A DNA stretch of 64,000 bases, taken from positions 4,416,001-4,480,000 of the forward strand of contig OZ240248.1 in assembly GCA_965198235.1 (NCBI GenBank). The letters are read 5' to 3'. Shown one piece after another: positions 1 to 64,000 of the stretch. A model generated the notes under the pieces. The model was not told where the DNA came from. It saw nothing but the letters and a program-made list of their open reading frames with translations, and ran no database searches. Every line of letters starts with the position of its first letter. Within the stretch, counting starts at the first letter, position 1. The stretch comes from Candidatus Poribacteria bacterium (GTDB lineage Bacteria > Poribacteria > WGA-4E > WGA-3G). The position numbers were made by a program, and so were the translations under genes.

Positions 1-419
1 TCGTTATTATTATGAACCCAACCTACGAGATATTCCATGAAGAGTATCACGTCGCTTACAAACAGTTTTACGATGAAGTCCTCGCCGAAACGACAGAACC
101 TTTTGAGATGCAACAGAAGTTTCAGGAGAAATACGCAAAGGACGCGTATTTAATCGATTGCTATCGGAATAAGTTCGCACACCACGGTTTTCATCCGTTT
201 ACCGTCTGGTATTGGGCGACATATCCGCTGAAATATCTCGCGAAGGTGATTCTCGTCGGTCCGAAGGAACCGAGAGTCGCGCAACAGCTCGGTGTTGATT
301 GGGCAAAAAACTTAGACGATGCTCTTGCAATGGCACGCGAAATCTCTGGGGAGGACGATGTCGTTGCCTTGACGATGCCGCCGTTTTTCTATGCAAATGT
401 TGGAGGCTCCAGTCAGTGA
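1..419 (+). CDS. 3' part of a lactate racemase (LarA/DUF2088)-like domain protein, truncated by the window edge
   Basis: C-terminal 'FAHHGFHPFTVWYW...VILVG...LG...A..LDDALAMA' resembles LarA-domain proteins; its stop codon TGA (417-419) lies inside the downstream element. Confidence 0.55.
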   Translation, partial: VIIMNPTYEIFHEEYHVAYKQFYDEVLAETTEPFEMQQKFQEKYAKDAYLIDCYRNKFAHHGFHPFTVWYWATYPLKYLAKVILVGPKEPRVAQQLGVDWAKNLDDALAMAREISGEDDVVALTMPPFFYANVGGSSQ

Positions 420-660
420 CCCAATCCTAAAGGATTGGGCTTGTCCAAGATGGCAGCCACGCCTATCACTTGGACGAGGGTAACTCATTGACTACCGTAA
501 TATATCGCAGTATCTCGGCGTGGCAGCCGAAACGATGTGTGTCAAACGGATATATCCTGTGGTCGGGTATATCCAAAGGATGCTCCCCAAGTCCCATTCC
601 TCTCGGATACTGTGATCGGGATGGGGAAACATATACCCGCATTGCGGAGTTTTACCTGTT
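412..660 (+). ncRNA. omegaRNA (HEARO-like) scaffold; 3' boundary uncertain, may extend to about 780
   Basis: Stems GTCAGTGA/TCATTGAC, CTTGTCCAAG/CTTGGACGAG and GGGTATAT/ATATACCC; possible pseudoknot TCCCC (584-588) with GGGGA (623-627). Confidence 0.7.
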
Positions 661-858
661 TTCCGAAAGACACCGTGTCAGGTCAAAGTAGCGGATAGTG
701 ACAGTATCGGTGAACCGAAGCAGCACATCGGACGGAAATGCCTACGTGTTTGTGGCGAAAAAACAACACGCCCCCACTTCGGGGAAAAATCCTAAATTAG
801 AAGGAGGCGGTGTTTCCTCCCCTGAATCAATTCAGGGGTTTCCACACCGAAGATTTTG
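412..858 (+). mobile_element. Non-autonomous IS200/IS605-superfamily (IscB/OMEGA-type) element carrying an omegaRNA/HEARO-like scaffold, no nuclease ORF
   Basis: Starts GTCAGTGA, then hairpin CCCAATCC-TAAA-GGATTGGG-CTTG (420-443); GTCAGTGA pairs with TCATTGAC (485-492); HEARO-like GGATGCTCCCCAAGTCC at 578-594; right-end hairpin CCCCTGAAT/ATTCAGGGG (819-838); followed by ATGA. Confidence 0.8.
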
Positions 859-1077
859 ATGATTAAAGATTCCCCCATCGTTGAAGATATCCGACGTATT
901 CGCAACAAGATTTCCGAGAAATTTGACCACGATATAGGTCGCTATATTGCCTACTTGCAGAGTGAGGCAGCCTCACGTCAAGCGAAGAAAGCTGCACAAC
1001 AGTCAAATAGTAGTGAAAATGGCCTCGCCAACACAGAAGACTACGATCAGAGGTCTAAGGAAACCAGGGTTAATTGA
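859..1077 (+). CDS. Small hypothetical protein, antitoxin-like (DSPIVEDIRRIR...FDHD)
   Basis: 72-aa ORF starting at the ATG right after the element; its original GGAGG RBS appears to sit on the other side of the insertion. Confidence 0.55.
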   Translation: MIKDSPIVEDIRRIRNKISEKFDHDIGRYIAYLQSEAASRQAKKAAQQSNSSENGLANTEDYDQRSKETRVN

Positions 1078-1114
1078 ACTTGCGAACCTATGAGCCCCAA
1101 AAAAGAGGAGTCTG

Positions 1115-2173
1115 ATGGAAGATACGGACTTTTTGATACCTACCAGCACTATCGGCAGTTACGCACCCCCGAGTTGGCTTTGCGTGACCTTAGAGGCAAT
1201 CGGACGCGGGGAACTCGGTGAAACCGACATTAACGAGACCTTCGACGATGCTGTTCGCACCGCCATCGCCGACCAAGAACGTGCTGGCGTTGACATCATC
1301 ACAGAGGGTGAGATGCGCCGACAAGACTTCGTGCTCGGTTTCTATGAACGGCTCACCGGGTTAGAGCAACTGCCTGCACCCAGAACACAGGGACCCGACG
1401 GACACGATCAACGCGGCAAATGGTTGCCTTCTGTTCCGCTCGCAGCTCCCGATGGTCTCGGTATCCTCGCAGAGTTTGAATTCGCGAAAAACGAGACGAC
1501 GAAACCGCTCAAGGTGACATGTCCCGGTCCGTTCACGCTCTCTGGACGTATTCAAACAGGTGGTATCTACAAGGAGCGACTTGAAGTTGCCTACGCCTGT
1601 GCGGAGATTATCAATACAGAACTCCGCCAACTCGTCGCCGCAGGCGCAGAATTCATACAGTTAGACGAACCCTCTTACGCCGTTTATCCTGACCGTCCTG
1701 AAGAGTTCGTCAAGCTTTTCAATCACACTGTTGAAGGTTTAGGGCGTAGCTCGCAAGCCCATATTGAACAGTCAGCAAAGATTGGACTGCATATCTGTTT
1801 CGGCAACTATCGCGGCAGAGCCGTCGGAAAACGTTCCTACCGTCCGCTCTTTCCCTATATTTTAGACGCAGATTTCGATCAACTCGCACTGGAATTCGCA
1901 AACCGAGAATTGGCAGAAATTGGATTATGGAGTGACTTCCCGAACGATAAAGAACTCGCCACAGGGCTCATTGATGTTAAAAACTACTATGTAGAGACAC
2001 CGGAGGATGTCGCAGCACTGCTCCGCGAAGCACTCAAGCACGTGCACCCTGAAAAACTCGCGATTACGCCGGATTGCGGCTTCAGCCAAACAGCGCGGTG
2101 GGCAGCTGCCGCCAAACTGAAAACGATGGTAGCCGGGACTGAAATTGTCCGCCGTGAACTCGCGGGATTTTAA
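1115..2173 (+). CDS. Cobalamin-independent methionine synthase II family protein (MetE C-terminal catalytic domain)
   Basis: IGSY, DQERAGVDIITEGEMRR, QLDEP, HICFGN, EFA and TPDCGF zinc-ligand motifs; RBS GAGGAG. Confidence 0.9.
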   Translation: MEDTDFLIPTSTIGSYAPPSWLCVTLEAIGRGELGETDINETFDDAVRTAIADQERAGVDIITEGEMRRQDFVLGFYERLTGLEQLPAPRTQGPDGHDQRGKWLPSVPLAAPDGLGILAEFEFAKNETTKPLKVTCPGPFTLSGRIQTGGIYKERLEVAYACAEIINTELRQLVAAGAEFIQLDEPSYAVYPDRPEEFVKLFNHTVEGLGRSSQAHIEQSAKIGLHICFGNYRGRAVGKRSYRPLFPYILDADFDQLALEFANRELAEIGLWSDFPNDKELATGLIDVKNYYVETPEDVAALLREALKHVHPEKLAITPDCGFSQTARWAAAAKLKTMVAGTEIVRRELAGF

Positions 2174-2195
2174 ACTATGGTCCCCTGGACAACCT

Positions 2196-2305
2196 TCTCT
2201 ACACATATTTCGCCCCGCTGGGGCTGAAGATGAGGGAGGCAACGTTTTCCTACACAGATACCGCCCCGCTGGGGCTGAAGATGAGGGAGGCGACATTTTC
2301 CTACT
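2196..2305 (+). repeat. Two tandem copies (about 51 bp) of a palindromic repeat CGCCCCGCTGGGGCTGAAGATGAGGGAGGC
   Basis: Direct repeat seen in sequence; related hairpins at about 18418, 18466, 51267, 51316, 58469, 58520, 60853 and 60903. Confidence 0.85.
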
Positions 2306-2389
2306 TTTTAGAGCAACTTGGGTTATATTATGGAAAGGCACGGTTTAACCAAACTTTTCTAATTGAACTGTAGGGAACATTAAAACTCT

Positions 2390-3955
2390 ATGAATACAAA
2401 TAAGAAGATACCCACACCCGAAGAAATTGAAAAAGAATTCCAAGAATTCGTACAACAGAAATACGGCGGCAGCGTCCGTTTAATTAATGCATCTGCCGGT
2501 GAACCCTCGCCTGAAGCAGAAGAAGAAGGACCTGAGCCGAAAAAAACCTTCGATCTGAAATTTGATCTCAAACCGAAGGAGATTAAGCAATATCTCGACC
2601 GATACGTGATTAAACAGGACGAGGCAAAGAAGGCACTCGCTATCGCTGTCTGTGACCACTACAACCACGTCCGGAAATGCCACGAAGATCCAACTGCCGC
2701 CGATGCTGATTACTCAAAGCAGAACATTGTTATGCTCGGACCAACCGGAATCGGCAAGACATATCTCATCCGACACATCGCCAAACTCATCGGTGTGCCG
2801 TTTGTCAAAGCGGATGCGACTCGATTCAGTGAAACCGGTTACGTTGGTGCGAACGTAGACGACCTAATTCGTGAACTGGTAACCCAAGCCGAAGATAACC
2901 TCGAATTGGCGCAATACGGAATCATCTATCTCGACGAAGCGGACAAAATCTCAACACCGCCAAATATCATCGGACGTGATGTAAGTGGGCGCGGTGTACA
3001 GACCGGGCTTCTTAAACTGATGGAGGAAACCGAAGTCGACCTCCGTGCAGGAAACGATGTCGCCTCACAGATGCGTGCCGCCATGGAATTCCAGAAAAGC
3101 GGCAAGGTCGAAAAAGAGGTTATCAACACACGGCACATCCTTTTCATCATCAGCGGTGCGTTCACAGGTATGGCGGATATTATCAAGAAACGCTTGCACC
3201 AAAGCAAAATCGGCTTCAATGCTGAGATTATCAGTCAAACCGATGATGTGACACAGTATTTCGAGAACGTCACACCGAAAGATTTCATCGACTTCGGTTT
3301 TGAACCGGAATTCATCGGACGACTTCCAGTACACGTCGTTTGCACGGAACTCGGCGTAGATGATCTCTTCCATATCCTGAAACACTCCGAAGGCTCCATT
3401 ATCCGGCAGTATGAAAACGCCTTTCGCGCGTATGGCATTACGACTCTATTTTCAGACTGCGGTTTACGAAGAATCGCCGAAAAAGCCATTGAGCAAAAAA
3501 CAGGTGCGCGTGCCTTAATGACGGTTTGCGAAAAGATTTTGCGCGACTATAAATTTGAACTCCCCTCCACCGGTGTCGAGGAATTTGTTGTCACCACTGA
3601 AGTTGTCGATGCCCCTGACACCGAGCTAAAGCGAATAACCGAAGATCACAACTATAACCGCGATACCGTTATGTGTGAACAGGTTCGCCGATATGAGGCA
3701 CAGTTCTACGCAGAACATCAATTGCAAATTCAGTTCGATGACGAAGCGACGGCTCTCATCTGTGAACGTGCGATTGCGGACAAACAAACAGTCCAGCAGG
3801 TCTGCGATCAACTCCTGGGAAGCTACCAGCACGGGTTAAACCTAATTAGGCAGAACACTGGACAATCCACATTCACTTTCCCAAAGGCTGTTTTGGAAAA
3901 TCCAGATCAGGTACTTGAAGAGTGGATTCGTGAGTCGTACACCACAAAACGTTGA
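2390..3955 (+). CDS. clpX: ClpX-like AAA+ ATPase without the N-terminal zinc finger and with a C-terminal extension
   Basis: Walker A GPTGIGKT, DATRFSETGYVG, Walker B IIYLDEADKI, RDVSGRGVQ, IGF loop, PEFIGRLP, TGARAL. Confidence 0.8.
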   Translation: MNTNKKIPTPEEIEKEFQEFVQQKYGGSVRLINASAGEPSPEAEEEGPEPKKTFDLKFDLKPKEIKQYLDRYVIKQDEAKKALAIAVCDHYNHVRKCHEDPTAADADYSKQNIVMLGPTGIGKTYLIRHIAKLIGVPFVKADATRFSETGYVGANVDDLIRELVTQAEDNLELAQYGIIYLDEADKISTPPNIIGRDVSGRGVQTGLLKLMEETEVDLRAGNDVASQMRAAMEFQKSGKVEKEVINTRHILFIISGAFTGMADIIKKRLHQSKIGFNAEIISQTDDVTQYFENVTPKDFIDFGFEPEFIGRLPVHVVCTELGVDDLFHILKHSEGSIIRQYENAFRAYGITTLFSDCGLRRIAEKAIEQKTGARALMTVCEKILRDYKFELPSTGVEEFVVTTEVVDAPDTELKRITEDHNYNRDTVMCEQVRRYEAQFYAEHQLQIQFDDEATALICERAIADKQTVQQVCDQLLGSYQHGLNLIRQNTGQSTFTFPKAVLENPDQVLEEWIRESYTTKR

Positions 3956-4034
3956 GCATGGCAGTCAGCGGTCAGCTATCAGCAGTCAGCAGGAATAGCC
4001 GTCATCCATAAAGCGGAAAGTCATCATAAAAAAT

Positions 4035-4787
4035 ATGAACACTGAACAGAAGAAGCCGCAACGTCCTGAACCCTCAGATATTCAAGAAGTTGGCGCGCCA
4101 ATCGATGGAAAACCACAGGTGAGCGACCGGCGTTTGTTCTTTCAACTGCATGTCTTTAAAGAATGCTTCGATCATAGACTTATCATTAAGACACTTGAGA
4201 AAGGAAGCCTAAATGCAGTCCTATACGACGATTTAAACCATCCAACAGGGATCGGTGTGCTTCTCATCGCAGAAGATCCAACGGTATTGATGACGGAGTC
4301 ACGAACCCTACTCGTAAAAACACAGGACACGCCTAAGCTTTCATATCGTCCAGAAATGACTATGACAGGTCGAACCTATTCAAGCGGCAGAGAACCGAAT
4401 CTGGAAGAGTGGCTCCTCAACAGACCCCTCCAAAATGCCCTCAATCCTGATTTTCCGTGGGCGATTTGGTATCCACTGCGCCGAAAACCTGAGTTCTATC
4501 GTCTTGAATACCGTGAGCGGGGCCGAATCTTAGGCGAACACGCCTTGCTGGGTCGCAGTTACGCCGCGGGTGGATACGCCAGTGACATCCGACTCGCATG
4601 CTTCGGATTAGACACAAAGGACAATGAATTCGTTATCGGATTGGTCGGTCCCGATTTACATCCTTTATCACGTTTGATACAGGATATGCGTCAAACGGAG
4701 CAGACCACCAAATACATCGAATCACTCGGTCCCTTCTTTGTTGGAAAGGTTCGGAAGCAATTTTTTAACGATTTTTCTAACAATTGA
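4035..4787 (+). CDS. Chlorite dismutase / coproheme decarboxylase (HemQ/ChdC) family heme protein
   Basis: YPLRRK, proximal EH, FGLDTKDNEFVIG, LIQDMR, GPFFVGK. Confidence 0.8.
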   Translation: MNTEQKKPQRPEPSDIQEVGAPIDGKPQVSDRRLFFQLHVFKECFDHRLIIKTLEKGSLNAVLYDDLNHPTGIGVLLIAEDPTVLMTESRTLLVKTQDTPKLSYRPEMTMTGRTYSSGREPNLEEWLLNRPLQNALNPDFPWAIWYPLRRKPEFYRLEYRERGRILGEHALLGRSYAAGGYASDIRLACFGLDTKDNEFVIGLVGPDLHPLSRLIQDMRQTEQTTKYIESLGPFFVGKVRKQFFNDFSNN

Positions 4788-4792
4788 ATCTG

Positions 4793-4845
4793 TTAACCAT
4801 CAACTCGTGCTTTAACATTTATAACGGAGTCGAGTTGATGGTTAA
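4793..4845. repeat. 15-bp perfect inverted repeat hairpin; related copy at 28802-28839
   Basis: TTAACCATCAACTCG ... CGAGTTGATGGTTAA; second copy TCAACTCGT...ACGAGTTGA. Confidence 0.75.
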
Positions 4846-5101
4846 ACTGCTCCAAATGTAAAGCATTCTGCGCAAGCCTATAGAGGCTTGCGGGACAATG
4901 CGAAGCAAAATTATGCCATTTAAGGAAACCTAATTTCATTCCGTAGTGGTTTTTGGTTAAATGAAGCCCCTTGCTGCCCTGTGCACGCTGAGCTGCCCGC
5001 AGTACTGAAATCGTTAACAAACCATTGACAACCGAAAGTAGGTCTTTTAACAATTTTGCATCCGTGCTGACAACGGAGGCACGGCCCATATTGAACAGTT
5101 T
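4844..5101. mobile_element. Putative MITE of about 258 bp with imperfect terminal inverted repeats
   Basis: AAACTGCTCCAAATG / CATATTGAACAGTTT, TTAA at both ends, no credible ORF. Confidence 0.45.
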
Positions 5102-5130
5102 AAAATACCAGATGCCCATAGTTTAAAAAA

Positions 5131-5856
5131 ATGAGAAATATTCTTGCAGTTTGCACAAAAGAACTCTATACCTATTTCGTCTCACCGATCGCCTATTTCG
5201 TCTGTTTTGTCTTTACAGCGATTTCGGGCTTCCTGTTCTCCATCCTGATTATCAGTGCGAGCAACGTCGGCGGGACCGGCGGATACGTGATAGAAACACT
5301 CTTCGGTAACATGGCGATTGTCTTACTCTTTTTTACGCCGGTGTTGACAATGAAACTCTTTGCAGAAGAACGGAAATCGGGAACGATTGAGCTACTTCTT
5401 ACTTCTCCAATCACAGATGGACAAGTCGTACTCGGCAAATTTTTGGCGAGCTGCACACTGGTACTGATTATGCTTGGCTTGACCCTTCTGTTCCCACTCC
5501 TCACCCAACGCTTCGGTTATTTGGACAGCGGACTCCTGATCAGCAGTTATCTCGGCATCATCCTCATCAGTTCCTCCTTTCTGGCATTAGGCTTACTGAT
5601 GTCGTCAATGTGTAAAAATCAACTCGTCGCCGCGTTGACGAGTTTCGGTATCCTCATAACATTGTGGGTGATCGGCTCGCTTTCAGCCCGCGGTGGACCG
5701 ATAGCGAAATTCCTGAGTTACCTATCGCTACCTGAACACTACCGAGATTTCGCACGCGGTATCATCCTTTTGAAAGATGTTCTTTACTACGTCAGTTTCA
5801 CATGTGTCTGCTTATTTGCAACGTTCAAGTCCATTGAATCATCAAAATGGAGATAG
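5131..5856 (+). CDS. ABC-2 type permease, GldF-like
   Basis: KELYTYFVSPIAY, TMKLFAEERKSGTIELLLTSP, VLGKF, six hydrophobic segments. Confidence 0.9.
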   Translation: MRNILAVCTKELYTYFVSPIAYFVCFVFTAISGFLFSILIISASNVGGTGGYVIETLFGNMAIVLLFFTPVLTMKLFAEERKSGTIELLLTSPITDGQVVLGKFLASCTLVLIMLGLTLLFPLLTQRFGYLDSGLLISSYLGIILISSSFLALGLLMSSMCKNQLVAALTSFGILITLWVIGSLSARGGPIAKFLSYLSLPEHYRDFARGIILLKDVLYYVSFTCVCLFATFKSIESSKWR

Positions 5857-5859
5857 AAC

Positions 5860-7455
5860 ATGGAAGCCAACAAAAGGGTTACAGGTCCGCTCCTCGGTTT
5901 TTTAACGCTAATTTTCAGTTTTATTGCGATCGCCAGTTGGATCTTTCAAGCGAGGCTCGTTTTTTGGATCTGCCTCTTGCTCGCGCTTGTCTCACTCGCC
6001 ATTTTCGCACGCGTGCGATTTGCGGACTTCATGAATTTCTTCATCAGCCGCCAGGCGCGTTACGGAGCGAACGTTGCTTTGAGTATCGTTGGTATTATCG
6101 GCATTGTGGTTTTTGTCAATGCTATTGTTGTCCAGCGGTTCGATAAAAAAGCAGATTTAACGAAGTTACAACTTTACACACTCTCGGAACAAACGCAGAC
6201 CGTTCTCAAAGACCTTAAAAAGGAAATCCGGGTAATAGCGTTTTTCAGCGATGACACCTCACAGTCAGCAGCTCGTGCGAAAGATATGTTAGAATTGTAC
6301 CAGCGTGAAACTGAATTTTTAACCATTTCATTTAAAAATCCTTACATCGACCTTCAACTTCGCGACAAGTATCAACTGAGATACGACGGAACAATCATTT
6401 TCGACAGTGAAGACCGGTACGAAAAAGTTACCGCCGTTGAGGAACAGAAATTCACAAGCGCAATTCTTAAACTCATCCGAGACGAAACAAAAAAAGTCTA
6501 CTTCCTTGTGGGCCACAAAGAACATGAAATCAGTGACTTCAATAACAACGGATATAGTGAAGTCCAGACAGAGTTAGAGAACCAAAATTATGCTGCGTTT
6601 CCCCTCTCGCTCTTGACAGAACCGGACATTCCAGCAGATTGTGAATTACTTGTTATTGCTGGTCCAAAAAATCCCTTGAGGCGCAATGAAATTGACATAG
6701 TGGGAAAATACTTAAAGCGTAACGGAAAATTGCTCCTGATGCTCGATCCATCGGTAGCCTCTACAGAGGATGTCAACAGAGGGCTCGTTGGACTCATGAA
6801 GAGATGGGGGATCGCGATAGGAAATGATCTCGTCATCGACGAAACCCAGTTCGTCCCGCTGTTCGGACCCCGTGCACCCGTCCCAGGATTTGAATTGCAC
6901 GAGATTACGCGTTCTATGAGAGATCCTGTAGCGTTCCCTGTGACTCGTTCTGTCACACCCATAACAGACAGAGCCTCGAACCTAAGCGTCAAATCGCTTG
7001 CCAAAACTATTGGCGGAACAGACGACAGCTGGGGCGAAAAGCAACGCGGCACTGATGGCACTTTCAGCGGAGCGTTTACCTATACGCTCGGGGCAGACAC
7101 ACCGCCACCGGTATCCGTTGCCGTCGCCGCTGAGCAAAAGATCGATCAAAATAGCGATGGGAATGCCTCACGCAGTCCGACTCGAATCGTCGTTTTTGGA
7201 GACTCAGATTTCGCAGTGAATGCCGCGTTCCGAGAGGCAAACCGCGACCTCTTTCTATCTACAATCAATTGGCTTACATTAGAGGAGGATCTCATCGCGA
7301 TCCGTCCGATCGACTTACAGGGGCAAACGCTGCGTCAAATGCGCGTTCACGATATTCGTTTAGTGCAAATAACATCTGTCTTCCTGATACCTTCAATCGT
7401 CTTTATTGCTGGACTCATCGTTTGGTGGCAACGCCGTAAAGGAGAGGACTCGTGA
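5860..7455 (+). CDS. GldG-like ABC auxiliary (ABC_transp_aux) membrane protein
   Basis: DLT...YTLSEQT, YFLVGHKE, LVIAGP, VVFGDSDF, NWL, C-terminal TM followed by WWQRR. Confidence 0.88.
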   Translation: MEANKRVTGPLLGFLTLIFSFIAIASWIFQARLVFWICLLLALVSLAIFARVRFADFMNFFISRQARYGANVALSIVGIIGIVVFVNAIVVQRFDKKADLTKLQLYTLSEQTQTVLKDLKKEIRVIAFFSDDTSQSAARAKDMLELYQRETEFLTISFKNPYIDLQLRDKYQLRYDGTIIFDSEDRYEKVTAVEEQKFTSAILKLIRDETKKVYFLVGHKEHEISDFNNNGYSEVQTELENQNYAAFPLSLLTEPDIPADCELLVIAGPKNPLRRNEIDIVGKYLKRNGKLLLMLDPSVASTEDVNRGLVGLMKRWGIAIGNDLVIDETQFVPLFGPRAPVPGFELHEITRSMRDPVAFPVTRSVTPITDRASNLSVKSLAKTIGGTDDSWGEKQRGTDGTFSGAFTYTLGADTPPPVSVAVAAEQKIDQNSDGNASRSPTRIVVFGDSDFAVNAAFREANRDLFLSTINWLTLEEDLIAIRPIDLQGQTLRQMRVHDIRLVQITSVFLIPSIVFIAGLIVWWQRRKGEDS

Positions 7456-9281
7456 ATTTCAGGACTACTCTTATCATCATTGTTCTCCTCGCAGGCATTG
7501 GAGCAGCATATTTCCTGTTTTTCCAAGAACCAACAGACAAAACAGCGTCAAGCGAAAAACCGACGATCCATCAGGTCTACGGCATAGCCAAAGAAAAGGT
7601 TCAACAGATGGAAGTTATGTTCGCGGATACGGCATATCAAGATCTGAAATTGGTAAAAAACACAACGGGTAACTGGCAACTGGAACGCCCATTTCAGGCA
7701 GATGCTAACAGCGAAAAAGTGAACCAAATGTTAGATGACATGCTCAATAAACGCGTCAAGCAGACGCTTGAGGTGACAGAGTTGACGCAGTATGGGCTGG
7801 ATACACCAAGCATAACGCTCTCGCTTTGGACAGAACAGGCATCACCAGCGGTAACCACCTTTTCTATCGGTAAGAAAGCAATTAACTTTTCCGTGTATGC
7901 CAAAGAGAAATCCCAAGCACATATCTTTCTGATCGAATCCAGCGCGCTTGACGATCTGACGAAATCCCCGACAGACCTCCGCGACCGGTCGGTTATTACG
8001 TTCAAAACGGAAACGGTGTCTAACATTCAGTTTGCGTCCAGAGATGTAGGTGCAACCTCCACGCCAAGAACCCTTAATTGCGAAAAACGAGACGGTACAT
8101 GGTTCGTCACGCATCCAATCGAAGCAAAGGCAGATACCCAAGAAATTGAGGATCTGCTTTCGGAATTGCGTTTATTGCAAGTATCAACCTTTGAAGCAGA
8201 CAAGGCAGACGCTAATATCCCAGCGCAGTTAGAAAAGACCGGGTTAGATACCCCGCGCATCCAGATAAAACTCACGGATGGAAATAACACCTACGCCCTC
8301 GACATCGGCTCAGAAGTCCCGCCAGAAAACGGGACTCAGGAAAGCGTCTACGTCAAATCCGTTCACCAAGAAGCCATCTACACCGTCAGCGATGACATCT
8401 ATAAACTCCTCAACAAATCTGTTTTCGATCTACGTGATAAAAGGGTTATTGACTTTCAACGCACCGATACAATTCGTATTGCCATTTTTATAAGAAGGCA
8501 ACAAGACAAGGAAACAGCTGTCTGCACAAAAAACTATGATAACACATGGGAATTGCAAACACCGACAGGAAAAGTAAAGGCAGACGCGAAAGCGGTGGAC
8601 GACCTGCTTTTCGGTGTAGATTCTCTTGAAGCTGCTGCTTTTGTTGACACTCCTGTTAAAAACTTTGCGTCCTATGGGTTAGCGTCACCGTCAATTGAGG
8701 TCACTTTTACGCAACGCGGTCAAGAAAAGCCGGCAGTCCTACGCATTGGAGACTACACCAAAGACGGAACCGTCTACGTTAAAGCCGAGCAGTCCGATCA
8801 AGTCACTCGTGTCGAACGCATCCTCATTGACAAGATTGCGCTCGGTGCGGTAGGGTTAAGAGATAAACAGGTTCTCAACTTCCATATCGATGACGCGATT
8901 CGGCTCACTTTGCACGGAGAAGAATCGCTGACATGTCAACGCCTCGGGACCAACTGGCGCCTCACCGCGCCGGTGAAAGAAGAGGCGAACAATGCAGAAG
9001 TTAACGCTATCATCTACGAACTCGACAATCTGATGGCAGACGCATTTGTACGGAGCGAACCCGCACTTACCGATGCGATCACAGGTTTTAGTGCCCCGCA
9101 GATCCAACTTACTATTGAATTGCGAAATCAGAAAGTGTATACCTTGCAAGTTGGCAAGGCAGAAGCATCCGGTCGTTTTTACGCACGGCTTCAACATGAA
9201 CCGAATTTAATCTTCCTACTCAATGCAGAGCTCGTTCCAAAACTGAAAACAACACTTACACGGCTTCGCATGCCGAAGTAG
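7452..9281 (+). CDS. DUF4340 domain protein with three tandem repeats and an N-terminal anchor
   Basis: Three repeats of W.L..P...A...V..LL / YGL..P / (D)LRDK; typical third gene of GldFG operons. Confidence 0.8.
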   Translation: MNFRTTLIIIVLLAGIGAAYFLFFQEPTDKTASSEKPTIHQVYGIAKEKVQQMEVMFADTAYQDLKLVKNTTGNWQLERPFQADANSEKVNQMLDDMLNKRVKQTLEVTELTQYGLDTPSITLSLWTEQASPAVTTFSIGKKAINFSVYAKEKSQAHIFLIESSALDDLTKSPTDLRDRSVITFKTETVSNIQFASRDVGATSTPRTLNCEKRDGTWFVTHPIEAKADTQEIEDLLSELRLLQVSTFEADKADANIPAQLEKTGLDTPRIQIKLTDGNNTYALDIGSEVPPENGTQESVYVKSVHQEAIYTVSDDIYKLLNKSVFDLRDKRVIDFQRTDTIRIAIFIRRQQDKETAVCTKNYDNTWELQTPTGKVKADAKAVDDLLFGVDSLEAAAFVDTPVKNFASYGLASPSIEVTFTQRGQEKPAVLRIGDYTKDGTVYVKAEQSDQVTRVERILIDKIALGAVGLRDKQVLNFHIDDAIRLTLHGEESLTCQRLGTNWRLTAPVKEEANNAEVNAIIYELDNLMADAFVRSEPALTDAITGFSAPQIQLTIELRNQKVYTLQVGKAEASGRFYARLQHEPNLIFLLNAELVPKLKTTLTRLRMPK

Positions 9282-9387
9282 TTTTCAGTTATCAGTTACA
9301 AGAGTGTTCGGGCAGCCACAAGGGCTGCCCCTACAATCAGACCCTCTTTAACTGTTCTCACTGCGAAGCATTTTAACATTGAACGCT

Positions 9388-10602
9388 ATGCAGACGTACA
9401 TTATCGCCACCGCCTACTTTCTCGTTATTATCGAACTACTGATTATTAGCCAATCCTTTCGGTACGCTCGGCGCGAACGCAAAGCGGATCGACCCGCTTA
9501 CACCCCAAAGGTGGCAATCATTGCGCCGCACTATGGATGGGATGCCGACACAGCAGAACACGCCAAAGGACTTCTGCATCAAGTTTACGCGGGTGAGTAT
9601 GAGGTCTTCTTCGTCACACACCAAAAATCCGATTCAGGACATGATGCCTCTTACCCACATCTATGTGAAATTGCTGAAACACATCCGTATGTCCACGTGC
9701 TGTTAGCCCCGAACATCGTTGACAATAACCTTCCACGTTCACAAAAGGTGCAGAACCTCCTAACAGCGATAGAAAAACTCCCAGACGATATCGAGGTCAT
9801 CGCATTTGTGGATGCCGATGTCGCTATTCGAGAGGATTGGCTAACGCTGCTTGTGAATCCACTTCAAGAGCCAGACATAGGGACAACCGTGGGTGGACGG
9901 TTCTATTTCCCACAAACATGGAATGTCGCATCTCTTGTGGAAGCCATCTGGGTAAACTTCCAGATGAGTTTCCAGGGCGACCATCCATTCTCAATGGTAT
10001 GGGGTGGCTCTAACGCCTTCCGCCGCGAGATGCTTGAGAAGGCACACATCCTTCAACGCTGGGAACAGGCAACCATCGAAGATCACAACACCACCCTTGC
10101 AATGAGAGATGTTAAGCACAAGGTGCATTTTGTCCCAGACTGCCTAGCCATTACGCGTACCGCCAACCGCACATGGCGCCAAATCGTCGAATTTACGAAC
10201 CGACAGATGATTATGACGCTCCACATGGGACTTTGGACGCAGTGGCTCGCGAGTCTGATTGTGTTTCTACTGAAAGGCATCTGCGTGTTTGGGATGATTC
10301 CGTTTCTATTTTATCGGGAAGGGCTGCTACCGATTGTCTTCATCCCTTTTCTGGAGGCATTTGGTTATAGGCTCTACGCCAAAAACCTGCCGAAGTGGCT
10401 CCGCGAAATGCCCAAGATGCGGGAGACAATTGGCGTAACCTCTTACGTCGCCTCAGTTTCACTATTCCTCGGCGGCATCAACGCCCTGTATGCAGTATTC
10501 CAACGCAAAATCACCTGGGGTGGGGTGCGATATGAAATTCTGTCAGCGACAAAATGTCGGGTTTTAGGGACAGTAAAACCCAAACGGAAAGACACCACTT
10601 AA
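9388..10602 (+). CDS. Membrane glycosyltransferase, GT2/GT21 (HpnI/ceramide glucosyltransferase-like)
   Basis: KVQNL, FVDAD, WGGS, IEDH, ITWGGVRY; N- and C-terminal TM segments. Confidence 0.8.
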   Translation: MQTYIIATAYFLVIIELLIISQSFRYARRERKADRPAYTPKVAIIAPHYGWDADTAEHAKGLLHQVYAGEYEVFFVTHQKSDSGHDASYPHLCEIAETHPYVHVLLAPNIVDNNLPRSQKVQNLLTAIEKLPDDIEVIAFVDADVAIREDWLTLLVNPLQEPDIGTTVGGRFYFPQTWNVASLVEAIWVNFQMSFQGDHPFSMVWGGSNAFRREMLEKAHILQRWEQATIEDHNTTLAMRDVKHKVHFVPDCLAITRTANRTWRQIVEFTNRQMIMTLHMGLWTQWLASLIVFLLKGICVFGMIPFLFYREGLLPIVFIPFLEAFGYRLYAKNLPKWLREMPKMRETIGVTSYVASVSLFLGGINALYAVFQRKITWGGVRYEILSATKCRVLGTVKPKRKDTT

Positions 10603-10622
10603 GGTTAAGTTTTAAAACACAC

Positions 10623-10651
10623 TTGCGTTTTTTTTCATAATGCGATATAGT
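10623..10651 (+). promoter_or_regulatory. sigma70-type promoter for msrB
   Basis: TTGCGT-N17-TATAGT. Confidence 0.55.
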
Positions 10652-10694
10652 ACTGAAGTAGGAAAATTCACTATATTCATGAGAGGAGTGAAGA

Positions 10695-11108
10695 ATGGGG
10701 GCAGAAAAAGTTATTAAATCAGAAAAAGAATGGCAAGAACAACTCTCACCGGAAGAATATAAGGTAACTCGGAAGAAAGGGACAGAACGCGCCTTTACAG
10801 GGCACTACCATGATTGTAAAGAGCAAGGCACCTATCACTGTATCTGCTGTGGAAGCCCGCTCTTTAGTTCCGAAACCAAGTACGACTCTGGAACAGGGTG
10901 GCCCAGTTTTTGGGATGCGGTCTCTCCGGAATCCATTGAGACGAAATCGGATTTCAGCATCTTTTTCATGCCGCGCACCGAAGTCGTCTGTAGCCGGTGT
11001 GATGCGCATATCGGGCACGTTTTCAACGACGGACCGTCGCCGACAGGTAAACGTTACTGCATGAATTCCGCGGCACTTACACTGGTAAAACCGGAAGACG
11101 AATCTTAA
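10695..11108 (+). CDS. msrB: Peptide-methionine (R)-S-oxide reductase
   Basis: GTERAF, Cxx[28 protein letters not shown]. Confidence 0.97.
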
Positions 11109-11143
11109 CCTCCTAAAACACTCTTACAAAGAAAGGAGAACTG

Positions 11144-12364
11144 ATGGCACTACGAAGTCGAATCTCATCAAGGTTTCTCGTCAACGAACTCGCCACCGCT
11201 ATATCGGAGGATTGGGGGACTTCGCGGAAGTTAATGCGTTATCAACTCGCCAAAGAAAGCTTCAACTGGCGACATCCGCTCGGTGCGAAACATGGTAAAG
11301 GAGACGCTATCGAACTGGTAAGCCTCCGCATTACGGATATGTGCAACCTCCGTTGCCACTCCTGTGGACAATGGGGCGATAACGGTTACCTTCTTGGGGA
11401 ATCCCTCAAAGACCTCAAACAACGTGAAGTGCCGGTAGAAGTTTACAAAGCCCTCGTCGATCAGATTGTTGATGAAGGCTGGTCACCGGTTTGGTACATC
11501 TGGGGCGGCGAACCGATGCTTTACCCGGGCCTCATCGAATTGATGCACTACATCAAAGCGCGCGGAATGCCGATATCACTCGTCAGCAACGCGACCAACG
11601 TGGCAAGACGCGCCGACGACATTCTGGAAACCTGTAAAATTGTCTATCTGAGCGTCGATGGACCGAATGAGGAGATTCACAATACGCAACGTCCCGGTGT
11701 ATCCGACAACTACGACAACTTCAAGGATGTCAAAGCCGCACTTGAGACGCTTAGTGCTGAGAAAGAGAAGCGGAACCTTGCATTCCCTTACATTATCCCG
11801 CTGAGCTGCGTCACAATGTATAACATAGATGAGGTCGTAGATCTCTATAAGTTCACGAGCCAATACGCAGATGCGCAAATCTTCTATCTGACATGGTGGA
11901 TTGATGCTGAGGCTGCACAGGAACACACCGAAGAATTTGAGAACCGATTTGGGTTCAAACCACAAACGCACTACGGCTGGATAGGCACATGGAAAGATTT
12001 CGATCACGGCGTAATCTTGGATCGCTTTGAAGAGATGGAAAGTCTCTCCAATGAGCAGCGACGTTGCCCGCCCATCATGATGCCGAGACTCAATACAAAA
12101 GGCGAAATCCAACGCTATTATACCGATCATGAGCAAACCTTTGGGTACAACCAGTGTGTCAGCATCTACATGACAATGGAGATCGATAGTAATGGCGACG
12201 TAAGTCTCTGCCGCGATTACCACGACTATATCATCGGCAATATCAAGACGGACAAGGTTGTCGATATGTGGAACAACCAGAAGGCAATGAAATTCCGAAA
12301 ATCCGTGAGTAACGAGGGTCCCATGCCTGTCTGCCGCAGATGCTGCGGATTGATGGGATTTTAA
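11144..12364 (+). CDS. Radical SAM protein with C-terminal SPASM/Twitch domain
   Basis: CNLRCHSC, GGEP, SVDG, C...GDVSLC...IGNI...CRRCC. Confidence 0.9.
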   Translation: MALRSRISSRFLVNELATAISEDWGTSRKLMRYQLAKESFNWRHPLGAKHGKGDAIELVSLRITDMCNLRCHSCGQWGDNGYLLGESLKDLKQREVPVEVYKALVDQIVDEGWSPVWYIWGGEPMLYPGLIELMHYIKARGMPISLVSNATNVARRADDILETCKIVYLSVDGPNEEIHNTQRPGVSDNYDNFKDVKAALETLSAEKEKRNLAFPYIIPLSCVTMYNIDEVVDLYKFTSQYADAQIFYLTWWIDAEAAQEHTEEFENRFGFKPQTHYGWIGTWKDFDHGVILDRFEEMESLSNEQRRCPPIMMPRLNTKGEIQRYYTDHEQTFGYNQCVSIYMTMEIDSNGDVSLCRDYHDYIIGNIKTDKVVDMWNNQKAMKFRKSVSNEGPMPVCRRCCGLMGF

Positions 12365-12802
12365 TTATTCCTTGCGGTTCGGTTAGGGTAATTGGACAAA
12401 TAACCTTATCCCCCGTATATCCGCCTGCGCCGTTGTTGCAGGCTACCCTTTTGGGTTTAACGAAAACCTCTTAACCGATTGCTGACTGCCGACTACTAAT
12501 TATACCTTGCGGAGAAAAAATGGGGTTGATGTTTTGACATTTTTCGCGTTCGATCTGAAGAAACGCCCAAGCAATACGCAGAAATACCCTATCAAAAACA
12601 CCCCTCTATTACGTTACGGGCTACGTTTTAACTGAAAACTGATAAGTTTTTAATTTTGGAGTACTGATCTGCCTTCCACTACGTTTCAGGCAGATTCTTG
12701 GTGCAATTCGCACGGGGCATGTTCCCGGAAACCCTTTCGTACTTAACCAGAAACCATCGCGAAACGTAGTGGAGCGATGCTCAGAGGACCATAGTTAAAA
12801 AT

Positions 12803-13666
12803 ATGAAAATTGGATTACGAATTCCCGGCACAGCCCGTCAATTGCCCTTCGCAGACTTTTGTAAGTGGTGTGCAGATAACGGGTTTGAAGCTGTTGACAT
12901 TGGAGAAACGACCCCCGAAATTGTCCAAACCGCGAGAGATGCCGGTCTTGTGATCGGCACGGCAGATCTCCCCGGTGTCAGCGACTTACTCAGCACGAAA
13001 AAATCTAAACAGAGAGCTGGTGCTTCGGCAGCAAAAGCCGCCATCGAAGCCGCCGCTGACAACGACGTACATATTATGTTCTGCGTCTTTGTCCCAGAAG
13101 ATGCCAGTCTCGACAGAGCCAAAAACTTTGACATTTGGAAGCAAACCGTCCCCCCTATCGCCGAATTCGCCGCCTCTAAAGGTGTAACCATCGCGATAGA
13201 GGGATGGCCCGGTCCCGGTCCCGCCTATCCTGCCCTCGGTTGCACACCGGAGATGTGGCGTGCGATGTTCGCGGAATGTTCCTCCCCGGGATTAGGACTC
13301 AACTACGATCCATCGCACCTCGTCAGAATCGGTATCGACTATCTACGAGCTTTGAACGAATTCGCACCGTATGTCAAACACGTCCATGGGAAGGACACTG
13401 CCTTCGACGAAGAAGCACTCTACTTACACGGCAATTTGGGACCGAGTCTTCAATCTGCACAAGGTTTCGGTGAAGATTGGTGGCGTTATACCATCCCTGG
13501 TGACGGGATAGTGGATTGGCTGAGAGTGGTTCAACGTTTGGAAGACGAGGGTTTTGATGGCATTGTCAGCGTAGAACTTGAAGATTATCGGTATTGGCGA
13601 ACGTGGGAAGCAGAATCGGACGGTCTGCGCCGCTCACGCGAATTCCTCGCGGAGTTTGTGCGGTAA
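12803..13666 (+). CDS. Sugar phosphate isomerase/epimerase (xylose isomerase-like TIM barrel)
   Basis: AIEGWP, GLNYDPSHL, HVHGKD, PGDGIVDW, SVELE. Confidence 0.88.
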   Translation: MKIGLRIPGTARQLPFADFCKWCADNGFEAVDIGETTPEIVQTARDAGLVIGTADLPGVSDLLSTKKSKQRAGASAAKAAIEAAADNDVHIMFCVFVPEDASLDRAKNFDIWKQTVPPIAEFAASKGVTIAIEGWPGPGPAYPALGCTPEMWRAMFAECSSPGLGLNYDPSHLVRIGIDYLRALNEFAPYVKHVHGKDTAFDEEALYLHGNLGPSLQSAQGFGEDWWRYTIPGDGIVDWLRVVQRLEDEGFDGIVSVELEDYRYWRTWEAESDGLRRSREFLAEFVR

Positions 13667-13736
13667 TTCGTCCCGTGTTCGCATAGACGCGCCTCATTCG
13701 TTAAAAAGGCAACGGCGCAGCCAAGGAGAATTTACG

Positions 13737-14666
13737 ATGAAAGAACTTCTTCATAAGGGCATGGAAGCTTCGCCTGAGAAGTATCTTCCGCACCTGATTA
13801 CAGAAGAAGAGCGCACCCATTTTGAAGAAAATGGCTACCTATACATCCCGAACGCTCTCTCTACTGAAATGCGGGAACAACTCATACACACCGTAGACAC
13901 ACTGCACAACAAGGCACTCGCTACAGGGAGGGCAAAGCCCGACTCGCAGTGGGGTTGGTCGGATTTCTTAGGTGCCGACGACGCGCTCTTGAACCTCGTC
14001 GATTTTCACACGACGTTACCGAAAGTGTGGGGAATTTTGGGATGGAATATCTATCTATACCACGCTCACATGCACGTTAAACCGCCAGCCTCATCGGAGG
14101 CTGAAGAGGGTGAAGGATGGCTGGAATGGCACCAAGACAGCGGACGCGTTAACATCGAGCTGGAAACGCGTCCGCGTCCGCGTTTGTCCCTGAAAGTGGG
14201 ATACTTCCTCACAGATGTCTCTGAGCCCGGACGTGGTAATTTCTACATCCGCCCGGGGAGCCATCTGAAGTCAGATATGAACGTTCCAACGTCCGAAATC
14301 AGTCGCGACCCGCGCGAAGCCACCGCAGACGATGTGCCTGACGATGCAATGCCGGTCTGCGTGGAACCCGGAACTGCCGTTCTGTTCGATAGACGGCTCT
14401 GGCACTCGCGGAGTCCGAATCACTCCGAGCTTACTCGGAAGGCACTCTTCTACGGCTACGGCTACCGTTGGATCCGTCCGAAAGACGAGATGACGGTTGA
14501 ACCGCTCTATGATCGGTGCGATTCGATCCGGCGGCAACTGCTCGGTGCCGCTACCCGAAACAATGGACGCTACGTTCCCGCCGAAGAAGATGTCCCGCTG
14601 CGTGGATGGCTTCTTGAAAACCTCGGTGACGATCCGACCCTTGCGATGGGACCCCGGCACGCTTAA
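13737..14666 (+). CDS. Phytanoyl-CoA dioxygenase (PhyH) family Fe(II)/2OG enzyme
   Basis: FEENGYL, WHQD, PGSH, FDRRLWH; RBS AAGGAG before ATG 13737. Confidence 0.88.
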   Translation: MKELLHKGMEASPEKYLPHLITEEERTHFEENGYLYIPNALSTEMREQLIHTVDTLHNKALATGRAKPDSQWGWSDFLGADDALLNLVDFHTTLPKVWGILGWNIYLYHAHMHVKPPASSEAEEGEGWLEWHQDSGRVNIELETRPRPRLSLKVGYFLTDVSEPGRGNFYIRPGSHLKSDMNVPTSEISRDPREATADDVPDDAMPVCVEPGTAVLFDRRLWHSRSPNHSELTRKALFYGYGYRWIRPKDEMTVEPLYDRCDSIRRQLLGAATRNNGRYVPAEEDVPLRGWLLENLGDDPTLAMGPRHA

Positions 14667-14760
14667 TTCCATAATTCCTTAGGGCGAGGTCACGTATCTC
14701 GCCCTACTCTCTCTTCCGCATTCGTCCACCCACATCCCCCACATACTTAGGAATGTCCCC

Positions 14761-15164
14761 ATGAAAACTGTATTATTTATATGCATTGTGGCAACACTCA
14801 CCCTACCGAGTGCGTTTGCCGCACCCGAATGGAAACCTTATGACGACTTTGAGGGAGATTTAGACGCAATTGATGAGACACCCGGGCAAATACCAGATCT
14901 CGGCACGAAATGGGTTCGCTTCGTCCCAGAGAAACGCTTAGAGATGGGCATCAAGGATGGCATCTTACGGAATGGCAAAAGGACGACATCCCTTCTAACG
15001 CTGACTTAGGCGAATTTCCGTGGTGGAGTATCTATATCACCGCCGACCAAGTGGTTGAGATCGCCGTTGACGATGTTTTCGTAAAATCAGAGAGTCTGCC
15101 TTACCCCGTAGAAGCACGTGGCAAATTGGCTTCACGTTGGGGTGAAATCAAGTTAGGGGATTAG
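14761..15164 (+). pseudogene. Internally deleted or frameshifted secreted protein with signal peptide and C-terminal 'VEARGKLASRWGEIK' tail
   Basis: Signal peptide in the 14761 frame, tail motif in the 14910 frame; frame switch near 14965. Confidence 0.65.
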
Positions 15165-15236
15165 TGTAGCCCTTCACTCACTCGATTCCATTTCGGGATG
15201 TTGTAAGACAGATCGCCTGCTCGACTCGCAGGAGAC

Positions 15237-15265
15237 TTGATTATTTTCATATTTCTGGGTATAAT
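15237..15265 (+). promoter_or_regulatory. sigma70 promoter upstream of the mdh leader
   Basis: TTGATT-N17-TATAAT. Confidence 0.65.
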
Positions 15266-15270
15266 TAACA

Positions 15271-15391
15271 GAGAGTGGCTCATAACGTGTCAAGGGCACA
15301 ATTTTTTTGGAGTGCAACCTCTGAGATTGTGTCGGGGAGCCGCAAACTAACAGTTTGCGGTACAAAACGCCGCGAAGCATGCGTTACTCTC
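15271..15391 (+). ncRNA. Candidate structured RNA or cis-regulatory leader of mdh
   Basis: P1 GAGAGTGGC/GTTACTCTC, P2 GGCACAATTT/AGATTGTGTC, P3 CCGCAAACT/AGTTTGCGG; starts at the predicted TSS. Confidence 0.4.
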
Positions 15392-15428
15392 AATTAAATT
15401 AAGAATAAAAAAATCGTTTGTCTTCACA

Positions 15429-16367
15429 ATGGAGGAAGAAGTGGCAAGAAAAAAAATCAGTGTTATCGGTGCGGGGAACGTCGGTGCAACAGCGGCGTTT
15501 CTGATCGCACAAAAACAACTCGGGGATGTCGTCATGGTAGACATCGTAGACGGGGTCCCGCAAGGTAAGGCATTGGACATGGCACAAATGGGTCCCATAG
15601 AAATGTTTGATGCCGCAGTTGACGGAGATCTGGACTACGTAGCAACCGCAGGTTCCGATCTCGTAATTATCACATCAGGTTCCCCACGGAAACCGGGGAT
15701 GACGCGTGAGGATCTGTTGCAAACGAACGCCAATATCGTCGGAAGCGTCACAGAAAACGTCGTGAAACAGTCGCCAGACTGCATCATCATGATGCTCACC
15801 AACCCGCTCGACATTATGACCTACCATGCGTGGAAGGTTTCAGGGTTCCCATCACACCGCGTCGTCGGACAGGCTGGCGTGCTGGATTCGGCACGGTTTC
15901 GCTATTTTATCTCGCTCGAACTCGGCGTATCCATGGAAGACATCCATGCGCTCGTCCTCGGCGGACATGGCGATACAATGGTCCCGCTCCCGCGCTATAC
16001 TACCGTCAACGGTATCCCGATCCCGCAACTCATACCGGAAGATCGCATTGAAGCGATGGCACAACGGACTCGCGACGGGGGTGCAGAAATCGTTAACCTC
16101 CTTAAAACGAGTGGCTATTATGCCGCCGGTGCCTCATTGGCACAGATGGCGGAGGCTATCATCCTCGATAAAAAACGCCTGCTCCCCTGCTCTGCACACC
16201 TCACTGGACAGTACGGTATCGACGATCTCTATATCGGCGTTCCGATTAAACTCGGTGGAAACGGCATAGAGGAGATCATTGAGATCGAATTAACAGATGA
16301 CGAACTCGGCTCCTTACAACATTCCGCAGCAACCTATCAAGAAGGCATCGAATTGTTGGGGTACTAA
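15429..16367 (+). CDS. mdh: Malate dehydrogenase (LDH-like)
   Basis: IGAGNVG, PRKPGMTREDL, NPLD, GVLDSAR, GGHGD. Confidence 0.95.
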   Translation: MEEEVARKKISVIGAGNVGATAAFLIAQKQLGDVVMVDIVDGVPQGKALDMAQMGPIEMFDAAVDGDLDYVATAGSDLVIITSGSPRKPGMTREDLLQTNANIVGSVTENVVKQSPDCIIMMLTNPLDIMTYHAWKVSGFPSHRVVGQAGVLDSARFRYFISLELGVSMEDIHALVLGGHGDTMVPLPRYTTVNGIPIPQLIPEDRIEAMAQRTRDGGAEIVNLLKTSGYYAAGASLAQMAEAIILDKKRLLPCSAHLTGQYGIDDLYIGVPIKLGGNGIEEIIEIELTDDELGSLQHSAATYQEGIELLGY

Positions 16368-16487
16368 GTAATTTTTCCATAGTCTCAACATCCCGACTGA
16401 GGACTCTGTTCTGCGTGTCAGATTGCCCGAACACAATTAAGAGGCGGGCTCCGTGCCCGCCAACCTTTATCATTTCAAAGCGTATCA

Positions 16488-17966
16488 ATGCCAAGCTACC
16501 TCACAACAGCAAAGTATTTGAACGGCATCCACTGTCTCAAACGGCTCTGGTATGAAGAAAAACACACTGAAAAAGCATCACCTATCTCCTTGTCCCAGCA
16601 GCGACTTTTCGATCAGCGCAAAGCGGTAAAAACCCTTGCCCACTGCCAATTTCCAGAGGGTGTATACATTGACGCTAAAGACCCTGATGTTGCCGTCCGA
16701 CAAACTAAAACCGCAATGCGTCGTGGCGAATCCTGTCTCTTCGACGCTGCCTTTCGTTCAAATGGTGCTTTCGTCCGATGCGATATCCTCCAAAAAGACA
16801 AAAAAGGGTGGCGAATCATTGAGATTAGAACATCAAAGAAAATCAAAAAGGAATATCTCCTTAACTTGGCTTTACAAAGGCACATTTTGGATACATACGA
16901 TATACCGATCTCTGCTACGCAATTGATGCTCCTAAACGAAGAGTGCGTTTATCCAGATTTGTCCAATCTGTTTGTTTTTGAAGATGTGACGGATAAGGTT
17001 AATTTGTTAAAACAGGGAGTCCCTGACTATCTATCGACGTTCAAGACAACACTCTACAGAGATGTTGAACCGAACGTCCTGATTGGAAAAAACCTATGCA
17101 ACCAGCCCCATAGATGCCCCTACAAAACATCCTGTTGGGCGTTTGTGCCTAAGAATTCGGTTTTCACTATTCCGAGAATCAAAGATCCCGAAGCGACTGC
17201 CTTGGCAGAAAATGGTATTTTTCGCCTCTCCGATCTCCCAGCCGATTTCTCGCTGACCCCTGTGCAAAGCACCTATGTTGACAGCGTTCTTGAAAATAAA
17301 CCAGTAATCGACAGAGTCGCAATCCGACAAGAATTAGCAAACTTGCAGTATCCGATCCACTTTCTCGATTTTGAGACCGATAGCCCCGCGATTCCAAGGT
17401 TCGACGGTTTCAAGGTCCACGAAGAATTTCCGTTTCAATACAGCTGTCACGTCCTTCAATCCGATGGCGTGGTTACACATCACGAATACCTGCATACCGA
17501 TATAACCGATCCACGTTTACCGCTCTTGAAATCTCTGCTCGCGCACATTGCCGACCGCGGTTCTATAGTCGTTTACAATCTGTCCCTTGAACGTCGGATA
17601 TTAAGAGGTTTGACTGAATCTTTCCCCGAATACACTCCGGCACTTCAATCAATCATTAAAAGACTCTGGGATCAGTTGACGATACTCAGAAAACACTATG
17701 AGCATCCTGATTTCTGCGGTTCTAAATCCCTCAAGGTGGTCCTTCCTGTGTTAGTGCCTTCGCTTTCCTATAAGACTTTAGACATTCAAGAGGGTGGTGC
17801 CGCGCCAGCAGTTTGGAATTTGATGCTCAGTGCAAACAATGAAACCGAAAAAAACGAATGGATTAATCGTTTGAGAGCCTACTGTAAACTCGATACGCTT
17901 GCTATGCTTGAAATCCATAAGGTGTTGCAAGAAAAAAGCACCATAGCCGTCAATTTAGTGCTGTAG
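16488..17966 (+). CDS. DUF2779 domain protein (Cas4-like N-terminal nuclease fold plus RNase H-like domain)
   Basis: C.KRLW...C...CPY..SC cysteine set; YPIHFLDFET, PFQYS, SLKVVLP, YCKLDT. Confidence 0.82.
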   Translation: MPSYLTTAKYLNGIHCLKRLWYEEKHTEKASPISLSQQRLFDQRKAVKTLAHCQFPEGVYIDAKDPDVAVRQTKTAMRRGESCLFDAAFRSNGAFVRCDILQKDKKGWRIIEIRTSKKIKKEYLLNLALQRHILDTYDIPISATQLMLLNEECVYPDLSNLFVFEDVTDKVNLLKQGVPDYLSTFKTTLYRDVEPNVLIGKNLCNQPHRCPYKTSCWAFVPKNSVFTIPRIKDPEATALAENGIFRLSDLPADFSLTPVQSTYVDSVLENKPVIDRVAIRQELANLQYPIHFLDFETDSPAIPRFDGFKVHEEFPFQYSCHVLQSDGVVTHHEYLHTDITDPRLPLLKSLLAHIADRGSIVVYNLSLERRILRGLTESFPEYTPALQSIIKRLWDQLTILRKHYEHPDFCGSKSLKVVLPVLVPSLSYKTLDIQEGGAAPAVWNLMLSANNETEKNEWINRLRAYCKLDTLAMLEIHKVLQEKSTIAVNLVL

Positions 17967-18206
17967 GTTGGGTTGAACGGAACTGAAAAGTCCAATGCCG
18001 ACACCTCAAACACGTCTCAAACATAATAGCAGTTATATGCTATCAAAGACATAGTAAAACCCAACTTTATACCCTCATCTCCAAGCAACTCCACCGGAAA
18101 AGCGTTGGGTTTCACTCGGTCTTTCTGTGATAGAGGTCGTATGGAGCAAATATCGACTTTCTTTGAGTTGCTGACGTTTTGGTTCCGCCCGTTCAACCCA
18201 ACCTAC
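17963..18206. repeat. Inverted pair of 103-bp GTAG-REP-like elements (17963-18065 +, 18104-18206 -)
   Basis: GTAGGTTGGGTTGAACGG-N72-AGT(A/G)AAACCCAAC in both; the first supplies the TAG stop of the DUF2779 gene. Confidence 0.85.
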
Positions 18207-18638
18207 GATGAAATATTTTCTTAAATTGACATATATGGTGTTGCAAGAAAAAAGCACCTACCACACATAACGTGATAGGTGCTATGGAAACAGAGACTGC
18301 AATAGGTTAAGCGAAGTCCCTATTTGTCTCTACTTTTGGGAGGTTACAAAGCGTCTAAGAAGTCCTCAAGAAGACCTTTATAATTTATAACGCAAGTTTC
18401 CATCTATTTATAGACATAGCACCCCTACGGGGTGCGATTGCTCGTGTGGCCATTTTCTATAGACATAGCACCCCTACAGGGTGGGGAAAGTGCCTAAAGA
18501 ACCTTAATGCTCTAATTCCATTTTTTAAAAAAGTGGGCATTCATACAGCCAGTTTATTTTCCTACTTCTTATCTTTACCCTCGTCAACGACTTCGCTATC
18601 GGCAGATTTAGTAGTACCTACATCCATCTGTTCTGATT

Positions 18639-19244
18639 TTACGCCTTCTGTGCGACCATACTGGAGAGGATGCCAAGAACTTTGTCGCACTGCGCGATTT
18701 GGTAGGTCGTCATATCGATATGCAGGCACTTTTCTCCCAATCTGAGGAATTGCCAATCTATACCTGTCGTAGAGGCACCATAAACGTAAGAGATATTATT
18801 CCCTTTTTCTTCATTAAAACGCTGGGCGGCGAGCATCTCGGCGACACATTGTCCGAGTCCAAGTTTCACGTCCGTATTTTTTGCTTCGACAAGAATAATG
18901 ACAGGTGCTTCCACATAAAATTGGTTCGACGACAGACTTACCAAAAAATCGCACACTCCGGTCAAGCCGCTTTCAGGATCAACGCTGAACTCAATCCCAG
19001 AAAATAAGCTGATGCGGCGATCTAAGTGTTCAAGAAGGTCAACGAGCACATCGGCGACAATCATTTCTGAACGTGCTTTCTCTGTACCGATAGCAGTGGC
19101 TAATGGTGCCTTCTTCGCTAATCCCGTCGTGAGATACTCACTTGGGGTCACTGGTTCCACTTCAGAAAAGAGTCCCGCGGTGTCAACCTTTTCAAGTTGA
19201 AACGTTGACACTACCGATTCTAAAGTAAATTCACTGTAAGCCAT
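18639..19244 (-). CDS. PD-(D/E)XK nuclease-like hypothetical protein, tandem paralog 2
   Basis: EKARSE, GVCDFL, ILVEAK, GLGQC.AEM.AAQ, TTG..W.F; 201 aa. Confidence 0.75.
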   Translation of the reverse strand: MAYSEFTLESVVSTFQLEKVDTAGLFSEVEPVTPSEYLTTGLAKKAPLATAIGTEKARSEMIVADVLVDLLEHLDRRISLFSGIEFSVDPESGLTGVCDFLVSLSSNQFYVEAPVIILVEAKNTDVKLGLGQCVAEMLAAQRFNEEKGNNISYVYGASTTGIDWQFLRLGEKCLHIDMTTYQIAQCDKVLGILSSMVAQKA

Positions 19245-19275
19245 TGAGTCTCCTCCATGGAACCACAGGATCCGT

Positions 19276-19881
19276 TTACGCTTTTTGTGCGGCCATACTG
19301 GAGAGGATGCCGAGGATCTTGTCGCACCGCTCAATCGTGTAGGTCGTCATATCAATGTGCAGACAGTTTCCCTCCAACTTGAGGAATTGCCAGTCGATCC
19401 CTGTCGTAGAAGCTCCATAAACACAAGAGATGTCATTTCCTTTCTCAGAATTAAAACGTTGGGCTGCGATCATCTCCGCTATACACTGCCCAAGTCCAAG
19501 TTTTATGTCAGCGTTTTTCGCCTCAACAAGGATGACAATAGGTACCTCCAAATAAAATTGATTTGGCGACAGACTTATTAAAAAATCACACACACCGGTC
19601 AAGCCATCTTCGGCATTAACGCTGAAGTCAATTCCAGAAAAGAAACTAATACGGCGATCGAAGTGCTCAAGGAGTTCAACGAGCACATCAGCGACAATCA
19701 ATTCCGATCGTGCTTTTTCGGTGCTGATAGCGGTAGCTAATGATGCTTTTTTTGCTAATGCTGTAGTGAGATGCGCACTGGGCATCACCGTTTCTACTTC
19801 AGAAAAGAGCCCTATGATATCAACCTTTTCGAGTTGAAACGTTGGCACTACCGATTCTAAGGTAAACTCACTATAAGCCAT
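19276..19881 (-). CDS. PD-(D/E)XK nuclease-like hypothetical protein, tandem paralog 1
   Basis: Same motifs and length (201 aa) as its neighbour; RBS GGAGG. Confidence 0.75.
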   Translation of the reverse strand: MAYSEFTLESVVPTFQLEKVDIIGLFSEVETVMPSAHLTTALAKKASLATAISTEKARSELIVADVLVELLEHFDRRISFFSGIDFSVNAEDGLTGVCDFLISLSPNQFYLEVPIVILVEAKNADIKLGLGQCIAEMIAAQRFNSEKGNDISCVYGASTTGIDWQFLKLEGNCLHIDMTTYTIERCDKILGILSSMAAQKA

Positions 19882-19967
19882 TGATCGAACCTCCCCTATA
19901 GCACTAGACGATTACTAAGGAACAACTGCATCTTAACACTACTGTAACGGCACACGGCGTGTGCCTA

Positions 19968-21896
19968 CTACCGTTTTTTCTCGTCCTCGTCAACGACTTC
20001 ATATTCAGCGTCAACGACATCACTGTCAGGGGCATCAGTCGTCGCGTCAGCCGCAGATGGGTCTCCTGCAGCAGCTCCGGGATCCACATCGGCTGTCTGC
20101 TGATACATCTGCGCGGAAACCTCATGCCAGACCTGTGTTAATTCCTCCGTCGTGGATTGGATCTCTGCATGGTTGTCCGCTTCTAATGCCTGCTTGACAC
20201 GGGCAACAGCAGCGTTCACTTTCTCCTTGGAAGCATCGTCTACCTTGTCACCGAACTCATTCAGGTTCTTCTCAGTCTCGTAAACCATAGAATCGGCGCG
20301 GTTGCGAGTCTCAACTTCCTCCCGTTTCTGCTTATCCTCTTCGGAGTGTGCTTCGGCATCTTTCACCATCTGATCGATCTCGGCATCGGTAAGCCCAGAA
20401 GACGCGGTAATGGTAATCTTCTGCTCTTTACCGGTTGCGGTATCCTTAGCAGACACGTTGAGGATGCCATTTGCGTCAATATCAAACGTCACTTCAATCT
20501 GTGGTATGCCTCTCGGTGCCGGAGGTAACTCGCTCAAACGAAAACGTCCGATGGTTTTGTTGTAAACCGCTTGCTCCCGTTCACCCTGGAGGACATGCAC
20601 ATCGACAGATGTCTGATTATTCGCAGATGTCGTGAATATATTTGATTTCTTCGTAGGAATTGTTGTATTCCTGTCAATCAACCGCGTGAACATTCCGCCA
20701 AGCGTCTCAATCCCAAGTGAGAGCGGTGTGACATCCAACAAAAGAATATCTTTGACTTCTTCGTCTCCAGCAAGCACGCCCCCTTGGATTGCCGCACCGA
20801 TTGCGACGACTTCATCCGGATTGACACCCTTGTGTGGTTCTTTACCGAAGAGTTGCTGTACGGCTTCTTGAACCTTAGGCATACGTGTCTGTCCACCGAC
20901 GAGAATGATTTCATCAATACCGGAGGCTTGCATTTCAGCGTCCGCAAGGGCTTGTCGACAAGGCTCAAGCGACCGTTGGATCAGGTCATCTGTGATTTGC
21001 TCGAGTTTTGGGCGAGTAAGCGTCAAGTTAAGGTGCTTCGGTCCGCTGGCATCGCTGGTAATAAAAGGCAGATTAATATCAGCCTGTTGCGTGCTGGAAA
21101 GCTCACACTTCGCTGTTTCTGCCGCCTCCTTCAGGCGTTGCAGAGACATCTGATCGTTGCGGAGATCGATCCCTTGGCTACTCAGGAATTCTTGTGCCAT
21201 CCAGTCAATAACCGCTTGATCAAAGTCATCACCACCGAGGTGCGTATCACCGTTGGTACTTTTCACCTCAAAAACGCCATCCCCGATTTCCAGGATAGAG
21301 ATGTCAAACGTGCCACCTCCGAGGTCATAGACCGCAATCTTCTTATCGCCTTCACTCTGCAATCCGTAAGCGAGGGACGCGGCAGTCGGTTCGTTGATAA
21401 TCCGCTCAACTTCTAACCCTGCGATTCTACCTGCATCGGCTGTCGCCTGACGTTGGGCATCGTTGAAGTAGGCAGGAACGGTAATAACCGCTTTCGTGAC
21501 CTCCTCTCCGAGGTATGCCTCGGCGGTTTCTTTCATCTTCCGCAAAACCATAGCGGAAATTTCGGGTGGCGAGTAATCCTTGCCATCAATATTTACAGCG
21601 ACATCGCCCTCTCTATCTGCTTTTAATTCATAAGGCACGCGGGAGGAATCGTCACCAATCTCGTTATATTTCCTTCCCATAAACCTTTTAATCGAAAAGA
21701 TTGTATTTTGTGGGTTCGTGATAGCTTGTCTTTTTGCAACCAATCCAACAGGGCGCTCACCGTCGCTGGTGAAACCAACAATCGAGGGGGTCGTCCGGTT
21801 TCCCTCAGTGTTTTCAATCACCTTGGCATCGCCGCTCTCTAAAACAGCCACACATGAATTTGTCGTACCTAAATCTATTCCAATGACTTTGCTCAT
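19968..21896 (-). CDS. dnaK: Molecular chaperone DnaK (Hsp70)
   Basis: [45 protein letters not shown]. Confidence 0.99.
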
Positions 21897-22055
21897 TTCT
21901 GATTTGTCTCCTTTGTATCAATAGTTTCAAGGTAGGCACATCGCGCTTACAATGCGCCCACCAATAAAATAAAGAAATTCCTTTTGTGCTTCGCCACCAC
22001 CGCACCTTTACTTCAGAAAATAGGTCTGCAACATCTTCCTATTTACCGAATAGTG

Positions 22056-22072
22056 TGCAATATTTGTGCCAA
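22056..22072 (-). promoter_or_regulatory. sigma54 (-24/-12) promoter of dnaK
   Basis: Minus strand TTGGCAC-AAATA-TTGCA matches the consensus exactly; palindrome TGCCAA-A-TTGGCA at 22113-22125 upstream. Confidence 0.75.
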
Positions 22073-22154
22073 TAGCAATTGATGGAAATAGCGGAAATTC
22101 CCGCTGATTGTCTGCCAAATTGGCACAGTCTTAAAAGGGTTATGATTGCATCTG

Positions 22155-22997
22155 TCAATTTGACCCATCGCGCATGTCATACCTCTGTTTGAGAAGCCCC
22201 CATGTTGTCGGCAATTTTTCATCTGGCTCAACAGCCAAAATCTCTTGAATACTACCCTGAATTTCTTTAACCTCATCTTGTGAAAGCCCACGGTTAAAGA
22301 GTGCAAACTCATCAATAACACCGTTATAGTAGCGATTGAGAGCCGGAGGATCCTCCCTACCGAGCAGGAGCGGTGCATCAATCGGCACCAGTTCATTGCC
22401 ATTCTTCGGGTAATCTATCAGGACCTCGCCATCAAGATAGACGGTCCACCACTCCCCACTCTGGAATGAAACGGCGACGTGCTGCCATTTGTCTTTAACG
22501 ACATCGCGAGGGCTTTGTGCGGGAACAACGCGCCCACCTGTCAGCTTCCAGCCCATCCATATAAAACCGTCAGGATGGAGCAGCACCTCAAAGAATTCCT
22601 GCACGTCAGGTCCCTTCGCCGCTATCAGTTGCCATGTGCCGGGTCCCGCCTTCAAAGTGGGCAGAATCCAAGCGGCAATCGTAATTCCATCGGTAAACTC
22701 AAACGCATCGGAATGTTCTACGCTAACGATCCCATTTTTCCCGCCGAAATTCACAGCTTTCCCGAATTTACCATCCGTCCACGACGTATCTCCCTCCAAT
22801 TTCCCATCTTGCCCGTTACCAGAGAGATCCGCAACGGTTTTACCAGCACCCTCTTCAAAAGCAAAATAGACGACCAAACCCTCAAGTTCCGCGGCTGTGC
22901 CGACACTTTGTAAACTCACTGCCAGATACACAACACACAAGCAAATCATTCTTACATACGAGGCTTTGGTTTGCAAGTTACGCCAAAAGTTACGCAT
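22155..22997 (-). CDS. Secreted LamG-like jellyroll protein with C-terminal 'AVEPDEKLPTTWGLLK' tail
   Basis: Signal peptide; YFAFEEG, DLSGNG, GKFGKA, WQHVA, GVIDE. Confidence 0.88.
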   Translation of the reverse strand: MRNFWRNLQTKASYVRMICLCVVYLAVSLQSVGTAAELEGLVVYFAFEEGAGKTVADLSGNGQDGKLEGDTSWTDGKFGKAVNFGGKNGIVSVEHSDAFEFTDGITIAAWILPTLKAGPGTWQLIAAKGPDVQEFFEVLLHPDGFIWMGWKLTGGRVVPAQSPRDVVKDKWQHVAVSFQSGEWWTVYLDGEVLIDYPKNGNELVPIDAPLLLGREDPPALNRYYNGVIDEFALFNRGLSQDEVKEIQGSIQEILAVEPDEKLPTTWGLLKQRYDMRDGSN

Positions 22998-23085
22998 GAG
23001 TATCCTCCATTTTCGTTGGGTTAGTTCGTTAAACGATACAGGCGGATGTCAAGAACACCCGCCCGTGAAACACTTACATATATCT

Positions 23086-23808
23086 CTAAACAAACGGGAA
23101 TGTCCCTTGATACCCGCGTGGACGAGAGACATGCCAAACGCCTTCATACATCGGTGTCACCTGATAATGACACACGACATTGCTCCGCTCCATATCGTCC
23201 CGCTCTTTGGCACCTTGATGCGGGATGTGATTGATAAACACGACACAATCGCCCGCCTTCGGATACAGGATAACATGTTCTTGTGCGTCACACCACGCCT
23301 CGAATTTAGGACGATCTAATGGATAGAGGTACGGCGGCTCTGTCAGATGACCGCCTTTGATAAACTTGAGATGTCCCTCACCCGGGTCGTTGTCTTGGAA
23401 ATAGTAGGTGGTGTTAATCCCGGCGGGTGCCATTGCAAACGGATGTTCTTCAACATACCGCTTTTCCTGCCAATAGCCGTAAAAATCCATGTGCCATTCT
23501 TGGAGATAAGGACCCGGATTGATGTGCGCCCGTAGACTCCGCAACTGGCACTGTTTGCCCATCAATCCCTCAAGATACGGACGGACACTCGAATGCCCGA
23601 CAAGTGACTCATACGTATCGGGTTCCCGATCCAGGAGGGTATCGAACCACATGTTGCCGACGGCGTTCAAGCCTTCCTCCCATCCCATTTTACGTGCATA
23701 ATTGATGCGCTGACGGATATGCGCTGTCTCATCTGGTGACAACGCGCCCTCTATCAAAACGAAACCTTGCTGTTGCAGTTTCTCGAGTTCATCTTTGATG
23801 TCTGCCAT
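23086..23808 (-). CDS. PhyH family dioxygenase
   Basis: QGFVLIEGAL, WHMD, GGH, KAGD, HQG. Confidence 0.85.
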   Translation of the reverse strand: MADIKDELEKLQQQGFVLIEGALSPDETAHIRQRINYARKMGWEEGLNAVGNMWFDTLLDREPDTYESLVGHSSVRPYLEGLMGKQCQLRSLRAHINPGPYLQEWHMDFYGYWQEKRYVEEHPFAMAPAGINTTYYFQDNDPGEGHLKFIKGGHLTEPPYLYPLDRPKFEAWCDAQEHVILYPKAGDCVVFINHIPHQGAKERDDMERSNVVCHYQVTPMYEGVWHVSRPRGYQGTFPFV

Positions 23809-23882
23809 TGTCTCATCTCCTTTTGAAGATTTAAAGTTGCTGACGGTATTCTATACACTTATGCGACAGGTGTCAACCTTAA

Positions 23883-23975
23883 TAGGACTTACGCAATTTT
23901 TTTACGAGTCGCTGCTGCCATGTGCTGCTGGCGAGGTTTCAAACCTCGCCAGCAGAGGAAGCTGCGTAAGTCCTG
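23883..23975. mobile_element. 93-bp MITE with AGGACTTACGCA terminal inverted repeats and an internal hairpin; inverted copy at 53560-53653
   Basis: TAGGACTTACGCA...GCTGGCGAGGTTTCAAACCTCGCCAGC...TGCGTAAGTCCTG in both copies. Confidence 0.75.
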
Positions 23976-23976
23976 C

Positions 23977-25461
23977 TTAATTGCCAACGAACAGTTTGGC
24001 GAACAAACCCCAGCCGCTTATCCCGGCAAATATAATAAGTACAGCCGCGGAAATCAGAGCACCGACGAACATGAACGGACGCGTCCGATAAGCAGTGGGC
24101 AGCTTCGCATTGAGATACAGGGCTGCGAGCATCATCAATGCGATTGAAAAATTCGCCAAAATAAAGCCAGCAATCTGTGTCAAAATGTCAAACGGGATGT
24201 TCAACCAAATTAGCACGATCGTCGTAAGAAAAATATAGAGACAGACCCACCTGCGAAGTGTGTCGTAACTCCATTCGCGTTGGGGCCAGATCGCTTGAAA
24301 GAACTCTTGCATCACCCGTGCATAAATCTCTGGGAGTGCCTGTAGCGTTCCCCACAGCGCAACGATGATACAGATGTAGTACACCCATACCAGTGAGGCA
24401 TGAATATTTTTCCAGACACTCGCTTGATCGGTCAGCAGGCTCCATCCCTCAAAAGTGCTTTGCATTCCATACAGGACAGCCGCACCCGAGATCATGAACG
24501 CGCCCGTCACGATAAAGAGTACGATCGCGCCCATGCCGATATCCCACCGAAGCGGGGCAAGGATTTGCCGGAGTTGGCTAACCTGTTCAGGTTGTTCAGG
24601 AAGATAATCGACTTTATTACGGTTGGCGGCGCGCTGACGGATAGCCCCAATGTTTCGATGTGCTGTCATCCCCCAACGGTGGAGGCTCACCCAATTCGCG
24701 TAGACGACATACCCCATTACAGAGCCACCGACGTAACCAAACGCAGTCGCCATTGTCAATAAAGGGTTTTCAACCGCATCTTTGGGTGCCCATTCAGGGA
24801 ATTCAGGCACATATCCAAAACGGAGACTCCCAACGAGTGCTTTGCCAAAGTCAGGACGCACCATCAGCGTGCCAATAACCGTTCCGAGAACCAGAATCAG
24901 ACAGATAATGAGTTGCTGTTTCTCCAGTCTTTCAAAGGAGATACGTAAACCGAAAAGGAGTGCGAGGGTGATGAAGCAGGACGTGATTAGGTTTTCCCAA
25001 ATGGGCTGTGAGACCCCTGCAGGCAGTGTGTCTTTCAACAGAAAATGGAGCAGTGCACCGCACGGTTTGCCGATCGGCACCCATGCCAAAGGCGCGCCTA
25101 TCATCTCAAAGAGGACAATCGCAATGAGGAGCCATCCCCGCGGTCCAGGTAGCTTGACAAGCCGCTCTCCGATATATTCACCGCTAACCGCGGTATAACG
25201 TCCGAGTAGGTAGGTGACGAAGATGCCCTTTACGACGCAGCTGAGGAGCACAAGCCAGAGCAAGTTATATCCTGCCCACGCCCCTGCCCGGACGACAACA
25301 ATCGTTTCGCCCGCCCCGATACTCACTGAAGCAACAATCGCCGCGGGTCCAAACACCGATGCAAGCGCAATAATCTTTTTTAGTGACCACGGTTCGGTAT
25401 AAGGACCGGTGACGGGTGGAAGGTCAACAGGTTCAGTCGTTTGTGTCTCTTCTGTTTGCAT
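23977..25461 (-). CDS. Nramp/APC-superfamily membrane transporter
   Basis: GPAAIVASVSIGAGE, GY.LLW, RYT..SGE, about 11 TM segments. Confidence 0.78.
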   Translation of the reverse strand: MQTEETQTTEPVDLPPVTGPYTEPWSLKKIIALASVFGPAAIVASVSIGAGETIVVVRAGAWAGYNLLWLVLLSCVVKGIFVTYLLGRYTAVSGEYIGERLVKLPGPRGWLLIAIVLFEMIGAPLAWVPIGKPCGALLHFLLKDTLPAGVSQPIWENLITSCFITLALLFGLRISFERLEKQQLIICLILVLGTVIGTLMVRPDFGKALVGSLRFGYVPEFPEWAPKDAVENPLLTMATAFGYVGGSVMGYVVYANWVSLHRWGMTAHRNIGAIRQRAANRNKVDYLPEQPEQVSQLRQILAPLRWDIGMGAIVLFIVTGAFMISGAAVLYGMQSTFEGWSLLTDQASVWKNIHASLVWVYYICIIVALWGTLQALPEIYARVMQEFFQAIWPQREWSYDTLRRWVCLYIFLTTIVLIWLNIPFDILTQIAGFILANFSIALMMLAALYLNAKLPTAYRTRPFMFVGALISAAVLIIFAGISGWGLFAKLFVGN

Positions 25462-25524
25462 AGAAGGTTCCCTATAACAACGAGCGGGCTTCTTTCGAAG
25501 CCCGCTCAATGCTACGTTATACGC

Positions 25525-26259
25525 TTATTCTTCTTCTAAAGGTTCTAAGGGTTGTGCATTCCCAAAGACAGGGGTCGGCGCATTACCGGGTGCTGCCCAT
25601 CGAGCGGCATTCGCAATAACATTCCGAACGTTTTCGTCGTAATAGATTGGGTATGTCTCATGACCGGGACGAAAATAGAAGATTTTTCCTCTGCCCCGAT
25701 AATAACAACATCCACTTCGGAAAACTTCACCGCCCGGGAACCAACTGACGAAGATAAGTGTATCGGGTTCAGGAATATCAAACGGCTCGCCGTACATCTC
25801 AGCGTGCTCAATTTCAAAGTATTCGCCTAAGCCTTCAACAATCGGGTGCCCGTGCTCAATCACCCAGAGGCGTTCCTTTTCACCCGCTTCACGCCATTTG
25901 AGGCTACACGATGTGCCCATCAAACCGGTAAAAGGTTTAGAATAGTGAGCGGAGTGCAGGACAATAAGTCCCATGCCATCCAACACACGTGCGCGAACCT
26001 TAGCGGCGATTGCGTCCTCAACAGCATTGTGCGCCGCGTGTCCCCACCAAATCAAGACATCGGTGTTTGAGAGGACATCGTCGGTCAAGCCGTGTTCGGG
26101 TTCATCCAGAGTTGCACTCCGAACCTTAAAACCGCCAACTTTGTCGAGTCCATCGGCAATTGCGGCATGAATGCCATTCGGATAGATACCGCGAATGAAC
26201 TCGTTTGTTTTTTCATGTCTAAATTCATTCCAGACTGTAACCTGAATTGGTTGCGTCAT
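25525..26259 (-). CDS. ThuA domain (trehalose utilization / glutamine amidotransferase-like) protein
   Basis: [41 protein letters not shown]. Confidence 0.92.
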
Positions 26260-26503
26260 AAGTTTCTCCTTAATTGTCTAATAACAGAAATATGTCAAAA
26301 ACCTCTGCTGAGATTTTCGTTTTCAATTACACTGTAAAAAAACAGTTGAAGTTTACACAAACTACATTCAAACCCCAGCCGAAATAGAACTGGCTTCAAC
26401 GATTGTGGGATTTCGTCGTTCTTGATGATGAGTCGCCCTTTCTGTTCCCTGAAGGTCGCACCTTGATAGGTTGCTGGTGCGGGTGTATCCGGTGGTTCGG
26501 GGG

Positions 26504-27118
26504 CTACTGGCTCTGGTCTATCGCTTGTTGGCGTGCGTTCTGGAGTGCCTGCCATGTCTCCTTGAGTTCGTCCCAGTTCATCTGTTTCAATGTCTTCTCG
26601 TCCATCCGTCGCCACTCTATCCCCTCGCTCGCTTGCATCATCTCGTTGCTCTGGAGTTCGAGTATCGCGTCCTGGAGGTCCTGCTTCTGGAGTTCGTGTC
26701 CCCATTCCCTCGGTGTCAACGGACGTAGATTGTGTGGTTTCTTAGGATCTATGCTTTCTCTTGGTGCAACCTGATAATTCTCATCTGCGTGAGACAGACT
26801 GGAATTTGTATCCTTCAGAGGTTCAATCGATAGTCGGCACCCAAGCGCGGCGAGAAGGGTGCTGAGCATATCAATTCGAGGCATTTCCTTACCTGATAGC
26901 ATGTCTAAAAGAGCCTGAGGTTCAGTACAGGTTCGCTTCGCGAGTGCAGCAATCCCATCCTGTGATTCCACAACAGTCCGAAGGGCAACCAAAAATAAAT
27001 GAGCATCTCTATCAACTTGATATTCCTCGATCGCCACGTCAAGATAGTCAATCGCCCTTTCATGGTCAGCAGCCAGTTTCTCAATTAGGTACTCGCGCCA
27101 CGTTTGATATTCGCTCAT
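26504..27118 (-). CDS. HigA-like addiction-module antitoxin (HTH) fused to about 80 unrelated C-terminal residues
   Basis: YLDVAIEE...FLVALRTVVE..GIAALAKRT...LS...P...LL.ALG ends near residue 100; extension follows. Confidence 0.75.
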   Translation of the reverse strand: MSEYQTWREYLIEKLAADHERAIDYLDVAIEEYQVDRDAHLFLVALRTVVESQDGIAALAKRTCTEPQALLDMLSGKEMPRIDMLSTLLAALGCRLSIEPLKDTNSSLSHADENYQVAPRESIDPKKPHNLRPLTPREWGHELQKQDLQDAILELQSNEMMQASEGIEWRRMDEKTLKQMNWDELKETWQALQNARQQAIDQSQ

Positions 27119-27471
27119 CGGTGTGTTTCCTTATATTGCAACCAATAGTCCTTCGCACGTTCAATATCCCGCGTTTGTGATGACTTGTCGCCAGCACAGA
27201 GTAGAAGAACAATTGTGTTATCAACTTCACCAAAATAGATACGATAGCCTGCCCCAAAGTGAAGGCGCAGTTCAAACACACCTTCGCCCACAGGGTGGCA
27301 ATCACCGAAGTTACCTGTTTCAAGACGGTCAAGTCGTGCTTGAATTCTGCTTTGTGTTCTTTTGTCTTGAATTGATTCCAACCATTCAGCGAAAGGACTA
27401 CTGCTATTCGGCACTCGATAGATTTGTAGCCTTCTCGGATGCACATGACGCACTAAAGTTTTGACCTCCAC
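27115..27471 (-). CDS. RelE/ParE (HigB-like) toxin
   Basis: PFAEWL, RLDRLETGNFGD, GVFELRLHFGAGYRIYF, LLLCAGDKSSQ; 4-nt overlap with the antitoxin. Confidence 0.9.
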   Translation of the reverse strand: MEVKTLVRHVHPRRLQIYRVPNSSSPFAEWLESIQDKRTQSRIQARLDRLETGNFGDCHPVGEGVFELRLHFGAGYRIYFGEVDNTIVLLLCAGDKSSQTRDIERAKDYWLQYKETHR

Positions 27472-27483
27472 AGCCTACTATTC

Positions 27484-28677
27484 TTAAAACACCAATTCCG
27501 TCTCAACCGCTTCATCGTAGTCCACGCCTTCAACCTCAAATCCAAAGAGATTTCGGAAGCGTCGCCTGAAGCCTGCGTAATCGGAGAGTTCATGGAAATT
27601 GTCGGTATCAATCCGTCCCCAACGCTCGGTCACTGCGTCGGTTATTTCAGGCTGTAACTCCCGGTCGTCAAGACGAATGTAGCGTTCGCTGTCCAGGTGC
27701 GGTTGTAGTCCAGGTCCGAGATGCTCAGAGAAAAGTCGTCGCATCTGCCCAATTGGTGCCTCATTGATGCCCTTCGCATTCATAACGTCATAAAGGATAC
27801 TGACATAGAGCGGAACGACAGGGATCGCCGCAGACGCTTGCGTAACGACGGCTTTGTTCACCGAGATATAGGCATTTCCGCCAAGTTGGTTTGTGAGCCG
27901 TTCGTCAAGTGCGTCTACACGCGTTTTTAAATCGTCTTTTGCTCTACCGATAGTCCCGTCTCGGTAAATGGACCAGGTCAAGGAACTTCCGATATAGGTA
28001 TAGGCAACAACCGTCACCTCTGGTGCGAGCAACTCCGCGTCAGCCAATGCGTCAATCCACATCTCTAAATCTTCACCGCCCATCACGGCGATCGTATCGG
28101 TGATCTCCTGTTCATTCGCGGGCTCAATCGTCACAGGTGCGATGACTTCCCGATTCAGATCAATCGTCTTCCCTGTATACGGCGCGCCAATCGGTTTCAG
28201 CTCGGATTGATGTGAGGCACCAGTTTTCGGGTGTATTCGTCGTGGTGCGGCGATACTATAGACGAGGATATTTATTTTGCCGAAGTCCGCTTTGAGTCGG
28301 CGAATTGCTTCTGCCTTCATCTCATCCGAAAACGCATCTCCATTGAGACTGTCCGCGAAAAACCCATCCGCCGCTGCCTGCCGATGAAAGGCGACGGTGT
28401 TATAGTACCCTGCTGTCGCGGTCCGTCTGGCATCGGCGGGTCGCTCATAAAGAAGTCCAAGCGTTTTCGCACCGTAAGCCCAAGTCAGAGCAATACGAGA
28501 AGCGAGCCCGTAACCTGTTGATGCTCCGATGACAAGCGCGTTCATATCCGTCTCTTTGTACGGAATGCCCTGCTTAATCTCACCTATCTGGTTTAGTATA
28601 TTCGCTTGACAACCCGTAGGATGGGCATTGGTACAAATAAACCCGCGTATCCGAGGTTTAACAATTTGAACTGCCAT
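27484..28677 (-). CDS. fabV: Enoyl-ACP reductase / trans-2-enoyl-CoA reductase FabV
   Basis: RGFICTNAHPTGC, GASTGYGLASRI, NGDAFS, VMGGED, GTIGRAK, TQASAAIP, LFGFE. Confidence 0.93.
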   Translation of the reverse strand: MAVQIVKPRIRGFICTNAHPTGCQANILNQIGEIKQGIPYKETDMNALVIGASTGYGLASRIALTWAYGAKTLGLLYERPADARRTATAGYYNTVAFHRQAAADGFFADSLNGDAFSDEMKAEAIRRLKADFGKINILVYSIAAPRRIHPKTGASHQSELKPIGAPYTGKTIDLNREVIAPVTIEPANEQEITDTIAVMGGEDLEMWIDALADAELLAPEVTVVAYTYIGSSLTWSIYRDGTIGRAKDDLKTRVDALDERLTNQLGGNAYISVNKAVVTQASAAIPVVPLYVSILYDVMNAKGINEAPIGQMRRLFSEHLGPGLQPHLDSERYIRLDDRELQPEITDAVTERWGRIDTDNFHELSDYAGFRRRFRNLFGFEVEGVDYDEAVETELVF

Positions 28678-28875
28678 TGTATCCTTCTTTTTTATTTTTT
28701 AACGGGCACCAAGTGTTAGTAAGGAAGTTATGCTTCCGGGGTCCCGCCTACAATTACCGACGATGTTGTTAATACTCGTCGAAAACCCGTTTTTTTGACC
28801 CTCAACTCGTCTTCCACATTTTATAAAGGCACGAGTTGATGATCAAAACGGAAAAAACGGAGCAAAACCTAATAG

Positions 28876-29340
28876 TTAAAGATCCTCAATCTCGACAACC
28901 ATCTCAACCTCAACGGGAATTCCGCCGGGTAATTGCACCATACCGACTGCGGATCGCGCATGTCTGCCTTTATCACCGAACACCTCGACCAAAAAGTCCG
29001 ATGTCCCATTGACAACCGCGGGCTGTTCGGTGAAGTCGGGTGCGGAATTGACGAACCCAATCACTTTGATAACACGCTTGATTCTGTCCAAATCACCGAG
29101 TGCGTGTTTGAGGGTGCTCAACAAGCAGATCGCCACCTGACGTGCCGAAGCATAGCCTTCCTCGATCGTCGCATCGGTACCGAGTTGACTTTTATAGATT
29201 TTACCCTCGCCTGTTCCGGGTCCGTGTCCAGAGGTAAATACGAGATTGCCGGTTTGCACCGTCGTAACGTAATTCGCTACGGGAACCGCTGGTTCTGGCA
29301 ATTCCACACCTAATTCTTCAAGTCGCTGTTCTATTTTCAT
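28876..29340 (-). CDS. RidA/YjgF family protein
   Basis: PVANYV, FTSGHGP, GRHARSAVG, LP...VEVE. Confidence 0.9.
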   Translation of the reverse strand: MKIEQRLEELGVELPEPAVPVANYVTTVQTGNLVFTSGHGPGTGEGKIYKSQLGTDATIEEGYASARQVAICLLSTLKHALGDLDRIKRVIKVIGFVNSAPDFTEQPAVVNGTSDFLVEVFGDKGRHARSAVGMVQLPGGIPVEVEMVVEIEDL

Positions 29341-29609
29341 CTTATTTTCCTTTTATAAAAGATTAGATTCTAATATGCCGCAAACACGGCATTTTTAGCA
29401 TAAATTGCAAGCGAAAACCTGTCGTGATTGTTTATACCTGCCTCTATTATTAAACAGATTTTCGCTAATTTTGTCAAGCAAACTTTTGTGTACGGACCTG
29501 ATATCAATCCTCAACAATTTGATTTAAGAATAAATCGAATTATGCTAAAATATATGGAGGTTTAACCGAAATATCCGTATATCTTTGGTGAAAAACACAA
29601 GGAGCAACT

Positions 29610-30632
29610 ATGAAAGTAGCAGCAGTCTTAGGTGAACATCAAGCAGGACTCGTTGAAGTACCAGATCCGACTCCGAAAGAGGATTGGGTCGTTGTAAAAA
29701 TCCACGCTTCGCCGATGTGTACCGAATATCATGCTTTCGAGTATGGACATAAAACCGACGGGCTTGGGCATGAAGCCGCTGGTGAGGTTGTTGACATCGC
29801 CCAACCCGGAAAAGTGGAGATCGGCGATCGGGTGGTCGTGATGCCACAATATCCCTGTGGGAAATGCGTACTTTGCACTGACGGGGACTACATCCATTGC
29901 GAGAACAACTACAATTTTGAGGAATTCGTCGGATCCCGTTACGGTAGTTCGACGATGGCACAGTATATTCTCAAACCGTCTTGGTTGCTCCCGAAGATTC
30001 CAGACAACGTCCCTTATGAACACGCCTCGCTTGCGTGTTGCGCCTTGGGTCCGTCGTACCGCGCCTTTGACGAAATGGGCGTTAACGCGACACACACCGT
30101 GCTGATTACCGGTATCGGTCCCGTCGGTTTTGGAGCGATTACCAATGCTCGGTTTCGCGGTGCAAAAGTCATTGCAGCGGAACTGATCCCGTGGCGCGCC
30201 GAACGCGCCAGACAGATGGGGGTCGAAGCGGTCATCAACCCAACCGATGAAGATGCCGTAGACCAGATTCTCGACCTCACTACAGATGGCCGCGGTGTAG
30301 ACTTCGCACTCGACTGCTCAGGAAACGTCCAAGCGCACCGGCTTTGCATCGATGCGACGCGGCGGCGTGGCACGATTGCATTCGTCGGACAGAGCGGCAG
30401 AAATGACACCGTCCTCCATGTTAGCCCGGATCTCATCGGTAAAGGGTTGCGTCTCGCCGGGGCATGGCACTATAACCTCAACCAATTCCCTGGATTGATG
30501 AAGGTCATCGAAGGCTCATCTCTCCTCGATCTGCTTATCAGCAATGTCTTCCCGATGCGTGAGATCCAGCAGGCGTTTGAAACCTCCGCATCTCACGAAA
30601 GCTCGAAGATTATCCTGAAACCTTGGGAATAA
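29610..30632 (+). CDS. Zinc-dependent alcohol dehydrogenase (MDR family)
   Basis: GHEAAGEV, CGKC..C..G....C, GIGPVG. Confidence 0.92.
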   Translation: MKVAAVLGEHQAGLVEVPDPTPKEDWVVVKIHASPMCTEYHAFEYGHKTDGLGHEAAGEVVDIAQPGKVEIGDRVVVMPQYPCGKCVLCTDGDYIHCENNYNFEEFVGSRYGSSTMAQYILKPSWLLPKIPDNVPYEHASLACCALGPSYRAFDEMGVNATHTVLITGIGPVGFGAITNARFRGAKVIAAELIPWRAERARQMGVEAVINPTDEDAVDQILDLTTDGRGVDFALDCSGNVQAHRLCIDATRRRGTIAFVGQSGRNDTVLHVSPDLIGKGLRLAGAWHYNLNQFPGLMKVIEGSSLLDLLISNVFPMREIQQAFETSASHESSKIILKPWE

Positions 30633-30635
30633 GCC

Positions 30636-32027
30636 ATGCCGACTACAGACAGACCGAATATACTCCTCATCGTATCCGATGACCATGCGGCACCGGCGAT
30701 CAGTTGCTATGGGCGTGAGATGAATAGCACCCCGAATATTGACCGAATCGGCGATGGTGGGATGCGATTCAACAACTGTTTCTGCACGAACGCAATCTGC
30801 ACGCCAGCACGTGGCTCCATTCTCACGGGAAAATACAGCCATAAAACCGGCATCAAAACCCTCGCCGATACAATTGACCACACGCAGGAACAGACAGTCG
30901 CACAAATGCTGCATGAAGACGGGTATCAGACCGCGATTGTCGGGAAATGGCATCTCGGACACGGTGGTGTCAGCGATCCGCACGGATTCGATTACTGGAA
31001 CGTGTTCCCCGTCCAAGGTGCACACATCAACCCTGAAATGATCGAGATGGGGGAACGAAAAAAATTCGATGGATACTCCGCTGACATCGTGACGGACAGT
31101 TCGCTGAATTGGCTACGCAACCGAGAGACAGATCCGCCATTTTTTCTGATGACAACCTACAAAGCGACACACGATCCGTTTTTTCCGAATCCCAAGCATC
31201 GGCATCTCTATACGGAGGAAATTCCTGAGCCTCCGACTTTCAACGATGCTTACGAAAATCGAACAGCGGCTGCCGCAATGAACACAGCAAAGGTTGGCAT
31301 CATGCACCAGAAAAATCATCTGCCGGAACCGATCCCTGAAAATTTGGAAGGCGATGATTTGAAGCGATGGAACTACCAGTGCTACATGCAGAACTATTTG
31401 CGCTGTGCCCACGCCATCGACGAGAATGTCGGACGATTGCTCGATTATCTGGATGCAGAGGGTCTCGCGGAAGATACGATTGTCATCTATTCGGCAGATC
31501 ACGGATTCTTCTTAGGCGACCACGGTTGGTATGACAAACGGTTCATGTATGAGGAATCGATGCGGATCCCGCTGCTCATCCGGTATCCACGTGAAATCCC
31601 AGCAGGTGTGAGCGAACAAATTACACTGAACGTTGACTTCGCGCCAACGCTACTCGACTACGCAAGCGTAGCAATTCCAGACGATGTGCAAGGACGTAGT
31701 CTCCGAACGTCATTGGAAGGTGAAGCACCAACGGATTGGCGGACATCCATGTACTACCGGTATTGGATGCACCTGGCGCACTTCAATATTCCAGCGCACT
31801 ACGGCGTACGGACGGAACGGTATAAACTCATCTACTATTACGGTGAGGCGTTGGGATCAGGCGGTGCAATCGACCGAGCGACACCGCCCGAATGGGAACT
31901 GTTCGATTTGGAGAAGGATCCGCATGAGATGTACAATGTTTATGCAGATCCTGCGTATGCGGGAGTTGTCGCGGAATTGAAAGCGGAATTGGAACGGTTG
32001 CGGGGTGCGTTGGGGGATTATGAGTAG
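30636..32027 (+). CDS. Cys-type sulfatase (formylglycine-dependent)
   Basis: SDDH, CTPARGSILTG, GKWHLG, SADHG, DKR, WELFDL. Confidence 0.95.
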   Translation: MPTTDRPNILLIVSDDHAAPAISCYGREMNSTPNIDRIGDGGMRFNNCFCTNAICTPARGSILTGKYSHKTGIKTLADTIDHTQEQTVAQMLHEDGYQTAIVGKWHLGHGGVSDPHGFDYWNVFPVQGAHINPEMIEMGERKKFDGYSADIVTDSSLNWLRNRETDPPFFLMTTYKATHDPFFPNPKHRHLYTEEIPEPPTFNDAYENRTAAAAMNTAKVGIMHQKNHLPEPIPENLEGDDLKRWNYQCYMQNYLRCAHAIDENVGRLLDYLDAEGLAEDTIVIYSADHGFFLGDHGWYDKRFMYEESMRIPLLIRYPREIPAGVSEQITLNVDFAPTLLDYASVAIPDDVQGRSLRTSLEGEAPTDWRTSMYYRYWMHLAHFNIPAHYGVRTERYKLIYYYGEALGSGGAIDRATPPEWELFDLEKDPHEMYNVYADPAYAGVVAELKAELERLRGALGDYE

Positions 32028-32068
32028 AATGGATTGGAAACTTTCGAGAGTTCCTCCTTTGAGACGTT

Positions 32069-32320
32069 TTATTTCAGGATGTCAATAGGTTCTTTGCGTT
32101 CTCTATTGGTATCTACCAGATACACTAATCTCTCCATTCCATTGTTTTCTTTTGAAGTTCAAGTGCTGTATATTGGTCACGATATTCCTTCAAACCACCG
32201 ATCCAATCTAATTTAGGTTTCTTTTTTCGCTTTGGAACCTTTTCAGTTAGAAGGGCATCAATGAAATGGATTACTTCTTTATGATATTGTTAGGGGCGTT
32301 TTGGTCATCTTCAAGAGTAT
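32069..32320 (-). pseudogene. Degraded DUF2281-like antitoxin plus PIN (VapC) toxin remnant
   Basis: Minus strand ...EVIHFIDALLTEKVPKRKKKPKLDWIGGLKEYRDQYTALELQKKTMEWRD* (ends 32125, in-frame stop upstream), overlapped by GTG 'MYLVDTN-RERKEPIDILK*' (32069-32125). Confidence 0.7.
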
Positions 32321-32403
32321 AGACTTTGAAGAGAAAACGCCCCTTACACTATCACGATACATTATTCATCGTGTTTTTACGATGAAATGTTTAACAATGG
32401 TTA

Positions 32404-33225
32404 TCACTCGCTCTTTAGCCGTCCCCAGGTAACAGCGATTTTGCCTTCGGGCTTCACATCGGAAACGAGGAATTCCATGTCCTTCTGGATGTCTTTTTGC
32501 GACAAGACTTCGCTGTAAATGGCGAATTCGTCAATAACACCGTGAGCTCCTGACGTGGTGGCTCTGTACTTAAACTTGTTATTTCCTCCGATTCTTGGGG
32601 ATTCATGAAATTTGGGAAATCCCGCGAACCCTTTCGCTGTAGCGATTTCCTCGCCATCAAGGTAGAAGAAAGCATCCCCACCGAAATCCCAAGTTGCTGC
32701 TATGTGCATCCACGTATCTTTTTTAACAACGTCAGCGGCCTGAGCGGCGAGATAATAGTCTGTATCCGGTGCGTCCTCTACCGCGAAGTGGAACTCATTT
32801 TCCCGTTCTCCGATGACGGCACCTTTTCCAATGGAGAAGAAGACGACCGCATTGTTGGCATCGAATATCCTAAAGGTCCCAGCTTCCCCACCATTCCAGT
32901 TAGGCTTAAACCAGAATAAAACGGTGCCGGGATCGGTCATCACGTAATCGAATTCAATGAACTGGTCCAAAGCTTTGCTGAGTTCGATGCCCATCCCGTA
33001 CGGACCTTTTTTACTTGGGACACGCTTTGCATTGCCCTCAATCCTGCCATCATTCCCATTGCCGCTGGCATCTTCAGCGACCTTCGCATTCTTTCCTGTG
33101 AAGGAAAACCAAACTTCGGGTTCCGGTGCGGTATGTCCAATATGAGAGAGCATCATCAAGCCAACTACAAGCATCAAACCAAGTGTTAAAGGTTTATAGA
33201 TAGACTGGATTGTTCGTTTAGACAT
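32404..33225 (-). CDS. Secreted LamG-like protein with C-terminal 'VKPEGKIAVTWGRLK' tail
   Basis: RBS AGGAGG, signal peptide, DASGNGNDG, W.HIAATW, GVIDE. Confidence 0.88.
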   Translation of the reverse strand: MSKRTIQSIYKPLTLGLMLVVGLMMLSHIGHTAPEPEVWFSFTGKNAKVAEDASGNGNDGRIEGNAKRVPSKKGPYGMGIELSKALDQFIEFDYVMTDPGTVLFWFKPNWNGGEAGTFRIFDANNAVVFFSIGKGAVIGERENEFHFAVEDAPDTDYYLAAQAADVVKKDTWMHIAATWDFGGDAFFYLDGEEIATAKGFAGFPKFHESPRIGGNNKFKYRATTSGAHGVIDEFAIYSEVLSQKDIQKDMEFLVSDVKPEGKIAVTWGRLKSE

Positions 33226-33431
33226 AGGGTCCTCCTTTTTAATGCAGATATACCTACTATCAAAATTAATTGAACATTCTAACACATTACGGAAAATTGT
33301 TTCGGAGTGGTTGACATTTTCCATTCGAGTTAGTGAGGTCGCCATAGACGGAACCGCCACCTGAATCCAAGGTGGGTTCTCACGACTCTGTCGCCAGCAC
33401 AATTACGGCAATCAGATACCGTTCTGCCAAC

Positions 33432-33460
33432 ATTGTAAATTATCTTGAAATTTAAAGCAA
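33432..33460 (-). promoter_or_regulatory. sigma70 promoter for the LamG gene (about 200-nt leader); overlaps a divergent promoter for the PhyH gene
   Basis: Minus strand TTGCTT-N17-TACAAT; plus strand TTGAAA(33445)-N17-TACTAT. Confidence 0.5.
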
Positions 33461-33517
33461 TTCTTTATACTATATCTCGCAAGAAAATGATACCCTTATC
33501 CCAGTTGAGGAAAAGAT

Positions 33518-34327
33518 ATGACACCGAAACAGAAATACCTCTTTGACCTACGTGGCTACCTGCATTTAGAGAACGTCCTGACACCAGAAGAACTTAATAA
33601 CACACAGGCAGCAATCGAATGGCTTGTGCAAGCAGCACCAGATGAATTGCCACCCGGAATTAGTAGGGGTGGTGAAGGCTTCTCAAATGGATTTTCAGCG
33701 GACAAATCGCTTGAGGCGTTAACACTACATCCTGTTACCTGGCCCATCATCAAAGAATTGACATGGAATAAACCCCGTTTCAATCGTGGGTCGCTTGTCA
33801 TCAATACTCACGAGCAACAGGAGATGACACCCCTGCATTGTGCCGGTGAAGGTTTTCGTTGGACCCGGCGGTATGATGTCAAAAACGGTCAGATCTTCAC
33901 AAATGATGTCGTTGTTTTCTTCTATTTCACGGATGTCCATCCGGGGGACGGCGGTTTGATAGTTTTACCTGGCTCCCATAAGAGGGAGTTTGAACGTCCT
34001 GCAAATCTGTTTTTCTCTGAACCGGATAATCCAGATGCCCCGCTCCATCCGGCTCTTGTCAATGTGACACCGAAAGCGGGAGATGTCGTGATTATCACCG
34101 AAATGTTGACCCACGGTGTGCTGGTGTGGAAACCGATGGACCGGGATCGGCGATTCCTAATCCTGCGGTATAAGACCCAGTTTTTTCAAGATGAGCGTGG
34201 TGTCCGAGAAGCCTTTCCACCGGAAGTGATAGAGAGACTCTCTCCTGAGACGAAAGCACTGGCGGCTTATGGCTCAGAGTGGGAAATAAAGGACCTCGTG
34301 AAACAGGATATCGTGACGTTGACGTAA
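33518..34327 (+). CDS. PhyH family Fe(II)/2OG enzyme with HxA in place of HxD
   Basis: FDLRGYL, PLHCAG, PGSHK, KAGD, LTHG, RR. Confidence 0.85.
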   Translation: MTPKQKYLFDLRGYLHLENVLTPEELNNTQAAIEWLVQAAPDELPPGISRGGEGFSNGFSADKSLEALTLHPVTWPIIKELTWNKPRFNRGSLVINTHEQQEMTPLHCAGEGFRWTRRYDVKNGQIFTNDVVVFFYFTDVHPGDGGLIVLPGSHKREFERPANLFFSEPDNPDAPLHPALVNVTPKAGDVVIITEMLTHGVLVWKPMDRDRRFLILRYKTQFFQDERGVREAFPPEVIERLSPETKALAAYGSEWEIKDLVKQDIVTLT

Positions 34328-34341
34328 TCAGGTCAATTGCA

Positions 34342-34749
34342 ATGGAAATTGTCAAAGCTGAACTCGCTGATGTCGAAACGCTTGCTGAACTGAATAAGCA
34401 CCTCATTGAGGACGAGCAGCACCCGAATCCGATGAACATCACCCAACTCACGCAACAGATGAAAGAGTGGTTGGCAACCGACTACATCTGTTATATGGCG
34501 AAGCAGAAGGACAGCATTGTCGCCTACTGCTTATACAGAGATGACGGTAGATACTACTACATGCGGCAATTGTACGTAGACAGCGCACATCGACGAAAGG
34601 GCATCGCTACACAGTTGCTTGATTGGCTATACGAAAACGTATGGACGGATAAGAAAGTCAGATTGGACGTACTTGCCCATAACGAAGATGCCGTCGCCTT
34701 TTACAAGAGATACGGCTTCAGAATCGGTGTCTTTAGAATGGAAAAATAA
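34342..34749 (+). CDS. GNAT family acetyltransferase
   Basis: LYV...HRRKGIA, N..AVAFYKRYGF. Confidence 0.88.
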   Translation: MEIVKAELADVETLAELNKHLIEDEQHPNPMNITQLTQQMKEWLATDYICYMAKQKDSIVAYCLYRDDGRYYYMRQLYVDSAHRRKGIATQLLDWLYENVWTDKKVRLDVLAHNEDAVAFYKRYGFRIGVFRMEK

Positions 34750-34897
34750 TCCGAGACTTACTGTACATTTGACACAGATTCTTTATTAGTGTTATCATAT
34801 ATAAAGGTAGTGTTGTTTTGTTAACATGTAATGAAACTCAGGACTATAACCATTTACGTCACGAGATATCTTAGTCTAACATATTGAGATCACCGTC

Positions 34898-36055
34898 ATG
34901 GCTGAACATATTAATGGGATTAACCCCGACATCCTCAAATGGGCACGTGAACGCTCCGGTTACACGGCGGAAGCGATCGCTAATGCTTTGAACAAACAGG
35001 TCTCAATTGTCAATGATTGGGAATCTGGAGAACGCGCGTTGACTTATGTTCAGCTTGAAACGTTAGCTGACAAATACAAGCGTCCCATTGCCATTTTCTT
35101 CTTCCCAGAACCTCCTGAAGAATCAAACACTACCGAGAATCCCGCGTTACGAAGTTCTGATAATGACCACTTGGATCCACGTATCCATATTCTGTTGCGA
35201 CAGGCTCATGCGCGGCAGCTTTCTCTAATGGAACTAAATCTCGGTGCTAATCCATCGGAAAAGAAAATCTTCCGAGATATGCAGGCACAACCTACTGATT
35301 CAGCTATAACGTTAGCACAACAAACCCGCATGTACCTGAACATAAGTGTTGATACGCAGGTAGGTTGGAACAGCGTGACAGATGCACTCGAAAATTGGCG
35401 AGACAGCGTTGAGGAAAATGGGATTTTCGTTTTTAAAGAGGCATTCAAAGACGAATCGGTTGATGGTTTCTGTCTCGTACACAATGAGTTCCCAGTAGTC
35501 TATCTAAACAATAGCAGACCCTTTGTCAGACAGATTTTCTCGCTCTTTCATGAGTTGGGACACCTTTTGCTTGGTGAGAATGGTATCACACGCCGCACTA
35601 ATCCTACAAACGGGAACATTGAGACATTCTGTAACCAATTTGCTTCTGAATTTTTGGTCCCATCCGATGATTTGGAAACTCAACTCAATTCCCCTGTATA
35701 CGATGACAACGCAATAAAAGTGTTAGCAACTCGATACAAAGTTAGCCGTCCGGTTATTTTGGTGAAGTTAGTCAACAGTGGTATCCTCACACGGGAAAAT
35801 TATCGCGAACGAATGGAACGATGGACTCAAGAACACGAACGTCATATAAAAAAAAGAGCAGGCAGCAATTCACCAAGCGGCGGGAATTATTATAACACTC
35901 ACGTGGCATATTTAGGTTACAGGTTCATGGAACTCGCGTTCAGCAAATATCGTCAAGGACACTGTTCAATTGATCAACTTGCTGAATATCTAAGTACCAA
36001 AGTTAAACATCTGCCTGAGCTAGAAGGTCGCCTATCAAGAAAGGCACTCGGTTAA
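34898..36055 (+). CDS. XRE-HTH plus ImmA/IrrE metallopeptidase
   Basis: N-terminal HTH (LKWARERSG...WESG), FSLFHELGH, CNQFASEFL. Confidence 0.9.
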   Translation: MAEHINGINPDILKWARERSGYTAEAIANALNKQVSIVNDWESGERALTYVQLETLADKYKRPIAIFFFPEPPEESNTTENPALRSSDNDHLDPRIHILLRQAHARQLSLMELNLGANPSEKKIFRDMQAQPTDSAITLAQQTRMYLNISVDTQVGWNSVTDALENWRDSVEENGIFVFKEAFKDESVDGFCLVHNEFPVVYLNNSRPFVRQIFSLFHELGHLLLGENGITRRTNPTNGNIETFCNQFASEFLVPSDDLETQLNSPVYDDNAIKVLATRYKVSRPVILVKLVNSGILTRENYRERMERWTQEHERHIKKRAGSNSPSGGNYYNTHVAYLGYRFMELAFSKYRQGHCSIDQLAEYLSTKVKHLPELEGRLSRKALG

Positions 36056-36525
36056 TGGCTTACGTATTTGACAATAATAGTTTTAGAGTGCTTGGCAATT
36101 ACTATCCCGATCACTTTCTGGCTTTTTGGCGAGAATTCAATCAGGCAGTAAAGATTGGAAGAATAATCTCTGTAAGGGAGGTACGTAGAGAACTAGATGT
36201 CTACGTGCGCCATCCTCACTTATCTGATTGGATAGAAAGGCACAAAAACATTTTTCTTCCGCCTAACGCAACGGAAATGCGGTTTGTCAGTGAGATTTTT
36301 GCAATTCAGCATTTCCAGTCATTAGTAAGGAAACAAATCCTTTTAGAAGGTGGACTATGCACTGATCCATTTATTGTTGCAAAGGCAAATTTTATAAACG
36401 GTTGTGTTGTCACAGAGGAAACAGTACAACCGAATGCTGCAAAAATCCCAAACATTTGCGAGCATTTTGATGTGGAATGGACAAACCTCCAAGGATTCAT
36501 GGAAAAAGAGAGTTGGACCTTCTAA
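36055..36525 (+). CDS. DUF4411 family PIN-like protein
   Basis: YVFDNN, YYP..F..FW, DPFIVA.A, VVTEE, KIPNIC; 1-nt overlap with the IrrE gene. Confidence 0.85.
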   Translation: MAYVFDNNSFRVLGNYYPDHFLAFWREFNQAVKIGRIISVREVRRELDVYVRHPHLSDWIERHKNIFLPPNATEMRFVSEIFAIQHFQSLVRKQILLEGGLCTDPFIVAKANFINGCVVTEETVQPNAAKIPNICEHFDVEWTNLQGFMEKESWTF

Positions 36526-36567
36526 CTTTAGTAACGTGAGTTCGATAATAAAAATAGAAATGTACAC

Positions 36568-36799
36568 GTAGGTTGGGTAGAGCGGTAAAAGACCAAATAC
36601 CCTTCGGTTCTACACACAACTTTGATGCGCAATGAACCGTTCAAGAAAATAGATATAGCGAAACCCAACACCCCAAAGCTCCAGGTCTCGCAATACGTTG
36701 GGTTTCACTCGACATATTTTCAACACGAGTCTCCTGAAAAGCAGCGGTTCTCTTGGAAGAATAGAGGCACACCTTTGATGACCGTTCTACCCAACCTAC
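36568..36799. repeat. Second inverted pair of 102/103-bp GTAG-REP-like elements (36568-36669 +, 36697-36799 -)
   Basis: GTAGGTTGGGTAGA(G/A)CGG-N71/72-AG(C/T)GAAACCCAAC. Confidence 0.85.
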
Positions 36800-36858
36800 G
36801 GGAACCAATGCATATATCGAACTCACGTTTTAGTAGAGAAAATCTAAGGGAATCAACG

Positions 36859-37773
36859 ATGAAATATGATAACGTCAATCGCACCTTTGATTGTGAACCG
36901 ACGCTCACTGATACACAAATGCTGCAGTATTGTCGAGATGGCTACCTTCAACTCCAAGGAGTCGTCCCTGACGAAATTAATCAGCGCACCTGTGACTACC
37001 TCAACGGCGATTTGCCGATAAATCCGTGTTTCATGCCCGACGGGATAACACACGCCGATTTAGAGCGAATGCGGGATACGCACGAACCGAGCTCCATTCT
37101 GCTTGAGGACTGGTACATCGAGCATGTGCTGCTGAATCGTGAACTCGCTGGAGCATTGCGCTCATTACTCGGTAAGGATGTCGGATTGCCGGTGTTAGTA
37201 AGCAACCATCGTGTTGAGTGTCCGATGCCCGCACAGGGATGGCATCACGATGCAGACCATGTCTTTGGACCTGAAACCAATTTCCTCGAGGTCTTTTATT
37301 TCCCACAGGATACACCGATGGAATTGGGTCCGACGGAACTGATGCCGGGTTCACATATCCGTTCCACAAATCGAGATATAGCCGAGAAAGGTGTTTCAAG
37401 TGATGGACCCGCAGGTTCTTTCGTTATTCACTCGCAAAGCATCCTCCATCGTCGCGGTGAGTCCACAGCAGAAGGGCTGCGCCACATGTTGAAATACAGT
37501 TATTGGCGAACGGTCCCACCAACACAGGATTGGAAGGAAGAGCCAGAATTTGACCTCCAAACCGCTGAATATGGCGGGCACGGTGTAGCGAGATACGTGG
37601 CACACATGTTCTATTGGCTCTGCGGCAAAGGTGAGGAATTTCGTCTTATCGGTGGGCAAGCGTGGCCCTGGTCGAGTGTGAACCAAATCGGACCCTCTTA
37701 CGGCTTTGGACACAAAGAAGGCTACCTCCCGAACTGGCGGAAGAACAATCCAGACGATTACGCGATTTCATAG
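36859..37773 (+). CDS. PhyH family dioxygenase
   Basis: CRDGYL, WHHD, PGSH, SILHR. Confidence 0.85.
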   Translation: MKYDNVNRTFDCEPTLTDTQMLQYCRDGYLQLQGVVPDEINQRTCDYLNGDLPINPCFMPDGITHADLERMRDTHEPSSILLEDWYIEHVLLNRELAGALRSLLGKDVGLPVLVSNHRVECPMPAQGWHHDADHVFGPETNFLEVFYFPQDTPMELGPTELMPGSHIRSTNRDIAEKGVSSDGPAGSFVIHSQSILHRRGESTAEGLRHMLKYSYWRTVPPTQDWKEEPEFDLQTAEYGGHGVARYVAHMFYWLCGKGEEFRLIGGQAWPWSSVNQIGPSYGFGHKEGYLPNWRKNNPDDYAIS

Positions 37774-37893
37774 GTAGAGCGATTTATCGTGAAATCTACG
37801 ATACGCTGTGTCTCGCGAGGTTAGGATAGACCCGCGTGTGGGTTCTTTTAAGGTCAGAGCCTATATTGCGCCGTCTCACACAAAATTTCAAAG

Positions 37894-38154
37894 TTATCGA
37901 CCCAATACATCGAGTTCAACACGAAAACGCTTTTCAGTGGCATCAAGCAACTCTTCGATGACTTTCTCTGTGCTCCCAGACTCCGCAACAAGGGATTCCA
38001 TTTGCTCCACTGCAAAAGATTGAACATGGCTAAAACAATTCTTAGAAGACTTGTCGAGATGATTCCCAACGTTTAAACTCAGCACCAACAAAAGAGCTCG
38101 TTCCAATTTTTCAATGCGCTCGTCCCGCGCTTTGAGTTCTTCCAACACATCCAT
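37894..38154 (-). CDS. Small hypothetical coiled-coil protein
   Basis: 86-aa ORF, helical composition, no recognised motif. Confidence 0.4.
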   Translation of the reverse strand: MDVLEELKARDERIEKLERALLLVLSLNVGNHLDKSSKNCFSHVQSFAVEQMESLVAESGSTEKVIEELLDATEKRFRVELDVLGR

Positions 38155-38362
38155 TCAAATTTACCGGTCCCCAGTCCATTTATCCCCCTGCGCAGGTGGG
38201 AGGGTGACAGACCGACCGTGCGGTCGGCTTCGCAGTGCCACCCAAACTGGTTTGAACAGTATATCACAACAAAAAAATAAAATTACACACGGAAGTGTAC
38301 GGCACCAGTCGAGAAATACCTTTCACGGAAAGATTGTCTGAATTTCCACAAGGTGTTCTCTG

Positions 38363-38475
38363 AGAAGAAGTCGCGATCGGGAGATCGTTCCTACAAAAGA
38401 GAGAAGAAGTCGCGACCGGGAGATCGCTCCTACAGAAGAGGGAGTCGGGATTCGGAGATCGCTCCTACAGAAGAG
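38363..38475. repeat. Three tandem REP-like palindromes (GTCG(C/G)GA...GGAGATCG(C/T)TCCTAC)
   Basis: Reverse complement begins GTAG; related copies at about 45705, 45899, 58307 and 58665. Confidence 0.8.
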
Positions 38476-38481
38476 ATAGGA

Positions 38482-40155
38482 CTAATCTTCGGAGATAACA
38501 AATACCTGATTCGTTTCAACGTTCTGTAAGGTTTGGACGCCGCCACAGAGCCACCGCACCGTCAGCGTATCAACCGACGTCGCGGCACCCAACCCAAAAT
38601 GTAAACGGAGATCGTTCTGACTGAGGTAACCCGAACCGCTTTTGACCTCACGCATCTGTGTCAAACCCCCAGAAACAACAGTCACACGTGCCCCAATCGC
38701 ATCTCGGTTGCAATGTGTACCGATTAGCTTGACAGCCAACCACTGCGACGCGTTGGCACCGTTATTTCGCAAAACGGTCGGCGTGTCTTTGAGGTTGGAG
38801 ATAACAATGTCAATATCACCATCGTTATCAATATCGCCGAAGGCAGTACCTCGACTCACTTTTTGCTGTGCTATCGCCGCGTCAGAATTTTCCGTAAAAC
38901 GGACACCCCGATCATTCAGGAAAAGTTGATTCGGCTGTGCGTACGTGCCAATCGGATCGATTTCCGAGATATTATCATCCAGATGCCCATTGGCAATAAA
39001 CAGATCCAACCAGCCGTCATTGTTAAAATCGATGAAATCGACACCCCACGCCAAATAGGGCAGGCTTTTCTCACCGATCCCTTTGGCGAAACTCATTTCA
39101 GTAAAGAATCCGCTCTGGGCATTGTGATAGAGACTATTCGTCTGATCCTGAAAATTCGTAATCACGATATCGAGATAGCCATCGTTGTCAAAATCGCCGA
39201 GGTTTGCGCCCATCCCGCTATAAGCACGTCCTTCCTCGCTGAGCGCAACGCCTGCGAAAAGTGCGTCCTCCGTCATTTCAACACCGTTCCGTTCGTTGCG
39301 ATAGAGAAAATTCGGGGTGGTATCGTTCGCAACGAAAATATCGACATCTCCATCGTTATCAATATCGCCGCAAACAACCCCTAATCCCTTCCCATTCGCC
39401 GCGCCCACTCCTGCCTTCTCCGAGACATCCGTGAAGGTGGCATCGCCGTTGTTACGGTAGAACACATCGGCAACGCCGGGTAGTGCTTCCGGTGTGCAAT
39501 ACGTTGGAATCCCCTGTCGAGTGCATATCGGATTCATATCTGGATCGAACTGAACATAGTTGACGACATAGAGATCCAGATACCCATCGGCATCAACGTC
39601 TACAAAGGTACACCCACTACTGAATTGATTGCCATCAACACCGGCAGCGTCAGCGACATCTGTAAAAGTGCCGTCCCCATTGTTGCGATAAAGCACATTC
39701 GGACCGTAGTTCGTCACATAGAGATCCGTGAAACCATCGTTGTCATAATCACCGACGCAGCACCCTAATCCGTAGCCCGTATCACCGACAGATGCCTTGT
39801 CCGTTATATCGGTGAAAGTGCCACCATCATTGCGGTAGAAACGGTTTGTCGGCGGAATTGGCGAGGTCATCCCCGGTAAATCGCTACCGTTGACGAAATA
39901 GAGATCTAAATCTGTGTCATTGTCAAAATCGAAGAGAGCAACACCACTGCCGATCGGTTCAATAAAGTACTTCTTACCACTCTCACCGTTGATATGCTGA
40001 AATTCGATACCAAGTTCCGCTGTTACATCGGTGAAACGCATATCTTGGTTTCGTGAAGAAACGGGTTGTGCGAATGCGGATTTCAGGACGGCGTGTAAGA
40101 TGAAGAGGAGAATGGTAAAACCGATTGTGGGTATCGTCAATTTTTTGTAACGCAT
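38482..40155 (-). CDS. CRTAC1-like FG-GAP repeat protein with ASPIC/UnbV domain
   Basis: Repeated D(F/Y)DNDG..DL, GSGYLSQ...LHFGLG, signal peptide. Confidence 0.93.
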   Translation of the reverse strand: MRYKKLTIPTIGFTILLFILHAVLKSAFAQPVSSRNQDMRFTDVTAELGIEFQHINGESGKKYFIEPIGSGVALFDFDNDTDLDLYFVNGSDLPGMTSPIPPTNRFYRNDGGTFTDITDKASVGDTGYGLGCCVGDYDNDGFTDLYVTNYGPNVLYRNNGDGTFTDVADAAGVDGNQFSSGCTFVDVDADGYLDLYVVNYVQFDPDMNPICTRQGIPTYCTPEALPGVADVFYRNNGDATFTDVSEKAGVGAANGKGLGVVCGDIDNDGDVDIFVANDTTPNFLYRNERNGVEMTEDALFAGVALSEEGRAYSGMGANLGDFDNDGYLDIVITNFQDQTNSLYHNAQSGFFTEMSFAKGIGEKSLPYLAWGVDFIDFNNDGWLDLFIANGHLDDNISEIDPIGTYAQPNQLFLNDRGVRFTENSDAAIAQQKVSRGTAFGDIDNDGDIDIVISNLKDTPTVLRNNGANASQWLAVKLIGTHCNRDAIGARVTVVSGGLTQMREVKSGSGYLSQNDLRLHFGLGAATSVDTLTVRWLCGGVQTLQNVETNQVFVISED

Positions 40156-40176
40156 AGTCTATGTATATGGTATAAT

Positions 40177-40285
40177 GGCTATCAGCATATTGGCTATCGG
40201 CAATTAGCCATCGGCTTTCAGTTAAGAGGTTTTCTGGTGAAGTTACACCCTCTTGCTGATGGCTGACTGCTGAGGGCTGAGGGCT
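40177..40285. repeat. Heptamer-type (GCTATCA/GCAGTCA-like) short tandem repeats in inverted arrangement
   Basis: Similar tracts at about 3963, 9282, 12476, 12630, 58647 and 58843. Confidence 0.6.
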
Positions 40286-40322
40286 ATTTCTCTGACGACT
40301 TATAAAAAAAGGAGAATTTCTA

Positions 40323-41294
40323 ATGGCTAATACTCTACGTTTTGGCGTTATCGGTTTAGGTATGGGCATGAACCGCTCTGGTGTGATCCACAGTACAGAC
40401 GGAGCAGAACTCGTCGCTGTAGCGGATCTTGTCGAAGAGCGGCGCAAAACGGCTGAAGAACGCTTCGGCTGCGAAAGCCACGACGACGCGCTTGAGATGT
40501 TCGATCGCGACGACATCGACGTGGCAATGATAATGACTCCGAGCGGTCTCCACGGAAAATTTGGAGAAGAAGCCGCACGCCGCGGTAAACACGTCATCAC
40601 CACAAAACCGATGGACGTCAGCGTTGAAAATTGCAACTCCCTCATCAAAACTTGCGAAGACAACGATGTCAAACTGCTTGTCGACTTCGGTGAACGATAC
40701 GGCACACATAATCGCCAGATCCAGCATGTACTCGCAACCGGTGGACTCGGTAGACCGCTGCTCTGCGAACTCCGCATGAAGTGGAAACGTCCGGATAGTT
40801 ACTACGTCGGTTGGCACGGCACGTGGAAACTCGACGGTGGCGGCTCTATTATGAACCAAGGCGTGCATTACATCGACCTGATGCTCTGGTTTATGGGTCC
40901 CGTCAAACGTGTTATCGGTGCGCACTTCGATGTCTACGATCACGAAAATTGTGAAACCGAGGACATGACCTCGGCGATCCTCGAATTTGAAAACGGTGCG
41001 CTCGGACACGTACTGACAACGACAACCTTCCCCGGTAGTAGCGTCTCAATGATCCACGTCCACGGCGAAAAAGGCATCGTCGGTCTCGGACCGGACATTT
41101 GGGAGTTCGTCGATGACGATGAACCGAACATCGAACTTCCGGCGTATCCGAACAGCGTGATTGAGGACGCGCTCCAGGTCATCAATGATGGTGCATCACC
41201 GGCAGTTGATGGCTATGAGGGCAGACGTTCTGTCGCACTCAACATGGCCATCTACGAATGTGCCCGTACCGGCAAAACGGTTGAATTATCATAG
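40323..41294 (+). CDS. Gfo/Idh/MocA family oxidoreductase
   Basis: GVIGLG, TPSGLH, TKPM, GGG..MNQGVHYID. Confidence 0.92.
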   Translation: MANTLRFGVIGLGMGMNRSGVIHSTDGAELVAVADLVEERRKTAEERFGCESHDDALEMFDRDDIDVAMIMTPSGLHGKFGEEAARRGKHVITTKPMDVSVENCNSLIKTCEDNDVKLLVDFGERYGTHNRQIQHVLATGGLGRPLLCELRMKWKRPDSYYVGWHGTWKLDGGGSIMNQGVHYIDLMLWFMGPVKRVIGAHFDVYDHENCETEDMTSAILEFENGALGHVLTTTTFPGSSVSMIHVHGEKGIVGLGPDIWEFVDDDEPNIELPAYPNSVIEDALQVINDGASPAVDGYEGRRSVALNMAIYECARTGKTVELS

Positions 41295-41367
41295 ACTTCT
41301 CTCCGAGGCGGGTCTCGGTACCCGCCCATTTTCTTGTCCGGCTTCACTCACCCAAACCACATCTTAT

Positions 41368-41396
41368 TTGCAATTCAGGTAAAAACTTGGTATAAT
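41368..41396 (+). promoter_or_regulatory. sigma70 promoter for mtaB
   Basis: TTGCAA-N17-TATAAT with extended -10 TG. Confidence 0.65.
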
Positions 41397-41532
41397 ATCT
41401 ACCAACAAACCAGAGATTCATCTGATAGATACTTAAAAAATGGACACCCTCGCGAAGCCGTACCGAATGTAACAGGAAACCATTTTTTTGAAACCGTCAA
41501 AAAAATGAGCAGAAAGGCCCATAATTAAAAAT

Positions 41533-42905
41533 ATGAGAACCGCAAAACTGATCACGATGGGCTGTAAGGTCAACCAATACGATACCCAATCCATGCGCGA
41601 GACCCTTCGACGCAACGGATATACTATTGTTGACGAAGAAACATCACAACAGCAGACAGACCTCTATCTCATCAATACATGTACCGTAACAAACACCGCC
41701 GACCAGAAAGCACGGCAAGTTATTCGGAGAGCGATTCGACAGCATCCGACCGCAAAAGTGCTCGTCACAGGCTGCTATGCTGAAAGCGACCGCGAGGCGA
41801 TTGAAGAGATACCCGGCGTGACGTTCGTTTTCGGCAACCGAGAAAAGGCGGATTTTCAGCAGTATCTCGATGTATTGCACACCGAAACATCATCTGGAGC
41901 GAGGTTAGAAACCTCGCCAGCAGAGGTGCCTGACACGCCTAACCCACTCCTCGCTATAGAACCCGTTCAACACGATGCCATCCGTGAACACGCACGTTTT
42001 AGCAAAGGTGTCAGTGATGCCGGCAAACGCACGCGTGCGCTCATCAAGGTGCAAGACGGATGTAGTGCCTTCTGTACCTACTGCATTATCCCGTACGTGC
42101 GCGGTAGAATGACAAGCCGTCCACTCGATGACATCGCCGACGAAGCACATCGCATCGCTGACAGCGGTATCAAAGAGGTGGTCATCACAGGCGTACATCT
42201 CGGTGCTTACGGCGTAGACACCGGCAGAGAAAAAGACATTGCCAACATCTTAGAGCATATCCACGACATCGACGGCATTGAGCGTATCCGCTTCAGCTCG
42301 ATCGAACCGATGTATTTTCCAGATACCCTTGGCGAGCGGATGGCGGCACTTCCAAAATGCATGCCGCACTTTCACCTCCCGCTCCAAGCCGGTTCAGATG
42401 AGGTGTTGCGACAGATGCGTCGGCGTTATACGACAGCAGAATTCGCTCATCTCGTTGAAAACTTACGACGCGTCTTTGGTGATGATGTCGGGATTACCAC
42501 CGATATTATGGTCGGGTTTCCCGGCGAAACGGATGTCCATTTTGAGGCATCATGTCAATTTGTCGAGGACATCGAATTCAGCCAACTGCATGTGTTCCGT
42601 TATTCGCCCCGAAAAGGCACACCTGCGGCGACCTATCCGATCAGGTGTCCCCACACGCCTCTGCAGCACGCAGCCAAACGATGATTGCGCTTGGCGAACG
42701 CTTAAACACAGCATTTCGACAACGGATGCTTGGAAAACAGAAAGCGGTGCTCATCGAAGCGAGCAGAGAAGGGAAAAACAACCACCTCGCAGGCTTTACT
42801 GACAACTATCTTCGTGTCCTTGTGGATGCGCCAGAGAGTGCAATCAATCAGATTCAGAGGGTTACTCTCGGTGCGTTAGAAGGGGACTGCATCGCTGCCG
42901 CCTAA
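41533..42905 (+). CDS. mtaB: tRNA methylthiotransferase MtaB with a single-base frameshift near 42637
   Basis: GCKVNQY, NTCTVT, GCYA, QDGCSAFCTYC, VGFPGET, HVFRYSPRKGT; TRAM-like tail 'DQVSPH...G.TDNYLRV' continues in another frame to 42905. Confidence 0.88.
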
Positions 42906-42907
42906 TC

Positions 42908-45595
42908 CTAAGATTCCTCCGCCTTCGCCTTCAAATCATAGAGAATATTCACCGCATCCAAAGGGGTTACCTGCGTGAGTTCCAACCGTCGGATCTCTTC
43001 GACGAGCGGATGCGTCTTCGGTGTAAAGAGCGCCATCTGTAGGGAATCGCTTTGCAGCGTCTTTCGGGAGACGCGGCGGCGCGGTTTCGGCAGTGTCGGA
43101 TGTGCTTTCGGTGGCTGACCCGTTGCCCCATCCGCTTCAACACTGAGATTGTGCTGTTCAAGCACCTCAAGTATCTGCTGCGCGCGTGTGATTACAACTT
43201 GGGGTAGTCCTGCGAGCCGTGCGACGTGGATACCGTAACTCTGGTCTGCGCCCCCGGGGACAACTTTTCGGAGAAAGGTTACTTTCTGTCCATCTTCATG
43301 AACGGCGACATTGTAGTTCTTGGCGCGTTTATATTTGCTGGCGAGTTCCACCAACTCGTGATAGTGCGTTGCGAAGAGCGTTTTCGCACCCATCCGCTTT
43401 TCATCTAAGAGATACTCCGAAACTGCCCATGCGATGCTGAGTCCATCAAACGTGCTGGTGCCGCGTCCAACTTCATCAAAGATAATAAGGCTGTTGCGGG
43501 TGGCATTGTTGAGGATATTCGCCGTCTCGTTCATCTCAACGAGGAAAGTGCTCTGCCCCATGACGAGGTTGTCCGACGCACCGACCCGTGTGAAAATTCG
43601 GTCTACCAAGCCGATCTTCGCAGCGGAGGCAGGCACAAAACATCCGATCTGTGCCATCAAAACGATGAGTGCCGTCTGACGCAGATAAGTACTCTTGCCA
43701 CTCATGTTCGGTCCCGTGATGATATGCAGTTGCTCATCGTCGCAGTTGAGTAGTGTATCGTTGGGCACAAACCCCTCTTGTGTGAACAATTGCTCGACGA
43801 CTGGATGTCTACCATCTCGGATAACGATTTCGTCCACCGCTGCTACGGTAGGCTTCACATAGTTGTATTTCGATGCGATATACGCGAAATTGGCAAGGAC
43901 ATCAATCATCGCGAGTGCTGCTGCGATCTTTTGAATAACTTCCGTATATTTCGACACATCATCGCGAATCTGACAGAAGAGTTCATACTCCAAGGTCTGT
44001 ATCCGATCCTCGGCGTTCAGGACCTTCGCCTCCTGCTCCTTGAGTTCAGGGGTAATGAACCGTTCGGAGTTCCGAAGCGTCTGTTTACGGATATAATGCT
44101 CAGGCACCATGTGCAGATTCGGCTTCGTCACGTCAATATAGTAACCGAAGACTTGGTTGAATCCGATTTTCAAGGATTGGATACCGCTGCGTTTGCGCTC
44201 CTCTTCCTGCATAGCGGCTATCCAGTCCTTTCCCTGCCCTACAATCTGCCGAAGTTCATCGAGTTCCTCACTATAACCGTCATTTACGATGCCGCCTTCA
44301 CGGATTGTCGCGGGTGGATTCGGATGGATGCCGTGTTCAATCAACGCAATTAAGTCTGGAAGTGGATCCAAAGTGTCATTGAGGGATACCAACAAGGCAC
44401 TACTGCAGTTTTGGAGCTGCGCTTTAACATCGGGAATCAGACGAAGGGAATCCTTGAGCGCATGCAGGTCGCGTCCGTTCACAGAACCGAGACTGATACG
44501 GGAAATGAGTCGCTCGACATCGTACATCTGTCCGAGTGCATCCCGCAACTCCTCCTGCAAGTTAATCTGGGTTTTGAGCTCATCGACCGCGCTGAGGCGT
44601 TCCTCAATCTCTTTTTCATCAAGCAGAGGCTGTAAGAGGCACTGACGCATCCTTCTGCCCCCCATCGCCGTCACCGTCTCATCAAGGACTTCAAGGAGTG
44701 TGCCTTTCGTGGAACCGTCACGAATGGCGGCTGTCAGTTCAAGGTTGCGCTGCGTATCGGCATCCAGCACCATGAAATCCGAGAGCGTATAGGTGTGAAG
44801 CGAAACGATATGTTCGACTTCCTGTTTCTGCGTTTCGTTTAGGTAATAGATGAGCGCGCCCGCGGCAGAGATAGCAGTCGGAAGGTGTTCGCACCCGAAT
44901 CCGTCCAGCGAAATCGTTTGGAAATGTTGGAGGAGCTCCGTCCGCGCTGTATCCAATTCAAATCGCCAGTCGGGTAGGTCATTGAGCGTCACTTTGAGTT
45001 CCGTTTTGAGACGATCAAACATCTCTTCATCCTCGAAAGTGTCGGCAAAGAGGCACTCTTTCGGGGAAAAACGGTGGATATCCGCCCAGAGACGTGAAGG
45101 ATCTGTGAGTTCGGTTACCAGAAATTCGCCTGTGGAGAGATCGGCAACAGCGACACCGTAAGTGTCTTTGTTGAGATAAATCGAGATGATGTAGTTGTTC
45201 ACCTTATGCTCCAGCACCTTTGGATCGGTCACCGTGCCGGGTGTAACGATCCGGACGACATCGCGTTTGACGAGTCGATTTTCATCTCGTGCGAGTTTTG
45301 CGTCCTCGGTCTGCTCCAAAATGGCGACTTTATGTCCGGCTTTGACGAGTTTGTAGAGATAGGAGTCGAGTGCGTGGTGAGGGATACCTGCCATCGGTGG
45401 CGGCGGGTTTTTCTGGTTTTTATGACTTCTCGCTGTCAAGGCGATCTCAAGCAGGCGGGCAATGAGTTCGGCATCTTCAAAGAAGGCTTCATAGAAATCG
45501 CCGACTCGACACAGCAGTATGGCATCTCCGTGCTGTTTTTTTACGTGTTTATAAAGCTCCATTAATGACAGATCCGACTGTTTTGAACGTGCCAT
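42908..45595 (-). CDS. mutS: DNA mismatch repair protein MutS
   Basis: GDFYE, TPGT, GRHPVVE, TGPNMSGKST, DEVGRGTS, ATHYHEL, SYGIHVA. Confidence 0.98.
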   Translation of the reverse strand: MARSKQSDLSLMELYKHVKKQHGDAILLCRVGDFYEAFFEDAELIARLLEIALTARSHKNQKNPPPPMAGIPHHALDSYLYKLVKAGHKVAILEQTEDAKLARDENRLVKRDVVRIVTPGTVTDPKVLEHKVNNYIISIYLNKDTYGVAVADLSTGEFLVTELTDPSRLWADIHRFSPKECLFADTFEDEEMFDRLKTELKVTLNDLPDWRFELDTARTELLQHFQTISLDGFGCEHLPTAISAAGALIYYLNETQKQEVEHIVSLHTYTLSDFMVLDADTQRNLELTAAIRDGSTKGTLLEVLDETVTAMGGRRMRQCLLQPLLDEKEIEERLSAVDELKTQINLQEELRDALGQMYDVERLISRISLGSVNGRDLHALKDSLRLIPDVKAQLQNCSSALLVSLNDTLDPLPDLIALIEHGIHPNPPATIREGGIVNDGYSEELDELRQIVGQGKDWIAAMQEEERKRSGIQSLKIGFNQVFGYYIDVTKPNLHMVPEHYIRKQTLRNSERFITPELKEQEAKVLNAEDRIQTLEYELFCQIRDDVSKYTEVIQKIAAALAMIDVLANFAYIASKYNYVKPTVAAVDEIVIRDGRHPVVEQLFTQEGFVPNDTLLNCDDEQLHIITGPNMSGKSTYLRQTALIVLMAQIGCFVPASAAKIGLVDRIFTRVGASDNLVMGQSTFLVEMNETANILNNATRNSLIIFDEVGRGTSTFDGLSIAWAVSEYLLDEKRMGAKTLFATHYHELVELASKYKRAKNYNVAVHEDGQKVTFLRKVVPGGADQSYGIHVARLAGLPQVVITRAQQILEVLEQHNLSVEADGATGQPPKAHPTLPKPRRRVSRKTLQSDSLQMALFTPKTHPLVEEIRRLELTQVTPLDAVNILYDLKAKAEES

Positions 45596-45955
45596 AGAGT
45601 TTCCTTGGTTGTAATTTGCGTGGCTGTTTTTTGGACGAAGGGTCAATTTTAAGTACCGTAGCACATTCTGAACCTTATGTCAAGCCTTTTTCGGAGAGTC
45701 CTACTGTAGGAGCGACCTCCTGGTCGCGAGGCATTAACTCTGAAAAGCAACGACGCGCATTTCACAGTTTTCATAGCAAAACCCGAAAAGTGATGGATTT
45801 CAGAAAGGGCTGTAAGTCTACGCCACGACTGGGTTGAGGACAGTTTTATAGAAGTTTGCTATGAAGTTTGCTATGAAAATTTCATAGCAGGGAGAGAAGT
45901 CGGGATTCGGAAGTCTCTTCTATGGAGATTTTCGCTACACGGTAGGTGCGGTTTC

Positions 45956-46120
45956 ATGAAGATTCAGAATTTAATTCAGTAATGTATGGGAAACCGGCAC
46001 AAGACCTGGGGGCAGGCACAAGACCTGGGGGCAGGCACAAGACCTGGGAAACACCCAAGCAAAAACCCCCTACAGTGATTTTTTCGGATAGAATTACCGA
46101 AATATTTATTTAAACTTCAT
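45956..46120. mobile_element. MITE-like shell inserted in a REP; carries three 19-bp tandem repeats; second copy at 58690-58835
   Basis: ATGAAGATTCAGAATTTAATTCAGTAAT ... ATTACCGAAATATTTATTTAAACTTCAT; splits GGTAGGTGCGGTTTC|CCAACCGCAC. Confidence 0.7.
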
Positions 46121-46153
46121 CCAACCGCACTGGTATCAATGGAATTGTAGATA

Positions 46154-48412
46154 TTAACCTTCAGAAGCAACCCGTTTATTCAATTCTTGTCCCAGCAGTT
46201 GTGGGTCCCTACAGACGAGAAAATCCCATTTCTTCAGTTTACCCCAGTTATTAACTGCGGAGATCCATCGTCTGGCAGCAGCGTGTTTGGCGTGAACTTG
46301 ATCGGGCTCAAAACCTTTGATTTCCAAAACGAGATTGACTCCATTTTTGAGTCTGACGATAAAATCAGGTTCGTAGAGGTGAGATATGCCATCGTGTTCA
46401 TAGGGAATTCCGAGACCGAGATGATCATTGCGCACATAACACTCTACAACCTCTGATTGCTCAAGTCGAAATTTGGCTGCACGTTCCCATGTGTCCGTAT
46501 CCAGCACGACCTGATTCACATGACTCCACTGCGTTTCCACACACGAACGGGGCGTGAGAAAGTCAACATCAGCAGATGTACCGATCGGCGCATAGCGGTT
46601 CAGGATGGGGAGGAGCGGAATTTCACCCTTTGTCTCATCGGGTTGAATCGCCGTCATGAGTCGTTCCACAATACGCGTGACGTATTTTTCTTGTCCGAGT
46701 TCACACGGATTACACCCGCGGAAATTCACCTTTGTTTTCACGTAGGCATCAACGAACCTGAAAACCTGTGGAAAGAGACGATGCCGAGAAAGCAACCGGA
46801 GTTTGGGATTGCTGTCTGGGTCTGGAGCAGTTTGGCTATCGCCGACCAATTTGTGGACGATCCGATGCGCAATCTCAAACTGAATGGCTTGCAGATGTGT
46901 CGTCCGATAAAATTCCTCACGATCCTGTAGGACTGCGCCGCCGGGCCCTGATGCGGAAGGGATGCCGGTTTCGTATCCGACAGCGGCTTTAACATAGAGC
47001 GCGGTCGGGTTAATTTCGGGTTGAATGCTGAGCGGTTCCGTTGATGCAATATCCGCTTTGATTTCGTTTTTCTGAAGGGCAAAGGCGTACCCTTCAACAA
47101 CCGGAAATCGAATCTCAAAATGTTCACGATCAGGGAGGGCACGGACGTGGTTTTTCGGCTTGTCATCGGGGGCGCGGGCACCTGTGGCTCTGCCCCTAAA
47201 GGGTATAACGGAGAAGGGGATGCCGTAGACATCGACGTATTCCTCGGTAAGCAGCCCGGTTTCTGGGTCGGGTGTGTAATTCATGCGGCGTAACCCGCGC
47301 CCGACGACCTGTTCACAGAGCAACTGGCTGCTAAAGGCGCGCAGCCCTAAAATATGTGTGACGTTGCTGGCATCCCAACCTTCGTTGAGCATCGCGACAG
47401 AGACAACGCATCGGATCTGTTCACCCGGCTGTCCTCGCTTGCCGATTGTAGCGACGATTTGTCGTAAATCTTCGGCGGCTTGGCTTCGGTTTTTTGTGGG
47501 ATCTTCGCTCTCCGCTTCTGCCAGCATTTTGCTATCAATGCGCAGTGTTCGTGTAACCCCTTCACTGTTTGCGAGCAGCTCAGGAAAGATCGCGCCCTGT
47601 TCATAGACTATTTTCGTCTGCTTTTTCTTTCGGCGTCCACTGGTGCTGCCATCATCAACGACTTCGGTCTCGCTTTCCCCAGAAATTTTTCGATAAAAAT
47701 ACTCCGCAATATTGGTATCAGCACAGACGATAATCAGGACGGGTGGTGTTTTTTCTTGAGCATCTGATGCTTCTTGAATGTATTCAAAACGTTCTTTCCA
47801 CTGGCTGGCAAGCGTGATGAGTGCCGCTTCCGCCTCGCGATAGATGGCTTCCGGTTTAGGTGTTCTCCGCCGCCTACCCGGGGACGTGTCTGCAGCCGAG
47901 AGATCGTCACTGATCGTCTTCCACAATCGGAAGAACTTCGGCTCGGGTCTGCCGGTGGTATCACTGACGGGCAATCTGGGAATCTTGGTGATGCCGCTCT
48001 CAATGGCGTCCACCAAACCGAAATCACTGACGAGCCAAGGGAAAGGTGAACCTTCCGGGTGCCCGCTGCCTTGAATATAGAACGGTGTGGCAGAGAGATC
48101 TACGCAAAACTTCACACCACACGCTTGGTTGAATGCGTCTAAGCCATTCACCCAGACGGTGGCTTCTTGGCGCTCCTTTTTTTCCTCAGCAGAGAGTTTA
48201 TCTTCAGTATCCGCGGGACGATAGGCGTGATGCCCCTCATCATTAAGGACCATAAGTGGCGCACGGTCATAGAGTTCGCCTAAGACGCGCTTGGCAAAAG
48301 CGTCCGGTGTTTCGTCACCTTTATCGACAACAGTGTAAGTTTGACCGCCTTCGCTATGCGGGGATTCCGGTGCGAATTGATGCCAATTCGTGACCAATAC
48401 CTTCCCGCTTTT
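46154..48412 (-). pseudogene. res: Type III restriction enzyme Res subunit, C-terminal fragment without start or Walker A
   Basis: GKVLVTNW, DEGHH, SATP, MLNEGWD, QVVGRGLRR, PDF...LEIKG. Confidence 0.85.
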
Positions 48413-48570
48413 GAATCTTTTGAATGGGACTGGATAAAGAATACACCTCTGATATTATCAGCAGTATCATTATCTTTGAGCGTGCTCAGGACGCGTTGAG
48501 TTTTATTGGCACTCCCCGCTCCATGATGCGGTCCATCATCGAAGGTTAGGATGATATCTACATTTGCCAT
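48413..48570 (-). pseudogene. N-terminal fragment of a polysaccharide deacetylase (NodB) cut off at the res junction
   Basis: ILTFDDGP ... VLSTLK ... GVFFI, then runs out of frame into res. Confidence 0.7.
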
Positions 48571-48632
48571 GATTTAAATTATCCTTTTATGGTAAAATAA
48601 GCTCCAAAACCTAATGTCTGGAGATTGGTTAA

Positions 48633-49145
48633 ATGTTTAGGAAGAAACTCTCCCTACTCTGCTGTTTATTCAGCATACTTGTTATGTTCCAAGGTTGCAC
48701 TTCAAAATCTAATGACACCCGGCTCCGCGAAACATTTACCGAATATGAATCTCAATACGAAAACGGATACATACCGCCCCGTCCGTACGAATCCATAGCA
48801 CTCATGGATGCGAACCTATCCGTAAAGGATTTAGAACGCTTGCTCGATCTCATAGAAGCCCGTATCAATGCCCAAACTCTCAAAGACTCTCTCGCCATAG
48901 AAGCGAAAATAGATAAACAATTAAGTCGCCTCTTTAATGCGATTTGTCCTATAGAAGGTAAACTAAAGTATGGCAGCGGCAGATCCTTTGATGGATACTA
49001 TGTTCCAAGAATTAACCGTCGCGTGAGAGATATTCTCCATGAATTTTCTCGGATACGGACACACGAAGCACTATCAACCGCAAGACAAGTCGTTTTCGAT
49101 ACCGAAGTCCAAATCCAAAGACAACTGAACCTCATTGATTGGTAG
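48633..49145 (+). CDS. Hypothetical lipoprotein
   Basis: MFRKK plus hydrophobic stretch plus FQG|C lipobox-like site; RBS GGAG. Confidence 0.6.
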   Translation: MFRKKLSLLCCLFSILVMFQGCTSKSNDTRLRETFTEYESQYENGYIPPRPYESIALMDANLSVKDLERLLDLIEARINAQTLKDSLAIEAKIDKQLSRLFNAICPIEGKLKYGSGRSFDGYYVPRINRRVRDILHEFSRIRTHEALSTARQVVFDTEVQIQRQLNLIDW

Positions 49146-49258
49146 AGCTGTTACGCTCCTTCCCTACAGCGACAGCACGCATCAAAATAAACGATCATGT
49201 CGTACCTGAAATGGTGTGGTTTCCGAACCTCGCCCATCCGATTTTTGTGTCAGACACC

Positions 49259-49471
49259 TTAAGACTTCTCATAAGCCTCAATCACTTTCTCCGCTGCCAT
49301 GAGTTCAGAATTCGCATCTTCAAGAAGCGTCTTCAAATCCGCGTTTTCACTTTCTAAGACCTGAATGCGCTTCGCATTCCCGCTAAAGATCTCTTTGATT
49401 CGGGCACTCAGCGAAAGCTTCTTTTCTCTCCGAGGTCGCTGGACTTTTGCGTCGGTTTCCATGGTATCCAC
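49259..49471 (-). CDS. Small coiled-coil hypothetical protein
   Basis: Strong RBS AAGGAGGT; heptad pattern. Confidence 0.6.
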   Translation of the reverse strand: MDTMETDAKVQRPRREKKLSLSARIKEIFSGNAKRIQVLESENADLKTLLEDANSELMAAEKVIEAYEKS

Positions 49472-49528
49472 CTCCTTTATTGACTTCGTTCGTAATTTGA
49501 TATACTACAATTGTCACTAACTACAACA

Positions 49529-49896
49529 CTACTCCGTCTCTATCCCCACATATTGAGTGAGATTGTAAATATGATACAAAACTTGCATACGCGCTTGAAG
49601 GTACGCCGCACGTTCCTTGTGATACGGAAGACTCCCTGCATCTAAAGTATCCAGATACTCGTCAATATAGCGCAGCATGCGTTTGGATTCATCAAGGTGT
49701 GCTTCAGAAGAAGTCCACTGAAAATCATCGAGATGCCACACAAAATCAGGATCCACTTCAGCGGTTTCCGGTGATACCGCCGCTGGGGGTTGGATCGGAA
49801 TTGCTGCCGCCTCCTCATCATTGCTTTTATAGATACCATACAGGATAAAACACAACCAAAGCAGAACAACAACGCCTAACACAATATTAACCCTTT
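49529..49896 (-). pseudogene. Membrane-anchored hypothetical protein, 5' end replaced by res sequence
   Basis: TM VLGVVVLLWLCFILYGIY begins right at the junction; the annotated ATG lies in res DNA. Confidence 0.5.
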
Positions 49897-50168
49897 CGGT
49901 AATTCGTCTCGCGCCAGCGTTCGACATCTGCGCGGAGGGCGTTGACTAACGGGAGATCATCCCATTCCTCTTCTCGGAACATTTGGAGTTGTGCGCTGCC
50001 AGTGCGTTGGGTTTTATACCAATAGCCTGCGTCGCGCCGTCCGGATTGCTTGACGGCTTCGCCGGTGAGGGTATCGTAGATCCAATGTGCGTTCGGTTTT
50101 TCGTAGGGACAGCACAAGATGGGTTGTTCTACGGGTTGGATTGGGATGTCGGGACGGTCTTGGTTCAT
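49887..50168 (-). pseudogene. res: Type III Res subunit, N-terminal fragment
   Basis: PILCCPYEKP..HW, GRR.A.Y, LVNALRADVERWR..NY, typical of type III Res N-termini; premature stop at the junction. Confidence 0.8.
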
Positions 50169-50210
50169 GAAGGTTCCTCATTTTCTGTGTATATTCTATG
50201 ATGTTTATTC

Positions 50211-51202
50211 CTATTTGTGATAATAAGGAAAGTCCCAATTCCACTCATCCCAATCCTTATTATACAGATCAGATGTCTCGAGCCGCTTGCGAACTGCTAC
50301 ACTGTATACCGAATCATCCCACCAACGCATATAACCGTCGCCACCACCTGGCATCTTTAGATCCAAATAATAGTCAGCTAGACCACGCAACGCCGGATCC
50401 TCCCATGCAAGTAATTTCGACAAATTGGAGATAAGGGAACCAATTGGAGTAAAATGCTCAATTTGTTCATTAGGGAAGGGGCAATGCTTAATGTGCGAGG
50501 TCAGTGCTACATTTAACTTACGCGCTTTGCCTTCATTAGCAGCATGCGTACATCATTGGATAGCGCGTGTGCTACTCTAATCCCTTGTGCCACTTTAAAT
50601 AACGTCCATGTGGTAAGATCAGCAACACAAAGCAAATCGAGGCCTAGGCGCGGATGCGACACGTGCAATTTATCAGACTCATGTAACTTTTGCTCAATAT
50701 TATTCTCCGGAGTTGAGTTATTACTTTTCCACGAATGCGAATGTGCTAACAACCCATAGACAATAGGGGCGTGCAATTCTTTGTAAGGGGTTCCTTCCCG
50801 GGCAGGATACAAGTTTTTGATTTTTACACAAGTCTTAACGGCTTTCTCAATATGCTCTGCCTTCAATGTGGTTTTACATTCAAACGCTGCGGCGACACCA
50901 GCTGCTAAAAAGATCTTTTCACCTTCGTCAATTAACTGCTTCGGATATATGCTCTTTAGAACTAACACATCAACCTGTGGACTTGTGTGACCGTCTTGAC
51001 CGATGATTCTTCCTTTTGTAACGACTTCATAGGTGCGTGGAAGCCATCCACTCAATAGATCACGCCAATTCTCTTCTCCTTGATCTCCAGCAGTACCCGG
51101 ATCTTCAGATGCTCGTTTTTGAATGTGCTTGTAATTTGCGGCCATCTTGTCCTGCAGCTGCTTCATGAAGTCATGTAAGTCGTGGGTTTTGTCTTCAGGC
51201 AT
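50211..51202 (-). pseudogene. DUF6602-like (PD-(D/E)XK) protein split by a frameshift at about 50513-50552
   Basis: DPGTAGDQGEENW, SPQVDV, AAFECKTTL; overlapping frame continues HFTPIGSLIS.LS..LAWEDP.LR.LADYY to 50211. Confidence 0.7.
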
Positions 51203-51502
51203 TATGTTTCTCCTATGTTATTTGTAACCCAAGTTGCCACCTATTTATTTTCACTGCGAAGCAATAGCACTCCGCTGGAGTGCGGTCGCTTAAATATGCC
51301 GTTTTCTATAGATATAGCACCCCGCTGGGGTGGGGGAGTGCTTGAAAAACCTTCTTTGGACGTTCAAAATTTGTGAGTAGCAACTTGGGTTATATTATCT
51401 ATTTGAAGTGCTGTTGTTTTCGACAACTTTTGCATTACGAGTGTATAAAGGCTTATTCCTGCTTTTTTGGCTTCATCTGTCAGGGCGCGATAAAGTTGTG
51501 CG

Positions 51503-52006
51503 TCAATCGGTTTCCGCCGCCTCTTGCAATACGTCATTCACAAGTGATGCTCCCAGGCGTACTCCGTTCTCTAGCAGTACGTCTAAAAGCGGCTTGATGG
51601 CATCGATCAAGCCGCTTCTCTTTGCTTCCAGCAAAATGCCAACTGTCCCTGTAACTGGTAATCCGATTCGTTTGGCATACCGTCGCGCATCTTTATCGTC
51701 AAGAATAACGAGCCGCGTGCCACGTTCTTTTGCAAGCGCGAAAACTGCGGCTTCTCCGCGATGTATACCCAGCTGAGCCAATTCGTCCAAGGGAGTTATC
51801 AATGTAACAGTCGTAATCCAGGGCACATCTTTGAGTGCCTGCTGACGAGCCATCCGCTCGGTGGCGAGAAACTCATTTTTGACATCTTCTGGAATCAATA
51901 CTTCCTTATAGAGGTCCCGCAGTAGGGAGAGCAGATCGAGTGTCCAGAGTGCAACAAGCGGACTATTATTGCTGATAACTGCTAGCTTCTCTAGCACTCT
52001 CAGCAT
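51503..52006 (-). CDS. DUF3368 PIN-like toxin
   Basis: VISNNSPL, IPEDVKNE, GEAAV.ALA, ILDDKDARR.A, GTVGIL..AK..GLI. Confidence 0.85.
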   Translation of the reverse strand: MLRVLEKLAVISNNSPLVALWTLDLLSLLRDLYKEVLIPEDVKNEFLATERMARQQALKDVPWITTVTLITPLDELAQLGIHRGEAAVFALAKERGTRLVILDDKDARRYAKRIGLPVTGTVGILLEAKRSGLIDAIKPLLDVLLENGVRLGASLVNDVLQEAAETD

Positions 52007-52922
52007 CCTCTCTGAGTTCCTCAAGCGTGAGTCTAATTGGAGAGAGACCGTGCTTTCCCATAGCGTATATAAACGCCTCACGGGACATCCCGGCGAAGCG
52101 CGCGGAGAGGCCTGTGCTGAGCTCTTCGCGGTCATACGCTTTTAACGCCAACTTTAGACGCGCCCCCTCCTCAAATTCGGGCATCGGCTTGTGCGGGCAC
52201 AGCATATCCAAGACATCTGCGGGCAATTGAATGCCGGTTTTCTGCGCAAACGCTGCGGTACTCCCATAGCGCGTATAAAATAGCGGACGAATGTCCACAC
52301 GTAAGATCGCCGCAACCGTCCAATCCGCTTTTGTCTTTTTCCAGTGCTGATAATGTAAATATGCGACACCGGCGTGTCCATAAGCCAGCCCCGCATCTGA
52401 ATCAAGTTTTATCGCCATATCAAAGTCGTCCAGTGCGTGTTGAATATCTAACCTATTGAGGTGGAGACTGCCCCGATTTGTATACGCCTCGGTGAGTTCC
52501 TGATTCAAACCTATCGCCATGGTATAGTCTTGGAGCGCATAAATCGTTTCGCCTTTTAGTTGATAAGCGATGCCGCGGTTGTTATACGCCTCTGCGTAGT
52601 TACGCTTACACTGGATTGCCCTGTAATACGCGCTCAGTGCTTTATCCACCTCACCTTTTTTCATGTAAGCGAGCCCTTGATTGTAATGGGCATTGACATA
52701 ATCCGATTTGAGATCTATCGCCTTCGCAAAGGCTGCGATCGCCTTGCCATACGCCCCGTTTTCGCAATAGGCAATACCGCGGGTGTTGTGCGCCTCGGCC
52801 TCGGCGAGGTTCGGGTGCTGTGTCGGTTTTGAAAACTCTCCGAGGCTGATACTATGTCCACACTGATATTCGTGTGCAAATCCACAATGAGAATAGATGT
52901 CAACGGCTTCGCTATTTTTCAT
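51966..52922 (-). CDS. TPR-repeat protein fused to a C-terminal UPF0175 antitoxin domain
   Basis: About five TPR repeats (AY.NRG.AY), then RLKLALKAY...LSTG.SARFAGMSREAF...G..G. Confidence 0.8.
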   Translation of the reverse strand: MKNSEAVDIYSHCGFAHEYQCGHSISLGEFSKPTQHPNLAEAEAHNTRGIAYCENGAYGKAIAAFAKAIDLKSDYVNAHYNQGLAYMKKGEVDKALSAYYRAIQCKRNYAEAYNNRGIAYQLKGETIYALQDYTMAIGLNQELTEAYTNRGSLHLNRLDIQHALDDFDMAIKLDSDAGLAYGHAGVAYLHYQHWKKTKADWTVAAILRVDIRPLFYTRYGSTAAFAQKTGIQLPADVLDMLCPHKPMPEFEEGARLKLALKAYDREELSTGLSARFAGMSREAFIYAMGKHGLSPIRLTLEELREDAESAREASSYQQ

Positions 52923-53433
52923 AATGGCAGTTCCTCTGATATTGGCGCGTTCCAGCAGGCGTTTTAAGTGTATCACCCTTCAATCAGCGGATCAAAAAGT
53001 CGACTCAAACAACAAGCATTAAGATAAATCTTCCAGAAACGAGCGTGTGGGTTTAGTGGCATTTTCTCTCCGATTTTTCGCATGAAAAAAAATTGCGGAA
53101 GGTGTAACATTCTTTCGACTCCGAATCCGTTGCGTTTCTCTGGAAGTTCCATGAGAATCCCCCTTAAAAATGTTACACTGGTGTAACATTTGGTGTATAA
53201 TGCTTATCGGCAGAAAACCCAGTGGCTGTAAGGGTTCATTGATGTTTTTTTCTGATGTCCCGCTGTAAAAAAAATAATTTTCTGTAAAGCGTAACATTTT
53301 TTTCAGATATTCTGAAGTCCTCGCGTTTTTTGTCGCGTGTCGTGGTATTAACGGCGGTCTGAAAGAACCATAAATATTATACTATATTTATCAGTAGTTT
53401 TCAAGTCAAAAGTTAATTTGAAAAACTATAAGC

Positions 53434-53536
53434 GTTGGGTTTCACTCGGCACCGCTGCGATGGAGGCGGTATTGAACAAATATCGGTTTTCTTTGAGTTG
53501 CCAGCGTTTTGCTCCCGCCCGTTCAACCCAACCTAC
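53434..53536 (-). repeat. Solo 103-bp GTAG-REP-like element
   Basis: Same arms; spacer clearly homologous to the 18104-18206 copy. Confidence 0.85.
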
Positions 53537-53559
53537 GGGGAAGTCTTTTCTTAATTAAA

Positions 53560-53653
53560 TAGGACTTACGCAGTCCCCTTTGCTGGCGAGGTTTGAAACC
53601 TCGCCAGCGGCGTGTAGTACGTAGATCCTCGTAAGAAAATTGCGTAAGTCCTG
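53560..53653. mobile_element. Second copy of the AGGACTTACGCA-ended MITE
   Basis: Inverted homolog of 23883-23975. Confidence 0.75.
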
Positions 53654-53886
53654 ATCTATTAAGGGTGTGTAAATATTTTGTCAAAAGGGCTGATAGTCCG
53701 GTTTCTCTTTTATCCGCGTCATCCGTGTCATCCGCGTCAATCCATGATTCAGACAATTAACATATATCGCCCCGCTGTAGAAATCAAAATCCTGTTCGTA
53801 GTAGTGCGATTTATCGCACGTCCCCGCATCACTAAATTACGCCCATTATTTTTTCGTGAACGGCGCACGGAGTGTACCTACTACTT

Positions 53887-56841
53887 TTAATACCGCTGCT
53901 GTCCCAAATTATGCACCGACATCACCTCGTTTCCGCGTGGGTCGATGACTTTGACGGCAACGCAGGCGTGCTCTCCAGCGGGAAATGGGAAGGATTCTGT
54001 GCCGCTGAATTTCTCAAATTGGTCTTCGTCGATGACACCTTTGAGGGCGCGGGCGATTTTGTCCCAGGCTTTTTTGTCGGGAAAGAAGGCTTGCGTGATG
54101 CAGAAGGTTCGACCATCATAGTCGGAATCGACGAACCATGCCGCGACCTTATCAGCACCAGCAGAACTGACTGTGTTATTTACAGGATTGTAGATGTCTA
54201 CACCCTCCATCTTGACGATGTATTCTCCGTTGGCTGTTTCTTTAAGTGCTGTGCGTGGCATTCCAAACACAGTGAATAATTGCGTGGACGGTGTCTCCTT
54301 GAGCAGTCCGCCCATCGCTACATCGGGGTTGATATGCGCTATATGGATACGGACTCTCGGATTCGGATCTTCTTGGATTATGGCTTGTGCTGCACCATCG
54401 AAACTGAAACCTGCAAAAACCAATTCATCGTAACCACGGCGCGACGCAATGGGTAGGCACTCTTCGACTTGCATCGCCGTTACGGGTCCGTGCTGCGGTC
54501 CAAATGCAACTGCAATGAGGCGTTCGGCATCGTCATTTTCCCAACTTCCTTCGGCGTGGAGGACATCCCCCTCAAGCGGGTCAAGCGTGGCGAATTTCAG
54601 CGTCCGGTTATCGGGAAACCGCACACCGTCATTGCGGAGGAGGCGAATCATCTGGTCGAGGTGTGCCTCGGCATTGACAGCGTCTTGTCCGTCTGTCTCT
54701 GCCTCATAAGTGTCCAGAGGTTCTTCGGGGTCGCCACCGATGGGTGATTCAATATCCAGCGATTCTTCGGCGGGTTGGACCGCCTCTACGGTGAAGGGAC
54801 CGCTCACCCGCGTCCGCTTTCTGTCCACTTCCGGCTGATCGACCAACTCCTCGCCTTCGGAGGATGCGGCGATGCAGCCATTCACCTCGTCCATCTTTTC
54901 CCGCCACGCCTTGCGGTAATCCGTTAAAGCCTCCTGTAGTGCTTTAGGCCAGTCGGGATCGGCATCAAAAGGCACTTCCCACTCCTGCCATACCGTCTTT
55001 GGGAATTGCCAACGTCGCAGGTCGGCATCGGTGATAGATCTTTTGCCCTCGCGCTTTTGCTTATCCGCAAACTTGGCGAGAAGTTTCGTACGGATGTCTG
55101 GCGTAACTTCAGCTAAGGCACAATTCAGCGTATCCAACTTCTCTTTGAGAACTTGTTCGTGTTTTGCAAAGATCGGGTCAAGTGCGGTGTTTTGTCCGAT
55201 GTCTTTGAGCGTGACGCGCGGGATGATTTTGTTGATAAAGCCACCAGCGATGCCTTTAGATTCGTTCTTGAATTGATAGTAGTTGAAGACTGCTGTTAAG
55301 AGGCGTTGCCGCGCTAAAGTAACTGCAACGCGACTGGTATCAATGGTAATCCAGCGTCTGCCCCACTGCTCGGCGACATAAGCAGTTGTGCCACTTCCGC
55401 AGGTTGGATCGAGGACAAGATCACCAGGGTCTGTAGTCATCAGGAGACAGCGTTGAACGACCTTGGATGCAGTCTGAACCACATAAGATTTTGCTAGTTC
55501 TGGTCCAGTATCAAGCCAAACATTGTTATATTCTTCGGCACCAAGGTCATCTAAGTAGTATTTAGATCTGATCCGGCTTCCTTCTTTTATGATACGCTTA
55601 CTTTTTACCATAGCATCAAACGCAGTTGCCGTATGTCGCCATTGGGTGTTGGAAGGAGGCGTATAAATCTCGCCTTCAAACTCTCGCGGCTCTCTCTTCT
55701 CCGTACCCATAGTGTGAAGCGGCAAAGACATGAAAATTCTAACATCATTAGGAATTTGTTTGGGATTTGTGCGTTCATCATTCGTTAGTGTTCTAACACT
55801 ACCATCTTGCTCAACATACTTGTATAAATCAAGATTCAAGTCGTCAATATTCTTAGGCTTAAATATCCGCCGAAATTTACATAATTCCTTTTGTTTGGCA
55901 TACCATATAATGTGGGCTTGAATTCTGCGCGGTCCTAATTTTCGTTCAAAGCCGCTGGTCACTTTATATGTAATCTGAGATACAAAATTCTCACTCCCGA
56001 ACACTTCATCCATGACACACCGCACTCGGTGGACATTTTCATCTCCAATCTGCATAAAAATGCTTCCGCTATCTGTTAACAACTCTTTGGAGACAATTAG
56101 GCGATCACGCAGATAAGCGAGGTAGGAATGGATACCGAGTGTCCACGTATCGCGATAAGCTCTAATCTGTTCCTGTTCCCGAGTTAAATCTTGTGATCTA
56201 TCTTTTACATCGCGTTGAAAGACGGTGGGTTGGAAGTTGGAGGCGAACGTGATGCCGTACGGTGGGTCAATGTAGATCGTTTGCACCTTGCCGGCAAGGT
56301 CCTCACGGTGTGCGAGGGAGCTCATGACGGTGAGGCTATCACCGAGGATGAGGCGGTTTGCCCAATCCACGTCGTGCTGGTAGAAATCGACTGCCTCGCC
56401 ATACGCCTGCTGTGGGTCGGCGAAGAGTTCACGCTGGACGTTTTGGCGTTCTGCAACCTTCAAGATGGCTTTGGCACTCACGCGCTCGTGGATATGCAGG
56501 GCAACCGGATCAACGGTAAACGATTTCGTCTCCTGTTTGCCTGCCCATTCGAGCCATGGGCTGTGGTGTTGGAGTGCGCCGGCGATGGTTTTTGCTTCTT
56601 CTGCGGAGAGTGCTTGCTGCCGCGCCTTTTGGAGCAGTTCGGGGAGTTTGTCCGCGTCTCCGTTTGGGTCGGATCGGAGGTTGGGGGGCAGGTGCGGATT
56701 GTAGGCGTATTCCTGCTTGGGTGTTTCTTGGATTTTTCCTTGTGCGGCGATGCCGGCGGGTGGGTTGTTTTTTCGGGTAGCGGTGTCGTGTCTGTAGTCT
56801 TGGACCTCTTTTTGTTGGGTGGTGCGTTTCTTTCTTGGCAT
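53887..56841 (-). CDS. mod: Type III RM DNA methyltransferase (Mod, N6-adenine)
   Basis: NRLILGDS, IDPPYG, AYRDTW, DPTCGSGTT, VKVIDPRGNE; RBS AGAGGA. Confidence 0.92.
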   Translation of the reverse strand: MPRKKRTTQQKEVQDYRHDTATRKNNPPAGIAAQGKIQETPKQEYAYNPHLPPNLRSDPNGDADKLPELLQKARQQALSAEEAKTIAGALQHHSPWLEWAGKQETKSFTVDPVALHIHERVSAKAILKVAERQNVQRELFADPQQAYGEAVDFYQHDVDWANRLILGDSLTVMSSLAHREDLAGKVQTIYIDPPYGITFASNFQPTVFQRDVKDRSQDLTREQEQIRAYRDTWTLGIHSYLAYLRDRLIVSKELLTDSGSIFMQIGDENVHRVRCVMDEVFGSENFVSQITYKVTSGFERKLGPRRIQAHIIWYAKQKELCKFRRIFKPKNIDDLNLDLYKYVEQDGSVRTLTNDERTNPKQIPNDVRIFMSLPLHTMGTEKREPREFEGEIYTPPSNTQWRHTATAFDAMVKSKRIIKEGSRIRSKYYLDDLGAEEYNNVWLDTGPELAKSYVVQTASKVVQRCLLMTTDPGDLVLDPTCGSGTTAYVAEQWGRRWITIDTSRVAVTLARQRLLTAVFNYYQFKNESKGIAGGFINKIIPRVTLKDIGQNTALDPIFAKHEQVLKEKLDTLNCALAEVTPDIRTKLLAKFADKQKREGKRSITDADLRRWQFPKTVWQEWEVPFDADPDWPKALQEALTDYRKAWREKMDEVNGCIAASSEGEELVDQPEVDRKRTRVSGPFTVEAVQPAEESLDIESPIGGDPEEPLDTYEAETDGQDAVNAEAHLDQMIRLLRNDGVRFPDNRTLKFATLDPLEGDVLHAEGSWENDDAERLIAVAFGPQHGPVTAMQVEECLPIASRRGYDELVFAGFSFDGAAQAIIQEDPNPRVRIHIAHINPDVAMGGLLKETPSTQLFTVFGMPRTALKETANGEYIVKMEGVDIYNPVNNTVSSAGADKVAAWFVDSDYDGRTFCITQAFFPDKKAWDKIARALKGVIDEDQFEKFSGTESFPFPAGEHACVAVKVIDPRGNEVMSVHNLGQQRY

Positions 56842-56990
56842 TCTGTGTCCTCTTTTACAGAAATTAAAAACGTGAATTTGCAATGAAGAAATTTAATTAA
56901 TCCAAAAGCGCAAGTCGTGGTATCATACATCTGATAAGTGCAATACAATATATCAGAAAAATGTTCTTAAGTCAAGGAGGAAAACTATTA

Positions 56991-57884
56991 GTGACACAGA
57001 GTCCCGTTGACCTTGCACGGCGTCTCCTCAATGAAGATCTCAATAGGCTTGAAGATGTCCTCCAAGCAGATGTACTCACGATCTTCGGTCCGATATGGCC
57101 CGGGTTAGAGAACACTATTAGAAGCACTATTGAAAGGTTACGAAATCACAGGGAGCGAATAGCCGTTGTTTTAGACACAGTTGGTGGTATCATTGAGGTA
57201 GTTGAGCGGATAGTAACTGTGATCTGTCACCACTACAATGAAGTTTACTTTCTGGTTCCCGACCAAGCCATGTCCGCAGGCACAGTTTTCGTGATGGCAG
57301 GAAATCAAATTTACATGAATTACTTTTCATGTTTGGGACCGATTGATCCCCAAATTGAGAAGGATGGGAAGTTTGTGCCAGCCATGTCATATCTGAACCA
57401 GTATCAACGGTTCCGCGAAAGAGCAGAATCGGGTCAGTTAAATACGGCGGAACTGATTCTGCTCAATAATTTTGACCCAGGCGAACTTTACCAGTTTGAA
57501 CAAGCCCGTCTGTTATCAGAGAATCTTTTGGCTGAGTGGCTTTTTAAATATAAATTCAGAGATTGGAATACCCACAGTTCAACAGGAAATCCTGTTACCC
57601 CGGAAGAAAGGCGGCAAAGAACAGAAGAGATAGCCAGAGTACTAAGTAACTATGAACGTTGGCATTCTCACGGGCACCCGATTTCAAGAGACACGCTAAT
57701 CTCGGACCCCAGACTTCGCCTGCAAATTGAGAAGATTGAGGATAATCCAGGCCTCTCTCTCGCTCTTAATGACTACATTGTGTCGCTTGAATCTTACGTG
57801 CGAAGAGGACAACCTTGTTTGTTTGTACACACCCGAAATAATCCAAGGAGACTTCCGATCAGAAGACCGAGAGTAGCTTCTTAA
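56991..57884 (+). CDS. SDH family ClpP-fold serine proteinase
   Basis: DTVGG, AMSAGT (catalytic Ser), LGPIDPQ, WHSHG; RBS AGGAGG before GTG 56991. Confidence 0.85.
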   Translation: MTQSPVDLARRLLNEDLNRLEDVLQADVLTIFGPIWPGLENTIRSTIERLRNHRERIAVVLDTVGGIIEVVERIVTVICHHYNEVYFLVPDQAMSAGTVFVMAGNQIYMNYFSCLGPIDPQIEKDGKFVPAMSYLNQYQRFRERAESGQLNTAELILLNNFDPGELYQFEQARLLSENLLAEWLFKYKFRDWNTHSSTGNPVTPEERRQRTEEIARVLSNYERWHSHGHPISRDTLISDPRLRLQIEKIEDNPGLSLALNDYIVSLESYVRRGQPCLFVHTRNNPRRLPIRRPRVAS

Positions 57885-57904
57885 TAAAACAAGGAAATTT
57901 ACGA

Positions 57905-58207
57905 ATGAAAAACTTACGCAATCCTCCCCCTTCGCCTACAATAGAGGATACGGACAACAAGTCTAAGGCTACTATACCTGCTGACCGGAATGTTGACGCG
58001 GCGACTATCGAAAACAATCCGAAGGTTGATGCTCAACTTGTATCGGATTTCTACCGTCTTGTTGATGCATCACAGGGTGTCATCCGAAGCGCGCGAGGTG
58101 CCAATTACAGTTTGTCACATCCACTTGACTCCAAGGTCATGCCAACCGATCTCGATCAAGATCCCAGTCAAATCGAGAAAAATCCAAGTGAAGCCAAAAA
58201 GATTTGA
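57905..58207 (+). CDS. Small hypothetical protein
   Basis: RBS AAGGA; 20 nt downstream of the protease gene. Confidence 0.55.
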   Translation: MKNLRNPPPSPTIEDTDNKSKATIPADRNVDAATIENNPKVDAQLVSDFYRLVDASQGVIRSARGANYSLSHPLDSKVMPTDLDQDPSQIEKNPSEAKKI

Positions 58208-58299
58208 GCATTGATAAAACCCGATTAGATATATCCTTCAATTCCTTTTGGGTGAGGAACCACTTTCCTCGCCCATATTTTTTCAGATAACGGGCAGTA

Positions 58300-59010
58300 A
58301 TCAAAAGTCGGGATTCGGAGATCCCTCCTACAGGGGATTTCATGGTTTGTGAAGTTTCTGGTACGGTTGGAAACCGCACCTACCAATATCGGGTAAAGCC
58401 ATGGAGAGGTGAAGAAAATCTCGCCAGCGGTGTGGAGGAGTAGACGGATATTGGGAATCCAGACAGATGCCGCCCCTACGGGGCTTAGATTTGGCTTGTC
58501 CTATTTTTCTACACACATGCCGCCCCGATGGGGCTGAAGATCTGTTTGTAGTAGTGCGATTTATCGCACGTTCTCTCTTAGTGAATAGCACACACCGTGT
58601 TCTCACTAACTTGCATCACAAGTACAGTTCGTGCCTACAGAAGAATAGCAGTCAGCGATCAGAAGCCGGGATTCGGAGATCCCTTCTACTTGAAAATTAA
58701 ATAAATATTTCGGTAATTCTATCAAAGACACTTGTCAATCAAGAAATCTATAATCCGCGTCATCTGTGTAATCCGTGTAATCCGTGATTCAGACAATGAA
58801 CACGGACATTACCGAATTAAATTCTTAATCTTCAACAAGAAGGGTAGTCAGCAGTCAGCAGTCAGTGGCAAGGAAATTTCGCCAGCGGCGGGAAGGGATT
58901 TATTGTTACGGAAAACAGGCGCGGTTGGGAAACGTCGCCAGCGGGAATAGGAATCGATTTGTGGGGTGTTTGGTGTGGATCTGGTGCGGTTGGGAAACCG
59001 CACCTACCAG
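58300..59010. repeat. Dense cluster of several REP/MITE families
   Basis: GGATTCGGAGATCC, GCGGTT..AAACCGCAC, CCCCTACGGGG, GTAGTGCGATTTATCGCAC, ATCCGTGTAATCC, GTCAGCA repeats and the MITE shell at 58690-58835. Confidence 0.75.
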
Positions 59011-59057
59011 TTCTGAGGAAATTCTAAATCGACGTTCCCAATACGTTCAAAGTCAAA

Positions 59058-59678
59058 CTACTGCATCGGCGAAAACGGAGCAGGCAGCAGAAGTTTGCTC
59101 TCCTGTGTGATGGGTCTGACAGAGCCTTTGGGGGGCCAGACACCTTTCTCTCGCGTCTCTGCTCGGATCCGTTGACGTTCTTCAAAACTCCTATACGTCC
59201 ACAGATGGATGAAATTGTTGACACCACCGTATTCAGAGTACCAACAGCCTGCCAACGGTGAGAACTTCACGCGCTCGGGGATAGCTGCACTCCACGCCTC
59301 CAGCACTTGTGGCATACCCTCTGAGGGATAGGTGTACAAACGCATTTCATATAACGGACCGAGGTCTTTTTCACCTAAGGGTGTCATAAAGGGGGCTGGC
59401 AGATAAATCTCGGATACCATTGATACAATGAGATCGCTGGTATCAGGGGGCCATACTGGGTTCGGCTCGGCTTCCGCAGCACGCCGGATCTCCGCCCGCT
59501 GTTCAAGACTCTCGTAGGGCCAAATAGCGACCATCTGATTCAATGGTCCCACTTCGGTGTACCAGTGTCCACCGAGTTTCGATAGCTTTTGGCGTCCCGG
59601 TAACTTTTCGCCGAAGCGTTCCCAATATTCGTTAAGTTGGCCGAGTTTCAGATTATAGGTTCTTATCTCGTAGATCAC
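59058..59678 (-). CDS. NIPSNAP family protein (two domains)
   Basis: IYEIRTY, W.TEVG.LN...W.Y.S...R repeated twice, PAPFSP. Confidence 0.9.
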   Translation of the reverse strand: MIYEIRTYNLKLGQLNEYWERFGEKLPGRQKLSKLGGHWYTEVGPLNQMVAIWPYESLEQRAEIRRAAEAEPNPVWPPDTSDLIVSMVSEIYLPAPFMTPLGEKDLGPLYEMRLYTYPSEGMPQVLEAWSAAIPERVKFSPLAGCWYSEYGGVNNFIHLWTYRSFEERQRIRAETREKGVWPPKGSVRPITQESKLLLPAPFSPMQ

Positions 59679-59770
59679 GCTATCCTCCCGCGTTATTCGG
59701 TCTGATTCATTGGAACTGTTTCGTTAAATGTAGAATATACCGCTTTCTACACACGTGCTGCCTCGCAAGG

Positions 59771-60790
59771 CTAAAATCCGCGATGTAGGCAATGAGGATG
59801 ATACCTTAAAGCGTGATCGGTGTCAAGTGCTATTTTGAGAGGTTTCTGAAGGACAGGGATACAGGATTGAGGGGTTTTTGTTCGGTGTTCAGGGCGATAA
59901 CAGAGAACAAGCACCGGCAGTACCTGCGAAACACCGAAACCGACATCCGTGAGCCAGACTTCAGGTCCGTTCTTGTACTTTCTGACCAGAAATTCGTACT
60001 CTTTTTCTGTATTTGGGATAGGGTTGAGGCGATAGGAGTCGATTAAATCCAACCGCTGCAGCCATTTGGGGATCTGCTCCTCAAGAGGACGGAGTTGAAT
60101 TCGTCTGGAAAAGATCGCGGTGACCATCTCTTCTCCATGTTGCCCTACACCCGGTGAATGCTTGCCCTGCCATGCGTAATGTCGGCGGGGATATTCACGG
60201 AGGGGACCAAGATAGCAGATGCTACGGAATAGGTTTTCAAAACGCGTCTGGAGTGGCGAAAAAAGTTGAATTATATTAGGGTATGAATCGCGAATCCCAT
60301 AGCACCGAAACACGGTGGCATTGAGATTTAGCACACTGGGGGCGGAAACCCGACCGACCCCTCGACCCTCCCAACTTACCCCAAAGTGTTGTTCACCTAT
60401 CCTATAATTGAAACTCATCTCAGAGGCTGCATTCTCCACGTTATTGACTTTGAGATTGAAGGAGAGGGTATTTACTTCCTCCACATCCGGCAGCCTTAAT
60501 TTTTCGGAAAACTTCCACGAAACTGAAACTTGGAGTGGGTGGTCACGTCTGTGCTGGTAAATGAGATCATCAAAACTCCCCAAGTTAACGAGCGAATTAT
60601 CGTCACCGAAATCAATCACCCCATTCCAATTTGATGGACGCTCCATGGTCTGCTTGAGCATGAGCAGTGTTTGCAGGATACTGGTTTTGCCGGAACTGTT
60701 CGCGCCGAAGAAGCCGGTCAAGGGTGCTATCTGCAACTTACCGGTATCTTTCCACGATTTGAAATTCTGTGCGCTGAGTTCGGTAATCAT
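59771..60790 (-). pseudogene. AAA/ABC ATPase (DUF3696-associated type) truncated before Walker B
   Basis: NFKSW, GANSSGKTS, YLGPLR, DVGFGVSQVLPVLVLCY, then non-homologous tail without the expected EQPE..LHP. Confidence 0.8.
59798..59826 (-). promoter_or_regulatory. sigma70 promoter for NIPSNAP, embedded in the spurious tail of the ATPase ORF
   Basis: TTGACA-N17-TATCAT. Confidence 0.65.
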
Positions 60791-60994
60791 GATGTATACC
60801 TCGTTCTCTGGCACAAATAGAGAATATTTTTCTGTCCTTAGAACTGCCAAATGCCGCCCTTATAGGGCTTGATGGTTCCTCTGAACGCGTTTCTATAAAC
60901 ATGCCGTCCCGCTGGGACTAAAGAAGGGAAAACGGAAAGCCCCTAAGAGTTTAGGGAGGATAATTGTGCAGGACAGGTGCGGTTGACAAACGCA

Positions 60995-61132
60995 CTACTT
61001 CTCGCCTTGCTGGCGAATTGCGACTAACTCTTCCAGAATGCGCCTGTGAAGTCGATGTAATTCAAGGACCATTCCGATGCCGATAGCTATCGACACACCC
61101 GCTGCGAGAATGAGTTTCGTTTTTAAGGACAT
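60995..61132 (-). CDS. 45-aa single-pass membrane protein, not in the ORF track
   Basis: MSLKTKLILAAGVSIAIGIGMVLELHRLHRRILEELVAIRQQGEK*; RBS AAGGGA; directly after icd. Confidence 0.6.
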   Translation of the reverse strand: MSLKTKLILAAGVSIAIGIGMVLELHRLHRRILEELVAIRQQGEK

Positions 61133-61171
61133 GTGTCGTTCCCTTGCTACGTGCGCTCAATAGTTCTGCCG

Positions 61172-62416
61172 TTAGAAGTTTTCGATAATCGCTGCCCCGA
61201 ACTCGGAGGTACGGACCTTCGTCGCGCCTTCCATGAGACGCTCCAGATCGTAGGTCACCCGTTTCTGGAGGATGGTCTTCTCGAGTCCCGAAATAATCAG
61301 GTCGGCGGCTTCTTGCCAGCCGATGTGTTCCAGCATCATCACCGCAGAGAGGATAAGCGAACCCGGATTGACGACATCCTGATCGGTATACTTCGGTGCG
61401 GTGCCGTGCGTCGCTTCAAAAAGCGCGACTTCATCGCTGAGGTTACCACCGGGTGCCATACCGATACCGCCGACCTGTGCCGCCGCGGCATCCGAGAGAT
61501 AATCCCCGTTCAAATTCGGGGTGACAAACACGTCGTACTCATCGGTTCGCGTCAGAATTTGCTGCAACATGCTGTCAGCAATTCGGTCATTGACAAGTAT
61601 TTTGCCTTCTGGACACTCACCCCCGTAGTCACTATAGAGTTCATCCTCTGTAATCGTCTGATCAGCGAATTCCTCTTTGGCGAGTTCATATCCCCAAGCA
61701 CAGAACGCACCTTCGGTAAACTTCATGATGTTGCCTTTGTGAACAAAGGTGACGCTACGTCTACCGTGGTCAATTGCGTACTGGATCCCCATCCGTGCCA
61801 AGCGTTTCGTGCCGAAAATGCTGATCGGTTTCACACCGATACCGGAATCTTCGCGGATGTTTACTCCCATTTCGGTGCGGAGCAGTTCGATAACCTTTTT
61901 CACCTCTGGTGTGCCTTGTTCCCACTCAATACCGGCATAAACATCCTCGGTGTTTTCACGGAAGATAACGACATCCATCTTTTCAGGGTGTATGACAGGG
62001 GCAGGGACACCTTGGAAATAGCGGACGGGACGGACACATGCGTAGAGTTCAAGCACCTGACGGAGTGTCACGTTTAAACTCCGGAATCCACCACCGACAG
62101 GTGTTGTGAGGGGTCCCTTCAGGGCAACGCGGAAGTATTCAATTGCGTCGAAGGTATCCTGTGGGAGCCATTCGTTATATTTCGCCATGGCGTTTTCGCC
62201 AGCGTAGACATCAAACCAAACGATCTGGTTTTCACCGTTGGACGCTGTTTGGACAGCGGCATCAACAACACGGCGTGCAACCTTCATGATGTCTCGTCCG
62301 ATGCCGTCGCCTTCAATGACAGGGATAATCGGCTTATTCGGCACGACGAGCTGTCCATTGACGAACCCGATTCTTTCACCTTCTGTCGGGACTGTTAATT
62401 GCTCAAATCCAATCAC
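61172..62416 (-). CDS. icd: Isocitrate dehydrogenase (E. coli-type)
   Basis: [55 protein letters not shown]. Confidence 0.97.
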
Positions 62417-62513
62417 TGGTATTCCTCTCTAATTCGTTAACACTTTTAGACATTCGATCGTGCTTACCTGCTGTCTCTGCTAAGTCTTTGCAGAGCCTGA
62501 GTCCAGTAACATT

Positions 62514-64000
62514 TTACCCGTTGAAAGCATTCGATCTTGCCATCCGGTCGTGTAATGCGACCACTTCGTTTGCAATGGTCATATCGTCAGTCGGTGTTGG
62601 AATGACATCTGGGTGGGGTGGGATAACGGGTCGGATAATCTTCAGTTGGAGCTGTTCGCGGGCATCCATCATCCAACCAAAGCCACGGAAGATATAGGTC
62701 AATAGCGTTCTGTCACTTTCATAGATGTCCAATCCTTCTTGGACTGCCCATCCACCGAAGTCGGTATTCGGTGTTAAACGGAGGGGCGGTTCATTCTCAC
62801 GTCCGGGACGGACAAAGCCTTCGATGAAAGCGAGTTGGTAAATGCGCTGTGTAATACCCAACCGTTTTTTCTGCTGATCGTTGAGTTGAATGTCCCCATT
62901 GTCAACAGCTTCTAAGAAAGGATTGAAATAGATAGCAGGTCTGGGGTCTTGCTGGATTTCATCGGAGCGGCCAGCGGCAGCGATTTCCGGATGCCCAAAG
63001 GTCGGTAGTGCAGACAGCATCCGTTGACGGATTGCATCCTCACGCGCTTTGGTATCCAGCGGCTCAATTTGATTAATGAAAGCCGTCATGTCGTGAATCG
63101 CGCCGAAGTGCCGGTCACCATCTAACGTCATCTGTGATGCGACAAAAAAGTCAGAGACCGCACCGGTGTGCAAAGTGGCAAGATAGCGTGCGACGACGTT
63201 GGAACCTGCGGAACCGTGGTGTGCCTGTATGATACCCATCCGTTCTAAGATATTCGCTTCGACGGTGCTGGCTTCTCGCCCTAAGAGGAGACTGTAGCAG
63301 GTTTGGAAGGCAGTTTTTTCACGCTTTTGGTGCTCGGTGATGAGGTCGGTTGCGCGCATGGCGAGGACCTGTGGATGTAGGGCATTGTTTTCACGGAGCT
63401 GATGGCGCATATACACAGAGACTGTCCCGACTGCGACATTCTCCATGTGCGTCCCGATCAGTTCAAGCAGGAGCGCGCCGGGGTGCCGGGTGCCGTTAAT
63501 CCCTTTCTGATTCGGATGACTGAGTTTACGGAGTGTTGAGAAATGTTGAATGGCAGCTTCGGGACCTGCCTTTGGGAAGGCTTTAACAAATTCTGCGACC
63601 TGATTGACGAGGCGATGTTTACCGGTTAGGCTCCCTCTGCGAGCCACAGCAAAGTTATAAAATTTCTTATCTATTAATTCTGACAGCAGTGCTTCTTCGT
63701 CAAGCCCAGTTGTATCCGTTTCAGGTTTTCTACCGAAGAGCCCAGCGAAGATGACACTTGCGGGACTGGCTTGACCCGCGACGATCTCACTTTCGGATAT
63801 AATACCACGAATAGCAAAACTGCGAATGTTCAATGTTATCTGGGTGCCAGCACAGTCAACCGCAACTTTGTGCAACACCGGATTCGCGAAAACGGTTGTC
63901 GATTGTGGCATTGAGCTGAAACTGGTAAGCACGGCTGCAATCTTGTCTTCACCCAACTCTGCCGCTCTGTTTAAGGAATCCGTTACTGGGGCATACGTTG
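62514..64000 (-). CDS. Divergent citrate synthase-family protein, 5' end outside the window
   Basis: HHGSAGS, RHFGA, TFGHP, DPR, PNTDF, R.FGW...EQ...IIRP align with citrate synthase catalytic motifs; frame open to the window edge; upstream of icd. Confidence 0.7.
   Translation of the reverse strand, partial: TYAPVTDSLNRAAELGEDKIAAVLTSFSSMPQSTTVFANPVLHKVAVDCAGTQITLNIRSFAIRGIISESEIVAGQASPASVIFAGLFGRKPETDTTGLDEEALLSELIDKKFYNFAVARRGSLTGKHRLVNQVAEFVKAFPKAGPEAAIQHFSTLRKLSHPNQKGINGTRHPGALLLELIGTHMENVAVGTVSVYMRHQLRENNALHPQVLAMRATDLITEHQKREKTAFQTCYSLLLGREASTVEANILERMGIIQAHHGSAGSNVVARYLATLHTGAVSDFFVASQMTLDGDRHFGAIHDMTAFINQIEPLDTKAREDAIRQRMLSALPTFGHPEIAAAGRSDEIQQDPRPAIYFNPFLEAVDNGDIQLNDQQKKRLGITQRIYQLAFIEGFVRPGRENEPPLRLTPNTDFGGWAVQEGLDIYESDRTLLTYIFRGFGWMMDAREQLQLKIIRPVIPPHPDVIPTPTDDMTIANEVVALHDRMARSNAFNG

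Follow-up and report, generated by a model that had tools for sequence, protein, structure and literature searches.

A gene-less IsrB-type omegaRNA element with a covarying 3' RNA domain, inserted at a start codon in a Poribacteria genome

The genome of Candidatus Poribacteria bacterium (assembly GCA_965198235.1) contains a protein-less element of the IS200/IS605 family, or PATE, that occupies 447 bases (positions 412-858) of the window analysed here, a 64,000-nt stretch of contig OZ240248.1 (4,416,001 to 4,480,000, forward strand). With a probability of roughly 70%, this is a non-autonomous PATE of the IsrB/ISC1 type that carries a complete omegaRNA gene, the RNA of which would lead an IsrB supplied in trans to nick the empty allele, with retention or homing of the element as the outcome. 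An ORF-less omegaRNA element at 412-858 had been proposed in the original prediction, and all the features described there were found in place, with no nuclease gene.

All features lie on the + strand. The 3' end of a larA-like host gene (Pfam Lar_N, ORF list) extends over 1-419 and includes, at 392-411, the 20 nt directly 5' of the scaffold. This flank is the putative guide source, delimited by the published 20-nt IsrB guide, and it has no second match in the genome when up to 3 mismatches are allowed. The element opens with GTCA at 412, followed by a subterminal hairpin at 420-439. An IsrB-type omegaRNA scaffold was assigned to 412-655 on the basis of a HEARO match, homology to the sequence upstream of isrB and covariation of helices 1-12; its conserved core lies at 578-594, and alignment with isrB-upstream RNAs revealed at 548-574 an extra hairpin that is missing from the isrB-linked copies. 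Downstream are found the 3' RNA domain of the gene-less long form (658-791; nhmmer, covariation of helices 14-19), with helices at 661-737, 739-757 and 745-770, and the transposon terminus (801-858; shared terminus, covariation of helices 20-21). The terminus contains a Shine-Dalgarno (SD)-like GGAGG at 803-807 and a terminal hairpin at 819-838 nested in a longer helix, 808-849, that ends 9 nt before the element does. The ATGA at 859-862 is at once the TnpA target site, the expected IsrB TAM and the start codon plus one base of a 72-aa ORF (859-1077; ORF list) that is conserved in relatives.

Named a right-end hairpin in the original prediction, the terminal hairpin is the left end in the TnpA convention, because the omegaRNA scaffold occupies the TnpA right end (accessible text of the Meers preprint, 10.1101/2023.03.14.532601). 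The hairpins near both ends (420-439 and 808-849) covary across copies and are subterminal and imperfect, without terminal inverted repeats, as is characteristic of PATEs. The terminus at 801-858 is common to isrB-bearing, tnpB-bearing and short gene-less elements. No nuclease gene was found within 412-858, where the longest frame of the ORF list encodes 73 aa, and a six-frame search of the whole genome for RRXRR gave 8 matches at 7 loci, all of them elsewhere. Promoter and terminator scans of positions 1-1200 gave no prediction on the + strand and counts no higher than those of shuffles, and they do not inform the start or stop of the RNA.

The boundaries and the empty site were recovered to the base, as had been predicted. 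The upstream host gene is a 519-aa LarA-like ORF (the complete frame matches Pfam Lar_N, E 3e-33). Its present stop codon, 417-419, belongs to the element, and its protein ends in GGSSQ here versus GGSND in relatives. When 412-858 was deleted in silico, the upstream protein ended in GGSND followed by a stop, and the ATG at 859 came to lie 5 nt after GGAGG. This predicted junction is contiguous in five genomes of the same genus (G002, G008, G009, G014 and G018), in which the upstream proteins end in GGSND, GGPND or GESND and no target-site duplication is seen; shifting either boundary by one base fails to reproduce it. In the same way, the flanks of the copies diverge exactly between 411 and 412 and after ATGA. 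The element was absent from all 19 orthologous loci fetched and searched with the element profile in nhmmer. The insertion moved the ribosome-binding site of the 72-aa ORF, a protein with no Pfam match, 447 nt upstream.

Other copies with the same ends, expected from the original prediction, were found in this genome and in relatives. Homologous copies that agree at both ends but not in their flanks occur 3 times in full length in this genome, the 5' flanks of other copies bearing no relation to 392-411, and long-form copies were located at 58 loci of species-representative genomes and on 9 metagenome contigs, which places the feature far beyond chance. The pattern scans for the 3' domain also returned chance matches outside the family (19 of the 77 genome hits and 16 of the 25 metagenome hits), among which was counted L178, a partial match in coding-like DNA. 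Presence of the element varies among congeners, and many copies lie at different sites; both observations are indirect evidence of excision and integration by TnpA. The nearest copy is only about 75-76% identical to that of the window, and the insertion may therefore be old and no longer mobile. ATGA directly follows 54 of the 55 copies with a definable end; this bears out the earlier proposal of ATGA as the TAM and fits the NTGA motif of IsrB. In the accessible part of Kapitonov 2016 (PMC4810608), IsrB-type ISC1 elements are said to insert between N and ATGA and to begin with GTCA at the 5' terminus.

Six Y1 transposase genes were found in the genome, none of them adjoining any of its isrB elements. 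An autonomous IS605 with tnpA and tnpB (C1:4380178-4382025), present in two 99%-identical copies, is a candidate source of transposase: its subterminal hairpins are identical to the window hairpin at 420-439 at 19 of 20 positions. The IS605 hairpins do not resemble the window hairpin at 819-838, and the IS605 terminus is followed by ATAA. A profile search of the six tnpA neighbourhoods gave weak hairpin matches only (E 0.17-8).

At the Rfam gathering threshold, no match was obtained in the whole window. The HEARO model (RF02033), a search with which had been suggested as a check on the original prediction, gave a mixed result: in E-value mode the match at 412-655 spans the entire model (positions 1-211; E 9.6e-4) and aligns the 5' helix, a hairpin whose loop is of the TAAA type, the conserved core, and also the terminal UUAC, but its 27.7 bits lie far under the gathering score of 83. 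The isrB-linked copies of the same genome score equally low, at about 25 bits (25.4 for locus D), and the highest value that the genome gives with this model, 68.4 bits, is found upstream of iscB; the model seems to be tuned to IscB-type RNAs. Three outcomes had been set in advance against the prediction, namely no HEARO hit, no other copies and a different junction in relatives, and none of them occurred.

The scaffold aligns with the stretch that ends at the ATG of isrB in all six isrB loci of the genome, and in full-length isrB elements the isrB stop codon and the terminus overlap. Five of the genomic isrB genes are intact open frames of 343-363 aa, and one isrB gene lies on the minus strand at C1:4954390-4955412. 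The IsrB proteins, of 341-363 aa, contain Pfam RRXRR only and no HNH domain; the best solved relative is DtIsrB (8dmb, E 3e-32). The partner in trans would be IsrB, an HNH-less nickase, and not IscB. The idea of a trans-encoded IscB or IsrB thus stood as regards the presence of RRXRR-family genes elsewhere in the genome and was narrowed as regards the cognate family, which is that of IsrB; the expected activity is therefore nicking and not double-strand cutting. In the accessible text of Hirano 2022 (PMC9581776), IsrB is described as a nickase that has an NTGA TAM and draws its 20-nt 5' guide from sequence beyond the element, and ATGA is active as a TAM with DtIsrB; such an external source of a 20-nt guide is also described in the accessible text of the Meers preprint. 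It is very improbable that the RNA is instead served by the single IscB of the genome, a 621-aa protein with RRXRR and HNH domains, and that double-strand cleavage results, as the title of the original prediction implies. That iscB exists, and its upstream RNA has the highest HEARO score; nevertheless, DNA search and the nhmmer element profile matched the scaffold to the isrB-linked RNAs and not to the iscB-linked one, and the shared terminus overlaps isrB stop codons. Against use in trans by IsrB counts that the scaffold differs from every isrB-linked omegaRNA of the genome by the extra hairpin and the 3' domain. An RRXRR gene is also present in 30 of the 32 genus genomes that carry the long form; the two genomes with a long-form copy and no RRXRR gene are G015 (93% complete) and G065 (94% complete, 3 contigs).

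The RNA structure is conserved well beyond what its alignment controls give. In 20 copies that share 59-76% identity with that of the window, paired cells make up 94.4% over 104 predicted pairs versus 32-46% when the partners are slid, and compensatory changes on both sides were observed in 62 of the 104 pairs versus 21-29 with slid partners; none of 500 shuffles reached the observed pairing and covariation. The structure was derived from the same alignment that scored it, a circumstance that gives it an advantage over the slid controls. The alignment used 20 of 22 copies, L065 being dropped because a nested insert has displaced its right end and L077 because it lacks one. One helix, 375-380/395-400, was added by eye, and a long-range helix proposed by RNAalifold (columns 225-228 with 403-406) was dropped, as its changes are one-sided and it competes with the likely core pseudoknot. 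The window copy keeps 101 of the 104 pairs.

The 3' domain, of about 135 nt, always lies between scaffold and terminus. By nhmmer, it is confined in this genome to the three long copies and absent from isrB-linked elements, and isrB was found within 1.5 kb of none of the 58 related copies in species-representative genomes and of none of the 9 on metagenome contigs. Its origin as a remnant of the isrB ORF was ruled out, since nhmmer finds no such sequence in isrB loci and the domain covaries. A rival view takes the element for an inert relic: it would descend from an isrB element shortened by deletion long ago, look structured only through the recent shared ancestry of its copies, and yield an RNA without action. 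The low identity of about 75% to the closest relative, the lack of a nuclease gene and the two genomes with a copy and no RRXRR gene all speak for such a relic, and a clear deletion derivative does exist in the same genome: copy C (C1:2377106-2377458), which retains isrB C-terminal coding remnants. Compensatory change and pairing at the levels given above, at 59-76% identity, speak against it, as does a covarying 3' domain with no detectable similarity to isrB loci; moreover, many near-identical copies in some genomes suggest recent activity. We regard the relic as improbable.

Contigs from RNA libraries that bridge the junction between 411 and 412, and thereby join host gene, guide and scaffold, were found in all four RNA runs of one study, a type of library that can contain DNA. 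They span 166-769, 383-771, 312-769 and 305-769 with 0-2 mismatches. All stop at 769-771, which is the 3' foot of helix 745-770; these stops are not read as the 3' end of the RNA, as they come from a single study, contigs break at repeats, and in X1 the contig of another copy overlaps 744-774. Positions 771-833 are without cover at 95% likeness in the RNA contigs, which is not counted as a finding. A joint from 653 to 834 in X2 was set aside and belongs to a different copy type. Contig depth is 100, 22, 11.5 and 38 for the bridging contigs, 20, 4, 0 and about 6 downstream, and 1000-2000 for the shared core at 578-638, values that are unable to rank expression. With these bridging RNA contigs the original proposal is consistent, namely that read-through supplies a guide, that the RNA is loaded in trans and that it would act on the empty allele.

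In the sequence of events that we infer, a Y1 TnpA encoded elsewhere would have inserted the element directly 5' of an ATGA, without target duplication, the ATGA used being the start codon of the small ORF behind the larA-like gene. Transcription out of that gene would then give an RNA, presumably from the + strand, that starts with some 20 nt identical to the host flank (392-411) and continues into the scaffold from 412; its ends, too, are presumed. One of the five intact IsrB nickases may load this RNA in trans, recognise the element-free allele by a guide match followed by ATGA, and nick the non-target strand. Recombination with an element-bearing copy would restore the element and amount to retention or homing. 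The occupied allele would be spared because its guide match is followed by GTCA, which is not an NTGA TAM. Any benefit of this kind is presumed; no demonstration of retention by nicking was found in the literature searched, and IsrB only nicks.

The copies are found at start codons much more frequently than expected by chance. In the reading direction of the window, of 20 right ends in this genome that have an ATG behind them, 12 open a frame of at least 250 codons, versus 8.6% of 40,000 random ATGA sites, and in species-representative genomes 34 of 53 open one of at least 100 codons, versus 17.7%; the right end of the window copy opens the conserved 72-aa ORF. Of 52 copies, 23 have an SD-like motif in the 20 nt that precede the left end, versus 14%, and GGAG or GAGG abuts the terminal hairpin, the base of which is 8-10 nt from the ATG, in 44 of 54. 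By these figures the 3' domain, SD-like motif and terminal hairpin could chiefly serve tolerance by the host and form a portable translation-initiation module, through which the downstream gene would still be expressed once the element has parted it from its own ribosome-binding site, with a guide-RNA role that is secondary or lost; this reading, which can coexist with the preferred one, is possible and in our judgement somewhat doubtful. Part of the start-codon bias is explained by selection against insertion into genes: in a crude null, 15.7% of the ATGA sites outside genes fall at called starts. In full-length elements the SD-like motif is also found, within the sequence that encodes the C-terminus of IsrB, and it therefore may be simply inherited. 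The terminal hairpin is needed by TnpA anyway, and conservation of the omegaRNA core is left unexplained by a translational role.

It is conceivable, though we lean against it at present, that the long gene-less form is not a decayed isrB element and instead makes up a lineage of its own, one of guide-RNA parasites of Poribacteria. The nuclease gene would have been replaced by the RNA domain of about 135 nt, with the parasite free-riding on the IsrB of others and adapted to sites between the host ribosome-binding site and ATG(A); its own SD motif, set against the foot of the terminal hairpin and 8-10 nt ahead of the ATG, would keep the host gene translated, and host transcription would supply the guide.

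The basic kind of element is known, and the locus changes no concept. The window element resembles ISC1/IsrB elements, as described in the accessible parts of PMC4810608 and PMC9581776, in its GTCA 5' terminus, insertion between N and ATGA without duplication, subterminal hairpins at both ends, a scaffold that starts at the element end, a flank-derived guide and an NTGA TAM. It differs from them in having no isrB, in the extra hairpin at 548-574 and in the 3' domain in the place of the gene. PATEs encoding omegaRNAs (accessible text of the Meers preprint) and omegaRNAs that stand alone (Altae-Tran 2021, cited by way of the accessible part of PMC11610941) have already been published, and these too are protein-less IS200/IS605 derivatives that keep ends and guide RNA and need a nuclease from another element. 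According to those texts, the ends of the published PATEs are common to them and to tnpB or iscB elements, whereas the family of the window is IsrB-type and, unlike them, has an added covarying RNA domain that is never gene-linked (0 of 58, 0 of 9) and a start-codon placement. The covarying domain never linked to a nuclease and the start-codon placement with an SD-like motif go beyond the original prediction. No description of an added 3' domain or of start-codon placement with a built-in SD-like motif was found in the literature searched, and the phrase "start codon" is absent from PMC4810608, PMC13565253 and PMC9755519.

Guide, scaffold, TAM, empty site and distant nuclease genes, the parts of the transposon-retention model, are all readable at one locus, which is therefore a ready substrate for testing the use of a gene-less guide RNA by IsrB and retention based on nicking. 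The 3' domain and the start-codon placement with its SD-like motif suggest spread through a gene-dense symbiont genome without gene silencing. The host belongs to a lineage of sponge symbionts.

The 447-nt gene-less IS200/IS605-family element at window positions 412-858 lies on the forward strand between a larA-like gene and a small ORF. It starts with GTCA at 412, followed by a perfect 8-bp 5' hairpin (420-439), a highly conserved core (578-594) and a terminal hairpin (819-838) nested inside a longer helix (808-849), and ATGA comes directly after it (859-862). It holds no nuclease gene: its longest ORF is 73 aa, and Pfam RRXRR, run against all six frames of the genome, matched eight times at seven loci, none within the element. 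Sequence, ORF listing and RRXRR search thus bear out the features originally described and the lack of a nuclease ORF. At the gathering threshold, Rfam gave no match in the window. The proposed HEARO likeness is recovered with the full model (RF02033) over the scaffold at 412-655 (27.7 bits, E 9.6e-4 in E-value mode), but under the gathering score of 83, so that it fails Rfam's rule. The homologous RNAs adjoining isrB genes in the same genome reach no higher scores (25.4 bits for locus D), and the best score there, 68.4 bits for the RNA upstream of the single iscB, is still below the gathering score.

The seven RRXRR loci of this genome (G000) comprise five open frames of 343-363 aa without HNH, a truncated one (173 aa) and one of 621 aa with HNH. 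In the last, the single iscB (C1:1472438-1474587, minus strand), a large insert divides the RRXRR match in two. RRXRR is the sole domain of the 341-aa locus D protein, whose closest relative among solved structures is DtIsrB (8dmb, E 3e-32), IscB structures ranking far lower. Alignment of the two finds the VDPG, ED and H..D motifs kept, which we take to be the RuvC catalytic motifs. The element's scaffold aligns with the ~205 nt running up to the ATG in each of the six isrB loci of G000, and the final ~60 nt of the element align to the terminus of full-length elements, whose hairpin loop contains the isrB stop codon. Judged by these two alignments, the element is of IsrB type (ISC1) without its gene. 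The original prediction had called it an IscB-type omegaRNA element; the gene-less omegaRNA element stands, but its nuclease family is corrected to IsrB by these alignments and the DtIsrB match. The earlier reading is right in substance and the finding real, with guide-RNA function putative.

In the passages cited from Kapitonov et al. 2016 (PMC4810608), ISC1 has a GTCA 5' terminus and is inserted at N|ATGA, and protein-less derivatives are named PATEs. The cited part of Hirano et al. 2022 (PMC9581776) describes an omegaRNA of ~300 nt that provides IsrB with a 20-nt guide; the enzyme nicks the non-target strand and has NTGA as its TAM, DtIsrB being active on ATGA. According to sections of the preprint by Meers et al. 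(10.1101/2023.03.14.532601), the TnpA right end is the source of the scaffold, whereas the guide is located outside the element; omegaRNA transcription must likewise begin outside it, and PATEs often encode omegaRNAs used in trans. Stand-alone omegaRNAs were found by Altae-Tran 2021, as told in a passage of Yu and She (PMC11610941). By these excerpts, the GTCA terminus, ATGA target and NTGA-type TAM are common to ISC1/IsrB elements and the window element, and the literature already contains gene-less IS200/IS605 derivatives that bear omegaRNAs, as well as the N|ATGA target and the NTGA TAM. A tnpB-only element in G000 has the same ends as the window element, a sharing of ends that Kapitonov et al. 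(PMC4810608) describe for ISC and IS605B pairs. To this the Poribacteria lineage contributes a form that lacks the nuclease and possesses a covarying 3' RNA domain of its own, and a strong preference for sites directly before start codons with a Shine-Dalgarno (SD)-like motif at the hairpin foot.

Alignment of the gene-less copies in G000 places their limits sharply, since the flanks are unrelated exactly before GTCA and after ATGA. Empty sites were sought in 40 relatives with window 1-1400 as the query. In five genomes of the same genus (G002, G008, G009, G014 and G018) the flanks abut, with 0 or only the expected five bases between aligned blocks, and the junctions equal the one made by removing 412-858. 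The upstream protein terminates there in GGSND, GGPND or GESND, with a stop codon that overlaps the small ORF's start, and GGAGG or a slight variant of it stands 5 nt before that ORF's ATG. A one-base shift of either boundary breaks the agreement, and the congener junctions reveal no target duplication. A search of 19 fetched orthologous loci with the element profile found no element. Since the congener junctions match and these loci lack the element, the empty site that had been reconstructed from the window is correct to the base.

The guide stretch (392-411), the 20 nt 5' of the scaffold, is unique at up to 3 mismatches in the 5.17-Mb G000 genome, of which the window covers C1:4416001-4480000. 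As GTCA follows it at the occupied site, the only cognate target would be the empty allele. Six Y1 tnpA genes are present in G000, none adjoining isrB. Two belong to 99%-identical copies of an autonomous 1848-bp IS605 (C1:4380178-4382025 and C1:4791474-4793321; tnpA 149 aa, tnpB 410 aa), each with its terminus followed by ATAA. Both IS605 subterminal hairpins equal the window hairpin at 420-439 at 19 of 20 positions, and this tnpA is the best candidate transposase for the element, though the window's other hairpin differs. Among 61 genomes of the genus, 52 have an RRXRR gene and 32 the 3' domain, with both in 30 of these 32; the genomes being related, this count is a description and not a test. 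G015 and G065 carry a long copy, that is, a gene-less element with the 3' domain, though no RRXRR match was found in either.

Searches with nhmmer found three long gene-less copies in G000 (the window, C1:1070729-1071181 and C1:4757287-4757721) and six isrB-linked scaffolds. A further locus, C1:2377106-2377458, is an obvious internal-deletion derivative that keeps isrB C-terminal coding remnants. Five short elements of ~185-235 nt (C1:3157699-3157919 and 4077018-4077201 on the minus strand; 3046388-3046608, 1012452-1012678 and 1866635-1866869) join the first 56-86 nt (5' helix and hairpin) to a short, unrelated middle segment and the terminus common to the family; they cannot be guide RNAs because the omegaRNA core is missing. 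Congeners supplied 19 more long copies, and ATGA follows 20 of the total of 22. When one genome per species was scanned with an exact pattern of the 3' domain, 77 loci were returned: 58 are real copies, each from a record titled Poribacteria, and the other 19 are chance matches elsewhere. No isrB lies within 1.5 kb of any of the 58, nor near the nine real copies among 25 metagenome matches; these two sets overlap the 19 congener loci and are not independent. Copies are 434-607 nt long (median 460), and all complete ones keep the order scaffold, 3' domain, terminus. Three congener copies of 575-607 nt (L065, L106 and L112) have 110-160 extra bases between 3' domain and terminus, which look like a nested insertion.

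RNA structure was assessed on an alignment of 20 copies, L065 and L077 being left out for displaced or missing right ends. RNAalifold gave 104 pairs, 57 with compensatory changes; the structure counted here is an edited version that omits one dubious long-range helix and includes one hairpin placed by eye. Standard pairs fill 94.4% of its cells versus 32-46% with partners slid by 1-3 columns, and both sides change in 62 of 104 pairs versus 21-29, a control that somewhat flatters the structure because it was derived from the same alignment, though double changes are still many. None of 500 shuffles reached any of five measures. The window copy forms 101 of the 104 pairs despite 59-76% identity to the others, and folded alone it gives z = -3.4. 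Covariation extends over the scaffold, an additional hairpin (548-574) missing from isrB-linked RNAs, and the 3' domain at 658-791 (helices 661-737, 739-757 and 745-770). Within G000 this domain is restricted to the long gene-less copies (nhmmer), and it is not recognisable as an isrB remnant.

Twenty family termini in G000 are followed by ATG, and 12 of these ATGs open frames of at least 250 codons, versus 8.6% of 40,000 random ATGA sites (binomial tail 1e-8); that of the window opens the conserved 72-aa ORF. Among the species-representative copies, the frame stays open for at least 100 codons or to the flank end in 34 of 53 cases, against 17.7% of controls (35 of 54 with L105, dropped for its one-codon flank). 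The 20 nt preceding the left end include an SD-like tetramer in 23 of 52 copies versus 14% of controls. Avoidance of gene interiors accounts for part of the start-codon bias: by a crude gene call, called starts make up 15.7% of the 6,653 ATGA sites that lie outside genes, a rough null because the first possible start of each ORF was taken. In 44 of 54 copies the terminal hairpin is directly bordered at its 5' foot by GGAG or GAGG, with 8-10 nt from the 3' foot to the ATG; in the window, GGAGG (803-807), the hairpin (808-849) and a 9-nt spacer follow one another. The hairpin could set the motif at a working distance from the start codon, and a hairpin-bridged ribosome-binding site has a precedent in phage T4 gene 38. 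The motif may also be simply inherited, since in full-length elements it is part of the isrB C-terminal coding sequence.

The stretch is contained in four metatranscriptome runs, labelled sponge metagenome, and in four others. Each of the four RNA runs has a contig bridging host gene, guide and scaffold (166-769, 383-771, 312-769 and 305-769; 0-2 mismatches). The bridging is consistent with read-through out of the larA-like gene (Lar_N, E 3e-33), with the proviso that the contigs carry neither strand nor ends, that DNA is possible in such libraries and that all four runs come from one study. All four contigs end at 769-771, where a repeat may have interrupted the assembly. Over the core at 578-638, the summed depth of short contigs is ~1000-2000 in these runs versus 4-100 for neighbouring single-copy contigs, more than expected from ~10 copies per genome, contig depth being a poor measure; several related strains are probably present in the libraries.

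The site orthologous to 411|859 was read in three congeners (L047:1029-1508 in G013; L043 in G012; L052 in G023). In two of them a PIN-like gene of 159 aa separates the larA-like gene from the small ORF, and the third keeps an 84-nt remnant. The Pfam PIN match of this gene (E 4e-4) is below the cut-off, and it ends in PND and a stop overlapping the small ORF's ATG. The two genes may form a toxin-antitoxin-like module that had lost its first gene by deletion by the time the element inserted. Further along the window, a 51-nt unit is repeated 2.1 times with 90% identity at 2199-2304, just downstream of a MetE-like gene (1115-2173).

Follow-up and report, generated by a model that had tools for sequence, protein, structure and literature searches.

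A REP-like family with a long loop of nearly constant length, linked to group-2 RAYT genes

Can a repeat family conserve its length while the sequence between its ends changes? The question is raised by five copies of an element in a 64,000-nt stretch of a Candidatus Poribacteria genome (contig OZ240248.1, positions 4,416,001 to 4,480,000; the window), in which conserved arms enclose a variable loop. How REPs and REPINs are copied, and why hosts keep these elements and their RAYTs, is still an open question in the field. The family described here, which we call split REP, separates recognition, by the arms, from a pure length requirement on the loop.

The elements in the window

An earlier note on this DNA had listed five copies of 102–103 bp, and its coordinates and strands were all correct: the left arm matches five times in the window against 0.03 expected from shuffled sequence, and remeasurement gave 103, 103, 102, 103 and 103 nt for copies 17963, 18104, 36568, 36697 and 53434 (Table 1). 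Four of the copies do form two inward-facing pairs, leaving 53434 single. The loops fall into several distinct sequences as described, but into three subfamilies rather than four, and 36697 joins 18104 and 53434, which had been taken as the only clearly homologous copies.

The GTAG of copy 17963 supplies the TAG stop codon of the DUF2779 open reading frame (16488–17966). Around this C/D doublet lies a short inverted motif whose role is uncertain because it is very common in the source genome. The loop of copy 36568 has a 93%-identical counterpart at a different locus in genome G079, and in near-identical paralogues of the 36568/36697 doublet the shared sequence extends out to the flanking 15-bp motif. 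A contig from an RNA library spans this doublet; such presence alone is not a sign of a transcript.

Table 1 Coordinates of the split REPs and associated features in the window
Feature	Position	Strand	Details
Split REP, subfamily C	17963..18065	+	left arm 17963-17979, loop, right arm 18053-18065
Central linker of C/D doublet	18066..18103		38 nt
Split REP, subfamily D	18104..18206	-	partner of 17963
Short outer inverted motif round C/D doublet	17949..18230		GTCAATTTA (17949-17957) and TAAATTGAC (18222-18230)
Split REP, subfamily A	36568..36669	+	G-C inner pair
Central linker of A/D doublet	36670..36696		27 nt
Split REP, subfamily D	36697..36799	-	A-T inner pair; partner of 36568
Perfect 15-bp outer inverted repeat enclosing A/D doublet	36533..36829		AACGTGAGTTCGATA, copies 36533-36547 and 36815-36829
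Split REP, subfamily D, single	53434..53536	-	

Copy number, length and loops in the source genome

The left arm matched 151 times genome-wide; for 39 of these matches no right arm lies at a distance of up to 400 nt. A limit of 130 nt leaves 111 arm pairs, of which 13 spanned 30–33 nt, 96 spanned 94–111 nt and two measured 72 and 80 nt; the short and long copies share the same arms. The genome-wide length count that the earlier note had proposed thus gave a narrow rather than a broad distribution, with 89 of the 96 long copies, a set that includes the five in the window, at 100–104 nt, and off-length copies number at most three per lineage per genome. By a crude ORF call, 88 of the 96 are intergenic. 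Close pairs number 31, all inward-facing and none made of a single subfamily, and 37 long copies are single; these showed no replichore bias (20 versus 17, with a noisy GC skew). No second split family was seen among the other GTAG stems of this genome.

Five homologous subfamilies hold 89 of the 96 loops and 7 lie outside them. Similarity between subfamilies is faint (0.43–0.49 versus 0.44 for shuffled sequence), and some loops are recognisable in another family of the order; the five subfamilies, each made of mutually homologous loops, are old. A search with loop-only HMMs returned 17 matches outside the known set, of which only about 12 were credible extra copies, so the conservation of the arms is not an artefact of searching with them.

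Three sites had been placed next to nuclease- or defence-type genes. The annotations of these neighbours were confirmed as DUF2779, DUF4411 (behind an IrrE/HTH gene) and N6_N4_Mtase. Across the genome, however, GC content used as a proxy gave no link between the family and accessory or defence islands: the genes beside the 62 intergenic regions that carry copies (0.495) have no lower GC than those beside 969 regions of at least 300 nt without one (0.488).

Stem and predicted fold

Read along one strand, GTAG precedes a stem of 8 bp, then a tandem GA/GA mismatch and an inner stem of 2 bp whose bases co-vary. The stem closes a loop of 2–5 nt in the short form and about 72 nt in the long form. 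The inner pair is A–T in 74 copies and G–C in 37, and is broken in none of the 111 (5 of 173 in three other genomes); its states track the subfamilies, with only a few switches. Predicted folds contain the stem in 86 of 91 single units. The loops are no more structured than shuffles (z = −0.11 ± 0.10), only arm-derived stems are strong, and the spacer does not fold, as in a REPIN, to make one long hairpin of the whole element. Judged from sequence alone, the long-form loop is unstructured DNA that drifts neutrally. For a fully exposed strand of the two window doublets, an end-to-end hairpin is predicted to be favoured over the arm–arm stem (−42.5 versus −21.9 and −34.7 versus −19.0 kcal/mol), and the same holds for a doublet of overlapping layout (about −34 versus about −13 kcal/mol), which speaks against the split-stem reading proposed below.

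The family shares with GTAG-type REPs a GTAG at the foot of an imperfect palindrome, a high copy number (111 arm pairs) and an extragenic location. A short hairpin of 20–40 nt overall with a small loop is found only in the 13 short copies and not in the 96 long ones (94–111 nt), so we class the long form as a REP variant rather than a canonical REP.

The cognate RAYT

The cognate RAYT carries DHLH, WE and YIHYNP motifs, which place it in the E. coli TnpAREP group. Among 41 relatives, the six top-scoring RAYT matches were all flanked by long forms. Across the genus, the gene was found in 14 of 65 genomes, flanked by long forms in 11 and by short REPs only in three, and the RAYT of Desulfatibacillum alkenivorans is likewise flanked by long forms. 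The suggested REP/RAYT link therefore stands in relatives, but no cognate RAYT was found in the source genome itself. Three other RAYT-like genes there, and one broken one, are flanked by other repeats and were rejected. The cognate gene is patchy among genomes and occupies several different loci. We regard the REP/RAYT identity of the family as highly probable.

Placing the long-form RAYTs in one clade was rejected (p-AU 0.008). Elements and RAYTs are transferable, so a span shared by separate RAYT branches may still go back to one origin. Most of 80 metagenome loci with related RAYTs have short REPs, and two have spans of 65–69 nt.

Recurrence of the span in other genomes

In the 41 relatives, 1,709 of 1,800 matches with spans of 39–228 nt fall at 96–108 nt. 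Arm searches allowing gaps of 0–200 nt found, in the cultured D. alkenivorans, 30 short copies, 38 at 96–101 nt and one 207-nt run beginning with a short REP, and in genome G082, 79 of 81 at 101–105 nt among the matches listed. A draw of 301 Desulfobacterales genomes gave 18 further positives, 16 with spans of 96–110 nt and two that are short-REP arrays; 401 Desulfobacterota drawn from the whole phylum added a single split copy, of 104 nt, along with five genomes in which the matches begin in a short REP. One fragmented Caldilineaceae MAG also has the split form, the only one among the 251 genomes of its class that were searched. An HMM search for loop homology across phyla found no matches, and is a weak test in that it missed most of the homologous loops of G031 and G037.

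Spans of 91–110 nt from arm to arm recur in Desulfobacterales and next to other RAYTs. They occur in four layouts that differ in how the filler is made up, and some fillers contain an arm of the partner or an entire short REP. In the overlapping layouts, offsets of 9, 16–21 and 25–27 nt go with a middle that shrinks to about 60, 48 and 35 nt, and both mixed overlapping doublets that were found follow the far same-strand register. The earlier claim that length is constrained independently of loop sequence is borne out by this retention of the span across differently built fillers. Similar spacing in unrelated bacteria with differently built repeats points, at the level of sequence, to a molecular ruler and not to captured foreign DNA.

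Conservation, drift and turnover

In genome G031 the units ride in a carrier MITE with terminal inverted repeats (TIRs) and 18 pairs of target-site duplications (TSDs) of 10 bp, as in DDE-type MITEs; the empty sites examined in the source genus gave no clean TSD. Private changes per site in this carrier amount to 1.6% in the loop, 1.7% in the linker, 1.6% in the TIR and 0.2–0.6% in the arms: the arms are kept in place while loop and carrier ends drift. Because the carrier seemingly moves by its own ends, conservation of the arms within it suggests a function at each locus. The arms are conserved also in genomes where the cognate RAYT was not found. Mutagenic copying of the loop is not supported in G031, in which loop, linker and TIR change at equal rates and neighbours are 86–97% identical. 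Pairs from G000 and G024 showed no general clustering of changes or transversion excess; the G079 pairs, few in number, are transversion-rich.

Between G024 and G045 one loop is only 49% identical while the adjacent 30 nt are 93% identical, a replacement at an orthologous site that is exact between the arms; either version resembles loops of subfamily D. From one species to the next hardly any unit keeps its position, and whole doublets occur in one species and are missing from another, with boundaries that take in extra flanking DNA. Indels within families occur at an ordinary rate (for the larger sets of pairs, mostly one per 9–17 substitutions), and in G031 they are not scarcer in the loop than in its linkers, so a tight length within a single lineage proves little alone.

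What sets the length

The strongest rival is an ordinary old REPIN or MITE, in which one ancestral insertion into a REP loop was inherited and spread by transfer, and length persisted without a ruler simply as indels are rarer than substitutions. The five homologous subfamilies with their faint cross-similarity, the ordinary substitution-to-indel ratios and the tight spacing classes of SBW25 REPINs, in which no two spacers are identical (PMC3337134), all agree with it. Fillers holding the partner's arm or a whole short REP could not, however, be derived by substitution from one loop, yet they span 91–110 nt; offsets and middles compensate for each other, and off-length copies are few. We consider this account unlikely. 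We give still less credence to arms that are duplex sites for a dimeric protein, with a spacer setting helical phase or a DNA loop of about 7 turns, as the earlier note had entertained. The arm cores are inverted repeats, they persist where no cognate RAYT was found, and the loops contain A-rich patches; but spans differ between lineages by fractions of a turn (96–101, 101–105 and 104–106 nt), spans over all lineages cover every phase from 91 to 110, no clear second length peak lies one turn off, and for eight loop sets the best-fitting period of A/T tracts lies anywhere between 6 and 11, with no consistent helical period. Tandem GA and mini-loops, both single-strand features, occur in the short form, and the bases of the inner pair co-vary within one strand.

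That the unit is a structured RNA of about 100 nt, or an mRNA 3' element whose stem closes a variable guide-like region, seems very improbable. Convergent gene order is commoner around occupied regions (13 of 62) than around unoccupied ones (87 of 969), and the first unit after a stop codon is mostly on the sense strand (30 versus 6), a bias that doublet geometry partly forces. Against this, the loops are unstructured, have no targets in the host and no match in Rfam, positions turn over almost wholly between species, and the family is linked directly to RAYTs. Measured capture of foreign DNA between the arms, akin to spacer acquisition and also raised in the earlier note, is the least credible of all. 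It could accommodate the 7 loops outside the subfamilies and the loop replaced at an orthologous site, but the other 89 are homologous, some recognisable in another family of the order, and the replaced loop and its counterpart are both D-like. The loops match nothing elsewhere in the host, nothing in phages (one window doublet searched) and nothing in plasmids beyond one arm-sized match of 23 nt, and the long form was not found in IMG/VR. Mutually unrelated spacers matching foreign DNA, as in CRISPR-like acquisition, were thus not seen, and capture is not supported.

Proposed mechanism

We lean, on balance, towards a split REP that belongs to a RAYT system of group 2, like E. coli TnpAREP, and whose span is set by a physical ruler. 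The sequences show that units join into doublets of differing members and that their positions shift rapidly from species to species. By analogy with TnpAREP biochemistry, the RAYT would bind the stem on single-stranded DNA, cut the complementary copy in the partner at C|T sites, and excise, reinsert and recombine units, so that loops can be swapped at arm boundaries. With the RAYT patchy, and absent from the source genome, copies there are currently orphaned or served in trans. The same-strand arm-to-arm span would be held by a ruler acting on single-stranded DNA; we infer one because the span recurs in layouts whose fillers are made of different parts, and a real length ruler appears probable from these comparisons.

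The preferred candidate for the ruler would be a protein with about 65–70 nt wrapped around it and the two ends held close to each other, for example a single SSB tetramer. The SSB65 footprint and end geometry would fit, as far as the available text of 10.1101/2020.12.05.412478 goes, and the source genome encodes one SSB, with a single domain; we put SSB forward only tentatively. A joint reading, more speculative still, is that the recognition hairpin folds only around a host SSB tetramer (loops of 63–82 nt holding one fully wrapped SSB, rare ones of 36–41 nt a half-wrapped mode), which would gate the element to replication-fork DNA. The arrangement would have arisen more than once and be selected at each resident copy even without a cognate RAYT, with loops swapped as fixed-length cassettes.

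Relation to known systems

Within the available text of PMC3333891, PMC8266576 and PMC6006769, the closest likeness is to E. coli REPs and BIMEs with TnpAREP (RAYT group 2, subclass 2.2): a 5' GTAG, a stem broken by a mismatch of two bases, inverted doublets whose two members differ, C|T sites in the complementary copy, and a DHLH/WE/YIHYNP RAYT flanked by repeats. There TnpAEc is not specific for loop sequence. The difference is that the split REP has a loop of about 72 nt inside its palindrome. REP screening rules given in PMC6006769 ask for loops of 2–5 nt or a short second stem, and the longest GTAG loop region given in the accessible part of PMC3733652 is 27 bp. We found no description of a fixed span across several layouts in the accessible text of the cited REP literature, and no paper on a long-loop or split REP in the body text of open-access literature.

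SBW25 REPINs of Pseudomonas fluorescens, as far as described in the text available (PMC3337134, 10.1101/2021.07.10.451892), are likewise hundreds of extragenic doublets with conserved REPs, tight spacing classes, no two spacers alike and a single-copy RAYT. In those elements two complete REPs flank the variable spacer, which forms a hairpin and comes in many length classes. In the split REP the spacer is internal to every REP and unstructured, with a single main length class. RAYTs in 10.1101/2021.07.10.451892 typically stay at one site; the split-REP RAYT is patchy and found at several loci. The GTAG-15 dimers of Anabaena variabilis, in the part of PMC3733652 that is accessible, resemble the 36533–36829 arrangement and the G031 carrier in nesting REP units within outer inverted repeats, but have short loops of 9–15 nt. 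The short form of the split-REP stem may already be among the GTAG consensus sequences of that paper.

Integron attC sites are single-strand hairpins that also combine conserved arms with a variable terminal part. They differ in being served by a tyrosine recombinase rather than an HUH enzyme, and in a terminal part that as a rule is folded and has no constant length.

Other split families may have gone undetected, because published short-loop REP screens would miss them. Split REPs co-occur with an intact RAYT gene in the cultured and non-pathogenic D. alkenivorans DSM 16219.

A split REP of narrow length in the window genome

The five window copies reported in the earlier note, GTAG-type REPs with a loop of about 72 nt between conserved arms (split REPs, or long forms), were borne out by the window sequence. 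We scanned the whole genome holding the window (G000; 5.17 Mb, 48% GC) for the arms and obtained 151 left-arm matches, 39 of which had no right arm within 400 nt. Arm-pair spans (n = 111) were 30–33 nt in 13 cases, 94–111 nt in 96, and 72 and 80 nt in the other 2. The spacer-length histogram that had been proposed as a check proved narrow, with 89 of the 96 long copies at 100–104 nt.

In the short forms of this genome, GTAG is followed by an 8-bp stem, a GA/GA mismatch and two further base pairs that close a loop of 2–5 nt, frequently C-GNA-G; mini-loops of this type are stable in DNA. The long form has identical arms, with the loop exchanged for ~72 nt. Across the 111 arm pairs of G000 the inner pair was A-T in 74, G-C in 37 and never broken, and its state tracked the loop subfamily for most copies, with few switches; in three other genomes it was broken in 5 of 173 split-REP copies. 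Of 91 single units in G000, 86 were predicted to fold with the arm–arm stem formed; the loops folded no better than shuffles (z -0.11). Searching G000 with loop-only profiles returned 17 matches beyond the known set, about 12 of them credible and mostly truncated or with the 5' end replaced. As these profiles add so few credible copies, arm conservation is not solely an effect of the arm search pattern. Several G000 copies have lost the GTAG 5' part at one common point and are then joined to a CCCCAG-ended sequence, which resembles the end of a carrier MITE in the relative G031.

Split REPs and related features (C1, contig of G000; L numbers, fetched loci)
Feature	Genome	Location
Window copy, loop subfamily C	G000	window 17963-18065
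Window copy, loop subfamily D	G000	window 18104-18206
Window copy, loop subfamily A	G000	window 36568-36669
Window copy, loop subfamily D	G000	window 36697-36799
Window copy, loop subfamily D	G000	window 53434-53536
Copies without 5' GTAG part, CCCCAG junction	G000	C1 65595, 763478, 1896340, 2671893, 3095165
Copies without 5' GTAG part, CCCCAG junction	G000	partners of C1 1356106, 3265923, 4912017
GA-rich loop module	G026, G028, G029, G031, G034, G035, G037, G040	L105-L112
Carrier MITE with split-REP cargo	G031	L453-L482

The split REP works like the E. coli REP/BIME–TnpAREP system and like REPINs, but differs from both in having its variable stretch inside the palindrome. REPIN spacers, according to passages of PMC3337134, are grouped in narrow length classes, each spacer differing from all others. 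Loop regions of GTAG families reach 27 bp in the text of PMC3733652, and a screening rule for REPs quoted in a section of PMC6006769 specifies 2–5-nt loops or a short second stem. No description of the split REP was found in the open-access literature; it is a real variant of a known system and apparently unpublished.

The arm-to-arm span across lineages and layouts

The case for a length constraint is weak inside one lineage, since split-REP loops there acquire indels at an ordinary rate and the loop in G031 is no poorer in indels than the linkers. Comparison between lineages makes a strong case. Among 41 relatives, spans measured 96–108 nt in 1709 matches, 39–95 nt in 48 (none under 64) and 109–228 nt in 43, many of the last extending across a short REP or some other insert. 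Outside Poribacteria, arm searches allowing gaps of 0–200 in the cultured strain of Desulfatibacillum alkenivorans gave 30 short copies, 38 copies at 96–101 nt and a single run of 207 nt; many of the 96–101-nt copies stood in pairs facing outward. A Desulfobacterales MAG (G082) had 349 copies, none short, with spans of 101–105 nt in 79 of 81 among the matches listed, in an overlapping layout that places the partner's arm inside each loop. Because these two genomes had been chosen for matching, 301 Desulfobacterales genomes were drawn as a check; 20 matched, and 16 of the 18 besides the original two had spans of 96–110 nt, predominantly in a fourth layout, whose loop encloses an entire short REP. 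The best 80 metagenome RAYT loci carried mostly 21–37-nt REPs, with overlapping 96–102-nt units in 4 and units of 65–69 nt in 2. Overlapping layouts had arm offsets of 9, 16–21 or 25–27 nt with a middle of ~60, 48 or 35 nt; 2 of 16 overlapping doublets had unlike halves, and in these every left arm matched its own far same-strand right arm.

A tree of 53 RAYTs requires three changes to account for the 11 associated with long forms, two of them forced by strongly supported branches, and a single clade for these 11 was rejected (p-AU 0.008); D. alkenivorans sits on a long branch of unsure placement. A Caldilineaceae case (spans 91–97 nt) comes from one fragmented MAG that may be misbinned. Taken over these genomes, a span constraint independent of loop sequence is likely. 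In other genera, a GA-rich module of variable copy number, different from the ~72-nt loops, fills the REP loop and gives spans of 64–227 nt.

The earlier note had suggested, as one possible ruler for the span, about seven helical turns. Helical phasing fits poorly: lineage spans fall on every phase, and over eight loop sets the best A/T-tract period varied from 6 to 11, lying near 10–11 in three. With loops of 63–82 nt, a single-strand ruler would fit better, as a candidate. The E. coli SSB tetramer is described in part of 10.1101/2020.12.05.412478 as wrapping ~65 nt, the two strand ends exiting near each other; its alternative mode takes up ~35 nt. G000 encodes one SSB, single-domain, and the rare 64–69-nt spans have loops of 36–41 nt. 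This numerical fit makes SSB a tentative candidate for the ruler. Against it, in fully exposed doublets (two units in a close inverted pair) an end-to-end hairpin is favoured over the arm–arm stem by 15–21 kcal/mol, so the latter would need protein or a kinetic head start.

A cognate RAYT in related genomes

By tblastn, G000 has no cognate RAYT, that is, one flanked by split REPs; its RAYT-like genes are flanked by other repeats. Among the 41 relatives, all six of the best NF047646 matches are flanked by long forms. Single copies of a cognate-type RAYT occur in 14 of 65 genomes of the genus, with long forms as flanks in 11 and short forms in 3 more distant ones; the arm-flanked RAYT that the earlier note proposed seeking thus exists in relatives. 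The cognate protein has DHLH, WE and YIHYNP motifs, which a passage of PMC6006769 gives for the E. coli TnpAREP group (subclass 2.2). The gene occupies several different loci, and G024 has doublet–RAYT–doublet where the equivalent G000 site has a single doublet.

Portions of PMC8266576 and PMC3333891 state that E. coli TnpAREP requires the stem mismatch and not the loop sequence, and that it cleaves at C|T sites within the linker as well as the inverted copy. A conserved A precedes the right arm in 252 of 264 split-REP copies and lends itself to two readings, one half of a closing G-A pair or an opposite-strand C|T site; D. alkenivorans copies lack it.

The RAYT at G000:C1 614276-616122 is of a different type and has REPs of its own on its flanks; an IS605-type tnpB-like element splits it. 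About 9 kb from it there is a second RAYT, and the position at which relatives have the cognate RAYT (~610.8 kb) falls between the two. Five RAYT coding sequences (L370, L371, L373, L377 and L380) contain an in-frame short REP-like GTAG hairpin. A 1.8-kb stretch occurs twice in G000:C1 (36646-38440 and 812061-813855), with equal identity to the RAYT-locus flanks of G069, possibly as a duplication or an assembly repeat.

Conserved arms, mobile positions and divergent loops

In G031, a 235-nt MITE (~57 copies; own 17-bp inverted ends, 10-bp target duplications) carries a single split REP as cargo in each copy. Copies were chosen by a linker motif, independently of the arms; both arms were present in 28 of the 30 loci retrieved, and the other 2 were truncated. 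The two members of a target-duplication pair disagreed at 9 of the 180 sites compared. The rate of private changes per site was 1.6% for both the loop and the left TIR, 1.7% for the linker and 3/784 for the arms. The far lower figure for the arms argues that they have been conserved since insertion, whether through selection or through conversion between copies. The top RAYT match of G031 belongs to another clade than the cognate RAYT.

Few loci were common to two genomes (G024/G000, 2–3; G079/G000, 3; G045/G024, 2; the G024 set comprised 119 elements, with 100 of the 108 exact matches of G024 listed), and split-REP positions turn over fast. Loop identity at shared sites was 0.49–0.96 in the genus of G000. 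An orthologous doublet of G031 and G037 (L020/L045) was ~97% identical, its flanking genes ~84%; at the G024/G045 RAYT locus one loop was 49% identical, with nearly identical arms and 93% identity in the adjacent 30 nt. The median identity of a loop to its best match was 0.66–0.68 within each of G024 and G000 and 0.65 across the two genomes. Positions look young, yet had loops been duplicated faithfully and locally, nearer relatives than these would be expected. Two candidate sources of the divergence are influx from sister species that occur alongside and exchange driven by the RAYT; a 93%-identical copy of the loop at window 36568, found at another locus in G079, fits influx.

A measured capture step, also raised in the earlier note, is unlikely as the source of the loops. 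Five subfamilies take in 89 of the 96 long-form loops of G000, with a mean identity of 0.54–0.63 within and 0.43–0.49 between subfamilies, against 0.44 for shuffled sequence. The loops had no match in the rest of G000 beyond one truncated copy, one window doublet had none in phages, and the other matched plasmids once, over 23 nt, the size of an arm; the long form was absent from IMG/VR by exact-pattern search. These comparisons point to old paralogues rather than captures. All 31 close pairs in G000 face inward, and none joins two units of one subfamily (C-D, 10; A-B, 10).

Genomic context

The defence-type neighbours named earlier (DUF2779, DUF4411 and a methylase) were correctly identified, but genes flanking occupied regions are not GC-poor. 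Convergent gene arrangements are in mild excess among occupied regions of G000, where no replichore bias was seen. In the window, the stop of the DUF2779 ORF (16488-17966) is the TAG of the element's GTAG, so that the final codons of the ORF extend across the outer inverted motif. A second repeat family, of ATAGCACCCCTAC type, lies at window 18410-18500, 200 nt from the first doublet, and also flanks the RAYT at G000:C1 1898775.
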